A stretch of DNA of 63,924 nucleotides, the filler included, from Lenisia limosa (taxonomy: Eukaryota; Protista; Breviatea), in assembly GCA_001655205.1 (NCBI GenBank). It is 15 parts of 15 records of this genome, joined end to end, with 100 filler letters (N's around TTAATTAATTAA, not from the genome) between each part and the next. Parts side by side here need not be neighbours in the genome. Positions count along the whole stretch, not along the records: positions 9,503 to 20,673 come from LPNZ01008185.1; positions 20,774 to 24,797 come from LPNZ01007021.1; positions 24,898 to 28,313 come from LPNZ01005806.1; positions 28,414 to 29,844 come from LPNZ01003887.1; positions 29,945 to 38,679 come from LPNZ01008829.1; positions 38,780 to 48,311 come from LPNZ01000210.1; positions 48,412 to 49,746 come from LPNZ01006094.1; positions 49,847 to 56,697 come from LPNZ01002408.1; 7 more parts are not named here. One strand, written 5' to 3'. Below, one piece after another: positions 1 to 63,924 of this stretch. The notes beneath the pieces were generated by a model. It was not told the origin of the DNA. It ran no database searches and was given only the letters and a program-made list of their open reading frames with translations. The position numbers and the translations under genes are program-made. Within the stretch, counting starts at the first letter, position 1. Every line of letters begins with the position of its first letter.

Positions 1-192
1 ATTTTTTTTTTCTCATTACTATAATATAATATATGTATTATATTGCTATGTATATTATATATAATAGTATATATTTCCAAGGGGGAGTATTGAAGGCTAT
101 GTTAAATTACCAGGTTGGAGGGAGGTGAGGCAATTCACTAGTCTTAATTTCCCCCTCATTTGAACGCATGCTCACCATCGTCATTCTTTCAG

Positions 193-330
193 CCACGCTC
201 GCACCTAGACCTCTACAAGTCCATGCAAGAGTTCCAAGTCAAGGGCTTACTGACACGATTCCTGCTCAACCCTGATCATCAGGCTTCCGACGTGCCTGCT
301 CAGAATGACGACACACTGGAGGAGGAGTGA
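193..330 (+). CDS. Probable terminal exon of an unidentified gene (PRSHLDLYKSMQEFQVKGLLTRFLLNPDH...EEE*)
   Basis: Pyrimidine tract plus AG at 191-192, then an open frame to TGA at 328-330. No family recognised. Confidence 0.4.
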   Translation, partial: PRSHLDLYKSMQEFQVKGLLTRFLLNPDHQASDVPAQNDDTLEEE

Positions 331-643
331 GGGGGGGGGGGGAGTCATCANNNNNNNNNNNNNNNNNNNNNNNNNNNNNNNNNNNNNNNNNNNNNNNNNN
401 NNNNNNNNNNNNNNNNNNNNNNNNNNNNNNNNNNNNNNNNNNNNNNNNNNNNNNNNNNNNNNNNNNNNNNNNNNNNNNNNNNNNNNNNNNNNNNNNNNNN
501 NNNNNNNNNCATTATCATCATCTTCATCACCAGCACTAACTTTCATAGTTTCTTTTCAACAGCAGTAGATACTTTCAAATCCTTCTTCAAAGACATGAGG
601 TGAGCGGATAGACTTAGCCTTGTTTTTAGCATCTTCCACCTAT

Positions 644-743
644 GGCTTCACTTTGGTTCAAAAAATACCTGTGAAATATCGATATTTTCGAATTTCAGTC
701 TTTTTTTGAACCAAAGTCTTTTTTTAAAACCAAAGTGAAGCTC
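644..743. mobile_element. MITE family D copy (degenerate)
   Basis: GGCTTCACTTTGGTTC...AACCAAAGTGAAGC terminal inverted repeats; internal sequence shared with other copies. Confidence 0.75.
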
Positions 744-1100
744 CATCCCCCCCCCCCCCCCCNNNNNNNNNNNNNNNNNNNNNNNNNNNNNNNNNNNNNN
801 NNNNNNNNNNNNNNNNNNNNNNNNNNNNNNNNNNNNNNNNNNNNNNNNNNNNNNNNNNNNNNNNNNNNNNNNNNNNNNNNNNNNNNNNNNNNNNNNNNNN
901 NNNNNNNNNNNNNNNNNNNNNNNNNNNNNNNNNNNNNNNNNNNNNNNNNNNNNNNNNNNNNNNNNNNNNNNNNNNNNNNNNNNNNNNNNNNNNNNNNNNN
1001 NNNNNNNNNNGAGATGCGGAGAGCACAGCTCAGAAGAAGAAGGAGAAAACAATGGACCAATGGCAAGGCTTGCAGAGGTGGGGGGGGGGGTCTGCAGTGC

Positions 1101-1245
1101 CTTACATTACTTACATTGCTTACGTAGCTTACATTTGCATATGCATCCACACTGCTTACATTGCCTACACTGCTTACATTGCTTACACTGCTAACATTTC
1201 TTACATTGCTTACATTACTCACATTGCTTACAATACCTACATTTA
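1101..1245 (+). repeat. 9-bp minisatellite, about (GCTTACATT)n
   Basis: Degenerate tandem units read directly from the sequence. Confidence 0.85.
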
Positions 1246-1479
1246 GATTTTTTTTAAGTAAAAATCAAAGGTAAATATATTAATTATGTGTGTTTTAAAA
1301 ACCAATTATTCTTTCTTTTGACTTTTGTTCAATACATAACTTGTTTTTCAAATTAATTAATAGCCAAAAACACTGCAATCAATTATTTGAACAGCTTTCC
1401 TTCCACAACATATTTAGTTCGATTCCTGCTTTAGCTTTTTTTTGTTTTTTACCCAATATATTTGCTTTTTCTTTTTTCA

Positions 1480-1589
1480 ACCGATCCCAACCGATCCACA
1501 AATCCAGATGGGTTGAAAATATGTTCTAGATCGGATCGGATCGGGATCGGTTGGAAATTGGGGCTGGATTGGTTGGATCGGATCGGTTC
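1480..1589. repeat. Inverted cluster of CCGAT/ATCGG motifs, possibly transposon subterminal repeats
   Basis: accgatcccaaccgatcc at the left and gatcggatcgg...ggatcggatcggtt at the right. Confidence 0.55.
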
Positions 1590-1933
1590 AAAAGTAATGC
1601 ACTACTTACATTGTAGGTACCAGTCCCACCGCAATGAGCCTCAGCCCGAAACAACCCCCCTGGATAATGACGGTTCCAACTCCCCCCGTGTGCAGATGGC
1701 TTTTTTGCCTCTTTGTTCAGAATATGCGAACATAACAATTTTGCAGCAAAGTCATTCTCCTGATACTTAAACAATGAAATAATACTCCAGGATATGTAAT
1801 TGCCGCATAAAATAGATAAATCATCTTAAATCAGACAGATAAAGCTATTCGCTAATAACACCCCAGACACTGCTCATAAGTTACTTCATATCGATACGTA
1901 TGATATTATGATATCATATTGAGTAATGCCCTA

Positions 1934-2468
1934 GACTACGCACGTTGCGACCCCTTCCTCAAAGCCGACGTTGTGGACATTCGATACCATATGGACACTC
2001 CAGGCCTCATCCCCGAGTCATCTGAGGGCAAATTTTCGAGGGAGACTGGTGGGAGTAAATATAAAAAATAAACAAAACCAAAAAAATAAAAAAGAACTGT
2101 TGGCTTAGCATTTTGAAGCACACAAGAGGTAAAAACAACATGGGGAGGGCAAGTGGACCCCCTCCCCTTCCCTGATACTCACCCGTGTTTGTTATTATAC
2201 TTGTTTTTTTTATTAATTTTGTTTGGAGTTTCAGATTATTCGGTTCGTGATNNNNNNNNNNNNNNNNNNNNNNNNNNNNNNNNNNNNNNNNNNNNNNNNN
2301 NNNNNNNNNNNNNNNNNNNNNNNNNNNNNNNNNNNNNNNNNNNNNNNNNNNNNNNNNNNNNNNNNNNNNTTACGCACGGGCCAAACTCAGACCGGGCCAG
2401 ATACTTCATGATGCAGCACTTCTACCCATGGGACTACGAGTCCATGAAGCCTTATACGGCAGTTTCGG
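1934..2468 (+). CDS. Exons of an unidentified gene (DYARCDPFLKADVVDIRYHMDTPGLIPESSEGKFSRET; YARAKLRPGQILHDAALLPMGLRVHEALYGSF)
   Basis: Protein-like open frames bounded by AG/GT or a gap. No family recognised. Confidence 0.4.
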
Positions 2469-2648
2469 GTGGGGGGTGGCTAGATGTGTTGGATATAGAA
2501 TCAGGTTAAATCTGGCTGAAGCCGTTGACACTATCACGTTATAGAGATATTGAATTATTAACGAACTTATAGTGATGTTGTGTTTGAGCCTTTTTTTTGA
2601 AATGTTTTGGCAATATTAAAGTCCCCACGACTGGCCTGACCTTTGTTT

Positions 2649-2748
2649 NNNNNNNNNNNNNNNNNNNNNNNNNNNNNNNNNNNNNNNNNNNNTTAATTAA
2701 TTAANNNNNNNNNNNNNNNNNNNNNNNNNNNNNNNNNNNNNNNNNNNN
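2649..2748. other. Artificial contig-joining spacer, first of 14. TTAATTAATTAA cores start at 2693, 9447, 20718, 24842, 28358, 29889, 38724, 48356, 49791, 56742, 57853, 59470, 61377, 62855
   Basis: Identical 12-mer giving stops in all six frames, centred in N runs. Where counted, 44 N + 12 + 44 N = 100 bp. Confidence 0.97.
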
Positions 2749-5690
2749 AGCAGAATTGAATGATGCCCGTGCGTCTGGGTCTTCAGAAGCCTCGGACATT
2801 CGACAGGTGGATGTGGCTAGTATTTTGTTGAAAGTTTCCAATCAATTACAATAATTAGGAAATATAAAGGTGACTTTTCTCGCTTAAAAGTTCCCAATTT
2901 TTTATTTTTATTTATTTTTGAAATATATATATATTTTTATTTTTTTCTGCACGAAATATCGTTTTTTTTTTTTCCTTGATGTGTTTGNNNNNNNNNNNNN
3001 NNNNNNNNNNNNNNNNNNNNNNNNNNNNNNNNNNNNNNNNNNNNNNNNNNNNNNNNNNNNNNNNNNNNNNNNNNNNNNNNNNNNNNNNNNNNNNNNNNNN
3101 NNNNNNNNNNNNNNNNNNNNNNNNNNNNNNNNNNNNNNNNNNNNNNNNNNNNNNNNNNNNNNNNNNNNNTGCCACAGTTTTTTTTTTGTTGTTGTTTTTT
3201 TTGTTTGTTTGTTTGTTTTTTGTCACCTTTGTTCAAAAATATAGCATTATATATCATATGATAAACAGTGTTAATAAAACTATATGATGTATAATTAGCG
3301 CATATCATATTTTAGAAGTTGAAAGCTCTCACCCACTAGGTAAAACAGCTACCGCATCAACCACACGCATGCCGATTTTCTCTGAAACCAAGCCGCGTAG
3401 TGCTCTGAGAAGCTCGGGTGACTTCCACTCCGCAAGGGTGAGGCAGTTTCACTTTTTTTAATAATATTGTTATCGTTTGTTTTATTTTTTATTATTTTTT
3501 TTGTTTTTCTTTGTGATATATCAGTTTATTTTTCTCAACTACACCAGTATTTACTCGCTCTAATTACTTCCAGGTTGATCGCCAAGCATCAATAGTTAAG
3601 GATATCGCACAAGAGCAGAAGGAAACTTTGGTGGTTCAAGGCGCTCGACCATCAACACAGTTGGTTTTTTGGTTTTATCATATCCGAAATCATCTCATAG
3701 TAAGGTAAAACAAAAATAATCAATATAACAAAACAGGGAGTCGCGATCAACCTCAAGACCCAGTACCCGACCAAACTCCAAGGGAAGGGTTACATCTGCA
3801 AAGTTGGGGGGGGGGGTATTGATAGTAATATCCATTAATCCCATTAGTTCTTTGGGGTTGTTTAACTTGATGTATAATCCATTTTTCAATGGTTAAATAC
3901 TAGTGTATATACATATTACAAAATTCTCGACAAGGAATATTATTTCATGATCTAATACGCCGGTGTAGAAGGGGGGGGGGGGNNNNNNNNNNNNNNNNNN
4001 NNNNNNNNNNNNNNNNNNNNNNNNNNNNNNNNNNNNNNNNNNNNNNNNNNNNNNNNNNNNNNNNNNNNNNNNTCGCCTTCAGATGTCGCACCAGCACTTG
4101 GTATCCATAGACTTCATACGGAACTATCTGCTCTGAGAAGACAGGTAAGTGGCTAAATTTTTTTATTGTGTCTGTATTGGATCTTGTTCACTTGTACTAC
4201 AAAGGGTTAGTAAGTTTGCACCTCCATCTGCAAGAGCCAATTCCAAGTTTGATACGACAAATTGTTTAAGATACTCTTGGCTGTAATTCTATCCCTCACT
4301 TGTACACAACTCACTAATTAGGAGAGTTACGAGGAGCTTGAAGCTTCAAAAGATGTTATGGAAGGCAGGATTTCTGAAATTTCTGATCTTCTCCAAGCGG
4401 CCAAGGTATCTAGTTTGTATTGAAAGACACATAGTACATATCATACTCGATTGTTAAATAACCGTGGTTGAGTTTGAATTCACTGAATCAAGGCTGAAAA
4501 GGACCTGCTCACTGAGGAACTAGCGCGAAAGGCCGAAAGAGAGGCGGTATGCTGGGTTTTGAGTTACTGCCTTATTATTCTGAGTTATATCATATGTATT
4601 CAATGCTTACTCTTGTCTTTTTCATCACTATTCAGTCACTGGTTGATGATCTGACTTCTGCCCATTTGGCACGTGACCGTGTTTCTGAGGCCCTTAGACG
4701 ACAGGTAGTCTTGGTCTTCTGTTTTTTAACCAACTTTAAGTATAGACTTTGTGGTTAGGTTTCTCATTTCCAGGTTGCCCATGAACAAGCAGTCAGCAGA
4801 CAAGTTCAGGGAGCATCAACACACGAGAGAGAAAGTGGGTTATTGCTAAAATTTAAATAGTTTCTCATAACAAAAAAAATGGTTTGACTACTGTGACTTT
4901 TATTTACCATAAATTTTTCAATTTACCCTTCCCCCCCCCCCNNNNNNNNNNNNNNNNNNNNNNNNNNNNNNNNNNNNNNNNNNNNNNNNNNNNNNNNNNN
5001 GCCGCCGGAGCAACCGAGGCGTCCACGCGCTTTGCTGAACGTGAAGCTGGACTTTTACGCGAAATATCGCGCCTCAAAGACCTTGTTCATCGCCTTGAGT
5101 CAGCAAAAGTGCCATTATCAACCAACAAGTTCCATGACCAAGAGGCTCGACTTCAGCTTCTTCTTGAAGGCGTCATGGCTCAAGGCCCCCGAGTGGAACA
5201 ACCAGCACCCCCGCCAGTCTCAACGTACAGCGATCATGTCAGTGCAGTGTCTGAACAAAAAGGTGGCTTCATTAGCATTTCTGCCACTAAGGCCGACCGG
5301 GTTCATCAGCGCCCTTCAACGCAGCCAATTCATACCCGTACAATCGGCCAGCCACCCAAGGCCAAAAGTCCTACCTCAGTGGGGGCTCTGTTTCTCTGCT
5401 ATAGGACTTGACTTTTTTTCGGTTCACAGTGATAACCAGACCCTACCAGGGATATATTTATTATTCACATTGCATCTCTCTTTTGAGCAACGTTACTAAC
5501 GTGATAGGTGTTGCCAGAAATATCGCCAAGATATCGCTATGCTCAAGTGACGTCGCTACCGTCAAGAGACCCGGGACTGGCGCACTCATCAAAGCCGCAA
5601 CAGCACGAGTCTCCTCCACAGGCCATTGACGTGGTACCTCCATCTTCACCTATTGGCAAAGATATTGCAAGCATCCTACAGCCGGCATGT
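2749..5690 (+). CDS. Multi-exon coiled-coil protein with a Pro/Ser-rich tail, unidentified, partial
   Basis: Successive AG/GT-bounded exons: ESYEELEASKDVMEGRISEISDLLQAAK / AEKDLLTEELARKAEREA / SLVDDLTSAHLARDRVSEALRRQ / ...REAGLLREISRLKDLVHRLES. Confidence 0.7.
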
Positions 5691-7282
5691 ATGGGGGTCG
5701 TTCTTGCTTGTTGTCACCCACCCAGCCTACTCCAAACGTGTATATTATGAAATAATCCTGAAAAGTTTGACTTCCCTCACTTCTTAGCCTCTCTTGGTAT
5801 GGCCCCATTCGATCTGGTCTTAGATTTTGGCAAAACTCAAGTAGGACATTACACTTTTTACACTGCATTTGGTATTCTCTCTAACCAATAAGAAGACAAC
5901 CGCACGTAACATCATACATGGTACCCCTGTGAAAATGGACCTTGCTGCCCCTGTATGGCGCCCCATGCCACCCCAGCCGGCTGCTGATCAACCCGGCGGG
6001 TAGGCCACCATTGGCATTTTATTTCGCATCCCTTCCGTGTTGCCCTATAACCCGGTAAAGACTTAGAATATCTTGTCTAAAGTATGGGTTCTTCTGCCAT
6101 GCCATGTTTCTCATTTTCTAGGCCATATCCATCTTACCCCGTCACTGGCATTGGAATGAAACTTTCCAAATTTGGAGTAAGCACCTTGACCATACGATTC
6201 ACAGTATTTTAATATTGAAAGTTACTGAACTAATTTGACTTCAAACAGCAGACCCACTTCACACCGAAACAAGCCCCATCCACTGCCGTTAACCAAACAA
6301 AACCCCAAGCCTCTGCCCATAACCACCCTCCGTGAGTTGCAAGGATAATTGCCTGCGCAGAAAAACAGCATTTTCGCGGAATTTTCCCGGAAAAAACTGG
6401 GGGGAATCAGCATTTTCACGGATTTTCGCGGCGCTCTACAATATTTTCCATTGTTTTTGTATTGTTTTTGTTGAAAAATGTGGAATGTGTTTTTTTCACA
6501 TTTTTTTTCCATTTTTTTTCACGGTAACAGGATTTTTTTCAATTTTTCTTATTCTCTATATTTCAGTAGCTGGTTGATCGCTGTATTAAAAAATCTTCTC
6601 TAGTGATCATCAAAATTTTAACATTGATTAATAGACATTTTTTGGACTTAAAATCACTAGTTTTGGATATTTTTTCTTCGCTGCGCGGCTTTTCTGATCC
6701 AAAAGTCCGTTTTCGCGGAAATTTGCGGACCCGCTGTGCGGGTAAATCGGGCATTTTTCTTGATTATTTTTTCATAATGTCCCTTATACAGCAGACTGGT
6801 CCCCTCCCCTCCAACCCATATTCGATCTGAACCTTCAACCCCCCGCACTTCCCGGCCAAATGCACCGATCACCTTGCCGCAACAAGGTGAAGGGTTTGGG
6901 ATCTCAAATCTCAAAAATATCCTAAAAAAAAATCCCCTTTGCTATCTGTTCACCTCTCAGGGCAAGGTGATGATGAACCAGCACCATCTGCTTGGTAGTG
7001 ACGTATTTATTTCTACTGTCTATGTTTATCATGAAAGTGTTGACTTCATTTATCTCGTGCGATGGTTTTGATAATTTCAAAGATTGATATGAAAGCTGAT
7101 CAATTCAGGCTGTGTAATACACAATCTTGAGAACCGGGGGGGGGGGGATACNNNNNNNNNNNNNNNNNNNNNNNNNNNNNNNNNNNNNNNNNNNNNNNNN
7201 NNNNNNNNNNNNNNNNNCACATAAAATCAGTAAAATACAACTCTAAAACTCTACAACTCTACAAATCTACAAATACTAAAAC

Positions 7283-9000
7283 CTAAAACTCTTTGTCAGT
7301 CTCGGAAAAGTCTGAAGCAAAGTCATCCAAATCAGCATCATCCTCCTCAAGGTCTTCATTCTGTGAGTCGTCGAAAGCTTGGTTGTCCGACAGGTCTGTT
7401 GATATTGCTGACGAATTGAGTGACGAATTGAGCGATGGATTCAATGAGGAATTGAGTGAGGAATTCAGCGGATTATTGATGTCTGTCAATGACGAAGGGA
7501 CCGTAGATGGTACTGGGGCGTTTGTGAAGTACGACGGCTCCAAATGGGGAGAATCAGGCTCTAAAACTATTAGAAACACTTCAGCTAAATAAAGTTTAGC
7601 ACTGGGAATTAAAGGGAAAGAAGGTAAACACACACATACCTCCAAGAATATCGAAATCATTATCAGAGTTACCCTCCTCTTCTTGAAGTGGCTGTTCAGC
7701 AGGTTTTTCAGTAACCAGCTACACATGTTAGAGAAAAGAGGTTGCATCACATAGTAGACCTGTAATATGCATTTGATTCATTTTTATAATGTCCAAATTA
7801 ACCCTACGTCTTTGGCTTGTTCATAGAACGGAAGAATAAACTCTGCAAGTTCCTCCTCGGAATTCTAAAAGTATGACAATACAAACAAAAAAAAAACTGT
7901 CACACCCAGTGGTATTACAAATAAATACCTAAATACTGAAAAATAATGAGCTTACACAATTGAAGGCAGCGGCCACATCAAGGAACATGTCGAAATACAT
8001 ACTTGAATGAAGAACACTTGCAATCCTCTGCGGCTAAAGGCGTCATTACAACGACTGCTTCCTACACCGGCGTATTTGCAACCCTACCTACTCTCAATTT
8101 CTCATTTCATCATTACAAGATATCACATGACACCTTAACCTTCTTTCAACCTACTACGAAAAAATCATCCCCTCTCAAGGAATAGATTCCTAGACCCTTC
8201 TCACAGATGCTCTGCTATTACTGCTGAGACCTGCTGCTCGAACTGCTATGTCACAAACCATCCACTCCATCAAGTGGCATATCAGGTATTTGCAGTCCGA
8301 AGATATTCGCTGAAGATAAAAGTTAACGAGGAAGTAATACGAATGGCAAAGTAACCAGCACAAAAAAGGACATANNNNNNNNNNNNNNNNNNNNNNNNNN
8401 NNNNNNNNNNNNNNNNNNNNNNNNNNNNNNNNNNNNNNNNNNNNNNNNNNNNNNNNNNNNNNNNNNNNNNNNNNNNNNNNNNNATGGGAAGTACAGGAGA
8501 AGTAGGGCTATCATCGTTTGTCTACACTATGAACAAAAAAAACGTCGATAAACATACACACAGTTGTAATAACAGTCATTTAGACGAAAATAAAAACATT
8601 TGCTGATCAGTATATTATTTTCTGAGTCTTAAAACGCGCATCCGAAACACTGTCCACTATGTATTGGATCTGTAAGAATGTTAGATTTCTTAAAACTTCT
8701 ATTAGGCCTCCACTTCGGTTCAAAAAAAAAGAGTGAAGTTCTCGATAAATCCTGGAAAACTATCTATATGTTCCCGAACTGAAGTGAATATTACTTACTT
8801 CTACTTGTGAAATAATAATAAAAAAAATAGTATCCCCACAATTTGTTTGACTTTGGACCAAAGATTTTTGACGTCCATCATATCGCCATCTTGATCCTCA
8901 TCCTCATCCTCGTCCTCCTGATCATCGATATAATCATCATCGCTGTCGTCGTCATCAAACCTAAATGTATTAGTGCATAGTCTGCCTGTAATATCATGGA
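7283..9000 (-). CDS. Multi-exon gene with acidic N- and C-terminal tracts and a possible H2A-like histone-fold segment
   Basis: Four consecutive phase-0 exons splice in frame: RISSDCKYLICHLMEWMVCDIAVRAAGLSSNSRASVRR / RIASVLHSSMYFDMFLDVAAAFNC / NSEEELAEFILPFYEQAKD / VYYVMQPLFSNMCSWLLKN. The acidic last exon ends at 7283. Confidence 0.65.
8705..8788. mobile_element. MITE family D copy (degenerate)
   Basis: TA|GGCCTCCACTTCGGTTC...CGAACTGAAGTGAA. Confidence 0.7.
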
Positions 9001-9643
9001 AAGTCTGCCCGATGGTTATAAACAAAAGCTGAGAAAAAAGAAAGAATATTCATCATGCGGAGCTACAATAATTGGCGTATTAAAATATTACGCGCCAACC
9101 ATTCATGGTCTGAGAAGTAGCCGACACCAAGTCCGTCCTCCTCTTCCACATCATTAACCCCCCTCATTTAGAGAGCTCCTGGGTAGTAAATCTTCAAGTT
9201 GTGGGGAAAGAAGAATAGTATGAGGTTGCACCCAAGGCGCTTTGGTTCCCTTGACAAATCGGAACCAAAGGAGAAACAAAAGATAACTTAACGAATATAT
9301 GCTTTCAAGACAGTATATCCCAACCTACCTACCTTCTTAATACCAGAGGAAACAAGAGCAGCTATTCAGTTTGGAGGGAGTAATATGCGGGAGAGGGAGA
9401 AGNNNNNNNNNNNNNNNNNNNNNNNNNNNNNNNNNNNNNNNNNNNNTTAATTAATTAANNNNNNNNNNNNNNNNNNNNNNNNNNNNNNNNNNNNNNNNNN
9501 NNAAACTCAATGGGTTTTTTGATAATGAATCTTGGCAAAGGTACCCTGTTAAAAGCAAAAAGGGGAATGTAGAGAGCACACGACTTTGATATGCCCTATA
9601 TCGGCACCATTGGCTTAACAAACGAACAAACACACTACCTGAG

Positions 9644-12600
9644 GAGGGTGGGCAGCTGGGCTTCAAGCGTGCCCTCAGGATGCGAGGCAAGGACCGAAGC
9701 CAGGGCTGCAACGTCAGCATGGAGTATTTGTTTCGTTGTAATGTATTGAGGGGGCAGATACAACTCATCCTGCTCATATCGATATTCCCTCTAATACCTA
9801 AAAAGCTACAGCCCCTGTCCATCATAATCTATCGCAACCACCAACCCTGGGCGCATCCCAGCCTGGTGACTGGCGACTCTTGGTGGCGCACGCCCTTGAT
9901 GAGCCATTTGGTCAGGTCTCCGAAGGCACTCTCGCCAAGGGCCTGGGGGGAGGGGTGACGCGAGGGAAATGTTGGTGTAAAGGTACTCGAACTGATGCAG
10001 AATAGACGCAAAAAAACAACATTAAAATGTCGTTTTAATGAGTGTTTATCAATACCCAAAATTATCCTCAAAACATGCCCATAATACAGCTTTCAACAGT
10101 TACTATCCAGGGCCCCAACCTTGACCATGGAGCCGTAGGTGCGAGAAGCTGACGTACGGACCTCGGGAATGGAATCCACAACAGCGTCCTATTATGATAA
10201 GTTGCAAATAAACCATCCTAATATGGAAAGTTGTGTAACAGAACAGCATCCCTACTCTGAGGAGGGGATCAAGAGTCGCAATATAGGGCTGGAAATCGAG
10301 GGGTTGTGACAGGAGGACAATACGACCAGTGATAAGGGTGGCCTTTTGCTTATCATCTGAGGAGCGAGAGGCAAGGCCGGTCTAAGAGGGACGTTAGCAA
10401 GCCGGTCAGGTGCAAGAGTATCCTTGTTTGAGGGTTTTCTGTCATTTGTGTGCCGTACGCATGCAGCCTTTGAGCTATTTTCAAACAACACTTTTCTGTA
10501 TTACAATTAAGATATGCATGAAATGACAATGTAGCACCCCCCCCCCCNNNNNNNNNNNNNNNNNNNNNNNNNNNNNNNNNNNNNNNNNNNNNNNNNNNNN
10601 NNNNNNNNNNNNNNNNNNNNNNNNNNNNNNNNNNNNNNNNNNGGAAAGGGAGGGAGCGTCAATAGTGTGCATCAGACCTAGGCCTAAAATGTCAACGGGT
10701 GGAATACTGAAAAGTATAGTTCAGCACTCCAGCCCGCACCAAGGCGCTCATATTAATCCCAAGGATAGCCATAGTACCCACCCACCCAGGATAGATTCGA
10801 GAGCGTCGGTGGTGGCCTTTCCAGGGTTCTCAATAGCCTTCAGGAACGGCTGTATTGTGAAAAATGAAGCAAGGTCTGACAAAAGCCATCCGCTATGGGT
10901 TATGAGTGGATTGCGATCTGCATGAGAATCACAAGAGTTGTAAGATTCCATGACCCCTCATTGTTCCATTAAAAGACTTAGTGTTTTACTCTGCATCACA
11001 CCAACACCATCAACACCGCATTTCAATCCCCCCCCTCCCCACGTTGACCATGCCTCTCAGTTCAGGGTTGGTGATTACAGAGGCAATGCGGGAGAGTGCC
11101 GCACGTCCGGCGTCTCTGACCTAGGAAATTACAAACGGAATTACATGGGAAAATGCAATGCCATTCATTTGTGCATAAGAATCAATTTTGACACAAAAAA
11201 AAAAAACAAACATCGTCGCATGACCCTTAAACAAAACAGCCTCCTCCNNNNNNNNNNNNNNNNNNNNNNNNNNNNNNNNNNNNNNNNNNNNNNNNNNNNN
11301 NNNNNNNNNNNNNNNNNNNNNNNNNNNNNNNNNNNNNNNNNNNNNNNNNNNNNNNNNNNNNNNNNNNNNNNNNNNNAAGACGAAAGCTGTTTAGGGGCAC
11401 AATGTGCCATCAGAGCAAGGAGGGACACGGCTCTGGGGTGAGGGGTGAGGAATAACAAAAACAAACACAGCGATAATACACTCGGGTGTCGAAATGTAGA
11501 AGAGAACGTGACAACCATTGCCATATAAGTCCCCTGACCCACCCAGCCCGGGCTCTCCAAACGTCATCTTCTGAAGCCTCCAACAGGGTGGGGAGGACTG
11601 TGGTGTGAGAAACACAGTATTACTGATATGGCTATGGCAAGATCAAAGTGTTGAAAAGCTAAGTCATGACTCCCTTCGACGTCAAAGAGAGGGGAAATGA
11701 GCAAGTGTACTTTTGATAAAGAACAAAGCGTTTCAAAGTGAGGCAGGCATTCGTGAATTTTGAAAATTAAGACTACCCCCGCACCAAGCTTGACACCATG
11801 GCCAGAGACTACCCCCGCACCAAGCTTGACACCATGGCCAGAGAGTCGGGACATGATAGTGGATGAGGCGCTCTCGGCAGCCTCACGAACGTTCCTTGAC
11901 GAATCGCCCAGGGCCACAAGGAGCAGATTTATGCACTTGCCGACCTGGAGTGTCAGAAGCAATAACATGACAAGGGACGTACAAAGAGGCTTAACATGAC
12001 AAGATGCCATAAAAAGATGCTTGGCGCGCTCTTTTCTGGAAAAGAACATACAGAAAAAGAGCATTATAAATAATCATCATGCCTAATTACTTTGAGAATC
12101 AGCAACAAGCAACACCCTTACATGAGGCTCGAACAGACGGCCGAAAGATGAGCTAAGTGCTTCATAGCAAAGGAAGGCTCCTGCATGGTCAAGGTTTAGG
12201 AGTAACCCACTCAAACAAGATCTTTATTAACCCAGTTTAATACCCCCCCCCCCCACCTTGTCTCTTCTTTTCGTCCTTCTTCGCCTCAGTCATTTCCTTG
12301 AGGTGGTCCATGATGCCGTACTCCTTGAGGGACCTGGGGAGGTGAACAGGCCGTCAGCACCATTGTTGGCAGGCAAGATAAGGGTAAGAACTGAGGGGCA
12401 AACGGGGTGTGAAATTTGTTTTTAAAAACACAATATAGTATCCTATGATATATTTCGTATAGCTATACAAAAGGGTGCAGCAATTTAGAAGAACTCATCC
12501 CTCAATGAGGCTGGTATCAGTCTATCCCTCTCTGAGGCTGGTATCAGTCAACCAGGCTCAGGCCATTATTAGTAACCAGTTGCTGGTCAGATCTATCATG

Positions 12601-15600
12601 GTATTATTCCGCCTACCTTCCACCCATAGCAGCAAGGACAGCAGATAAGGCCAAGGCACCTCCTTGACGGAGGGCAAATTCCTTCTGTTAGGCGTTACGG
12701 GGTTGTTACACTATAATTGGAGCACTTGACATGTCATATTATTAATTCTATATAATTGGAGCACTTGCCCATGTCATATTGATTTAATACAACATAACTT
12801 AGACCCTAGCAACAACACCACTATAGGCCTCTCAGCATACACCACAGAGGAACTCCTTAAGCCGGGCAACGATTTCGGCCTGAGACTCCTGCGACATGGG
12901 CTTGACAAGGGAGGCGAGAGAGGCGGACACTGAGATCTGAAGATCGTAAGGGGTGTCATTCCGGTGCAGGAGAGGCAAAATATCAAATAAACCTGTTTTT
13001 TCCATTCACCCAAAAGCTTATCGAGGGGAATTACCTAGGGTATAATGTCAAAAGTTAACTGTGAATATCAGTGGAATACATCAACACCAATTACAACAAT
13101 GATATGAACAAAATGGTGTTTCATACAAATACATGTGTATGACTTGAACAAAGCACCACAATATAATATAATAACCAATAACCAGTCTTGATTAGTTACG
13201 TAGCATCAGACCTGGACAACTTCTGAGGGGGTGCGGAGGGCAGAAATAAGAAGTTCCAGGGACTGTGCTCTGGAGAGTGAGAGAGGGGGGTACTGTTTTG
13301 AAACTATGGAGAAAGGTGGGGAGAGGGGGGTGAAAAGTACAAGACAGTTGATCCGCATAAAATCCTGGTGAAATATTGCTATATTACAATATCAATGTAC
13401 CACTCGGTATGAAGGAATAAAGAATACTCAGACCTCCCACCTTTGTTCGGAGTCAACAGGCAGCCTGTTGGCTACGTGCCCCATAAGAACGACTCGAAGC
13501 TGCGTTGGTAAAAGGGAATGATGAGTGACGTAAAATTGAACACGCTTCTCCATTTTAATCAACTTTTATTGCTGAATGTGCTCGAAGAAGTTTCTCAACA
13601 ATTACATCCATTAATAGTACAAAATGTATCCTATGTGTACGCTAATCCCCGGAACAGCCTGCCACGACTCACCTGGTGGGTATTGTCACTGCATGAGGTT
13701 GAAGCTTGGTCCACGAGAACCTTCAACTCAGTGATCAAGCCGCTAAGCTGGTAATTTGGGTGGAGCGGATTCTTTTGATTACAAGTGTTCACTGAGGTGT
13801 GTGTTTTAATGAGAAATGTGCCAGTTTAATGTGCTTATGTAGACACAATCAAAAATCTCATCACGAACTCCCTTAGGTTGGAAACAATCTGTGCTAAATA
13901 GTTATTTCCCATCCCCCCCATCCCCCCCTACGCGATCAGCTTCTGCTCGTTGTGGCTCTCCAGGCCAGACCGGCAAAGCTTGTTGGCTGCGGACGTGACC
14001 TTTTGGCTGACGTCAGCAAGGACCTGGGGGGAGAGGGTCAATAGATAGCCAATATAAAGGAACGTGTGGGGGAAGACGTTATTGAACGGCGAAGAAAAAG
14101 ACTATGTTTAACAATTGAGGAAACACACGAGGTGAATTCCAGAGAATTCAGGAGATGTCTGGGGGAGAGGGGGAGGAGAAGGATGGCGAAGAATACTGAA
14201 ATCGAGAGATGCCCCCCCCCCCCCNNNNNNNNNNNNNNNNNNNNNNNNNNNNNNNNNNNNNNNNNNNNNNNNNNNNNNNNNNNNNNNNNNNNNNNNNNNN
14301 NNNNNNNNNNNNNNNNNNNNNNNNNNNNNNNNNNNNNNNNNNNNNNNNNATGAGGGGGACACAGGGCTCAATTGCCGCCAAAAGAGCAAGACGTTGGGGC
14401 TCTGTGTCTGTGCAGGATGAATATGAAGTCCAATATCAAACAATTTAAAGCGAACAGTCCCTCCCCCACCAGGGCACTTCAAAGCGTAGCCAAGAGCGTC
14501 CTTCTTGGCAATAGTGGCCATCTACTGAGTCAGTATCATCATGTCAAATAAGGGAACAGTCTTGATCAATACAGTTTGGGCTTCACTTCGGTTCGAAAAA
14601 GACCGATAAAACATCGATAGTTTAGGATTTTCGAGAAATTCAGTATACAGTAGTAAATCCCCACCTTGTAGAGGTCAACGAAGCGGTCCTTCATGTGATC
14701 GAGAACATTGGGGAATGTAACAGACGTTTCCTTGAGTCCCCTAAATCGTCAGCAGGAATGAACGGACATCATCAGAGCAATATTGAACATTATTCCTGAA
14801 CAAAGTAAAAAAAAACAAGAAAACAAACAGTGCCCAACTCTAACACAGCACCATCACATTAAGCAACAAGAGCCTCAAATCAACCCACTGAGCGAAGGCC
14901 TGGACGGCGACAGAACGCACAAAGGTTGAGGACGACTCCATCAGGGGGAACAATTCGGTCCAGAAATTGTCTTGCACTGAGGTGAAAATGAAAAATTTAT
15001 AAATAAAAAAAGGCACAGAATCAACTCTGTTGGCGAGAAACACATGAGCTTTGAAAACGACAAAACAAACATAGGTCGCTTATGCAGCACCGCATCCAAT
15101 CACTCGTTAAATTGAGGAAATAGTGAGCATAGCAGCTCACCATCATTCAACTACGATATGGAACATTACTTCCACTCCCCATGGAAACTAGATTGTCTCT
15201 CTGCACCCCCTCGCACATTTCCACTCGGGGAGGAGAGCAACAAGAGGGCTGTGATCAGCGTTGGCAATGGACGAGAAGTAGAGGTAGGCAATTGCCGTCT
15301 GGAGGGTGGGGGGAGGTATGAAAAATGGATATTTATGAAAAGCAAACAAAACAAAAACCCAAAATCCACAAGCAGAATTGAGTGGGGTATAAACTGAGTT
15401 CAGAAGCTAGTTATCAATAAAGGCCGTATCTGCATCTAACAAAAATTTGCTTTGAACTGCGCATTACGGGGTTCCATACGGTCCGAAAAAAGACCGGTCA
15501 TATCAAAAAACACAGAGGTTTTTTTCGAGGAATTCATTATTACCTTATGAGAAATGTCGGTGAAGGTTGCACCATCACAACTAGCAAGAGCACTGTGGGC

Positions 15601-18600
15601 AATAGCCCTGGTGTTGGCTGACGTTGAGTGTAAAGCCTCCAAGAATGTGGCTGCAAGCTGGGGGGGGGGGTCACACCCTCGTAATTATCCATTATCTGGT
15701 TACTGAAAAGATGTTGTAATAGGGGTGTATTTACAAGCGTTTCTTCAGAAATATCAATTATTTTGGGCTACCCAGAGGTCCAATAAAAACGATTCAAAAT
15801 GACATAATATTGCAACAACGTGTTGTTTTAAAAAAGACAGGCGATAATGGGGTTCGAACTGACCTTGTGATGGAAAGACATTTGGTTCATCAGCTCGGTG
15901 GCAAGCTCTGAGAGGACCACCTAAAAGATTGAATTAAGCTCTGAGGACCACTTAAAAAAGATTGAATTAAGCTCTGAGAGGACCACCTAAAAGATTGAAT
16001 TAAGCTCTGAGAGGACCACCTAAAAGATGGAATTAAGCTCTGAGAGGACCACCTAAAGGATTGAATTAAGCTCTGAGAGGACCACCTAAAAGATTGAATT
16101 AAAGAAGGCAAAGTGTTGAAACGAGGCTAAAATCAACACCNNNNNNNNNNNNNNNNNNNNNNNNNNNNNNNNNNNNNNNNNNNNNNNNNNNNNNNNNNNN
16201 NNNNNNNNNNNNNNNNNNNNNNNNNNNNNNNNNNNNNNNNNNNNNNNNNNNNNNNNNNNNNNNNNNNNNNNNNNNNNNNNNNNNNNNNNNNNNNNNNNNN
16301 NNNNNNNNNNNNNNNNNNNNNNNNNNNNNNNNNNNNNNNNNNNNNNNNNNNNNNNNNNNNNNNNNNNNNNNNNNNNNNNNNNNNNNNNNNNNNNNNNNNN
16401 NNNNNNNNNNNNNNNNNNNNNNNNNNNNNNNNNNNNNNNNNNNNNNNNNNNNNNNNNNNNNNNNNNNNNNNNNNNNNNNNNNNNNNNNNNNNNNNNNNNN
16501 GTTCTATGAAGGAGGCACGCAGAAAGCTGTGTGCAGAGTTGTAAGATGATTGGCTGAATACAAAGTACACTATAATCCAATATATCTTGTAAGCGTGATG
16601 GTGCTATATGAACCATCAAGCCGGCATACGAGCGATTGGAACGAATGACTGCATCATATAGACTATGTGAGAGATCTGCTCATATGACAGGCTGGTGGTG
16701 GAGATGGCGTGCAGCAGGATGGGCGACACCAAGGCCACAATCTCAGGCGACGCGAGAATCTAAGAAATCACTCACTGTCCTCTGAATGTCGATAGAATGC
16801 TAACTTCAAGATTCAAACTATCAGCCCCTTTGCCAGCAAACTTGAACAGGCAGGTGGCTGAGAGCAGAAGAGAGACGAAGACTCAACTCCTTCGTTTCTA
16901 GTAGGTAAGTAAATATGCTCAGTTCGGTGAAGAGCTGCAACTTATCCACAAGAAATCTTATTATTTTCTATGAATATGTTGGTCTTCACTATCCTTATGA
17001 GGTCAAAATCAGTCAAATAAACCCCGAAAACAAAACAATCCACATGCATCACAGGATCCAGCTCAAACGAGACAATCTTCAACCCACCGGCAAAGCGACC
17101 TGAGTAAGCACCTTCAGAGGTGAGGACTAGGAACAGGGGGGCAATGAGCTCGTAGGCGAATCCAGGGGCAATCCTAAAGGATCAGGAATATCTCTTAATG
17201 GTAGTGTTATTGGTAAAGCAACAATATTTTTTTAATACAGTGACCGGGATAAGTCTTGAGCGATTTTCATTGTGAAATCATCCAGCAATTCGGTTAAGAC
17301 TTCTCCCGGCCACGGTATATTTGCTCTTTATTAAAAAAGAATCTTACCTCTTGTGCACCGATTACAAATCAGTGAAATAAGAACGAAAAGCTATTCCAAA
17401 GCACCCACCTGGTGAAGATTGTTTCAGTCACCTGAGACACGGCTTCGGCGGTAGCATCACAATACGTTTCTGAAGACACAAGAACAGAGCATGACGACAG
17501 GAAGATTGCCAGGGAATGAACGGGGGTAGCGGCCGAGTGGACGGAAATGAGCGAAAGAAGGCGCTTCACCTGAGGGAGTTAGATATCTGCAACTGTACAT
17601 AAAGGAAATCAGTCATTCGAAAAAGGCACATACCACCAGTTGGTACCAACGTAATGTGATAATAATAGAAACGAGTACTCCAGTCAATCAGAAAAATTGT
17701 ATTCTTTTGTACTTACAACCCAACTTCAAAAGAAATCACATTCAACAAACATAACCACAGCCGACCTGTCACAAACATAACCACAGGCGACCTGTAAGAA
17801 AAATAATCATTGCACACCTGTACGGGCTCCACAGTGTCCAAAGCCGCCACCGAAGCAGCAAGCTTGTCGACGAGGATGGTCATGACGGAGTCGCGGGCCG
17901 ACCCTGAGAGGTGGCTCAAGCTGACGTCACCGGTCTGGCCAACTAGCTCGTCGGCGAAGGGGATGGTCTGTGTGTGTGGGGGGAGGGGTGAGATTGGAAA
18001 ATTTATGAAACACATTACCCAAAATCTCTGTTGGCTGACTAAAAAGGTTGATAACAACAACAAAACANNNNNNNNNNNNNNNNNNNNNNNNNNNNNNNNN
18101 NNNNNNNNNNNNNNNNNNNNNNNNNNNNNNNNNNNNNNNNNNNNNNNNNNNNNNNNNNNNNNNNNNNNNNNNNNNNNNNNNNNNNNNNNNNNNNNNNNNN
18201 NNNNNNNNNNCCAAAACCAATTCATTTGGTAACATTTGTGGAAAAAGGGGGGGGGGGTATTGGCGTAAAGATACTGCTCAAGAACAGCATTTCGATTATT
18301 ACATTTGAGAAAACGAGATCACCACCACGCCCCTCCATCCCCTCACCATGCAATCCACGGGTTCCTTGCGGGGGGTCTGGACCGCNNNNNNNNNNNNNNN
18401 NNNNNNNNNNNNNNNNNNNNNNNNNNNNNNNNNNNNNNNNNNNNNNNNNNNNNNNNNNNNNNNNNNNNNNNNNNNNNNNNNNNNNNNNNNNNNNNNNNNN
18501 NNNNNNNNNNNNNNNNNNNNNNNNNNNNNNNNNNNNNNNNNNNNNNNNNNNNNNNNNNNNNNNNNNNNNNNNNNNNNNNNNNNNNNNNNNNNNNNNNNNN

Positions 18601-20590
18601 NTGGCGGCGCGTCGGAGCTTGAAGAGTGCCACTGTCCTGAGGGGTGATGGCAATCTTCCTTATTTGTGCGGAAGTGGGGTATTTAGTTACGGGAAATAAA
18701 ACAAGGGAGTGATCAAAGCCATCCACACCATTATCAGATATACTCTATGATATATAGCTATATATGATATATATATATATATAATACATGTATGTGGGTC
18801 CTCAAAGCTCCGGACACCATTCAAAATTCCCGGACACATCAAAACTCCCGGACAGCTTGAAGTTAATGCCTTGCATAGGACATTGCTAGTGTTTTTTTGA
18901 AAATCTGTTTCGACAGATACAAAGAGAAAAGGTCCTCCTAATGTTCCCTAACTTTTTCAATTTTGAGCAAACGTCAAAAATCCGTGAATTTGGTCTCCCG
19001 GGGGTCCCCCTTTTGCCTTTTCACAGGATTTTTTCTGAATCTTACCCTCTTTTAAGTGTTAAGAAACAAAAATTTGCACCCCTCGGAGTATTTGGTTCCG
19101 TGGTTCCCATTTGCTTTGGCTATGTAATGGTGAATTTTGAGAGAAAACAAAATAGCACTGTCTACAAGGGTAAACTTTCCCGGATAGTTGCCATTTATTC
19201 CTTGAATGTGGCCTTTTATAACGGTTTTTTGCTTGTTTTTGACAGTATTTGGACCATTAACAGATAGCTCAGGGACTTAATTTGGTTTTGACCCGACAAT
19301 ATGTTAAATTGTGGTTTCATGCTTTAATTAAGATTGAGATTACTCTCGAAAACAAAAGGGAAGTAGGGTTTTTGGGTGGTTTATGGTGATTTTGTAGGGG
19401 AAAACTCAAGCTGTCTAGGAGTTTTGATGTGTCCGGGAATTTTGAATGATGTNNNNNNNNNNTATATATCACAAAAGGGCTTCACTTCGGTTCGAAAACC
19501 GAGTGAATTTCTCTATAACTCCTCGAAAACTATCGCTATTTTACTGGTCTTTTTCGAACCGAAGTGAAGCTCACTATATAAAAGATGGATTATATTTTAA
19601 TGCACCCAGTCATTTGCTAATAAAAAACTCTAAAAAGTTCGTATACAATAAAAAACCCTCATTGCGATAGGGTGGAGAGTATTAGGTTCTCAGCATGTTT
19701 ACGAAAACAAATCCACAAGACAAAAACAAAAACAGAATCGCGATATTTCAATATTGTGGAATGAGGCAATTTTTGAGGTAAACCTACTTGTCAGATTCCT
19801 CCCTGATTTTGGGTGCTAAAGTTTCCAGAACCTGAGCCAGTCCCTAAGGAAGTTAGTAAAGGAATGCGAAAAATGCCAAATCACAGATGGGGACACAATG
19901 CACCGGCCGACTTAAGCGCCCCTCATCATTCATCACCCCGGTGATAGCATTCACACCTCCCCCCTCCCCCCCCCACGGTGATAGCGGATGAAGGGTCAAT
20001 GTCAGCAACAATGTTGAGGAAATCGAAAGACGCAATTGTGGTTCCAGGCTGGGAGGGGGGTTAAATTGGAATATTTATGGAAATAAAGAAAAAAGAAGCC
20101 CAAATCGGCTTACAAGTATACAACAAAACAAGGTCAGGTCAGTCCCAAACACACCACTTGAACAGCAATGAGGTTGAAGGCCTTTGACAGGAATGCAATG
20201 TCAGTGATGGGCGCGACTAAAGAAGTCAGAGGAAATGCCTCGCGTTTGTTTGGTAACTTCAGGTTGTAATTCCACAAGACGGTTTTGGTCAAGAATTGCG
20301 GAATCCTTAAATCCCTCCACAAACCGGCACTAAAAATCCCTCTACTATGGAAATACAAAATCCCCCGCCTTCCCATTACAAAATCCACACTACAATCTCA
20401 CCCCCTAGAAAAACTGACCCCCCACTGTTGAAGTGACCCAGGACGGCAGAGGCAGCGATCAAGGCAACAGGCAAGTGTGAGGGGGCAAGACGCGGCATGA
20501 AAGTGTCTACAAGATCGGTTATGTTAGGTAACAAATTTGTCGGGACAAAATCAAGTCTTGGGTTTGTATCTGCGTTTCTGTTACTTTGGT
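9644..20590 (-). CDS. GCN1: eIF2-alpha kinase activator GCN1 (HEAT repeats), partial, many exons
   Basis: Exons match remembered GCN1 segments in order: TPSEVVQ; GAFLCYEALSSSFGRLFEP; LGDSSRNVREAA...LSGHGVKL/VLPTLL...WRARAG/AVSLLALMAHCAPKQLSS; HTIDAPSLS; DSIPEVRTSASRTYGSMVK; GESAFGDLTKWL. Exons above about 16.9 kb are assigned only by strand and continuity. Confidence 0.92.
11770..11844 (-). repeat. Perfect 36-bp tandem duplication spanning a GCN1 5' splice site
   Basis: agactacccccgcaccaagcttgacaccatggccag occurs twice. Confidence 0.95.
14578..14645. mobile_element. MITE family D, truncated copy in a GCN1 intron
   Basis: GGGCTTCACTTCGGTTCGAAAAAG left end; right TIR absent. Confidence 0.75.
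14977..15105 (-). repeat. Intronic repeat family B copy ending at a GCN1 acceptor
   Basis: Sense reading gatgcggtgctgca...gccaacagagttgatt...tttcacctcag, then the exon resumes (V)QDNFWTELFPLME. Confidence 0.8.
15903..16100 (-). repeat. 33-bp x6 tandem array spanning a GCN1 3' splice site
   Basis: Sense unit aattcaatcttttag|gtggtcctctcagagctt; the last unit continues into exon VVLSELATELMNQMSFHHK. Confidence 0.92.
16509..16620 (+). repeat. Dispersed repeat family C. Other copies at about 32092-32300, 37585-37690, 38618-38679, 41868-41935 (minus), 60455-60540
   Basis: Shared core ggaggcacgcagaaagctgtgtg...gagttgtaag...tactataatccaatatctcttataagcgtgatggt. Occurs in both orientations relative to host genes. 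Confidence 0.8.
17968..18067 (-). repeat. Intronic repeat family B copy ending at a GCN1 acceptor
   Basis: gtcagccaacagagattttggg...tttcataaattttccaatctcacccctccccccacacacacag|ACCATC (TIPFADE). Confidence 0.8.
18797..19452. mobile_element. About 650-bp non-autonomous DNA transposon-like element with long TIRs
   Basis: cattcaaaattcccggacacatcaaaactcccggacagcttga (18818-18860) is inverted at 19404-19452. CCGGACA occurs three times in the left arm. No ORF inside. Confidence 0.7.
19477..19572. mobile_element. MITE family D copy
   Basis: GGGCTTCACTTCGGTTCGAAAA...TTTTCGAACCGAAGTGAAGCTC. Confidence 0.9.
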
Positions 20591-20875
20591 CAGACAAAAC
20601 ACACCGACAATGACCAAACTAGGTAAGAAACACGGCCGTACACCCAGGAGCCAACGCAAAAAAAAAAACGGGCNNNNNNNNNNNNNNNNNNNNNNNNNNN
20701 NNNNNNNNNNNNNNNNNTTAATTAATTAANNNNNNNNNNNNNNNNNNNNNNNNNNNNNNNNNNNNNNNNNNNNATAGCACCCTGGCGAATTACGACATCA
20801 CCCTTCGTCATGATCACGTGGAAACTGTAGCCCACTAGTTCATGGATCTGGAAATAAATGTTATTAATGTAAGAA

Positions 20876-22990
20876 TTAGGAAATAATGAAAGAAGTATAC
20901 CTGGGAGTCCACAAGACCAAGATCTGTAAGAGCCTTGAAATATCCTCCGGTGAGCGGAAATCTGAAACTGTCATCGATTTGAATTTTATATAATTACATC
21001 TACAGATACAACAATATCCTCCAGCAAACCTCTGCAGAATTTGTCGAGTAGCATCGCTCAATCCCTCTACTGGTGGTACGCCTACATCATTACAATCCCC
21101 ATCGAACATCTCCACCGCAATATACACATGAAAATGTCTATGCATTGATTTGAATAGTATAATATTCCCACCTCGACTCTGATTGCCAACTACCGAACCC
21201 CCAGTTCTAAAAAGTCAGAATGGCGTGTGTTATATTAAAAAAAAAGTCCAGTGAACTGAAAAGATGCACTAATTGATGCTTTTTGAAGAAAAAGATATCA
21301 TAATAGAGATAATGTAGAATGTAGATCCTACCCTGGTCGAGGTGTTGTGCTGGTTTTCCTATCAACATGAACAGGACTGCCCCTTTGCATGGCTTGTGTC
21401 TTTCTAAAAAGGATGAGATATCCTTCTTCTTGAGAAACGACAAAGCAGATCCATTTAGCATAGAAAAAAGTGGAGAGTGTCACGAGGTATTTTTGCCTAC
21501 ATTCTTGACCTTGATGGGGGCCGTGGATTTCGAGGAGATGATGGGGATGGGGAAGTTTCTAAGTTCGATGAGTAAATGATGAACAAAAGGTAGTCTGAGA
21601 ACTTGATAGTTTTCGTAGTTAACAATTCAAACGTATACGACATATCAAGAGCACTATCTCATTTTACACCCCTTGGGCTTCACTTCGGTTCGAAAAAAGA
21701 CTGCATTTCTTGATATATCCTCGAAAACTATCGATATTTTATCGGTATTTTTCGAACCGAAGTGAAGCCCTATTCACCCCTCTCTCCAACGGTTGAGAGT
21801 GGTAAGACGCGTTTGAGTTGGATGCGCCCCAATTGGAGCCTCCTCAATAGCGGGTGCAATGTCACGGACGGGCCTTAGGGATAAAATAAGGGAGTAAGAA
21901 TGTTGATAGGTCAGATAGATGATAAAACACCTCTCCTCCCCATGCAATATTCCCCACTTGAATTCAGGTGCAGGCCGCCCTCTCGAGTCCGATGCGGGCG
22001 TCACCATTATGCTCTCCTTCGACTGCAACAATCGGACAATCTCCGGCTCTTCCACGTCTTCTTCTTGGGGGGGGGGGGGNNNNNNNNNNNNNNNNNNNNN
22101 NNNNNNNNNNNNNNNNNNNNNNNNNNNNNNNNNNNNNNNNNNNNNNNNNNNNNNNNNNNNNNNNNNNNNNNGTGACAACACGGTTGATAACAAAACAAAC
22201 AAAGCCCAAGCCAGCCGATTCTGCAGCACCGCATCCCAGTGATTTATGTCAGCTCAACAAAGTTCATTAGAGCCTAGTCCACTTCATTTTTAGTGGTATG
22301 CTGGGCGAGAATACTGTAGTAGAGGGTGATGGTGGCGAATGGTTGGACAAAAAAATAAACATCAAACAAAACCGACAAAAACCTCGACCAACCCTCTACA
22401 AAACCTCGACTCGGCGGCCTGCTGACGATGGGCCCTGGGCGATTGGGGGTGACGATACTGTTTCGTCGCGAACTGGGCGCTGGGGGGGGGNNNNNNNNNN
22501 NNNNNNNNNNNNNNNNNNNNNNNNNNNNNNNNNNNNNNNNNNNNNNNNNNNNNNNNNNNNNNNNNNNNNNNNNNNNNNNNNNNNNNNNATCTGTTCAGAC
22601 ATTGCATCCTTCTGAAACTGGGTATCATATTAATCATGAACATCATACTCAAATACAAAAACACCAACCTGATTTCTTAGGTTGTGCGAAAGAAGGAACC
22701 TAAATCATCAATGTTACCCCATTGAAAAGGTACTGGTTTGTGAATTGAGAGGGTTACTGTGCCTGAAACAAAGTATTGTGTTTTTGTAGCCTAAGCGTAC
22801 AGTATGGTTTGGGTACAGGAATGAAAACAGTATTATATTTTTGTAGCGTAAAACGTACAGTATGGTCAGGGTGCAGGCGATTGGTGATAGCCATCCGCTT
22901 GGAGGCTACTTGTGATTCAAAACTGTCGTCATTCATAGTCAACGGACGGGCTATGGGGGGAGGGGGAGCATTGGGGAAGTATAATGAAAG
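20876..22990 (-). CDS. Unidentified multi-exon gene, Pro-rich middle region, partial
   Basis: Protein-like AG/GT-bounded frames: EEDVEEPEIVRLLQSKESIMVTPASDSRGRPAPEFK; KSMTVSDFRSPEDISRLLQILVLWTPR; MNDDSFESQVASKRMAITNRLHPD. Confidence 0.5.
21675..21770. mobile_element. MITE family D, best-preserved copy (96 bp)
   Basis: Perfect 23-bp TIR GGGCTTCACTTCGGTTCGAAAAA; right flank TA. Confidence 0.92.
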
Positions 22991-23335
22991 TTGGCAAGAA
23001 ACAAAACACAAATAAGGCACATGAGAGTGAGAAAACAATACCACAGTAACGTAACACTCAAAGCGCAGCTGGAGTGAGGTGTATGTGCATGAAGTTAACT
23101 GTCAACCTTGGTTTGATACGAATGCTTGTGAAACACATAATGAAGCAGAACCCAACAAATCACCAGCCTAATCAGCCGTTTACCTTGATATTGCGGCGAG
23201 GTGGGAGGGGACAGAGGGGCTGATATAGTAAGATCCAGTTTACAAAAACGACACATCGATGACAATTTGAAAATGAACTACTTAATGTAAAACACTTATC
23301 ATCGAGTGTCAGCATAGATTATTTTATCCCCAATA

Positions 23336-23430
23336 GGACTTCACTTCGGTTCGAAAAAAAGACTGAATTTCTCGATAAATCCTCTAAAGCTATCGATATT
23401 TACCGATGTTTTTCGAATCGAAGTGAAGCC
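23336..23430. mobile_element. MITE family D copy
   Basis: TA|GGACTTCACTTCGGTTCGAAAAA...TTTTCGAATCGAAGTGAAGCC. Confidence 0.88.
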
Positions 23431-25199
23431 TTAATCCCCCCCTCACAAGGTGATGACGCTAAAGACTTCGGCTGCAGGGGTGTGAGAAAAAATGGTGAGA
23501 AATATTGATACAATCATCAATGCCCTGTAACCGATTGTCTGGGTGCACGTCGCCTGGCGGATCCCTTAGGCTTTGGCGAAGTAGGTTGACGGGGGGCATT
23601 CTGGGGTTTAAGCGATAGAGAAGTAGCATTATGTAATCTCAGAGAATTGAAGGGGATTTTGGATAACGTTCCTTCTTAGGGAGGAACAAGAGGGCAATAA
23701 ATTATTACAATAAGCATATTATACTAATATAGGGTTTTGTTATCAAATATGATATACGATATTATATTATGTAATATATTACCCCTCCCCCATACTGGTG
23801 ACAATAGAGTGTCACTGGTTCGTGAAGGTCTTGATTGCCGTGGGGGGCTAAATGTGTAAGGATATATAATCGGTTCAAGAAAAGTCTGAATCTCTCGATA
23901 AATGCTCAAAACTATCGACATTTTATTAGTATTTTTCTGACTGAAGTAGTTTTATCTTTACAATAAATAATGATACTTCTCCATCATAAAGCACCTCCCT
24001 ACAATGCGACAGTTGCGTGACGCTGTCGTGGCGCAGTGCTGCGCAGTTTAGAGAATATCAAAGGTGAAATGGTTTGACGGGTTCATATAAATAAAACTAT
24101 TGTGAACATAGAGCATCTTCATAGTTTTAACCAACTTTAGATGGCCACTGCTTGAACGTGTGGAGGTGGTCTGAAAGAAATGTGAGTGGTGATATTCTTC
24201 CACACTTATTATTTTTTTATTAGCTTATCAAATATTTTTATTCGCCCAAAACCTTGGGTTTTGTTGGGGGGAGGTTCGAGGCAAGAGCAGTGCCTGGAAG
24301 GTCAAGGCAATTGTAATAATAAAGGTCTTCTAAAATAAGGTCCCCACATCATCATCATCCACATGAATACTAGATTATGATCAACATCATCATCCACATA
24401 AATACTAGATTACGATAAGCATCATCATCCACATGAAAACTAGGATTACGATCAGCATCATCATCAAGATTACTCATCATCACCACCTCCATCCCATTTT
24501 ACCTGATAGAGAAGACAGACTGGTGGTAGCTATAGGAAGATCCCATAAAGAGCTCATGGAAATAGTAGAGGAGTTGGGGTAGAACTCAATATCTGGTTCA
24601 ACCACCTGCAATGGTCAACGAAGATTCATGATTTCGCTGACACTGTATATTGAAATTCTTGAGTGAAATCGTGCCGGTTATGATCATTTCATAGTCAAGG
24701 TTATATATACAATATTCAAATTGACTCTGAATGGTGTTGGTGATGGCTGTGACTGTCGGGCAAAATCTATTTCTTTTTTCATAAATACAATGTCATTNNN
24801 NNNNNNNNNNNNNNNNNNNNNNNNNNNNNNNNNNNNNNNNNTTAATTAATTAANNNNNNNNNNNNNNNNNNNNNNNNNNNNNNNNNNNNNNNNNNNNCGG
24901 GGAGTACAGGGTTCATTCTTGTGTTTGCTATATAATATATGATATTTATTGAAATAAATACTCTCAATGAGCGTGCGTGTGTGAGGGGGGGTTAATGAAG
25001 AATAAAGAAGTACAACCAAAATCGTTAATTGCCTAGCTTTAACACTTAACACAGTTTTTTTTCCCAAAAAACAAACCAGTCAAACAAAAAGAAAATGTCC
25101 TGAACCCCACCTCAGTATTTGGGCTAGCATTACGAATGACCGCAGTGATAGGGCCGTCTGTCCAGCTTCCTAAGGGGGAATCCTAGAGGACATTATAAT

Positions 25200-27800
25200 A
25201 CCCCAAATGACAATATCTACACCAGCCTATGCAATCACCTTTCCAATTTAGCGAAACTATTTCAATCATAGAGGATAGGCAGGGATTATTGTAATTTATT
25301 GACAAATTCGTTTCAACAATTGAAGGGGAACATCCTGTTACAACAACTCTTTAGATATCTCAGAACAAGAGGTTAAGGCTTTCCAGAGAGAATCGATTGA
25401 TATCAAATTGTGAGAATTGATTTCCAAACAACTGATTTGCATGTTGCCATACCCCCCCACCTGGACTGAGTCCAGTAGTGTGGCCTGGTCTGCACCGTCC
25501 TTGTCATTTTCGAGTTCATTTGGCTGTTGGGCAGTCCTGGAGAATATGAGACAATAAAAAGGGGATGTAGGATCTGGCCGAAGCTGGCTCTATAGTTAAA
25601 CCATAACAGGGTTGAAAAACTTATCATATCATATCATATCATATCATTTCATATGTGGCATCGCTTCCCTCCTTCACGATGCCCCCCCCCCCCCNNNNNN
25701 NNNNNNNNNNNNNNNNNNNNNNNNNNNNNNNNNNNNNNNNNNNNNNNNNNNNNNNNNNNNNNNNNNNNNNNNNNNNNNNNNNNNNNNNNNNNNNNNNNNN
25801 NNNNNNNNNNNNNNNNNNNNNNNNNNNNNNNNNNNNNNNNNNNNNNNNTGGGGGGGGGGGGTAAAACGAAGGAAATTTCGATGAACAATATTGGTGTAAG
25901 GTACTAATCATGAATACTATACTAGCGGTACTACCTGACATACCTGGGGGCACACATGGACAATTTCGACATCTCTCGTCAGCCTCGCAACCCTAAATGT
26001 CAAAGGAGGAACCGACTAAGTAACTCTAAAGGTACCACATAAGCCATGGCTTGTCATTAGTGGGGTGCCAGCGATCCTTAAATCTCTGAAAAACAAAAAA
26101 AAACAACAATGAGCAAAATATCAATTTGTAACAATGACAAAGGGGGAAATAACCATGTTGATGTCAGTCTACCACAGTAAACCCCCCACTCAAGAGCGGT
26201 TGTAATTGCCGCTGTTTTACCAGTGCAGGGTCCCCCGGAAATGCAGATAGGCATGTTGGAAAGTGTCTGAAGCAGAATGCTGGAAATGGCCTGGGGGCGG
26301 GGGTAAATTGGAAAATTGCTGAAACAAAACAAAAAATCCCCAGAATTAACTCTGTTAGCTTGCAACACAAGGGTTGAGAACAAGTAAACAAACAAAGCCC
26401 AGGCCAGTCAATTCTGCAGTAGGGGTAACAACAGGTAATCTAACAAAACAAAACAAAAAACTCAGAAGGGTTGAGGGGGGAGGGGATCAACTCTGTTGGC
26501 TCAATATTTGAGAAATTATCCAGTCAGGATGTCATATTATTTGAGGTTGAAAGGAAAATGTCAAAGCTGTCCACACGCGAGGTATTGGATGAGTAGAACG
26601 ATATTGATCCCAACCCAGCCCACAGCTGTCCATTTTGGGGAGTCAACATACTCCAAGGCCACACAGGCTTCCTTAATTTGCTGCGTGTCTACGGGGTAAC
26701 GGAGGATAATTGCCTTTTACTGTCCCGAATATTTAATTCTAATTCCCTTATTCAGTAGATGACTCGTTAATATCTCCAAATTCAGATATTTGAAACGAGT
26801 CCCACTGAGAACGTCTTCCTTTCCTGCCTGCTTACATGGGGTGGATTGTGTAGTCTCTGTTGAGTCGGGAGTCTACAGGGATAACATGATGAACATGTGT
26901 GATGATCAGAATTGTCAAGAATTGACAATAATAGGAAAAAATCGACAAGGATAAGAATACATGAAATAGCAACAGGTTATCAGATCATCAAAAGTGACAT
27001 CACTAAAGCAAGGCAACGGAAAGCAATTGGGCTTAAAAACTCACCTCAGCTGAAGGTGGTAGCGGGAGATGAGTCTGAATAACTTGCCTAATATGGTAAG
27101 TGGGCCAAATATCATTCTATTGAGACCGCAGTGAAGGTCAATTATCACCCAGCGTACTTATACACTGCAACGTCATCCTTATGAAGAGACGGGAGGATCT
27201 CAAGATCGAACGCGGTGCGGACAGACTCCATACAAGCCCGGGCCGGGAGGAGCGTCATTCTTTTGCTTACAAGCGGAGCACGGGGGACAACCCTGCGACA
27301 CGGAGAGGTGAAATACGTGCATGTTTTGGGGGAATTCTTGGGTGACGATTGTGGTATGAGAGACTATTGAGAAATAAATAACAGGAAAGTCAGATCCTCC
27401 CACTCCCTATCGTATCTAACAGTGCACACGCCTAATACCTCCCCCCTCACAAAGGACTATATGAGAAAAGAGAGTCACAAGCGGCGGCGGCAGCAATAAT
27501 GGAAGATGCCAGGATTGGCGGCTCCGCGGCTCCGGCAAGGATAAGATGGGCCTGGGGAGGGTGGGGGAGTAAAATTAGAAAACTGAGGGAATAAAGAAAC
27601 CAATCAACTCTGTTGACTGTTTAGTGTAAAGGTGTAATTGATAGGAACATATTGGAAAATCCAAAAATCGATTTGGTAGTGGTAAAAGAAGGCTTGGTGA
27701 CTAAATAAATGTCTGAAAGCACCACAAAAATACCGAGATAAGTGGTAGGTAAGACGGTGCCGGCGCTGTAAGGGGCCTAAAAGTCTCAATTAAGGACTTG
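25200..27800 (-). CDS. Unidentified multi-exon gene containing a Walker A P-loop (NTPase, possibly AAA+), partial
   Basis: Exon 26290-26183 reads AISSILLQTLSNMPICISGGPCTGKTAAITTALEW, a hydrophobic strand followed by GxxxxGKT. Other protein-like exons lie on the same strand. Confidence 0.55.
26291..26425 (-). repeat. Intronic repeat family B copy ending at the acceptor of the P-loop exon
   Basis: ctgcagaattgactggcctgggctttg...gctaacagagttaatt...aattttccaatttacccccgccccag|GCCATT. Confidence 0.8.
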
Positions 27801-28659
27801 AAAAGGGGTGTACGGCTTGGGGCAGGGGGAAGAACTGCAAACAACCCAGACCTGAAACCGTGAGGAAGGAAGGGGTATAAGCGATGGTCGAATTATGCAC
27901 TTGAGCAAAATGAATGTAAACATGAGGAATGATACTCAAAGCCGACCACATATCATAATGTAAGGATAGGGCCAGGATGAGGTCATGAAAGCCTTAATTA
28001 GCCAGGATGTAGTGGTTTTAAAGATAATATAGAGCTGAAAAATAAAATAAGGTTCCTTATGAGAATACGAGCACACACTATCACGAGACAATGGATGATA
28101 AAGCAGCATATGTATCGAAAACTCGGTAAAATATAAACTAGTGTACACAACCCATTACACCCACATTGGATTAACCGTAACAGTGTTTCCCCAAGGTAAT
28201 TTGGCCGAATATGGGCCGGACTTTCGGTTTGCCATCATTATTTCGGCAACACGCATAATACCATCAGTTGCTGAGACTTCAACGCAGCAGTCACCTATAG
28301 GGGGGGGGGGGGGNNNNNNNNNNNNNNNNNNNNNNNNNNNNNNNNNNNNNNNNNNNNTTAATTAATTAANNNNNNNNNNNNNNNNNNNNNNNNNNNNNNN
28401 NNNNNNNNNNNNNTTTCGCGGCAGTAATTATATCCAAGAAAAAGATAATGTCAACCCCCCTCCATCTGAAACACACTTAAGATAAGGCGTGCTTTACTAT
28501 CCAATACATAGTGGATTGACGCCACCATAAGAAAACATACCAAATTGGGAATTTCAGGCACCGTATATGCTTGATTGCCTCCCTGACCACCAACAATAAT
28601 CACGTATGCCTACATGGTAATAAGAAAATGAGGTCTCAAATGATGATATCAGAAATCTG

Positions 28660-29430
28660 AGTGAGACTTTTCAACAACAACTGTTGAGCAGAAGCAATAC
28701 TCTGTATTGGACAAACTGCTGCAATATATATTCACAAAAATACCAACTGCCCCTATGATATATCAAACATGACACATAGAGAAGCCTTACGCACCTGTCC
28801 GGCAAAACGCCCCCATTCTTTGATATTCGTAACGACGTTGCTCGCTGGGGCCACCCCTTTTGCAAACGGCGATGAGGGAATGCTACAAAGATCAGCAGGG
28901 GTTATGGGCTCTTTTCATTTCGTCAACAGCATCATAATATGGAATACTAATGAGAATCGAAATAAAGCACATGATACTCTTTAGCCCCTTGCTTGAGGGG
29001 ATTGCTGCTTTGCCCACTTTGACGGTTCCGGGGATCCTGACGCCAAAACAGGGGTACCCGGGGACGGGGACAAGAAGGGGTTTGGTGATGATTGAGGAAG
29101 AGGCGTTGTCGGCTCGGATTGTGGCGGCGTAGTGATATCCGCAATCCACTCGTCCTGATGTCATAAAATGAACTTACAATCAGGGGAAAATTGGAACAAA
29201 AATGCCATTTCAGACACTTTACTTTTGAAACTGAGTCCGAGCTCTAATAATGAAAAGGCATTGACCAACCAAGGGGGGCTCATAAGACGCAACAGTGAAC
29301 AGGGGTCTTTCAAGGGGAGACGGCATATCCGCATCTGACACGGCACTTCCCTGGTTTGGCAGCGGGATGCAAGTGAGGCAAGACGGCCGGTAGTCCAGTG
29401 AAATGTGATGCAGTAACGGGAACTCTGGCA
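28660..29430 (-). CDS. Exons of an unidentified gene
   Basis: Open frames VPEFPLLHHISLDYRPSCL...; RVDCGYHYAATIRADNASSSIITKPLLVPVPGYPCFGVRIPG; HSLIAVCKRGGPSEQRRYEYQRMGAFCRT. Confidence 0.45.
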
Positions 29431-30029
29431 CCACCTAAGGAATTACACTCTATTGCAGAGATACCCCCCTTTTTTTTTTCCTAGGAAGATGTTTTCCAGT
29501 ACCCCCCCCCCTCCCACTGAATAAAGCAGCAAATCATCTTCACACGCCACGCAGAGGACTCGTCTGTCACAGGACTGCAAATAATAAAATTAACTTCTTG
29601 TATTGGCCATTTAGTTTTTCAAAAAAACAACTGTCTATGTATCTATTTGTACATAAACAGGGAAAAGACAAATACAACCTTGTAATACATGCTTTACTCC
29701 GGATTTACTATAATGTAGGTCTGCCTACCCAGGTTAGACATATCGGGTGACTCGGAACAGTCAGCACCGAAGCAGCATGAATACACGGTTTTACTGTGGG
29801 ATCCGGTCGCACAAGCGCATAAACAACCACCTATTGAATTAGAANNNNNNNNNNNNNNNNNNNNNNNNNNNNNNNNNNNNNNNNNNNNTTAATTAATTAA
29901 NNNNNNNNNNNNNNNNNNNNNNNNNNNNNNNNNNNNNNNNNNNNGGGGGGGGGGGGCTTTGCTTATTCAACCTTACTCCACAATATCAAATCAAATCTTT
30001 GACATTGTCACGTTGTCTCATTTCCACAG

Positions 30030-30109
30030 ACATCAGTGGATTCATTGGAGGTGCGAAGAGCAAGGAAACCGCTCTCAAAATGGCCCAACACTCTGTTGCT
30101 CTCCTTTAG
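30030..30109 (+). CDS. MYG1: MYG1 exonuclease family, terminal exon
   Basis: (H)ISGFIGGAKSKETALKMAQHSVALL* matches the MYG1 C-terminal motif HxSGFIGGxxTxEGALxMA. Confidence 0.8.
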
Positions 30110-32557
30110 ACTTTTGATATGTTGCTGTGTGTGTGTGTACCATTAACATTTAGTGTTATAGACTCAGTGGAGCTGGATATCCAGGGATAATAATAGAGAA
30201 ACGTGATTATTGTTTTTTTTTCAGGTAAATTGAAACTAGGATCATAGAGATCCAGCGGTTGATACTGTGGTGCTGTGATGTTCGAGGAGGGTGATGTTAT
30301 GATGTCTCTTGGTGTGCTCGGTTTTGGGCGCCAATGGCGATGTTCGGTGTGTTGCGGTGAACAAACGAACAAACTCCTCGGTTTTGTCTTGGTTTTGTGG
30401 TTTTGTCCTGTGAACCGCCGGTGTTTAGGGGGTGTGAGGGGGTACAAACATTCGGCCTCTTTTCGCTTCATTCATTAGAATAAGGATTTTCTGCTGATCT
30501 TCTGTATTCTATTATTAATTAAAACAAACAAGAGAAAAAGCATTTGTGATGGACTACACAGTTGAGGAAGAGGATGCTTTATGCGTCCTAAACTGGAACA
30601 TATTCTTCGATAAGACGCCTCCTGCAAATAAATCGGATCCTGTATACAAGAAATGGTCAAATCGAGCGGGAGAGGTAGGATTGGCTGACTCCCTTGTCAC
30701 ATTGCTCGTCTTGATCTTAAATCATGTTTCAAGATTTCTATGTTACTTTTTGGAAGCGATTAATGTTCATTACCCAAACTCATTCCAATGTTTACAAATT
30801 ACAAGAGAGTGACCTCACAATCATTCGTTGTACTGCGCTTGTTTGCTTTTCCAAACCCCAATATTGCATTTCCAGTTTTTCAAGTGGCTTAGCACCTTAG
30901 GTGATAGACTTTATATTCCGACACTCTCCCGATGTCGTCGGTCTACAGGAGTGCCTTCAACAGTGGGCGCATGGGGGGTCTGGTTGTGTTGAATTGAATT
31001 TGTATATGTGTTGTTAGTATTACATAATTAGAGGGGGGGGGGGGATCCAATAGGATAATCCCACTCAATGGAAAGCTTTAAAGGATGGNNNNNNNNNNNN
31101 NNNNNNNNNNNNNNNNNNNNNNNNNNNNNNNNGAGGGAATAAAGCTTTAGATCATATGGGCTTCCATCAAGTTGCACGACATTTTTGGGGGTTTCCATTA
31201 AGATTGAATCATATCTTGCTCGTTGAACTTCATGCTTGTTGATAAACTTGTGATATTAAGATGTGAGTTAAAACCACTATTATTTGAGAGCATCACTAAT
31301 GCCCATTTGTGTGGCTTTATATATAATTATATTTGTTTTCCTGTGTTCGTGATATCGTGTGATATTGATTTCCTTGGTCACAAAAACAATCTGAGACTCA
31401 CCCTCCAGCCAGCACCTCAGTATAGTTGACGCTCTACCCAAATACGAAGCCACGTCTTATTCTGTGGACTATGTTCCATTGTGGGGGGCTGACACTATTG
31501 GTTTGGTTAATATTGAATATTTACCTTTTTTCCATCATAAAAACATAATATCATATATCATATAAGAATATATACTATATCATATGCTATACATAGTATA
31601 TAATTAGATAATTTTATCATATGATATACTATATGATGTATATACATATGAGGATAAATTGCACAAGGCTCAATAGTTTTATATTGCTAATTAATGAAGA
31701 TGGTTGCGATACTAGCAGTTTGCTACTAAATAGAAGAACGTTCCATTCACCCATTACAGACCTGGATATGCCTCAGGTGGACATTGCCCCATATTTTTCA
31801 ACGATCAAAAGTTCAAAAGGCTGCCACCCTTTATTGGAGAAGTGAGAAAGGGTCGAATTTCCCAGTTGTTGCGTGTCAGTGTATGTTTTTTTTTTGTTTG
31901 GAGTTTCNNNNNNNNNNNNNNNNNNNNNNNNNNNNNNNNNNNNNNNNNNNNNNNNNNNNNNNNNNNNNNNNNNNNNNNNNNNNNNNNNNNNNNNNNNNNN
32001 NNNNNNNNNNNNNNNNNNNNNNNNGGCAGATCGGAGAACTAGCCCGGCACCCTTCTCGCAACTCCTTCCTAATGACGGCGGTATGCTGGATAGCCACGCA
32101 GAAAGCTATGTGAACAGAGTTGTAAGGCAAATAATTGGTGAATTATTATGGGAAGGCACGCAAAAAGCTGTGTGCACAGAGTTGTAAGGCAAATGGTTGG
32201 GTGAATTAATATTATACTATAATCCAATATCTCTTATAAGCATGATGGTATGGACGGCTTTGGTCAGATACATCTTATTTTTTTCATTTCTCATTGCTAT
32301 AATATATTATATGTATTAATCCTTGCAGCACCACAATCTCGTCAAGTCTCCCACGACCCCTCTTCACCATGCTACCCCTTCCCCTCAAACCCTCCCCCAA
32401 TGCCTGAACCTTCGTCTTCATTTTCTTCTGAATCAACGTTGGTTATGGAGGGAGAGGGTATTTATATGATATGTGGTGTAAACAACTTTGGAAGCTTTTT
32501 TGTTTGTTATTTTAAGGCCTATTGTAACCTTTCTTGTGTCTTGTTTTCTAAGAGCTA

Positions 32558-32655
32558 GGACTTCACTTCGGTTCGGAAAAGACTGGTAAAATATAGATAG
32601 ATTTCGAGGATTTATCGAGAATTTCAGTCTTTTTTTTCGAACTGCAGTGTAGCCC
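32558..32655. mobile_element. MITE family D copy
   Basis: TA|GGACTTCACTTCGGTTCGG...TTCGAACTGCAGTGTAGCCC. Confidence 0.85.
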
Positions 32656-32864
32656 GGTCTCAGCTATGTTTCGTCAATTCTCTTGTTTTCACCCCGCCAG
32701 GGTCGCGGCCGTGCCCAGCCATCTGTGGGTAAAGTTCAGCAACGACGGCTGGTTTTGGGCCACTCCAAAGGTCAGCGCACTCCAAACGCACTCCCCGTAG
32801 CATTAGCCTGCTTTTGTTTTTGTGGCATTAGCCTGCTTTTGTTTTGTGTTTTCTTTTTCTACTT

Positions 32865-33004
32865 TTAGCGTTGGTTGTTCAGTTTGTTATTGCTTTTTTT
32901 TTGTTTTGTTTTCTGTTTGTTTGGAGTTTCAGATTGTCGGGTTCATGAATAGTACCTTTATATCCAATATTCTTCAGAGAAATTTTCTTCGTTTTACTCC
33001 CCAG
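32865..33004 (+). repeat. Intronic repeat family A copy ending in ttttactccccAG. Other copies at about 2215-2251, 18250-18290 (-), 25858-25918 (-), 31885-31907, 33605-33745, 60742-60774 (-), 61433-61480
   Basis: Shared core tttgtttggagtttcagattattcggttcgtgattagtacctttatgccaatattcttcatcgaaatttccttcgttttactcccc. Confidence 0.8.
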
Positions 33005-33831
33005 ATATACCCCGGCCTTTCCAATAGCGATACTTCCCCAGAGCGAGNNNNNNNNNNNNNNNNNNNNNNNNNNNNNNNNNNNNNNNNNNNNNNNNNNNNN
33101 NNNNNNNNNNNNNNNNNNNNNNNNNNNNNNNNNNNNNNNNNNNNNNNTTTTATTTAACGAAATGTGTTTACTTTTTTCTGTGAATCCTAATGGAGGTTCT
33201 TCAATTTTCCATATTTATATGGAGTTTTTGTTTTATATATATCACTATTGCTCGAAAATCTCTCACCCAAACAGAAGATTTGAGTCTATTTCTGGAGCGT
33301 CAGAAGGCTCAACTTTCCTTATTGTCAATGTTCACTTGACTGTACTGAGGGGGTGCTTGTTTGTTGATAATTTACTTCGAGAATGACGTGTTCCTTCAAT
33401 TTTTGGTTTTCTGTTTTCTTGCTTTTTTATTTCCATGATTTTCTCCTCATTTCCATATTTACGCCCGGGCTTTGCTTGTTTTTGTTGTCAGCCAACAGAG
33501 TTGATTTTGGCTTTTTAGTTTCATAAATTTTCGTGGTGGGACTCTTCAAAGGCAGGCTCGGGCTTGTTTTTGTTTTTGTGTTTTTGTCTTCTGGCTTTTA
33601 TCTAGTTTTAGCGCTGGTTGCTCATGTTTGTTATTGCTTGTTTTTTGTTTGTTAGTTTGTTTGGAGTGTCAGCTTATTCGGTTCGTGATTAGTACCTTTA
33701 TGCCAATATTCTTCATCGAATTTTCTTTCATTTTACTCTCCCCCCCCCCCCNNNNNNNNNNNNNNNNNNNNNNNNNNNNNNNNNNNNNNNNNNNNNNNNN
33801 NNNNNNNNNNNNNNNNNNNNNNNNNNNNNNN

Positions 33832-35581
33832 NCCCTCCTCATCCATATGGCGGTTTCAGAGATATCCTCCAAGTTCCCCAGTGACCATGTTCTTTGGCTT
33901 GGGGATATGAACGGTTTGAGGATTATGGCGAACAAAACAAACAAGGATTTTTGGCTCGTTTTGTGACAAAGCTGCATCATTATTCTCAACCCTAGCCATC
34001 AACATAGTGTATGATAGTCATAAATGTTGAGCCGATAGCTTTTGTAACAATATTAAATGTTTGACAGTATTTAGTGCAAAATTGACTGATTTAAATTGTC
34101 TTTCAACCCTTATGCAATTACATATGTTGGTAGTTTGTATCGTGACATAGTATAGAGTCACGGTCCTCTTAGGTGTACTGAGGACCGTGACTCTTTATTA
34201 TTGTATACTATGTCACGATACAAACCACCAACATTTCACGTATCTTTATTACAAATGTAATTGCATAAGGGTTGTTTGTATCGTGACATAGTATACGTTC
34301 GCGCATTATCACCAGCGCTCCCCCACACCACGCCAATTGAAGCCGTCACGTGGCCGCCAGTTCTCTCGGCATCACATCACGGATTATCCTGGTTGGTTGG
34401 GGGAGGTACTTTTATCCCCTTTTGGTCGGGAAGCTTATGTCATCTCTTGACGCTTATAAAACAATTATATGGTTCAGTTCGGTATTCTATATTTGATGGA
34501 ACTTAAAAACAGGACCTCTTCATTTACATAAAATAACACATGATATCCCTCCCCTTGCTGATTTGGGGTTTTTTGTGTTTCATAAATTGTCCAATTTTAC
34601 CTCGTGTGTTGTCAGCCAACAGAGTTGATTTGAATTTTTTTTTACCCCCCCCCCCTCTAACAACGAAGGTATCGCCCAGAGCCCTTCGGAATGGTAGATA
34701 TTTTTGACGTTGCTATTGACCCAAAAACCAGGACAAAAGCCAAGAAGAAGGGCTACAATGTTGGCTGGAATGTGCTCATAATTATCATTTTTCTTCTTTT
34801 CTTTGTAGTAAAGTCTCTATTGAAACTAAAATTCTTGATCCAGCGGTTGACTACACAAAGAAACATTCTTTTTTTTTTCTCCATCTTGCTTATCTTCACT
34901 TCCATTCACCTACCCCCTTTGGGTTTTTTTTTGTTTAATACATTTTTCCAATTTTACTCCACCTCCCCCCTCCCGAAGGTACCAGATCATATCGGACCAA
35001 CTTACAGCTTTGTTGGATGGACCAAGTCCTCCCTCCTGCGAACTTGTGTCAAGTGCTGGCAAATCAAGTGCTCATGCTGGGTGTGTGGGGGCAGGCAAAG
35101 TGATTAAATAACAATTAAAGCTTCTCTACGCTCCCCCAAAAGACTTAATGTCTCGATAAATGCTCAAATAATATATCGATATTTTATAGTACAGATCTTT
35201 TTTGGACCAAATTCCTTTCAACCCCAACAGAAATTGTCTGCTTTTATTCCATTGTCTTTTTATTGGAGGGGAAGCTGGGATATATGATCGTTTAATAACT
35301 TATTTTGTTTGGTGTTTCCTTCTCATTTCCGCATATTCCAGCCTTGTTCACGAGGGAGTGTCAAGAGAAGAATCGACTACCTGTTCGTGCCTAGCACCTT
35401 CCTGAAACCAACGTGGAATCCAGCCCCAAATGTAGGCCTTCATTTCACACTTTACTGTTGTCGGTGTCGAGATCGATATTGGACATTAGAGCAATCAATC
35501 TTCCATGCTCCTTTTCTCTCAAATCACGCAATAACCACAATCTGGCAAAAAATGTCCTCTTTATATCTTGGCATCACGTGA
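33832..35581 (+). CDS. Exonuclease/endonuclease/phosphatase (EEP, DNase I-like) family protein, C-terminal half
   Basis: Exons splice in frame to HVLWLGDMN|ALPHTT...GLSW|YRPEPFGMVDIF...|VPDHIGPTYSF...|...KRRIDYLFV, giving the GDxN, GxxD, PTY and RIDY motifs in order. The final SDH-equivalent exon is not resolved. Confidence 0.75.
34104..34298. repeat. Composite palindrome: MITE-like unit (34203-34298) with TIR TATACTATGTCACGATACAAAC, an inverted partial copy to its left, and a 14-bp hairpin between them
   Basis: Arms 34125-34154 and 34204-34233 pair with one mismatch. Inner arms 34155-34168 and 34180-34193 pair perfectly. A third TIR copy lies at about 34276-34297. Confidence 0.8.
34552..34668 (+). 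repeat. Intronic repeat family B copy (plus strand) ending at an acceptor of the plus-strand EEP gene
   Basis: cctcgtgtgttgtcagccaacagagttgatttg...ccccctctaacaacgaag|GTATCGC. Confidence 0.8.
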
Positions 35582-38500
35582 CATTGTAGTCTGACAAAGA
35601 CTTCCTAATGTGGCAAGTGTGACATTGTAGTCGGACAAAGACTTCCTAATGTGGCAAGTGGTGGAAACCAGCATTGCCGGCGTCAAGAATAGTGGCTCAG
35701 TTGACCGGCGTGCCAAGGTATGTGGTCAGAACTATTGAGCTTCTTTTTGATGGTCATTTAGAATTTTTTTCCCAAATGTTGTCCTATCAATAAAAATAGT
35801 ACCTCCTAATGCGGGAGTCTGCTTAAATTGTGAAAATAATGTGTTTTTTTTTTGGAATTTCGCAGAGAATTGGAAAATATGTCGTTTTCTAGGTATTAAC
35901 TTTTCCTGAAATATTGGTCAAATTGTAGAGTTTTCAAGTCATTAATATTGTTGATGATTTCGCAAAGTGTGTAAAACAGGGATTACTATGCCCTTTAAAG
36001 GAATTCAGCTAATAATCTCGTAAACGATAAAACTCAAAATTATACCAAATTGTATAGATTGCTAAGAAAATTAAGCAGACTCCCGCTTTATTCAACCCCT
36101 TTAGGGTTGGCCGCTGTCAGACCACCTGCCGTGTTGGGCCGTTATAAAGGCGTCGAGGGGAAAGGAGACACCCCTGCAACAATGGTATGTTGCCGCGATC
36201 TCGGCACTTCGGCAATGGGATTGGGATTGGCTTTTTATTGTTTTGTCAAATGCATGTTTTTTTTTTGGTTCTAATTTTATTTTTTGTTAAAAGGGGGGGG
36301 GGGGCTAAACTAAANNNNNNNNNNNNNNNNNNNNNNNNNNNNNNNNNNNNNNNNNNNNNNNNNNNNNNNNNNNNNNNNNNNNNNNNNNNNNNNNNNNNNN
36401 NNNNNNNNNNNNNNNNNNNNNNNNNNNNNNNNNNNNNNNNNNNNNNNNNNNAATAGCTCTGAGGTGACAGTGATTTCAGTCGCAAACGAGGAGTCTTCCG
36501 ATGATGAGGGTCTATCAAAGAAGCGCCGAAAAAAGAAGAAACCAAGCCCGACAGAGGAGCGAAGTAACGAATTGATTGCAATTCAGACACAATAGGACGT
36601 GGAGACTGATACTAATGGTGATGGTGATCTGTAGCGTTGTACTTTTAGGTGTAGCGTTGTACTTTTAGGTTTAGGTTTTGTGTGTGTTTCTACTATTTAT
36701 TTGTGTTTCAGACTCTTTTCCCCGGGTCTTCATATGGTAGTACCGAGTCCCATATCTTGCTTCAGTCGAGTCTNNNNNNNNNNNNNNNNNNNNNNNNNNN
36801 NNNNNNNNNNNNNNNNNNNNNNNNNNNNNNNNNNNNNNNNNNNNNNNNNNNNNNNNNNNNNNNNNNNNNNNNNNNNNNNNNNNNNNNNNNNNNNNNNNNN
36901 NNNNNNNNNNNNNNNNNNNNNNNNNNNNNNNNNNNNNNNNNNNNNNNNNNNNNNNNNNNNNNNNCCCCCTTGGGAGGCAGTTGTCTAATATTACCTCCTT
37001 GGTCATTGGTCTCAGCTGCCACAGATATAGAGCTTTGTGCAATTGGGCACAAGGAGGTCCGAATATTTTGAGGATAGTCTAAATCGTACCTCGACCGAAT
37101 ATTATAATTGGGCAAAGGGGTGTGATGTAGAAACAAAAAGGGAGAAATCAACGCCAGAAGCAGAGAAGCAGCACATCGAGAGTAACTGGACCAACTATNN
37201 NNNNNNNNNNNNNNNNNNNNNNNNNNNNNNNNNNNNNNNNNNNNNNNNNNNNNNNNNNNNNNNNNNNNNNNNNNNNNNNNNNNNNNNNNNNNNNNNNNNN
37301 NNNNNNNNNNNNNNNNNNNNNNNNNNNNNNNNNNNNNNNNNNNNNNNNNNNNNNNNNNNCACGGCTATGTCAAAAAAAAAAACAGGCGACCCATATGGCA
37401 TGTCCGTCCCGTTTCTGTTTTTTTTTACTTTTTTTTCATTTAGTCATTTAATAACACAAGAATACAAGGTTATTGTGTCTATATGCCTTTATCATTATAC
37501 CCCTCTCTGCAATGACTTGACATGCGCCCCGATTCCCGGTTATGGTAGGCAACACTTTGACTTTGTGGAGGAATATTGATATCTATGATTGGATGAATTA
37601 ATGTAATACTATAATCCAACATCTCTTTTAAGCGTGATGGTGTGAACCGCTTCAGCCTCAGCTAGATATGACCTTATTTTTCATTACCCATAATAGCCAT
37701 ATTAGGGAGATTCAATTACCAAATTTCGCTGCAAATTTCGACGGCGAAATTTGATAATCAAATCTACCTTTTATCAATTCGTCCAAGCTTTGTTATTTGT
37801 CACCCTTCTTCCTCGATTGATGACAGCGGAATGAAGGAATATAGGTTAGACACTTCGTCAATAAGGCTGAGAAAATAGGTATTAATGTAAAGAAAGTAGG
37901 TATTTTTATGTTATGAGGCCAGTGGAATCAGGGTTGTGCAAAGCTAGGATGAACTGAGAAGCTACATCCACCCATAGCCCCCCATCTTACCGTTACCTCT
38001 TGGACATCCCCTTTATCTCCCCCCGCTTATTGGCTCAAAAGATTAGCATTAGCGAATAAGAAGAGGGTTTGTATTCGCTAATCGCTAAACATTTGCAACC
38101 AAAATTATGAACTCGTGATAAAATGTAGACTCTAACCCCCAAAAGGACAGCATGTACGTCAGGACAGCTCGGGAGTGTACAGAGATTGTGCGCTGAACGG
38201 GGGGCTGATGTTAATGATGTCGTGGCAGACCCAGCAGTGGGAGAGGGGGCAAGGGGATAAAAAGCTTGTTTATATTTATAACTTAAATTATGAACTAGTT
38301 TATATTTATTAAATTCATAAACGTGTTTATTAATAACCCCAGGAGATGGGGGATGATAAACTCAAGGTGACACTGCTTCACTGTTTCTGTATTTTGAATT
38401 TGTATCTATGAATAGCCCTTTCTTTTGACTCATTGACAATCAGTGGGTATCCTGAGTGGCAGGTTCTCGATCTATGATGTCAAATATCTTGGCACTAGAA

Positions 38501-38812
38501 TACATTTTTGATTAAAAACCTCCACGTATTATATCTCTTTTAATGGTACTAGAGTATCATCATATGATATGTATTGATATCATAACACATTATATACTGG
38601 GGAGGCACGCAGAAAGCTGTGTGTACAGATTTGTAACAAATAATTGGGTGAACTAGTATTATACTATAATCCACTATCTNNNNNNNNNNNNNNNNNNNNN
38701 NNNNNNNNNNNNNNNNNNNNNNNTTAATTAATTAANNNNNNNNNNNNNNNNNNNNNNNNNNNNNNNNNNNNNNNNNNNNTTAGTTTAGGACCGTTATTAA
38801 AAGTTTAATAAT

Positions 38813-39282
38813 AAATGCGACATACAGCAAATAGTTGGAAGGCCTGTCTGTCTTTCACCTTCAGTCCGTCACACAGTGATGCAACAACACCTCCAGCGAG
38901 AGCGTCATAGTTGACTTTCACTAGACAATTACACCCCTTCTTTACAACTAACACAATCACAGTTAATATCTACAAATAACACTCATTATTTGGATAGGAA
39001 GGCAAAAAAACACAACACCCAACCAACATCTGTGGTCCGTTTTTCCTTTGGTGTCATACACTGCAACACGTATATCGAACTTTTTGGCCATACGAGTGCT
39101 GCCTTTTTTCTTTCCCTTCTTTTCACCTTGAGGAGCAGCATTTTTATCCTTTGATTTCTCCCCTTTGTCTTTTTTTTCACCTTTATCCTTCTTTTTTTCA
39201 CCTTTATCGTTTTTCTCTCCCTTGTTCTTCTTCTTTTTAACTTCTTCGCCCTAAAATATCAGTAACCGAGACAACAAACCAT
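38813..39282 (-). CDS. 5' part of a protein with a Lys-rich GEK-repeat N-terminus followed by a ubiquitin-like FERM-F1/RA-type domain
   Basis: M|GEEVKKKKNKGEKNDKGEKKKDKGEKKDKGEK...KFDIRVAVYDTKGKTDHR|xKVNYDALAGGVVASLCDGLKVKDRQAFQLFAV. The domain call is by hydrophobic pattern only. The start requires a 29-nt intron after ATG. Confidence 0.55.
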
Positions 39283-39601
39283 GATGAAGCAGTTCACTAA
39301 TTTAACACAACAATTAACACTTTCCAAAAAACATAATCAATCAAATAGATTAGACGTTGTTTTTCCGTTATTACCCTATCCTCCAGAAATGCGAAAGCTG
39401 GGCAAAAAATGAAAAAAAAATGAAATATTAATACGCGCGTCACGTATACGTGCTGTAATTAAAATTTTGAAAATTTTTGAAAAAAAGTAACCCAACCAGT
39501 GGGAAGAGAATCAGAGGTGTATAAATAAAGTCAGAAAGTTGAGGTGTAAATTAGTTGTTCACTTGCTGCTTTTGCGTTTTTGTTCACCAAATTGAGGCAC
39601 A
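39283..39601. promoter_or_regulatory. Likely bidirectional promoter (FERM/RA-like gene and U1-70K)
   Basis: About 320 bp between divergent starts; CpG-rich core ACGCGCGTCACGT. Confidence 0.55.
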
Positions 39602-40743
39602 ATGTCTCGCCTACCAGCAGCTCTTTTGGAGATGTTTATCCCCAGGCCTCCAATGAAGATGATCATTCCCCCAAAAATGAAGAAGAAAACAGAATTGGAC
39701 GGTATTGCCGCCTTTATGAGTGCATTTGACCCCAATCCTCCTAAGGTTTGTTGCATTTTGCTTGTATGATAATTGTTCATCTAGGTTACGCCAAAGCCAA
39801 ACAAGAAAAAAATCAAAGCTGAGGCTATTGCTGCTAAGCTTGCTAGTCACAAGAAGGAGACTGAGGAGAATATTGAAAAATGTAAGAAACTCAGATTCCC
39901 TTTCCTGTTAAGCTTTCTTGCCCTATTCATACCTTTTTTAGGGAAGCCAAGTGAAGATATCAACATTGATGGAGACATATTTAAGACTATCCTTGTTGCT
40001 CGCTTGGTATGCTTGAGATCATGTTGATATTGTTGTTTTTGCCTTCTCTTCTCCTCTTCTCCTCTTCTCTTTTGATTTTTTCAATGAATTATAATTCACA
40101 TGATCATACTGAATCTGTTTAATTTTCCTCTAGTCACACAATGTTGATGAGGCAAGACTTCGAAGAGAAATGGAACAATTTGGTCCTGTTGCGAGTGCAA
40201 GAGTTGTTTATGATAAGGACGCAAAGCCTCGCGGTTATGCGTTTGTTGAGTTTGAGCATGAACGTCATATGAAAGATGCCTTCCGACGTGGAGATGGCCG
40301 TAAGATTGATGGGCGTCGAGTGCTGATCGATGTCGTGAGGGCAGGAACTGTCAACGGGTGGCTCCCTCGTCGTCTCGGTGGCGGTCTTGGAGGTAAGCTC
40401 GCTACCGTAACAGTCTCTTGGAAATAGTTTTATTGTTTTAGGGACAAGAAATGGTGGCAAAGACGTGAATGTTCGCTACTCAGGAAGGTCGGATGGTTCC
40501 TCTCTTTTTTCATGCAGCTCTTTTCAATTCTCATCCCATAGAGCTCCTCCTCAGCCAACTGGTGACCGAAGCCGTGACTATTCGTCCAGCCGCACCAGCC
40601 GCGATTATTCCCGTGATGATAGGCGTGATAGCAGAAGAGATGACAGACGTGAAGAGAGATCCCGAGACTACCGTCGTGATGACAGATATGAGAGAAGGGA
40701 GGATCGTGGAGACCGTGGAGACCGTCGTCGTGACCGTTATTAG
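39602..40743 (+). CDS. SNRNP70: U1 snRNP 70 kDa protein, 6 coding exons
   Basis: MSRLPAALLEMFIPRPP N-terminus; RRM with [57 protein letters not shown]/RS-rich tail. Confidence 0.96.
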
Positions 40744-40862
40744 TTTGTTCTACTTCTTTCTTTTCAAATATAGGTTTTTTTTATATTTGAAACCTGAGGT
40801 AAGTAAGTCCAATTACTCCATTGACAATGTAACCACTGGTTAACTGTATTGTGGCATGTGAT

Positions 40863-43014
40863 TTAATAGTGGTCGTAGCGACTTCTGCGTTCACGAGATC
40901 TTGATCTTGATCTGTACCCTCTGCGATCATGGTCTCTTCTTGGTGATCTGAGATGGTGATATGATTTGTCCATAGGATTCAGAGGTTTCATGATTAGTTG
41001 TGCCTCCTACCTTCTTGAACGGTCATTTCTTGATGGAGATCTGAATTGTAAAAGGCCTTTTTTGGATGTGTTTACTATTAGATAGATTTATTGTAAGGTG
41101 AAGGAGGGGAGAGAGAACTCGCCAAGGAGGGATGTTATTTGTCATCTCAGCTCCAATCGTCTCACCTTCGCCCCCTTGAGTTTGGAGGAGACCGAGATCT
41201 AGAAATGATAAAGATATGTCAAAAGTGAAACCCGTTACTCATTATCATAAGAAAATTAACACCCCCAACTACCTTGCCGAGTACCTGGAAGGAGAAGGAG
41301 ACTTTCTTCTAAGATGGTCATTTACGAGCGAGCCATGATTTTTCAAGAAAAAAAAAAAATCTCAAAATAAACCATTTCTTTGCTATTCCACACCGTACAA
41401 CTTGGGTTTCGCTTCAGTTCGAAAAATACTGGTAAAATATCGAGGATTTATCGAGAAATTCAGTCTTTTTTCGAACCGAAGTGAAGCCCTAAGTTCTCTG
41501 TCACACCCACCAAATTGCAAAACCTTTTTCATGAGAAAAATATGAATTAACCCAAAATCAGTGTCGAAACAAATCCCAAAACCTTGATGAAACCTGAAGT
41601 TGCACCTGAAGGGTGAGTTCAAAAATAGTAGGTCTCAACATCATTCCACAACATAAAAAAGTGGAAACTTGAATACAGCTCACTTCTTGCCAGAATACGT
41701 TCCAATTCTAACCTTTGGGGAAGTTTGTCTTTTCAGTGAAGGAGAGGAGAATGGTGATAATTGTGCAGTACTTCTAAATATATAGCAATGAGAAATACAA
41801 AACAAGGTTGTATCTAGCCGAAACCGTCCACAAAATCACACTTATATATAAGAGTATATTAAGTATAATAATAATTCACCCAATCATTTGCCTTACAACT
41901 CTGTGTACACAGCTGTCTTGCGTGCCCCCTCCCCCATAGCATAACTAACCTTTCGTCTGAAATTTTGACACCTTTTGGCTCTTTAACTCTCCTACGAACA
42001 TTACAAATTAGGGCACAGATATCATTAGTCTCGCTCAACAACAAACACCAACATACTGGTTTTCAGTTTTTAAAAGAGATTTTGGTACTGGGTCGGTGTC
42101 AGTGTCATCCTCACTGTCATCTTCTTCTGATAATATTCCAAGATCTCTTTGCATTTTTAATTGCTTCTTCAGCTCTTTCTTAGTTGCTTTATTGAGCTTT
42201 TTCTCTGCTTTCCTCTGCTTCTTTTCTTCTTTCTTGACCTTTTTCTCTAATTTTTCGGCCTTCTTTTTGGCCTTATCTACAATTTCCTGGAATATTAGTG
42301 AGATTCTATCAACCTTACTTCTTCATGCTGCCAAGACGTCTTGCTTTTCTGGGTTCTCAAGCTTCCACTCTGGTACTTACGAACACCAATCTGATTGTAT
42401 AACACTAAATAGAAACCTACAGAAGCATCCGTTTTCCAAGTCATTGCATTTGGTCCTTTAGCCTCCAGGATTTTGTTGCCATCTTCGTCCCTCTCACCAG
42501 TATCCTTTGGGAATTAATAAATTAAGAATATTGATAAAAAACAGAAAACTGAGTATTCCCACTTTTTTATTCTGAGCGTAGTCACAATGGTCAACACAGA
42601 GAGTTTTGTCCAAAAGAACAGCACCGCAGAAGTTATCAATTGCCAAGTCAGTACTACGCTGATCTTCATAACCTTTTCAAAGAGTTAACATTGAAGTCAA
42701 CCTTACCAATGAAAGCGAATCCTTTGGATTTGCCTGTGTCTTTATCCCTTACCAAATTGCAATCAAATATTTCTCCAACCTAAATATAAACCTTTACAAC
42801 ACTTCAACCTCAAACCTGTGAGAAAATGCAGATCACATCACCCTCAGTCAGGCGACTGTCAAGTCCACCCGCATAAATATATGCAGAGTCACGATAACTA
42901 GCATGCCACGACCCAGGCTACAAGAATAAAAATAACAGATTTACTCACCGTTCCAACAAGACCAAGTTCTGTCTCCCTCTTATTAATCTTAGTTATGGAA
43001 GCAATTTTATCCAT
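40863..43014 (-). CDS. RBMX2: RBMX2/Ist3/Snu17 RES-complex RRM protein with a Lys-rich and RS-rich tail
   Basis: [95 protein letters not shown]...TLCVDH. Confidence 0.95.
41404..41489. mobile_element. MITE family D copy in an RBMX2 intron
   Basis: Right TIR TTCGAACCGAAGTGAAGCCC|TA intact. Confidence 0.85.
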
Positions 43015-43313
43015 CTTGTATTAATCTAAATCTTATCCCAGTTTCGGGGAAGGAAGAAATGAATGTTGTTTAACAACTTACTTATTGGTTGTGTTTTTTC
43101 AAGAAGTTTATTTATTTATTTATAGATTTATATAGACAATAGAGCAAGGCAGGTAGGAAAAGGTTGGGAAAAGGCAAGCAAGCGCAAAAATGGCAAAAAA
43201 GAAGTTGTTAACGTCGCGTCAACGCCAAGTATAAAAGTATGAATTTCTTTGTGTTTCTCTTGCTTGTCTCATCCAATTCTCATCGGCATTGATAGATAAT
43301 TAAATAAAAAAAA
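43015..43313. promoter_or_regulatory. Likely bidirectional promoter (RBMX2 and NDC80)
   Basis: About 300 bp between divergent ATGs; contains CGCGTCA and TATAAAA. Confidence 0.6.
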
Positions 43314-46006
43314 ATGCTTGGTCGAAGGTCGTCTGGAGTAGGATCCAATGAGAATAATTATAATGCGAGGACTTCTCTTGGTCCAGCTCGTATTCAGAAG
43401 AACAGCGAAGCTCCTAAACGTAGACAGTCTTCTTTTAATGGAATGAGAATGTCTACAGGCTTTGGAAGGTCTGAAATCACTCTAATTTCTTCTTTGTGAA
43501 AATTTGGTGAATCATCTTTTACAATTTAGGCGGAGTAGTGCCTATGGAAGACCAGGATTTAGCAAAAGAACAGATCCACGTCCAATTTCAGATCCTCAAT
43601 ACATGAAAGAATGTGTCCGTTACATTGTCCGTTTTTTGAATACTCGTGGTATGGGGTCTTCTTAGCCTTTATGAACTTACTTTTAGGATTTAATGAATTT
43701 GAAGTGAGTACAAAGTCTCTCTACAATTCCCCTCTCCGTGCCCATTTCTTGGCAATTCTTCAGTTCCTCTACCGCCACATCGACCCTCAGTTTAAGTTCA
43801 CCGCAAATATTCAAGAAGAGGTTGGTGTTTATTTACTCTAGCTTTTGACACATAAGGTACCAATGCTTTTCCGCAGACTTCGTTACCCATACACGATCAA
43901 CAAAAGTGCACTCCAAACGATTGGTGCGCAACATACTTGGCCTCATCTCTTGGCTGCGCTTAACTGGCTTGTTGAGCTTATCTGTGTAAGCTTTTAAGAT
44001 TAGAGTTTCCAGTTCACAGTGTTCACTATTTAGGTTGCTGAGAACACGGAGAGAGACGGTCTTCAGAATGGACAAACAGACGAGTCTTCATCTGTGTTTT
44101 TCTCTTACCTCACAAAAGCCTATGATGCGTTCCTTGGAGGACAGGATGAATTTGATCATCTCGATGGAGATCTTGCAGCTTCTTTCGGTTAGTATTGTCC
44201 AAAGTACTTAACATAACATGTATATCAATTTGAACTTCTATTTTTTCTCAACTGTCAATAATGCAATTATAGAGTCCAAAAATAGTGCGTTGGAGGCAGA
44301 AATTGCGCGCATGGATTCAGAGACAAATACCATAATGGAGGAGTATATTGCTCTGGAGCGCACAATGGTAGGGGGCGATGATAAATGAATCTATTTTTGT
44401 TTAACTTTGTGATGTATTATGCGTTTACCATTTAGCCTTCACCTGACACCCTGGAAAGCCGAAAGAAAGATTATGAGAGTGATGTATCTAAGTTCCAAAC
44501 TCTGATCGCTCAACTTGATACACATAAAGCTGGTACGCCATTATCACCGTTTTGTTTCATATTATTTTTCAGCATTAAACCGTAAGACTCTTGAAATGAA
44601 AGCTGACCTTGCCCAAAAGAATACGAATCTGAGTGAGGCTATCGCCAGAAAGGTGAGATACAATAGGAGAACCATCTCTATTGAATTGTATTAAATCCGT
44701 TCAGGAATCTCTGGAGAAACAGGTCTCTTCACAGGAAATTTCTGCCATTGATGTTGAAAGAATGATGCAAGAAAAATCTCAGGTAATTTCATAGTGACTT
44801 TTTCATCATCTTTAGCTTTCTGAGATTTATACTGGTCTGAATAGCCATAAGGAAACCCTTGATAAGGTCTGTGAAACTCAACTTTCACATCATTCTCTTT
44901 ACCCTTCACCTGCATTTCTAAAATAGGATTTTCTCATCTTGTAATTTTTAACAGAAACTCTGGGAAAAGGATTTGGCGTACCAACGTATTCAAGACACAA
45001 TTGAGTCCAAGCTTGGAACCTATGCAAACCTTCTTGCCAGAACAAAGGTATTTTTTTTGACTTCTATTTTATTCTCCAGTTGGCCGACTCCAAAATGGAA
45101 ATTGAGATTTCTCCTGAGAACCCAGTTGAAACCGTTTGTTTTCTTAAAATTCATCATCGTCCAGATGTCAAATGTTAACATTATGAGTGAAATCTATCCT
45201 CAAATTGAAGCCGCCCATGAGGCTGCTCGTCAAGCCTTCCACCAGGCCCAGGCCGAAATTCTTGTCGGACGTGAGAAATATGATCAGGCTGACGAGAAAA
45301 GAGCTGACGCTGAGGAGTCCGTCTCACGCCTCGAGTTAACCGTTCGCCGCCTCCAGTCACAGTACAAGGACGACAAGGAAGCAAGTATCAAAATGGTTGG
45401 CACGCTAAGGATTCGTTTTAATCTGTAGTTACGAGAAGTACAGTCAAAAACAGAGGACTATGAGAGTCAAGAAGCCAGTTTGAAGAGGTATGTTGCGAGT
45501 CTATCATTCCATTTGAGTAACCTGTTTCAGAGAGGGAACAACCATCATCCACGATAGCGACCGTCAATTGGCCCTCAAAAACCAGGAACTTGAAGAACTC
45601 ACCCAACTACATCAGAATGTGGGTAATATAGCACACACAGCTTTGCGTTCTCTGGCAACCGAAGCTGACGTTTTAGGAATGTCACGACCTTCGAGCCGAA
45701 GTCAGTATGGCAGTTCAAATCCTTCGGAACCATAAGAAACGCTGTATCACAGTAGGAACCAGAGCATTCAAGATTTACATTCAGGTTCTCTCTTCGGCGA
45801 CCCTTGATGTTGACAAGGCGGTGATTGAAGGCAGATCAAAAAGGGAAGCAGCTCCTTGTTTTAAACCCCGCCGCAATCACCCTGGAGGTAGTAAAAAGGT
45901 GTTTTGTCTGACTTCTTCTCTAGAATCACCACAGTTCCCCCCTGCCCTTGACCCCTCTTCTCTCCGTGCAGCCACCATGCCACTTACTACTGACGATCTT
46001 TTTTAG
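43314..46006 (+). CDS. NDC80: Kinetochore protein NDC80/HEC1
   Basis: TDPRPISDPQYMKECV; FLAILQFLYRHIDPQFKF; VPMLFRRLRYPYTINKSALQTIGAQHTWPHLLAALNWLVEL; long coiled coil. The exact 3' end is inferred. Confidence 0.95.
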
Positions 46007-46525
46007 ACTCCTTTTTTCTTATTATTATTTAGTTTTGCACCCAATGATGATCATATTAACATAGCATAAGAGAGCGTTTTTGCACACGTACGTACGGGTT
46101 GGAAGAAGAAATTGGCTGACAGGTTAACGGTTATGTTAATTAGACAATTGTTAGACAATTAGGTCATCAGGTCAAATTATAGAATGTTAGACTCTTCTGG
46201 TGGTTAGACGGTTCAACGGTTAGACTGGTAATCTGGTAATAATCATCACAGCCCGCCCGGACCCGTGGGCATTCCCGTGGCCCGGGCTACCCTTCCCTAA
46301 AAAAGGCAAAAGTAACACGGGCCGGATTGACCCAGAGCTGCTGGGAACCTGGGCGGGGAGATCTGCTGGATCTGCAACCGTGCTTTTCTTTCTTGCTCCC
46401 TTTTCCTTGGCTCTCAGTTGGCTCTTCCCCGATCAGATATTGATTAGCAGACAAAGTGGATAGTATACATTATTATATTGGGTTTCCAGCAGTAAAAACT
46501 TGGAGTTTCTATTGATTCAGTCGCC

Positions 46526-48114
46526 ATGGGATGTGATGGTAGGCTGTTGCTTTACTCTTTCACTTTTGAGGCGGAACAATCCCTCGTCGAAGCGAAGTTG
46601 TGTATGTTGAACAGAAAAAAGAGACAGTTGACAAACGTAGCCAAGTGTACGTTCACTCATATCATTCATTAATCTTGCTCATCTTTTCAGACAAGCTCGC
46701 TTAACCTATTGTCAAATCAGCAAAACACCACTTCGGTCTCCTGTAGTTGTTGATCCTTTGGGTATGTTTGTGATCCAACTTTGTGTGAAGCCAACCTCTT
46801 CAAGTCTCACAATGTAGGAGGACTTTTTAACAAAGTCGACATTTTATCTGCTCTCGCAAAGAAGGAGTTGCCAAAAAACGTAAGGCTTGTTTTTTTCAAA
46901 AAGAAAAACATTCATATAACCATTTCCTCCTTCAATTAACTATTTCAGCTCAGTCACATCAAAAGCCTGAAAGTACGTTGCGGTGACTAATTTCTCTGAC
47001 CAGTAACCTCTTATATTTTCAGGATCTTGTCACGGTTGCTCCTCCCTCAAACCCCTCATACAAAGCCGAAAATGAGGGAAATGAAGAGCTCTGGATTTGC
47101 CCGATCACTCATATTCCTTGTAATAACAAGCACAAGTGGGTTCATGACGAAACGCTACTTTGCAGCCGTTCCTCATACTGTAGATTTGTTGTTCTGCGCC
47201 CTTGTGGATGTGTCTTAAGTCTGAAAGCTACTAAAGAGGTATGCTCAATTCAAGTTTTGATAACATACAACCAAAGTTAGTTTTACTGGTAAATGAATAA
47301 GGCATAGAGATAGTACATTCTTACCCCCTCAGATGGCTCATGATAGATGCATGGTCTGTGAGGCCGAGCTTGACAAAGGTGAGAGAAAGTTTTTTTGTGT
47401 CTTGATGTCGCTATGAATCAGTTTTATACTGTAGCTGACCCATTGATTCACCTTGACCCTACCGCCGAACAAGCTGCCTCTGCATTGAAACACCTCCATC
47501 AGCGGCAGGCCGCACTCAAGGTTTGATGGCGGTTTGGATCTTAATAAGCAAAATTTATCAATTATCGTTTAATAGCATTCACTCGCTGATATTTAAGGCT
47601 GAAAAGAAACGACTGAAAAGCCTGAAGCCCAAGGAAGAGAAAGAGAAGAAAAAGACTTCACCAAGTGAGTCCCGTTCTAATAAGACTATAATATGAACTT
47701 TGTTTCACGCAGATTTCCATTACATTAGGACATTGTCTTTCAATAAGAAAATAATGCATCTTGTCCTTCATTTGGCTCTCTTGTCACAGTATATACATGT
47801 GATATAAATATGAAATGCTACAACCCAGGCTTTTCTTTTATTTCATTTAAATTCCACATTATTTTACTTTTTCAGAGAAGATTGAGCAGGCCAAGTTGAA
47901 GGTTTGTCTGTATGATCATATTATAATCTTTTAGAGTTCTATTAAAGCCCCTGTGAGCAAAATGTTGATTAAAAATTCGAATAAGAAGTCAGAAGAAGCA
48001 CATATTCAAAAGCAAAAGAGCGAGGCTTATCGATCACTGTTCACCTCATCACAACCAAAAGCGCAAGAAGGCCACTTTTTGGTCAGAGCGGCGTTCAGCA
48101 GATGTACCTCTTAA
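46526..48114 (+). CDS. RTF2: Replication termination factor 2 (RING-like)
   Basis: MGCDGGTIPRRSEVV; YCQISKTPLRSPVVVDPLG; WICPITHIPCNNKHKFVVLRPCGCVLS; CMVC; Lys-rich tail with SEAYRSLF. Confidence 0.95.
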
Positions 48115-49171
48115 TTGCTGCTACTTCAAATATAACACTGACCTCCACTTGGGTTCTCTATATTCCGAATTAATATTTCTTTTATCCTGTTATTCTATGC
48201 ATCCCTTTGTGGGAACAGCGGAAAAGACATATACGAGGGGACTACGGTCCGTCAGATGGATGGCTGGATGGGCCAAAAAAAAAATATAAAAAAAAAACTC
48301 CCCCCACCCCANNNNNNNNNNNNNNNNNNNNNNNNNNNNNNNNNNNNNNNNNNNNTTAATTAATTAANNNNNNNNNNNNNNNNNNNNNNNNNNNNNNNNN
48401 NNNNNNNNNNNAAATTTAACTCATCTTAAAAAGTTCACAGCCATATTTACATTTATTAACCCATATTAGGAAAGGATTAACACATATTAGGAAGTTGCTG
48501 AAGGAAAGACCAAGGCTTCTATCACTGAAATTGATGAGTAGTTTTTGAGGTTGTAATGGTTTCTAAGTTTTATTTTACATTCATTGAGTTTATCCATTTG
48601 TTCAAAACAATGATGAATTATCCCATAACTGTAAATATTTTATGCATTCTACAAGCACAACTATGAATTTGAAATCTATGACCAATGCCGAACCTTTTAA
48701 GGACTTGTGAAAGCTTAATCGTTAAAGCGAGATGTGCTGAACTTTTTGTGATTGAGTCTTGTACAAGTTTGGTTTTTTTTTTTTTGAACAAAAAAACAGA
48801 AGAGAATAAAAGGAATGTTCTCTCGTTTTTCTTTTTTCAGAAAATTCTCACAGGTCTTCTCCATTTATGAAAAAAAAAAAGTTCATACATCTAATAAACA
48901 TGAACCAAGAGTTCACACAAAAGAGTTACATTCTCAACAAAAGCAAGTATACTAAGTACTACACCTCCACCACCATCATCGTTTTGACTCAAGGACCTAA
49001 AGTGATTAAAATAAAAAACAAAACACAATTAAATAATGTTATAATCAAAATTGTTAGACTCAACACCTGGTATAAAGCTCAAAATTGAATCTCGATTTGC
49101 TATACTCATTTCATTGATAATGACACTCTTTACTGTACTATGAGCTGTATTAACAATTAATAATATCCGTC

Positions 49172-49267
49172 AGCCTTCACTTCAGTTCGAAAAAAGACTG
49201 GATTCCTCGATAAATCTTCGAAAACTATCGATATTTTACCTGTCTTTTTCAAACCGAAATGAATCCC
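49172..49267. mobile_element. MITE family D copy (degenerate)
   Basis: GCCTTCACTTCAGTTCGAAAAA...TTTTCAAACCGAAATGAATCCC|TA. Confidence 0.8.
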
Positions 49268-51285
49268 TAAATACCCCCCTCCTCCTTAATCATACAATAT
49301 CGATATTGGCGTGATTAGCTTGCGCACGTGCCATTGCCGACGCAAAAGCCGCAGATAAATCGTCGTCTGGAGAGGAGTAAAATAGGAAATTTATGAAACA
49401 AAACAGGCCAAAACAACTCTATTGGCAAGAAACACACGAGGGCTAAAACAAAAAAAGGTGTGTGTGTGGGGGTATATAAAGGTAAATGTGATTCATTGGA
49501 AGATATAGTTGTGATTATGCGGTTATATATGATAATGTGGTATTAGTGGTCAACTGTTTATGATTACTATATGGTAATAGTGGTTATTACAATATCGTAC
49601 TACAATCATTATGGTTACATCATACATGTTTATGTTTTGTACTCAAATGTATTTATACTTTTTGAAAAATCTTCGAAAAATATCGAGTATAGTGGAAGGG
49701 TATCAATAGTTGAAAAGTAAGTGGGGGGGAGGGAGGGGGGGGGGGGNNNNNNNNNNNNNNNNNNNNNNNNNNNNNNNNNNNNNNNNNNNNTTAATTAATT
49801 AANNNNNNNNNNNNNNNNNNNNNNNNNNNNNNNNNNNNNNNNNNNNTAGTGTGGTGGAGACATACTAGCACCCGGATTGGCCATATTTTCGCCCATGACA
49901 ACGTCTCCGACTGTATGTTAAACAACGTTAATGTCTGTCAAAATTAGAACCATTTGAGATCCAATAAGAATCATATTTAACACTAAAATCGAGACCAATA
50001 ATTAGTGCTTAGTGCACTCATAAAATATAAAGGATTATCGAATATTATATGGTCTTTTTTCGGATGCTTATTATCCTAGCATCAATATTGAAAAACAACA
50101 ACAACAAAAAAAAAACGGATTGAATTTTAGATGTAGTCCAAATCTCAAAGTCTCCAACAATCCAACCGGTGTTCATTTTAATCTCCCGGAAAATTATTCC
50201 CAAATTAATCCGACAAAACCCTGTTAAAAGATCCGACGAATATAACAACAACACACAAAACCACCGCGGAGAAGAAACAAATAACAACAACACACAAAAC
50301 CACCGCGGAGACAGAAACAAAAGTTTGAGAATTTGTTAAACAGCGGCAATTCTTATGATACAATTGTAAATTATTTGGATAAATATTGAGGTAATGATGT
50401 GCAATTTACCAACATAATTGAAAACTCCCCCATTCTTCATACAAGCCGAAGCAGTCACCGACAATTAATGCGAAAAGAATGAAAAATAAGGAAAGTAACG
50501 TCATACCATTGAGGGGCAACAAAACCAAAGTTCCCATCAAAAAAACCCTCCAAGATATAATAAAACAATAATATGGAGTGCTAATAGCGAAACACGTTGG
50601 TGACACGTAAGAAAAGGTTCTGCAAAACACAATGAAGCCGAAGGTTATTGGCAAGATATGAATTTAAGAATGGGGAAGAGAAAAGATATTGGAAGCTGAA
50701 AAATGTAATAACTGGCCTATTAATGGGTCAAATTTTAGCGCAGGTGGCGATTTCTACAGAGAAACAGCGCAATGGATAGGGGATTCGGGAGGATAATAAG
50801 ATCATGGAGAATTTTTCGGTAAGTGGAAAACAATCCCATTTTGAAACAATATAACAAACAAGCATACTAAGACGGCCATAGGCGGCGGTGAAGACCAGCA
50901 GCAACAAGAGAAGTACTGATTGCTTCTTCATCTTAATACGTTTTGACTCTTTTCTCAATTAAATGACTTCATTCATTGTCATTTTAGTAATTATTAAGAG
51001 ATACACGTATATTTACAGAGAACAGGACTTGGTCAGTGCAAAAAGAATATCCAAGTTAGCTTAGACAGCATTTGCAGCTATGTCATCTAATCTGCCTTAT
51101 AATTATATAATGTATAGTTTCAAGTCGGTAAAAACCAAAATGCAAAAAGAGTAGAATACAGACCAAGGTTTCTGATTGCACCCCCATGACATTTTGGTAT
51201 TTCAGTAAATTGTTTCTAAATTTCCGTCTTTTGAAGCACTAACTCACTCCTTACAACTACATCAAAACTATTATATAATCAAAAA

Positions 51286-52750
51286 ATGGCCAGAGGACTC
51301 CAAAAGATTGTTCGTTTATTCTCTCGGTCTTCTTTGCTCACCTTCTTAGCAAAGTCAGCAAAAAAATGGCCCAGCCGGAAAGAATAAGTCCACTGGAGGC
51401 GGAGCTGCCGGCATTGAAAAAAGGTTTGGGGAGATCATGTGTATATATGCATTGCCTGTTTCTTCTATGCAAATATAATTCATCGCGTTCAGTCATAACA
51501 ATTGTTTTAAAGAAAACAGTGATTATACAAATGGGGTCTAAAACCTATCAAGCATCCTTTTGATGTGTCGTCTTTTTTGTATTATTGTTTTATTATTTTG
51601 TTTGGGACGCTAAACTATGAAGCCTAACATCAAGCATCTTATCAATAAAAACAATCATTTTTTGGTTGGATAGAGATCGATAATGATACGTTTCTGTCTC
51701 ACATGTCTAGCAGCCTCCATGTCCTAGTTTCTAAAAGAGTTCCTACTTCAAAAATAACTCAAATATTCAGAAAAGCTTACCCAACATGGTATTTTTCTTT
51801 AAATAACAGGAATAATCTTACATCTTCAGAAAAGCCAAGGTTGACATTATCTGCACTCTCTGCCGCATCCCCATGATGAACGAACACACTTACAAGGTTC
51901 ATATGGGTATGTCTGGGTGCTTTTTGAGAATGAGGAGGTTGTCTCGTATTGATTTAGCTGTTCTCACAGAATTGATCTTCCTTTTCAAAATGACGATGTA
52001 TAGTATTATATAGAATTGATTGTTTTGTAAATATCACTACACATTCCTACTTGAAACACTGCTTTAATAGTTCTAATAAACGAAATACAGGCCATGGTTC
52101 AAACTGTGTGAAATTGAGAAATCATATTTAAAAGACCTTTTCGGATATCTAAATTAATGAAATTTAGCACTTTCTAGAGGTAATTTTTGACTTTAAAACT
52201 ATACGATTAGACCAATATTTAAGGGATTACCTAGAAAACGACAAAATATTATTGTTTTCTAATTATCTTGGTGTTGACTCAGAAAAGTGCAAATTTCTTG
52301 GAATATTGCCCGGAAAAAATTTCCAAAAACATTGTTTTCGCCATTTAATTGGACTCCATCTTTAATACATCTAGCAAATAGTCAAACTCTTACCAATTTT
52401 AGAGAGCAAGCACCCCAAGGCCACCCTTGATGCCGAAATCATTGCCAAGTTCCAAGCCATGGTGAGCGGGGCGTGATCTTATGCTACTACCCCTTACACT
52501 TATTCCCCCTCAATTTACTCACTTTTATGCTCCTACTAATGTACAAGTTCCCCAATAACATTTATTACACCGTGTTCCCCTTCTAATTGCACTTCTCAAA
52601 TCGTTCACGGTAATATTTCTCTTCACTTTTATGGATAAGATGAACTTGAAGATAGAATAATTGAAATACTATTTGTTTTTTTTCTTTCAGCTTGTTTGAT
52701 TTAGTTTGACAATATAGGAAGCTGAGAAGAAGAGCCACAAGAAGAAGTAG
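51286..52750 (+). CDS. ZNF706: ZNF706-like small C2H2 zinc-finger protein, 5 exons
   Basis: Spliced product MARGLQKIQSQQKNGPAGKNKSTGGGAAGIEKRKAKVDIICTLCRIPMMNEHTYKVHMESKHPKATLDAEIIAKFQAMEAEKKSHKKK; diagnostic MARGxQKIQSQQKN and C-x2-C...HxESKHPK. Confidence 0.92.
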
Positions 52751-53179
52751 ATTTCTTTTAGGTCAATGTGCTGTATATTATTGGTTGGGAAGATTTTGTA
52801 TTGATACATTAATATCTTGGGAAACAAATAAATACATAGAGGGGATACCAGTCAAAAGGGGCAACGACTTAACAATTTTAAAATCCACATGTCTCAGCTC
52901 ATGCCTATGATACAAGACGTGCCAAATAAATAAACCTTACACACCAGTTCCCCCCCCTTCTTTTTCTTTACAATTTGATAAAAGATTAAATAAAAAGATG
53001 AAATCCAGAAGATGAATTGAAAAGACGGCCTCAGCTCATGCCTATTCTTTACAATTTGATAAAAGATTAAATCAAATTAGAAAAATGAAGATGAAATCCA
53101 GAAGATGAATTGAAAAGACGGCCTCTATATTGGTACACGAATAAAAGGGAAAGAAAACTTGGTAACACACACGGAAGAT

Positions 53180-55607
53180 CTACTTGAAGGTCTTGCCATC
53201 AACGCACTCCTCGTGGATGCCTTCGGGGAACTTGCCTTCCCAGCTCCTAAAAACATAAGACAAGCCATCATGAAAACAGAAACACAAAGCAGCAGAAACT
53301 GCCCACATCACACTGAATTAAAATCAGAGCAAAGTTCCAAAAAGAGCCCCGCCAAACCAGTAGGTGTTGACGAGCTCCTTGTCGTCCTCGTTGGTGGGGT
53401 CGATCTTGCGCCAGTCGTAGAGCTCAGTATCGTCACAGGTAAGGAAGGGAGGGGGGAGAATGTCACCGGGGAACATCCAAACACTAGAGCGGTGAGTATT
53501 GGCAACGATGGTGTTAACGCGAAGATACCGATTTGACCCTTTTGCTTACCCGGAGAGCTGGTTGTTGTTGTTGACACCGTTGATGAGCATGTTGGCGAAG
53601 GCGTACTTGCGCATGAACTCGGTACGGGTGATGAAGCCACCGGCGAGATTGCAGGTCTTGAAGAGCTGAAGAGTTAGATCTGAAGATCTACAAGTGTCCA
53701 AAAGGAATAAAGGTGATCTCAGCGAGAAAATTGTCGTGTATTAAGAAGACCAAAAGAGGTCTGCCCTTACACGATCTCAAACTTTATTTATCATCGAAAA
53801 GAAAAGAGGAAACACCCGGCCCTGGTAGCAAACCTGCTCGTTCTCGTCGTTGTACTTGAAGTTGCAGAACCAGAGAGAGTATCCGGCGGCGTCGAAGTTC
53901 TCCCAGAACCACTTGCAGGCGGCGGGCATCTTGTTGTTGGAATAGAAGCGCTTCCACTCATCGAAGACAAGGGTAGACTTGGGGAGTCCGGCAGCCCACT
54001 CTTCCATGATCTGCTTCTGAGACTTCTCGGAGGCGTTGGCCTCGGTCTCCTCTTGAGAGGGCTTCTCCTCTTCAACCTTCTTCTCCTTCTTGGGCTGTTC
54101 CTTCTTCTCCTTCTTCTCCTTCTTGGGCTGGTTCTTCTTGGAGGCTGGAGGGGAAGGGATTAGCACTGGAAAACAAATAGTTATAAAAAACCCCCATTTT
54201 TACCATAAGATGAATGCCGAATGCAAATGTAACAAAATGAATACAATGTACCCCAACCCATGTACCTCCCTTCTCGGCTTGCTTCTCCTCGGTGGCGAGG
54301 GTGATGGGACCGCAGGCCTTCTTGAACTCCTAAAAAAAGTCAGTCAACGTCCGAGTGACCGAAATGTCGAAAGGAAGAAAAATTTGGCTCAGTGAGAAGT
54401 TGTCGTGTATTACCAGTGGCTAACACGCTCTCAAACTTTAAACATCACGGCAATAAAGAAATTATCCCCCCCCCCGCAAACAGGCTGGACGAGCATGGTC
54501 TTGAACCAACGGGTGACGTTCTGGTACTTCTTCTGGGCCTCGGTGTCGAGGACGAGAGTGTAGGGGCCGAGGAGCTGGCAGAAAAGGACAATGTCAGCAA
54601 GAGTGATGCGCTCTCCGACGATGAAGGTCTTCTTGAGGAAGTAGGCGTTGAGGGCGGTCATGGCGCGGTCGGCGTCCATCTTGGCCTTGTCGTAGGCGCC
54701 TAAACGAAGGGAATTAGATGANNNNNNNNNNNNNNNNNNNNNNNNNNNNNNNNNNNNNNNNNNNNNNNNNNNNNNNNNNNNNNNNNNNNNNNNNNNNNNN
54801 NNNNNNNNNNNNNNNNNNNNNNNNNNNNNNNNNNNNNNNNNNNNNNNNNNNNNNNNNNNNNNNNNNNAGCAAGCAAAAGATAGCACGGGAGGTGACTGCT
54901 TACCCTTGTTGAAAGGAGCGTAGCCGAGGACGGGGTAGATCCAGACAGCGAAGGGAAGGTTGAGCTCCATGGAGGCGAAAGAGATCCACTGTTGGAGCTC
55001 GGCGGCGGCGAAGGCGTCCTTGGGGAGGAGGTTCTTCTTGTCACCGTTGAGGCTAGCAACTAAAGAGGGTCATGATTGGAGTATCAGATCAGGTGAGGAA
55101 GAAAAATGAAGAAAATCCACATCCAAGCCTCAAAAACGATACGTTAACATATAATTAAGCATGTCTAAGTGCAAAAGGTAGTGGAATAGAATCAGCTGAC
55201 AATCAAGGAATATCAGGGAAAGTGAAAAAGGTCAAAATCATACCGTAGTGAGCGATAGCGGTAGCCTCGAAGAGGGGGCCCTGCTCAGTCTGGAGAACGG
55301 GAACCTTACCCATGGGGTTCATGGCAAGGAATTCCTCGGTCTACACTGGTGACGAAAATGTTTTTAAACCACCTTGAACAACCCATGGTTGCCATACTCA
55401 AGGAAATAAGGATTTAAAAGAGAGAGAAAAAAAAAATTCAAACCTTGTTGTCCTCGCCCATAGTGAACTCGGGGATGTCAATGGCAACACCGTTGTACTC
55501 AGCGGCGATGAGAGCCATGAGGGCACGGGGGTTGTTCTTGTAGGTGTAGAGAGTCTAAATTTGTGAATAATGTCACACAATCTCATCAAACTTACAAGAG
55601 GAGCCAT
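53180..55607 (-). CDS. EEF1G: Translation elongation factor 1B-gamma (GST-N, GST-C, EF1G domains)
   Basis: TLYTYKNNPRALMALIAAEY; EFLAMNPMGKVPVL; TFIVGERITLADI; NVTRWFKT; LPKSTLVFDEWKRFYSN; FWENFDAAGYSLW; SWEGKF...DGKTFK*. Confidence 0.97.
53715..53799 (-). ncRNA. Candidate intronic box C/D snoRNA, copy 1
   Basis: C-like ATGATAA (53794-53788); TAAAGTTTGAGA antisense to LSU rRNA TCTCAAACTTTA (rRNA sequence from memory); internal hairpin; D box CTGA (53722-53719); paralogous to copy 2. Confidence 0.6.
54385..54453 (-). ncRNA. Candidate intronic box C/D snoRNA, copy 2
   Basis: C-like GTGATGT (54448-54442); TTTAAAGTTTGAGA antisense to LSU rRNA TCTCAAACTTTAAA; hairpin cgtgttagcca/tggtaatacacg; D box CTGA (54392-54389). 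Confidence 0.65.
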
Positions 55608-55894
55608 CTTTACTTCCAAAAAGAATTCTCTTTTTCAATATTTCACATAAATTATTCACAAAATTAGTTCAGTTCAGTTCAGTTCAAATTTCGAAATTAT
55701 AAATATTTTCGGGCTAAGGGCGTGAAACTCCTTACTCAATTCCTATTTTCCGTAAGTTAAGTCTAAATACGTTTACATTGTATCTTGTACAGCGAATACT
55801 TTGTGATTCTTGATTTTTGTTATTAGTGAATACAAGTTTGTCATTTGTGGCGGTCTCCATTAGTTATCTGCTGGGTTTCTGAAAGACATTTACA

Positions 55895-56697
55895 ATGCCG
55901 CCTCGGAATAACAAAGGAACATCAGACACCGCAAGTCACCCCTCCTCACAACCGGCAATGAGCAAGAAGCAGCTTATGAAGCTGCAAGGGGGCCGTAGAG
56001 GTGGTGGCGAACTTTCCAGCTTTGCAGTGCCAATGGCGACACCTCCCCCTCCACAACAGCAGATCCCAGCACCATCTTCACCATCACCCCCTCCAGCACA
56101 GGTTGGCCTTTTCATGACCGTGACATATGTGCGTGTTAACAAAAATTATAACTGTGACAGTATGATATGACTTCAAACCAGGAGGAGTATTAATGGTTTT
56201 ATTGTTGCCACGTATAATCAATTCACTTTCACCATCCAGATGCGGTCCCCTGCCGTCACACCCACGCCAACCACCCCGCTGAAGCCCCAAAGTAGGACTG
56301 GGTAGAGAGATCAGGAGGGAGGGAAGCGTTGGTGTGGAAGGTTTCAGTCAGATACAACCCTGTTTTATATCGCTTCTATAGTCAAGGGAATAAAGTCGAA
56401 ATTCCCTTCCTTCCACATTACCAACAAAGACCCAGTCTTTTTGTTTTATATGATGTAATTTACTTCTTCTGCCATATGATATTGCTCCATGTGATGAAAC
56501 TATATGAACTAGACATAGCCCCAGGCTTATAGTTTTTTTTTTTCTTTCTGATATTATTTCCTCATTCTTCTGTTTGATATTGCCCCAGATGATAATACTA
56601 ACAAACATAGCCCCCCAAACGAAAGTTAATGTTGCCGAGTTTGCTGCACAATGGGATGACGTGCCTCTCATGCATACAGTCAAACTACAGGCCAGGC
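55895..56697 (+). CDS. 5' part of an unidentified gene with a Pro-rich N-terminus, head-to-head with EEF1G
   Basis: MPPRNNKGTSDTASHPSSQPAMSKKQLMKLQGG...PPPAQ, followed by exons RSPAVTPTPTTPLKPQ and KVNVAEFAAQWDDVPLMHTVKLQA. Confidence 0.6.
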
Positions 56698-56797
56698 NNN
56701 NNNNNNNNNNNNNNNNNNNNNNNNNNNNNNNNNNNNNNNNNTTAATTAATTAANNNNNNNNNNNNNNNNNNNNNNNNNNNNNNNNNNNNNNNNNNNN

Positions 56798-57808
56798 AAA
56801 ACTCGTTATATATTGACCAGCCACATCGAAACAAGTGTTACAAAATTCACTCATAATCAAACATAAACTCACACAGTCAAGAATTTGATAATCACAACTT
56901 TCTTTCTTTAAATTATATAATTGTCCATCCTTAAATTTGTCTTCTATATAATCAGGTATTTCAAAACCTGGCCAATATTTAGCTTCTGGTATTTGACCAA
57001 TATAGTTTAGAGTGTCAGATGAAACAAACATATGAGGGAATGATGTTTTAGAATATTCCTTTGACAATTTGAAATTCTTACACAATTTACTTAATGATGA
57101 TGCTAAATATCTATAACTATCTCTGAAACTAACCATACCACCAAAGGCTTGTAATTCAATGATACCATTATTATCAATTATTTGGTTGAACTCAAATTCA
57201 GGATGTTTCCAAATGAAATGACTATCGAATTTTCCTGCGTTGTGAGCGTATAAAATAATTTTATTTTTCCGTCTCAATTCTCTCTCAATATTAACTAGTT
57301 CTTTAACATCTTCTACTTCAAATGCAATAACATCCAGTTCCTTTTCAATCTTCCTTTCTATAACATCAACATAATCTTTTAAGACTAAGTAAAATTTATT
57401 CATAGCATCCTTTCCATAATAGACTTTTGTTTGATCTTTAAGTTTATCTACATTTTCAATTTTATAGAATTTATCAAATGGGAGCATAAGAAGTCCACAA
57501 TTATATAAATGCATATATTTGTTTTCATCCTGGAAAGTTTCAAAGTCATAGAACCCAACACAAGAACAATCTGGATTTGGATCTTTAACTTTTTGCACTT
57601 CATTAAAACGTTTCAAACATAGATCAGTATCTGGGAGAGGATAAGGAATTTTATCTTGAATAATAATTTCAAAATCATTTGGTTTAGGAAGTTTACTAAG
57701 TGGAACAGGTTTAACTACAAGAACATAATGTCTCTTCACTAAAAGTAGTTGAATTTCATTGGTACTATGTTTACCATAAACAACTCTAGATTTAATAAAA
57801 TTGTCTCC
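56798..57808 (-). mobile_element. Internal fragment of a protein-primed family-B DNA polymerase (Polinton/Maverick/adintovirus-like), 3'-5' exonuclease region
   Basis: The whole contig is one intronless AT-rich open frame: ExoI FYDFET, ExoII LYAHNAGKFDSHF, FRDSY, KTSFPHMF, ExoIII DYQILD. Confidence 0.9.
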
Positions 57809-58239
57809 NNNNNNNNNNNNNNNNNNNNNNNNNNNNNNNNNNNNNNNNNNNNTTAATTAATTAANNNNNNNNNNNNNNNNNNNNNNNNNNNNNNNNNNNN
57901 NNNNNNNNGAACCATATCCTCTTCTAAACACAGTGATGATGGTGGTGATGATGATTAATGATATGTTAGTAATTATGGTAGTGAATGATATTGAAGTTAA
58001 ATCGGCACGTGTAAGGCTTTTCATTTCCATACAGTAAATGGGCATATATATGTTTACATACTGTATATTGACAGTGTATCTGCATTATATGGATAAGATG
58101 ATATATGCAGTATATTATATATAATTATGCACTGAATCTTTGAGCTGTTGCAAGAATGAATACCCCCCCCCCCCCNNNNNNNNNNNNNNNNNNNNNNNNN
58201 NNNNNNNNNNNNNNNNNNNNNNNNNNNNNNNNNNNNNNC

Positions 58240-59340
58240 TGTGCCAGTCGATCAAGCTTATTGGTAAGCACAGCGTTATCCCCTCGTAGTTTCTGGGGGG
58301 TTAATAGGTGCGAGAGAAGAGAGAGAGGGAAAAAGACAAATGAAGAAAAAACCAAGATTTATTTAAAAAATGAATGAAAACAAAACAAAACAAAAATAGC
58401 ATTATAGAGAATAGCAAAACGCCAATCCCACGTCAGCAAGTCCTTCGGCCTTATTAGCCCGATCCGTCTTCTCATTGAGGGACTGGGTAGCCGCCTCAAG
58501 CTGCGACGCCACATTCGACGCGCGCGCCACTTCCGATGCGTTCACCTCCATCAGCTACAATGGTATTATGATCGGCTAAATTATTTGGGAATAATGGTGC
58601 TTATCCAACAGGGAATAATGGCTTTAACATGTGCGGTGAATACTACAAGGGTTGGGGTGTAATTATACATGTATATAAGGCTTCACTTCGTTTCGAAAAA
58701 ACCCCGGGGAAATATAGTGAAAGTGAAGCCTATGGTATATAGTAAGAGTGGAGTCAATACTACGGGAAATAAAGAAAGTGAATGATCATAAGGGTTGTGG
58801 TGATTAATAAGAGCTTTCAGGTGTGCGGTGTACATAAAAAAAAAAAAAAAAAAAANNNNNNNNNNNNNNNNNNNNNNNNNNNNNNNNNNNNNNNNNNNNN
58901 NNNNNNNNNNNNNNNNNNNNNNNNNNNNNNNNNNNNNNNNNNNNNNNNNNNNNNNNNNNNNNNNNNNNNNNNNNNNNNNNNNNNNNNNNNNNNNNNNNNN
59001 NNNNNNNNNNNNNNNNNNNNNAGCATACATGTGCAGTTTCCCTCTTGAAGCTCTCCACCAGAGTGCCCGCCGCTCGGTTCTCTCTCATCAGGTTCTCCTG
59101 CAAGGTGAGTGTATTTTTAAGTATTTTTGATTTTGGATCATATATATTTTGGGGAAGTCTCATGTTTTTCAAATAAACTGTAGAGGGGAGGGAATCATTA
59201 CAATGAATACTCCAGGAAACGCAGAATACCTGATTTATATGATATACACTTGGACCCCCTCTTACAATAACAGAGGCCTGCGTTCTGATTTTGATGCCAG
59301 CAGTTTCCAAACTCTCCTTGTAGGAACCCAGCAGGCTAAA
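58240..59340 (-). CDS. Exons of an unidentified coiled-coil protein
   Basis: SLLGSYKESLETAGIKIRTQ / ENLMRENRAAGTLVESFKRETAH / LMEVNASEVARASNVASQLEAATQSLNEKTDRANKAEGLAD / LRGDNAVLTNKLDRLAQ. Confidence 0.6.
58678..58730. mobile_element. MITE family D, internally deleted copy
   Basis: AGGCTTCACTTCG...AAGTGAAGCCT flanked by TA-rich sequence. Confidence 0.75.
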
Positions 59341-59567
59341 ATATGAGATTTAGTTGTTTTTTTTAAAAAACAATAGAGGTGAAAAATAAAAAAAAAACGG
59401 TTGTATCTGGCCGAAGCAGTCCACANNNNNNNNNNNNNNNNNNNNNNNNNNNNNNNNNNNNNNNNNNNNTTAATTAATTAANNNNNNNNNNNNNNNNNNN
59501 NNNNNNNNNNNNNNNNNNNNNNNNNAACGGGGTATGCGCGAAAAGACCAACAATATACCAACATCAA

Positions 59568-59712
59568 TGTCATGCACAAGAAGATAGAACCATATTAGTA
59601 TCATGCACAGGAAGATAGACCCATATTAGTGTCAGGCACAAAAGATAGACCCATATTAGTGTCATGCACAGGAAGATAGACCCACATTAGTGTTATGGAC
59701 AAGAAGATGGAC
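59568..59712 (-). repeat. About 31-bp x4 tandem array spanning a PRP16 5' splice site
   Basis: Plus-strand unit gaagatagacccatattagtgtcatgcacag; the terminal unit is the exon end ...LLVHNTN|gtgggt. Confidence 0.9.
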
Positions 59713-61235
59713 TTTAGCCTCATCATCATCATCGAAGTCGGCGTCGTTGGATGCATCGTACATGGTACTGCAATGTTAGTATCGTACAAAGGGTGGACAA
59801 TACATCAGACTACATGTTAATACCCCCCCCCCTCACCCGGCCTGTCGCAGCTGGTTTTGCTCCCAGATGGCGTTCTCTCTGAGACTCTGGCTCTTGTAGC
59901 GGTTGAGATAACGTTCACGCACCGTATCCTACGGGTCAGGAATTATGGGGGGAGAGAAAAAGCCAAAAGCAACTCTGTTGGCTGACAACACACGAGGGTT
60001 AATGACAGCAAAACAACAAAGCCCAGGCNNNNNNNNNNNNNNNNNNNNNNNNNNNNNNNNACTATACTAGATACTACAATATAATTAGGTCTTCATGCAA
60101 TGATGTTACAAAAATCCGAAGTGAGACATAATGTAACGAGAACCCTATTTCAGACCCTTTATTTTCTCATTTTGTCAATCAATTTCCTCAAAAAATTAAT
60201 TTCACTGAGCACTGTATAAGAGCCAATACCTCCCCCACCTGCTGCTCCTCCTTCTTCTTGGCGTAGTCGCCAGCGTACATGCTGTTGTTGGTGGCGGCAT
60301 CACCTTCCTCCTGGTCGTACCATTCTCGGTCGAGATCCTTATCATCTTCCTCCTAGAGCGGGGTAAACTTGGAACATCTTGATATCAACCCTGTTGGCTG
60401 ATAACACACGAGGGCTGAGAACAACGAAACACACAAGGCCCAGTGGGGGTGATTGGGTGTTTATGTACTATAATATAATCCAATGTCTCTTATCAGCGTG
60501 ATTTTGTGGACGGCTTCGGCCAGACCATATTTTATTCCTCATCTTCCTCCAAGAGCAGGTTGGGTGAATAAAAACGCTATATTTGGGTACCTTTCTGTAT
60601 GAGTAGAAAACAGCAGCATCCTATTACCCCCAATAATATCTAGCTCCACCGCCTCACGTCGTAACGTCTGCTTTCTCCCTTGCGGGGGGTCGACTTGTTC
60701 CAGCTGTTCGACTGGTGGGTAAGGCGGTGTTGGAGGGGCGAGGGGAGTAAAACGAAGGAAATTTCGATGAAGAANNNNNNNNNNNNNNNNNNNNNNNNNN
60801 NNNNNNNNNNNNNNNNNNACACATGAGCAAAACTAGGGGACCGATCCCCAAGAACATTGTTTATGGTACGCAGGGCTTCACTCGGTCCGATAAAATATCG
60901 ATATTTATCGAGGATTTATTGAGAAATCCAGCTTTTTTTGGGACGTGGGAGTACTAATGGTCCCAATGTAATATTTTTTATCCGTATATTTCAATGTATT
61001 TTCTCGCCATCAAGATCCCTTGGATACAAACGTACTGATGAGAGTCGAGGAAAATGGAAAATGTTATGAAACAAAAATAAAACTCCAAAAAAACTCTGTT
61101 GGCTTCACGTACAAGGGTTAAAAACAACAAAACAAACTAAGCCAGTCGCTTCTGCAACACCGCATCCCATCACTCAGGCGTACTTTGTAAGAGGGGGTGA
61201 AGTCGGGCTTATCTTCAACTTCTCGGCGTGGCGTC
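59686..61235 (-). CDS. DHX38: Pre-mRNA splicing DEAH helicase PRP16/DHX38, N-terminal region, partial
   Basis: FTPSYK/SNSWN; EEDDKDLDREWYDQEEG; RENAIWEQNQLRQAG; DFDDDDEAKVHLLVHN. These match remembered human TPSYKYNEW, ADRDWY, ERWETNRMLTSG, DFEEDNAAKVHLMVHN. Confidence 0.88.
59929..60028 (-). repeat. Intronic repeat family B copy ending at a PRP16 acceptor; another copy at 60353-60447
   Basis: ccctcgtgtgttgtcagccaacagagttgc...cctgacccgtag|GAT, and ccctcgtgtgttatcagccaacagggttgat...ccccgctctag|GAG. Confidence 0.8.
60873..60945. mobile_element. MITE family D, degenerate copy in a PRP16 intron
   Basis: GGGCTTCACTCGGTCCGA left end plus family-D internal sequence. Confidence 0.65.
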
Positions 61236-61500
61236 CTGGAGGAAAATGAGGTAAAGTGTAGGGGAGAAACCCTGGTGAATGTAAAAGTCCACGATTAATT
61301 CCAAAAAAAAATCGTTCATGCCCTATCCTGGTNNNNNNNNNNNNNNNNNNNNNNNNNNNNNNNNNNNNNNNNNNNNTTAATTAATTAANNNNNNNNNNNN
61401 NNNNNNNNNNNNNNNNNNNNNNNNNNNNNNNNTTATTTAGTCGTGATTAGTGCCTTTACGCCAATATTCTTCATCGAACTATCATGCCCCCCAATCATAC

Positions 61501-61993
61501 TCGTGTTAGTAGTGTGGACTTGCCCACGGACGGAAAGCCAACAAGGCCGACACGGGAATCTCCGGACCTCTTTACATCGAAGCCCTCACCCGGACCACCG
61601 CTTCCCTTTGTGCTGTTGGTGATAAGCTCGCGCCTAAGCTTGGCAAGCTTAGACTTCAGAGACCCAAGATGCGCACTACAGAGTAAGAGGGAAGGTTCGT
61701 TTCGTTGCTTAATTACCTGGTAGCCTTGTTTTTCTGAGTCCTGGCCACTAAAGAGGTTGTGAGAAGGGCGTGGAATGAAGAGAGGCATTAAGAAAATCCC
61801 ACTTACTCTATAATTCGAGTTAGCATTGTCAAATTCGGGGTAACAAATAAAAAATTAGTGCAAATTAGGAGGTGAAAGCAACAACTCATGTATCTAAGAA
61901 ACCCCCACAGACCTCAGACTCGATCTCTTCAATTTTCTAAAGAAAAGGTTAAATTTATAGAAAACAAATATGACATACCTGAAGGATACTCAT
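61501..61993 (-). CDS. DRG1: Developmentally regulated GTP-binding protein DRG1/Rbg1, 5' part
   Basis: [43 protein letters not shown]...[37 protein letters not shown] favours DRG1 over DRG2. Confidence 0.95.
61807..61807 (-). CDS. DRG1: Predicted single-nucleotide exon (A) of DRG1
   Basis: Sense context tgctaactcgaattaTAG|A|GTAAGT. It supplies the missing base of the ATG in the conserved EMART motif. Confidence 0.8.
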
Positions 61994-63924
61994 CTTGCTT
62001 CAATTCAAGGGAAAAGACCAAAACGAAACAACGAAACCGAATTAACTCCCACTATCCGGGTCAACTAATTAAAAAAACCTTGAGTAATTGAGCTCGTAAC
62101 TCTTACTCTTAAAAAAGAGCTTGAATTTCAAAAGAGGCCACTAACATTTGATTACTTTTGATTATACAGGAACCCACCAGGAAATATGTCCCCCCCGCCA
62201 TTATATCTCTTTAAAGCTGAAATCCTTCACAAGTTGCACACAGTACACAGTATACCTTTATTGGCTGCTTGCTTGATTATCGAGAAAAAAAAGCAAAACA
62301 AAACAACAATTCTGCTGCAACATCTCGACATCTCGAGAACACTGGAAAGAAAAGAGTTCCACTAAGAAGCCACCAACAAAGCACCCTCGCACCCTCACTT
62401 CCCCCCTGGTTAGAGATATATGAATATGAATATTGAGTGAATATCAATACTTTGCTTTCAATTTCATCATGTTCTGTGGTTCTGTATTCCCTTTTCTTGT
62501 TTATACTTTTTGCAGTTTTATGTCGGAGTAGAATAAGAAGGAACAGCTGGAGGAGATGAAAGCCTTACCATGTTTCGTTGCCGTCTTCATGGCATTGCTT
62601 TTCCTTGTCCATGGCCAAATGTAAGGATGTCCTTTCATTAATCTCACTTTGGCCTTTTCAAGTGACAAATCACGATTCTTCTTTCTCTTCCGCTAATCTG
62701 AACGTGGATGGGTTGAAACTTGGGGATTCAGGGAATACTTTAGTATATTTATTCCTTCAAGGTCAAAAACCAGATAAGACTCCCCCCCATCCCAGAGCCC
62801 TGAACTTTGTNNNNNNNNNNNNNNNNNNNNNNNNNNNNNNNNNNNNNNNNNNNNTTAATTAATTAANNNNNNNNNNNNNNNNNNNNNNNNNNNNNNNNNN
62901 NNNNNNNNNNGGACAACACACGAGGATTGATAAGCCCAGGCCAGTCGCTTCTGCAAAATTTCCAAGTAATTTTAAAAAAACAACTGTATATCGTATCCTA
63001 TACTATTAGGAGTCAGAAAATGCTCGCATCATGCCAAACCATTACCCAAAATAGCCAAATTACCAAGCATAGCCAAAATACCTTGAGTTGTTGAACGGGC
63101 AGCGACTGGGAAACCTGCATGGGCGGCGGCGGGACTAGGGGCTGGCTTGAAGGGGTGGAGTTAATGCTGGATTGTTAGAAAGGGCTTTTCGCGGGTTTAT
63201 CGAGGATTTATCAGCTGACACGTCCCCATTATCGTCAGCATCACATCCAAAAGGTTCTAAAAGCCGGGAAAATATTGATATTTTTTGGCAAGTACTCCCA
63301 CAAACACTGCTTGGCTGATACTTTTCGGATAGGCGTCAGGAGCAATTACGAAGGTCGATGAATCCGCGCTACTACTTCGTGAGTTTTTGAAAAAGACAAA
63401 TATACATCCTGGGAAAGAAGAAAAAATACATCATATTATTGCACAAAATTAATAGAGGGCGTGAGTTTAGTTTACTTAAAAGAACAAGAAAATAACTGTT
63501 GTCAAGAGGAAAGGAGAGAAGTCCCTCATCAAACCCCCCCCCCCAACCTGCTAAATAAGGACGCTGGAGGCGGAGGGGGTGAGGGGGTTGAAGACACCTT
63601 GTGCATGCCCTAAACGGTTACAAAAAATAGAAATCTGGTTCGTCGAAGAATAAAAAAACACCGATTGTTATTTGTGTGATATATCATATACGCTAGAAGG
63701 GAGCGATTGATTTTTATTTTTTTATTTAAAAGAAGTATAAATTTTAATTGTTTTTATCTGCCTCCTCCTGAGGAGGCAGATAAAATAAGCTAAAAATAGT
63801 AATTTTATTTTATTAACCGCTCACTTAAAATATTTACTTATTAAAAGAAACAAAAAAAAAATCAATCGCGCCATCAGCAATATCCCCCCTCCCTCCAGGG
63901 GGCCAAGGAGTTAAAGGGGGGAGG

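Follow-up and report, generated by a model that had tools for sequence, protein, structure and literature searches.

In the accessible text of PMC9860276, introners are defined by similarity that reaches both boundaries of an intron. Among the sense-only, intron-shaped introner elements of Micromonas, copies that form whole introns predominate (6,112 IE-A versus 463 remnants in which both splice sites are lost, according to the available part of PMC3879977), and the introner-like elements of dinoflagellates carry inverted repeats and a fixed duplication of 4 or 8 bases (available sections of 10.1101/2020.10.14.339549). Here we describe family B, a repeat with a unit of about 150 bases, in a window of 63,924 nucleotides from Lenisia limosa (the whole stretch of DNA that was analysed). 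The original prediction had proposed that the introns carrying B, or their 3′ halves, descend from one mobile family; this stood for the 3′ halves, and most copies did not prove to be introners in the published sense. The copies are as follows, those called new being absent from that prediction.

2049..2140, minus strand: possible reversed B, borderline, at a donor; the host gene is on the plus strand (8.1 bits, within shuffle range)
4889..4941, plus strand: tail of B, entering a gap before the next exon (13.8 bits leave-one-out; new)
14977..15106, minus strand: near-full-length B at the acceptor AG of GCN1 intron 15216-14977, frame continuous with an RNA-confirmed exon; 110 non-B bases at the 5′ side of the intron
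15299..15368, minus strand: 3′ part of B at the acceptor of GCN1 intron 15543-15299 (9.7 bits leave-one-out, weak alone)
17968..18067, minus strand: B at an acceptor, 5′ side within a gap
20049..20144, minus strand: diverged B, 96 of the 109 bases of predicted intron 20157-20049; whole-intron candidate
22172..22239, minus strand: 5′ half of B, entering a gap beyond which lie a C-run and a predicted acceptor at 22064
26291..26419, minus strand: B at the acceptor of predicted intron 26623-26291
27552..27619, minus strand: 3′ part of B at a predicted acceptor
33463..33532, plus strand: interior B, not located at any acceptor, starting directly after TTTAC; a copy of family E comes next
34557..34656, plus strand: two B pieces, head to tail (34557/34600), their end 12 bases short of acceptor 34668; a branch motif of the host is retained downstream
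34918..34978, plus strand: 3′ part of B at a predicted acceptor (15.8 bits leave-one-out; new)
49367..49447, minus strand: B with an upstream C-tract, at the predicted acceptor of an unnamed gene
59946..60028, minus strand: B that stops 17 bases short of acceptor 59929; a branch motif of the host is retained downstream
60353..60443, minus strand: B at an acceptor, preceded by a D′ copy, an 18-base duplication flanking the D′ and B pair
61035..61183, minus strand: full-length B from donor GT to AG, with a direct repeat of 6 bases at its ends; after the AG come TAC and another GT
62911..62957, minus strand: 5′ part of B, entering a scaffold joiner

A profile built from the 14 originally listed copies refound all 14, which is circular (shuffle maximum 7.2 bits), and leave-one-out scores were obtained for 18 copies, namely these 14, of which 34552 was counted as two, together with 34919, 4895 and 2049. 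Sixteen of the 18 scored 13.8–72.9 bits against shuffle maxima of 1.4–9.7, the weakest being 15299 and 2049, which upholds the family and its coordinates. The 18 copies are spread over at least six genes, and B was present in 7 of the 63 gap-free introns of the window. A weak 20-base fragment was also seen at 26486-26505, inside predicted intron 26623-26291.

In a DNA run, 1304 contigs align to one B copy and at least 184 end within 10 bases of a single 5′ edge; the repeat has, genome-wide, a sharp 5′ edge and a tail made of a C-run and AG (consensus drawn from 24 contigs). The 3′ end (TTTAC, C-run, AG) resembles splice acceptors of this genome. The consensus given originally described a real family and stopped short of its true 5′ end, which in the DNA run lies about 15 bases further out. 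At this edge TACG was matched through by 56 contigs, 35 of them also through the G; at some loci a donor-like GTACG lies within the edge, 35 contigs ending at 61183. On the B strand, the loose ends at this edge are rich in T and resemble intron interiors, and depth was maximal at the 5′ end rather than the 3′ end, the reference copy being diverged in its 3′ half. B is likely to occur in hundreds to thousands of copies genome-wide. The proposal that the copies are diverged, with no recent burst, is consistent with the pairwise likeness of 77–89% among the copies in the window, the DNA run pieces being too short for dating subfamilies. An assembly artefact was ruled out, as DNA run contigs equal 14582-15932, 17239-18067 and 19543-20673 without differences, the run possibly being the assembly's own source. 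No match to a 21-base B motif was present in JGI metagenome contigs, nor to one of 17 bases in viral contigs.

The sense orientation originally claimed wherever the host strand could be read holds for all 14 listed copies (p = 1.2e-4), and for 17 of 18 with the added ones, the exception being the borderline copy at 2049-2140; none of the 18 lies outside a predicted intron. The C-rich end, originally said to run into the AG in most cases, does so in eight of the 14 (14977, 15299, 17968, 20049, 26291, 27552, 49367 and 60353) and not in the interior copy at 33445 or in that at 61035, which starts where the donor of its intron is predicted. Two others enter gaps (22173 and 62911), and two stop short of the acceptor (34552 and 59929), with a host branch motif and AG persisting downstream at a spacing typical of other introns. 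An RNA contig joining 15544 to 15298 demonstrates splicing at one B acceptor, in GCN1, for this one B intron only. One host gene is presumably PRP16, a name based on family motifs without a tool match, and the gene originally called EEP had no Pfam match.

Like introners, B has many similar copies in unrelated genes, is sense in these genes and lies in host sequence that is spliced out, as seen at one intron. Most B introns, however, lack similarity to within about 10 intronic bases of both boundaries. The share of B in its host intron was 28–54% in seven of eight gap-free introns and 88% in 20049, leaving non-B 5′ parts of 103–214 bases in the seven and of 13 in the eighth. The non-B 5′ parts, 54–214 bases in most copies, are mutually unrelated (best score 22 versus a shuffled 99th percentile of 23.5, 55 pairs from 11 introns), and the 5′ end of B was missing in 13 of the 16 copies whose left flank can be seen, the tail usually being kept. 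The copy at 61035-61183 leaves the option of an in-frame 3-base exon and reaches both boundaries only if this exon is used. In the gene model 61035 scores 3.6 and loses to the far acceptor 60712 with 7.0; the second donor, at 0.3, is weak. B may have created an intron at two copies, 20049-20157 and 61035-61183 with its possible 3-base exon. Single short exon queries found no orthologue of GCN1 or PRP16.

Like B, two sister families have C-tails: E, and D′, which is family D in its C-tailed reading direction.

32800..33004, plus strand: family E, C-tailed, at an acceptor
2181-2251, 25850-25922, 33548-33751 and 60733-60774: other sense copies of family E
61441..61484, plus strand: family E, not among the seeds (30.6 bits), reversed relative to its host, a DRG GTPase gene on the minus strand
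16504..16622, minus strand: D′, most of predicted GCN1 intron 16629-16504
32092-32289, 37564-37686, 38597-38679, 41799-41931 and 60446-60543: other copies of D′

Their sense copies lie at acceptors and the reversed ones mostly near G-rich donors: E at 61441, which is 16 bases from a donor (61500) and adjoins a G-run, and D′ at 32092, 32150 and 37564, the reversed D′ copy at 38597 being interior. The expectation that families C and D are unbiased was right as to mixed strand in both, and missed the C-tail of D and its coupling of strand to position; C is the real MITE of the window and is strand-neutral. Some C and D copies lie in stretches with no predicted gene. None of 80 related loci showed the DRG intron position of E; only a handful of them have introns. 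Among repeat-free introns, G-runs were found at 19 of 53 donors and C-runs at 9 of 53 acceptors. A scheme in which one transposon has the G-rich donors and the C-rich acceptors as its two arms was rejected, as the G and C contents of the two ends are uncorrelated (rho 0.18, p 0.2).

We consider the best explanation, at a probability of about one in two, to be that B is a non-autonomous element with an acceptor-like tail which inserted into pre-existing C-rich intron ends and took over the acceptor, probably through RNA-templated copying together with selection. The C-tail of B RNA would pair with a G-rich DNA strand that is nicked between branch point and AG; a borrowed reverse transcriptase would copy B starting at its 3′ end, often stopping early, and the newly inserted tail would replace the old acceptor. 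At G-rich donors the same reaction would give reversed, A-rich copies, which are probably purged. It counts against this explanation that donor G-runs outnumber acceptor C-runs, so that DNA targeting alone predicts more reversed B copies than the one weak case; selection, which would likely clear most of them, must be added. CCCC lies within 30 bases to the left of 8 of 16 B copies, compared with 7.8% in intron interiors (p about 1e-5), the motif having been picked after the flanks were read and one of the eight positive flanks being exonic. An 18-base duplication of acceptor and exon start surrounds the D′ and B pair at 60353; its upstream copy, at about 60539-60556, has TG for AG, and none of the other 12 flank pairs tested gave a longer one (scored at 17 versus a control maximum of 13; the copies are old). 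Along with these left C-tracts and this duplication, we count for insertion into existing acceptors the unrelated 5′ intron parts, the 28–54% share of B in seven of eight gap-free host introns, the loss of 5′ ends, the head-to-tail copies, the T-rich 5′ loose ends, the downstream branch motifs at 34552 and 59929, and the tails and donor/acceptor pattern of E and D′. Copies anchored at the 3′ end, a simple-sequence tail and 5′ truncation are likewise what is expected of a SINE or non-LTR retroposon. Against it stand the 12 B-only flank pairs, whose duplications were no better than cross-pair controls, the lack of any visible partner LINE or reverse transcriptase in the window, the depth peak at the 5′ end, the GTACG edge, which is consistent with an intron-shaped unit, and the interior reversed D′ at 38597. 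The GCN1 gene is a further point against it: with a mean exon of 85 bases and about 12 introns per kilobase, it suggests that many introns were probably gained in this lineage by some means. Head-to-tail B copies were seen both in the window and in the DNA run, and intron circles could be the source of such joints (accessible part of PMC10996645). Many gaps and short duplications coincide with G/C runs and splice sites.

Several other element types were considered. At gathering score, Rfam had no match within the whole window, which gives B no head from tRNA, 7SL or 5S RNA, and no Pol III B-box was seen in B by eye. Helitrons have a 3′ hairpin and a CTRR end and insert between A and T; for B this identity was rejected, as there is no conserved hairpin and the bases following AG vary. 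Conserved RNA structure, snoRNA, a tRNA head and true inverted repeats were likewise not supported.

Less probable than insertion into existing acceptors, and perhaps a one-in-four matter in our judgement to be put no higher than tentative, is that full-length B is itself a GT-to-AG intron, spliced out and re-inserted in sense into transcribed DNA or pre-mRNA; at or just behind an acceptor it would merge with the host intron, the old AG and the 5′ part of B being lost later, and in an exon it would make a new intron. The exact span of 61035-61183 from donor GT to AG, with its possible exon, the copy at 20049, the sense bias and the contigs that match through TACG and G fit this, as does one RNA contig with exon-like sequence right before the 5′ part of B (loose end 61170; 30 letters, by eye), and Micromonas introners can be nested or merged (PMC3879977, available part). 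It requires, however, a separate loss of 25–100 bases in 13 of 16 copies, leaves the clustering at acceptors and the donor-side reversed E and D′ copies unexplained, and meets a T-rich consensus, unlike exons, before full-length 5′ ends; the splice-site scores at 61035 also speak against it. An introner reading mostly fails because B makes up only 28–54% of seven of eight introns, the 5′ remainders are unrelated, C-tracts are left upstream of half the copies and two hosts retain their own branch point downstream. Slightly more doubtful still is a broader version, in which B, E and D′ are intron-shaped RNAs that are spliced out and copied back specifically into acceptors genome-wide, rewriting the 3′ splice signals of many introns, while full-length insertions by a donor or in an exon make introns and micro-exons; if true, it would help to explain the intron density of GCN1.

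We regard as unlikely a reading of B as a miniature DNA transposon whose terminal repeats are imperfect (CTGG/CCAG) and whose preferred target duplication is of TACG type, selection having kept the acceptor-rebuilding copies. The same 6 bases at both ends of 61035 and the genome-wide sharp 5′ edge agree with it, and dinoflagellate elements such as those of Symbiodinium similarly supply an acceptor by their end (accessible part of 10.1101/2020.10.14.339549). Yet the folding of six copies does not surpass that of shuffles (z from -1.07 to 0.83), 11 aligned copies share no consensus base pair, no TACG follows other acceptor copies, sequence loss is one-sided and the MITE family C is strand-neutral. 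The search for short duplications or inverted repeats at the ends, suggested originally, yielded 6 bases at 61035 and the 18 at 60353, and neither a general or fixed-length duplication nor terminal inverted repeats, the resemblance of the B ends being loose (9 of 13, by eye). Equally improbable is random insertion with selection alone leaving sense copies at acceptors, the alternative offered originally. Sense interior copies would bring a competing acceptor, and reversed copies are 34–52% A, most with GGTA or GGTG and some with AATAAA-like words. Intergenic and interior reversed copies should nevertheless persist, and no B copy lies outside a predicted intron; the C-tracts at the left junction are unexplained, and in mammals elements are scarce near acceptors and acceptor-bearing Alus scarce near exons (available part of PMC3088655). 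Very improbable is templated repair, in which breaks at G/C runs were mended from the C-rich end of another intron without element-encoded mobility: variable-length 3′-anchored copies with no regular duplication, and gaps and short duplications often at G/C runs and splice sites, would suit it, but the contigs sharing one 5′ edge define a unit, and just three families were copied rather than arbitrary introns.

The literature searched, with subscription journals mostly outside its coverage, contained no description of acceptor-targeted repeats, and three short B motifs had no match in the supplement text examined of Gozashti et al. 2022 and 2025, whose long files were perhaps covered in part. 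Mobile elements usually shun acceptors or make whole introns, and B would be a third route, reshaping splice signals genome-wide. With likely thousands of copies, RNA-based intron spread, and targeting versus selection in strand bias, become testable within one genome. B resembles introners in being short, non-coding, multi-copy, genic, sense and spliced, with splice signals (PMC9860276 and PMC12130899, accessible parts); the available text of Gozashti et al. 2022 and 2025, however, requires similarity at both ends and aims to exclude secondary insertions, whereas most B copies match one end, and pipelines demanding both would miss a family of this type. With the Micromonas elements B shares sense orientation, an intron-like shape, the lack of clear structure and some merging with introns, but in B partial copies that retain and use the acceptor are the rule (PMC3879977, available part). 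As in dinoflagellates the end of the element is the AG, and the short direct repeat at 61035 touches the donor, while B in general has neither their inverted repeats nor their fixed duplication (10.1101/2020.10.14.339549, available sections). SINE-type retroposons such as Alu match B in their simple 3′ tail, 5′ loss, head-to-tail copies and acceptor in one orientation, and in the one long duplication; unlike Alu, B has a C-rich rather than A-rich tail and no tRNA or 7SL match, and its acceptor-bearing orientation is concentrated at acceptors, whereas that of Alu is depleted near exons (PMC3088655, accessible portion).

A profile built from the 14 originally listed copies of family B, a repeat of roughly 150 bases, recovered all 14, and shuffled sequences reached at most 7.2 bits, which bears out the claim of a real family of ~100–150 bp. 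With copies at 34919, 4895 and 2049 added and 34552 split in two, leave-one-out scoring of the 18 copies, named by start coordinate, placed 16 at 13.8–72.9 bits, 15299 at 9.7 and 2049 at 8.1; 20 shuffles peaked at 1.4–9.7 bits. Six longer copies share 77–89% pairwise identity (15 pairs), and searches for a conserved RNA fold or an Rfam match to B found none. Two runs of contigs from one study were aligned to the window: X1, a polyA RNA run, and X2, an unlabelled run that behaves as DNA and is possibly the source of the assembly itself. X2 covered 60950–61332 with 1304 contigs at a summed depth of up to 234,000, compared with ~25 on single-copy DNA; because overlapping contigs inflate this figure, we put B only at hundreds to thousands of copies genome-wide. 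The 5' edge is sharp, with X2 contigs among the matches listed stopping at 61175 (105), 61174 (23), 61182 (21) and 61183 (35), and on the 3' side 24 contigs extend as a C-run followed by AG on the B strand (consensus agreement 0.68). On the B strand, loose ends at this edge are rich in T, much as intron interiors are (37% T), which suggests that the sense bias described below extends across the genome.

The window is eukaryotic, with 38% GC and 4967 N, and 14 of its gaps are joiners of 100 bases, each consisting of a 12-base stop word between two blocks of 44 N (e.g. 9403–9502). Some genes seem continuous across joiners, where the order of pieces is uncertain, and G or C runs border many true gaps, hiding intron ends. 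One 1-kb piece between two joiners carries an open frame (56798–57808, minus strand) with a PF03175 match (protein-primed DNA polymerase B, E = 1.5e-19), and may be of Polinton-like, viral or plasmid origin. We take one host gene to be PRP16 from its family motifs; its exon at 61236 has an acceptor confirmed by RNA. The P-loop exon gave weak AAA matches. GCN1 was confirmed by a match to PDB 7nrc (E = 3e-5) and RNA joints at three introns; exons elsewhere were predicted with a small gene model, for which exons checked by hand served as the seed. Twenty-seven exons of GCN1 have a mean length of 85 bases, and over 9100–17967 (minus strand) intron density is very high, at ~11.7 per coding kb. The EF1B-gamma exon was 100% identical to one transcript-derived protein and at most 71% to all others, so the matches include no close relative of the organism.

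All 14 listed B copies are sense to their host, as are 17 of the 18 in the extended set (p = 1.4e-4). Of the listed copies, eight terminate in the acceptor AG, and an RNA contig displays the splice join at 15299. In all eight gap-free B introns the copy ends within 20 bases of the acceptor (chance 7e-7, a figure that leaves aside two contrary copies in gapped introns, 33445 and 61035, and includes a hand-picked donor, 34391). The original observation that B lies sense and usually ends at the 3' splice site was largely right; these two copies are the exceptions, along with one that may be reversed. The remaining positions are:

34552: B copy ending 12 bases upstream of the acceptor
59929: B copy ending 17 bases upstream of the acceptor
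22173, 62911 and 4895: B copies running into gaps

Two sister families share the C-rich tail. Family E (~220 bases) has the same TTTTAC plus C-run end as B; of its five sense copies, four lie at or towards acceptors and one is cut by a gap, and its one reversed copy adjoins a G-run, with a donor 16 bases away. D', which is family D read backwards, also terminates in a C-run. Family C, which occurs on both strands, is a conventional element with inverted repeats. The host strand at 37564, 38597 and 41799 is our own reading.

16504 and 41939: sense D' copies ending 5–8 bases before AG
16504–16629, minus strand: the former, spanning nearly the whole of a predicted GCN1 intron, a further whole-intron candidate
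32092, 32150 and 37564: reversed D' copies near donors
38597: reversed D' copy, intron interior
18790–19450: element with inverted ends, X2 depth 14,000–20,000, where no gene is predicted
17235–17320: within a GCN1 intron, a small TA-flanked element with inverted repeats and high X2 depth
15890–16120, 11770–11845, 35578–35660 and 59546–59712: short tandem duplications spanning splice sites (in the first, a 33-base unit repeats the AG–GT junction ~6 times)
39602–40742, plus strand, and 41950–43020, minus strand: genes presumed from their motifs to be U1-70K-like and RBMX2-like, with short introns (~40–130 bases) and no B copies; their neighbours, in contrast, carry long introns

Introners are mobile elements that create introns by carrying splice signals, and B had been proposed to be one. 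This was half right: one mobile family does supply intron ends, but B makes up only 28–54% of seven of the eight gap-free introns (88% of 20157–20049), and most copies are unlikely to have created an intron. Across 11 introns, the 5' parts outside B resembled each other no more than shuffles did. Three observations suggest acceptors older than B. CCCC lies within 30 bases to the left of 8/16 copies, compared with 7.8% of intron interiors (a motif chosen after inspection, with one case exonic); the host branch motif and AG persist at normal spacing downstream of B at 34552 and 59929, the motif lying mostly 9–11 bases before the end in the 63 gap-free introns that we selected; and at 60353 a D'+B insert lies between two copies of the acceptor plus 11 exon bases, the upstream AG having become TG. 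Since the window has many short duplications at splice sites, the last need not be a target duplication; other B flanks showed no excess of repeats over controls. Searches for orthologues of the B host genes yielded no gene structure for comparison. For the DRG intron in which the E copy is reversed, 80 related loci, most of them transcripts or intron-free and a handful with introns, show no break at that position, a comparison compatible with an old intron as well as with a gained one. Four of these loci (L015, L035, L040 and L044) carry introns elsewhere than the DRG gene of the window.

The main rival is that B is an introner linked to splicing, its inserts fusing with host introns in the way that PMC3879977 reports for some Micromonas copies. 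Copy 61035–61183 favours it, running from a donor GT to an AG that precedes TAC and another GT, with both splice paths in frame, and a donor-like GTACG at the B 5' edge in 35 X2 contigs fits it as well; the gene model, however, favours a far acceptor over the AG of 61035, at a junction outside RNA coverage. Insertion by RNA copying into existing introns fits the loss of the 5' end in 13/16 copies with a visible flank (loss being one-sided), the head-to-tail copies in the window and in X2 contigs, the tails common to the families and the C-tract flanks. The C-tail of B RNA would pair with a nicked G-rich strand, where copying would start; no enzyme for this step was seen in the window. Among the 53 gap-free introns free of B, E and D', a G-run of at least four lies near the donor in 19 and a C-run near the acceptor in 9. 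Given that more donors have G-runs than acceptors have C-runs, a sense bias as strong as that of B needs either selection to remove reversed copies, which are A-rich, or some connection with splicing. In these 53 introns the branch motif sits at a nearly constant 9–11 bases from the intron end. Their donors often read GT and then a G-run, in many cases with GTA after it; such sequences could be reversed inserts of the tail only, alternative donors or enhancers of splicing.

The literature searched contained no description of acceptor-targeted repeats, and three B motifs had no match in those supplements of the two introner surveys that were searched, long files covered perhaps in part. As defined in PMC9860276, introners require similarity near both intron ends, whereas most B copies lack it at the second end. 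Compared with mammalian elements, which tend away from acceptors (PMC3088655), the trend of B runs the other way.

Follow-up and report, generated by a model that had tools for sequence, protein, structure and literature searches.

In the DRG1 gene of the breviate protist Lenisia limosa, the 31-nt exon that follows exon 2 starts at position 61747, one base short of the reading frame. The apparent intron between the two exons, a gap of 165 nt (61912..61748), contains the arrangement tgCTAACtcgaattaTAG-A-GTAAGT with the A at position 61807, which leaves one intron of 105 nt and another of 59 nt, hereafter sub-introns a and b. An earlier note on this DNA had proposed that A61807 is an exon of a single nucleotide, restoring the codons GAG ATG GCC. 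Its coordinates and motifs (donor 61912, exon 61747, A61807 and the two intron lengths) all proved correct on the sequence, and the proposal itself was borne out by an RNA contig with one A between 61913 and 61747 and by a Lenisia protein that is identical across the site. We hold with high confidence that A61807 is a complete one-nucleotide internal exon located between two canonical GT-AG introns of DRG1, because the mRNA has an extra A, the genome has no A beside either flanking exon, and canonical flanks are unique to A61807.

Gene model and identity of the locus

Coordinates refer to the window, i.e. the whole stretch of 63,924 nt, unless a contig or locus is named. DRG1 is encoded on the minus strand, within the piece that spans positions 61,433-62,810 (LPNZ01002789.1), and it is extended by L001, a metaSPAdes metagenome contig from ENA (5209 nt) that is 100% identical to the piece. 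When the A is included as an exon, the DRG1 model comprises eleven exons and an unbroken frame of 299 codons that reaches the end of L001, with the codon of Met-14 split as A/TG. When the A is skipped, conceptual translation gives a frameshift and a stop 17 codons downstream. The parts of the gene, together with the junction k-mers of the different splice forms, are listed in Table 1.

Table 1. Features of the DRG1 locus in window coordinates, and k-mers diagnostic of each splice form. A slash marks a splice junction.
Feature	Position	Strand	Details
Exon 1	61979..62118	-	sequence and RNA contig piece 61979-62118
Exon 1, 5' UTR portion	62118..61994	-	as far as the RNA contig extends
Exon 1, CDS portion	61993..61979	-	ATG AGT ATC CTT CAG = MSILQ
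Intron 1	61937..61978	-	42 nt, gtatgt...ttag; RNA contig joint 61936->61979
Intron 1, TTAAC motif	branch A 12 nt before 3' end	-	motif scan
Exon 2	61936..61913	-	24 nt, AAA ATT GAA GAG ATC GAG TCT GAG = KIEEIESE; phase-0 end, gtctgt next
Sub-intron a	61808..61912	-	105 nt, GAG/gtctgt...ctaac-N10-tag/A; phase 0, at the Glu/Met codon boundary
Sub-intron a, CTAAC branch-site-like motif	61819..61823	-	branch A 61820, 12 nt before intron end
One-nucleotide exon (very probable)	61807..61807	-	one A, position 1 of the Met codon
Sub-intron b	61748..61806	-	59 nt, A/gtaagt...ctcac-N10-tag/TG; phase 1, within the Met codon
Sub-intron b, CTCAC branch-site-like motif	61759..61763	-	branch A 61760, 12 nt before intron end
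31-nt exon	61717..61747	-	TG GCC AGG ACT CAG AAA AAC AAG GCT ACC AG, encoding (M)ARTQKNKAT(S); tttag just upstream; sequence and RNA contig
41-nt intron	61676..61716	-	gtaatt...gtag; joint 61675->61717 in RNA contig
41-nt intron, CTTAC motif	8 nt before 3' end	-	motif scan
175-nt exon	61501..61675	-	reaches the G1 motif; sequence, RNA contig, homology searches
523-nt intron, start only	61433..61500	-	gtatgattgggggg...; truncated by the edge of the piece
Neighbour gene exons	62311-62407, 62531-62620	+	GT..AG intron 62408-62530; RNA contig
Junction k-mer, A included			TCTGAGATGGCCAGG
Junction k-mer, A skipped			TCTGAGTGGCCAGG
Junction k-mer, alternative donor			GAGGTCTTGGCC
Junction k-mer, sub-intron a removed, b retained			GAGAGTAAGT
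Junction k-mer, sub-intron b removed, a retained			TTATAGATGGCC

Judged by sequence comparison, the gene is the DRG1/Rbg1 orthologue of L. limosa. Its product scores 508 bits against yeast Rbg1 and 395 bits against Rbg2 in a comparison with PDB sequences, the Pfam families MMR_HSR1, MMR_HSR1_Xtn and TGS are all found above their cut-offs, and the domain architecture (an N-terminal helical region, the G domain with its S5D2L insert, and TGS) fits the DRG1/Rbg1 subfamily of Obg-like GTPases. The 97-aa exon ORF as a query, the 58-aa exon used to scan metagenomes and a full-length profile retrieved no relative closer than about 74-79% identity, with a value of <=74% for the nearest relatives across all collections, and breviates besides L. 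limosa are represented by transcriptomes only. Nearly all of 80 metagenome DRG loci encode E-(M/I/Y)-ARTQKNKAT contiguously. A phase-0 intron between the Glu and Met codons, exactly at the position of sub-intron a, is present in the three plant-like DRG1 loci L035 (1854-2195), L040 (186-631) and L080 (~1230); both intron ends read GAG/gt...cag/ATG in the former two, and in L080 the acceptor side alone was read. These three loci are without an intron after the A, and an intron equivalent to sub-intron b was seen in none of the 80 DRG loci sampled.

Evidence from RNA and protein

Two public runs of a single 2016 study, a poly(A)-selected metatranscriptome (X1) and an apparent DNA run (X2), were inspected as assembled contigs; a repeated search for runs returned these two again. 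Upon alignment to the piece, an X1 contig of 1279 nt, with a depth of 108.6, matches every exon with zero mismatches and excises the introns of 42 nt (61937-61978) and 41 nt (61676-61716). In the same contig position 61913 is joined to 61747, the 165 nt between them being skipped, and exactly one letter is found at the joint. This letter is a T on the plus strand, hence an A on the gene strand, the positional ambiguity of the joint is zero, an alignment to a narrower stretch gave the same joint, and the mRNA across the junction reads TCT GAG ATG GCC AGG. In the genome a g directly follows GAG and a g directly precedes TGGCC, and consequently a single intron, canonical or not, cannot yield an mRNA with GAG-A-TGG; two joints are needed. 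In the genome, the single nucleotide between the two exons of the mature mRNA adjoins neither of them. The fully spliced form is the only RNA form over the site in the assembled contigs, which drop rare variants; no splicing intermediate, lariat or minor isoform was seen in them.

The protein evidence comes from EukProt entry EP01086_Lenisia_limosa_P012256 (P0149), a 367-aa ORF of a Trinity transcript, which was retrieved with a profile built from a full-length proxy and DRG1's own exon translations (a four-fragment alignment). Over 299 aa this protein and the model with the A show 100% identity, the stretch ESEMARTQ included, which assigns the gene to L. limosa; an exact look-up returned no contig that encodes it. 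RNA of one study is probably behind both the RNA contig and the EukProt protein, and one library is probably behind both DNA assemblies, so that the agreement amounts to replication between assemblers and not between samples.

Splice signals around A61807

Since a single nucleotide is untraceable by alignment, the assignment of the extra A to position 61807 rests on the signals that flank it. Among the 36 A's of the 165-nt gap, A61807 is the one preceded by AG and followed by GT, and three others have one of the two dinucleotides. When the gap was shuffled 20,000 times with dinucleotides preserved, AGAGT appeared in 4.1% of the shuffles, AGAGTRNG in 0.14% and AGAGTAAGT in 0%, and a yTnAC motif located 5-15 nt upstream of AGAGTRNG was obtained in 0.05%. 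The GTAAGT of sub-intron b is the closest to the usual consensus among the ten donors of DRG1. Likewise, a motif scan places yTnAC in both sub-introns with the predicted branch A exactly 12 nt from the 3' end, and the same motif is found at 12 nt in intron 1 and at 8-11 nt in four more introns, so that 7 of the 10 DRG1 introns (the two sub-introns and five at 8-12 nt) carry a tightly placed, fungal-like yTnAC. The shortest introns of DRG1 confirmed by RNA are 41-42 nt long, and lengths of 105 and 59 nt are viable. From this complete and improbable set of signals we infer that the extra A of the mRNA comes from A61807.

Alternative explanations

A genome in which an A had been lost would yield an identical mRNA. 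If the assembled sequence were wrong or polymorphic and the true one read ...ctctttag/ATGGCC, a single intron of ~165 nt would separate the exons and the internal tag-A-gtaagt would be coincidental; moreover, both DNA assemblies may share one Illumina library. Nevertheless, two assemblers returned the same indel-free sequence at 16-27x depth, namely the ENA metaSPAdes contig and a 1385-nt Logan contig of X2 that is identical to the window, and the loss of an A at 61747/61748 that the earlier note had considered is seen in neither. The site, tttag/tgg, is not a homopolymer, a combination of internal branch site, acceptor, A and perfect donor arose by chance in no more than 0.14% of the shuffles, and sub-intron b has its own CTCAC at the typical distance of 12 nt. 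We therefore regard a missing A as highly unlikely, the slight chance that we leave to it being due to the probable origin of the assemblies from one library.

Another possibility is that the genome is correct and the A stems from elsewhere, either by non-templated insertion or RNA editing at GAG/TGG, or from one of the other A's in the gap by means of non-canonical sites. An insert of 1 nt is unmappable by alignment and the gap offers 35 other A's, yet none of these has both an AG and a GT flank (the three mentioned above have one), and a canonical solution with complete signals exists. A-insertion editing of nuclear mRNA is not known in Obazoa, which also counts against editing, and this origin of the A is considered very improbable. 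The mRNA may also have been misread, in the sense that the main form would skip the A, or would use the donor GAGGTCT/gtgggg to give E-V-L-ARTQ, the A-containing contig being an assembly artefact. This donor preserves the frame. However, the sole RNA contig over the site carries the A at the depth given above, an independent Trinity assembly encodes ESEMARTQ, a retained GTCT is found in no contig, and skipping of the A leads to the early stop already described. In fact, the sequence GAG GTC TTG GCC (EVLART), put forward in the earlier note as an outcome that would speak against the exon, is absent, the RNA contig reading GAG ATG GCC, and an artefact of this kind is improbable in the extreme.

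Proposed order of splicing

Under the one-nucleotide exon reading, each sub-intron would represent a full unit, with its own donor, branch-site-like yTnAC and acceptor, and could be recognised alone by intron definition, the mode expected of short introns; the very short confirmed introns of 41 and 42 nt fit such a recognition of introns as units. The acceptor of sub-intron a and the donor of sub-intron b overlap within the ten bases tagAgtaagt, where simultaneous occupancy by two spliceosomes would be impossible, and owing to this overlap the two sub-introns are most likely removed consecutively. The order could be a then b or b then a. Once the first intron was out, a long exon would simply end in the A, and the other intron would be spliced in the ordinary way. 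As a speculation, occasional skipping of the A, with its frameshift and early stop, could tune the levels of DRG1 and act as a regulatory switch.

Origin of the two introns and neighbouring sequence

With regard to origin, it is likely that sub-intron b was gained one base downstream of an intron at the position shared with the plant-like genes, or that the two were gained in the reverse order. The position of sub-intron a, common to plant-like DRG1 genes, could be ancient or the result of recurrent or parallel gain. Both sub-introns are at single-copy depth in the DNA run X2 (26.7), and neither gave a significant match elsewhere in L001; an introner or MITE origin of the sub-introns themselves was rejected on these two results.

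The long introns located downstream in DRG1 are of a different make, being packed with repeats that terminate in G-runs or C-runs and reach the splice sites. In the six long introns (157-613 nt; L001:2293-5133) a G-run mostly comes within 10 nt after the GT, as in GTAAGGGGGGGGGGGGG and GTTGAGGGGGGGGGGGG, and three of the long introns end in a C-run plus AG. Units terminated by G-runs recur in other introns and intergenically, and the intron that starts at L001 position 2877 begins exactly at such a terminus. It looks as if MITE-type 'introner' elements supply splice sites in L. limosa, and the repeats that reach the splice sites of the long DRG1 introns point to a genome whose introns are being shaped by mobile elements. 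We put forward, as a tentative and rather unlikely idea, that the one-nucleotide exon arose incidentally from intron gain driven by transposons and still going on, in which a new intron landed one base from an older one at the position common to plant-like genes. If this were true, ultra-short exons of 1-3 nt should be common in the genome of L. limosa, which would then offer a natural system for studying in which order abutting introns are removed when the spliceosome works by intron definition.

Other repeats were observed in and around the 523-nt intron. A 38-nt core at window 61441-61478 is found on ~420 contigs of the DNA run X2, where its summed depth is 53650 as compared with 26.7 for single-copy sequence, and a short RNA contig contains it too; depth and contig count mark it as a dispersed repeat of very high copy number. 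The stretch made up of the last part of the 175-nt exon and its donor (CCACACTACTAACACGA/GTATGATTGGGGG; L001:2276-2305 = window 61488-61517) is repeated 108 nt downstream within the intron with 87% identity, and a second, weaker repeat lies 154 nt further, the two copies being located at L001:2384-2413 and 2538-2567. This repetition may represent a duplicated insertion site, or a tandem copy of an element carrying a decoy donor.

On the other side of DRG1, a divergent neighbour gene at window 62311-62620 on the plus strand is supported by a 994-nt RNA contig, and its next intron is filled with the same repeats as the long introns of DRG1. The start of its ORF, MKALPCFVAVFMALLFLVHGQ, looks like a signal peptide. 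No Pfam matches were found in the neighbour ORFs, which are mostly intron read-through.

Significance

The breviates, among which this RNA-supported one-nucleotide exon is found, are deep-branching relatives of animals and fungi, Breviatea being reported as the deepest branch of Obazoa (bioRxiv 10.64898/2026.01.29.702055). The case shows a spliceosome coping, in yet another lineage, with an exon of essentially no exonic sequence, and it does so in a host gene encoding a universally conserved and probably essential ribosome-associated GTPase, in which errors would be costly. Conceptually the case is a curiosity, and the mechanism is not new. In practice, gene callers and spliced aligners would mis-model DRG1, producing a frameshift, a truncated N-terminus or an invented donor, and the pattern described here can be reused in annotation: an apparent intron roughly double the normal length, a phase that is off by one base, and, within the intron, a branch site followed by AG, N and GTAAGT.

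Comparison with known systems

Two kinds of interlocked introns resemble the arrangement in DRG1. Recursive splice sites, or zero-nucleotide exons, occur in very long introns of Drosophila and vertebrates and leave no nucleotide in the mRNA. As in DRG1, an acceptor abuts a strong donor (AG/GTAAGT in their case) and two intron segments are removed stepwise; unlike those sites, DRG1 keeps one A and its introns are tiny, and a recursive site was rejected because the A between AG and GT is retained in the mRNA. Stwintrons, the spliceosomal twin introns of filamentous fungi, consist of an inner intron that interrupts a splice signal of an outer one, and nothing is left behind after their removal. 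They share with the DRG1 introns the interlocked splice signals and the consecutive removal of two introns, whereas the two DRG1 introns would be neighbours and a coding base is kept in the mRNA, and this retained nucleotide led to the rejection of a stwintron as well.

The closest parallels are the one-nucleotide exons already described in plants and fungi. In Arabidopsis thaliana, APC11 contains a single-nucleotide exon established by functional assays (Guo & Liu 2015, PMC4674806), and there as in DRG1 the frame of a conserved protein depends on an internal exon of exactly 1 nt, with a GT-AG intron on either side. The exon of APC11 is constitutive and was missed by annotation. In contrast to this plant gene, for which proof came from GFP fusions and mutations, the case of the breviate DRG1 draws on RNA contigs and sequence signals, and its introns of 105 and 59 nt are much shorter than those of APC11 and have fungal-type branch motifs. 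In fungi, the one-nucleotide exon of CYP621A in Fusarium is conserved across 20 orthologues and supported by SRA data (Nelson & Syed 2026, PMC12940212), and in Coprinopsis cinerea long reads led to the annotation of 13 one-nt exons, in thirteen genes (PMC12230235). DRG1 shares with these an AG/N/GT located in an apparent intron that is too long for a genome of short introns, junction support from RNA-seq and a conserved motif that requires the base, and the diagnostic logic is the same, combining the over-long intron, the rescue of the frame and an intron-less relative as a ruler. It differs from CYP621A, a fungal P450 gene, in that DRG1 is a universally conserved ribosome-associated GTPase. 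The DRG1 gene of L. limosa displays every defining feature of a one-nucleotide exon for which it was tested, and belongs with a known, very rare kind of exon, of which the literature searched gave no earlier case outside plants and fungi.
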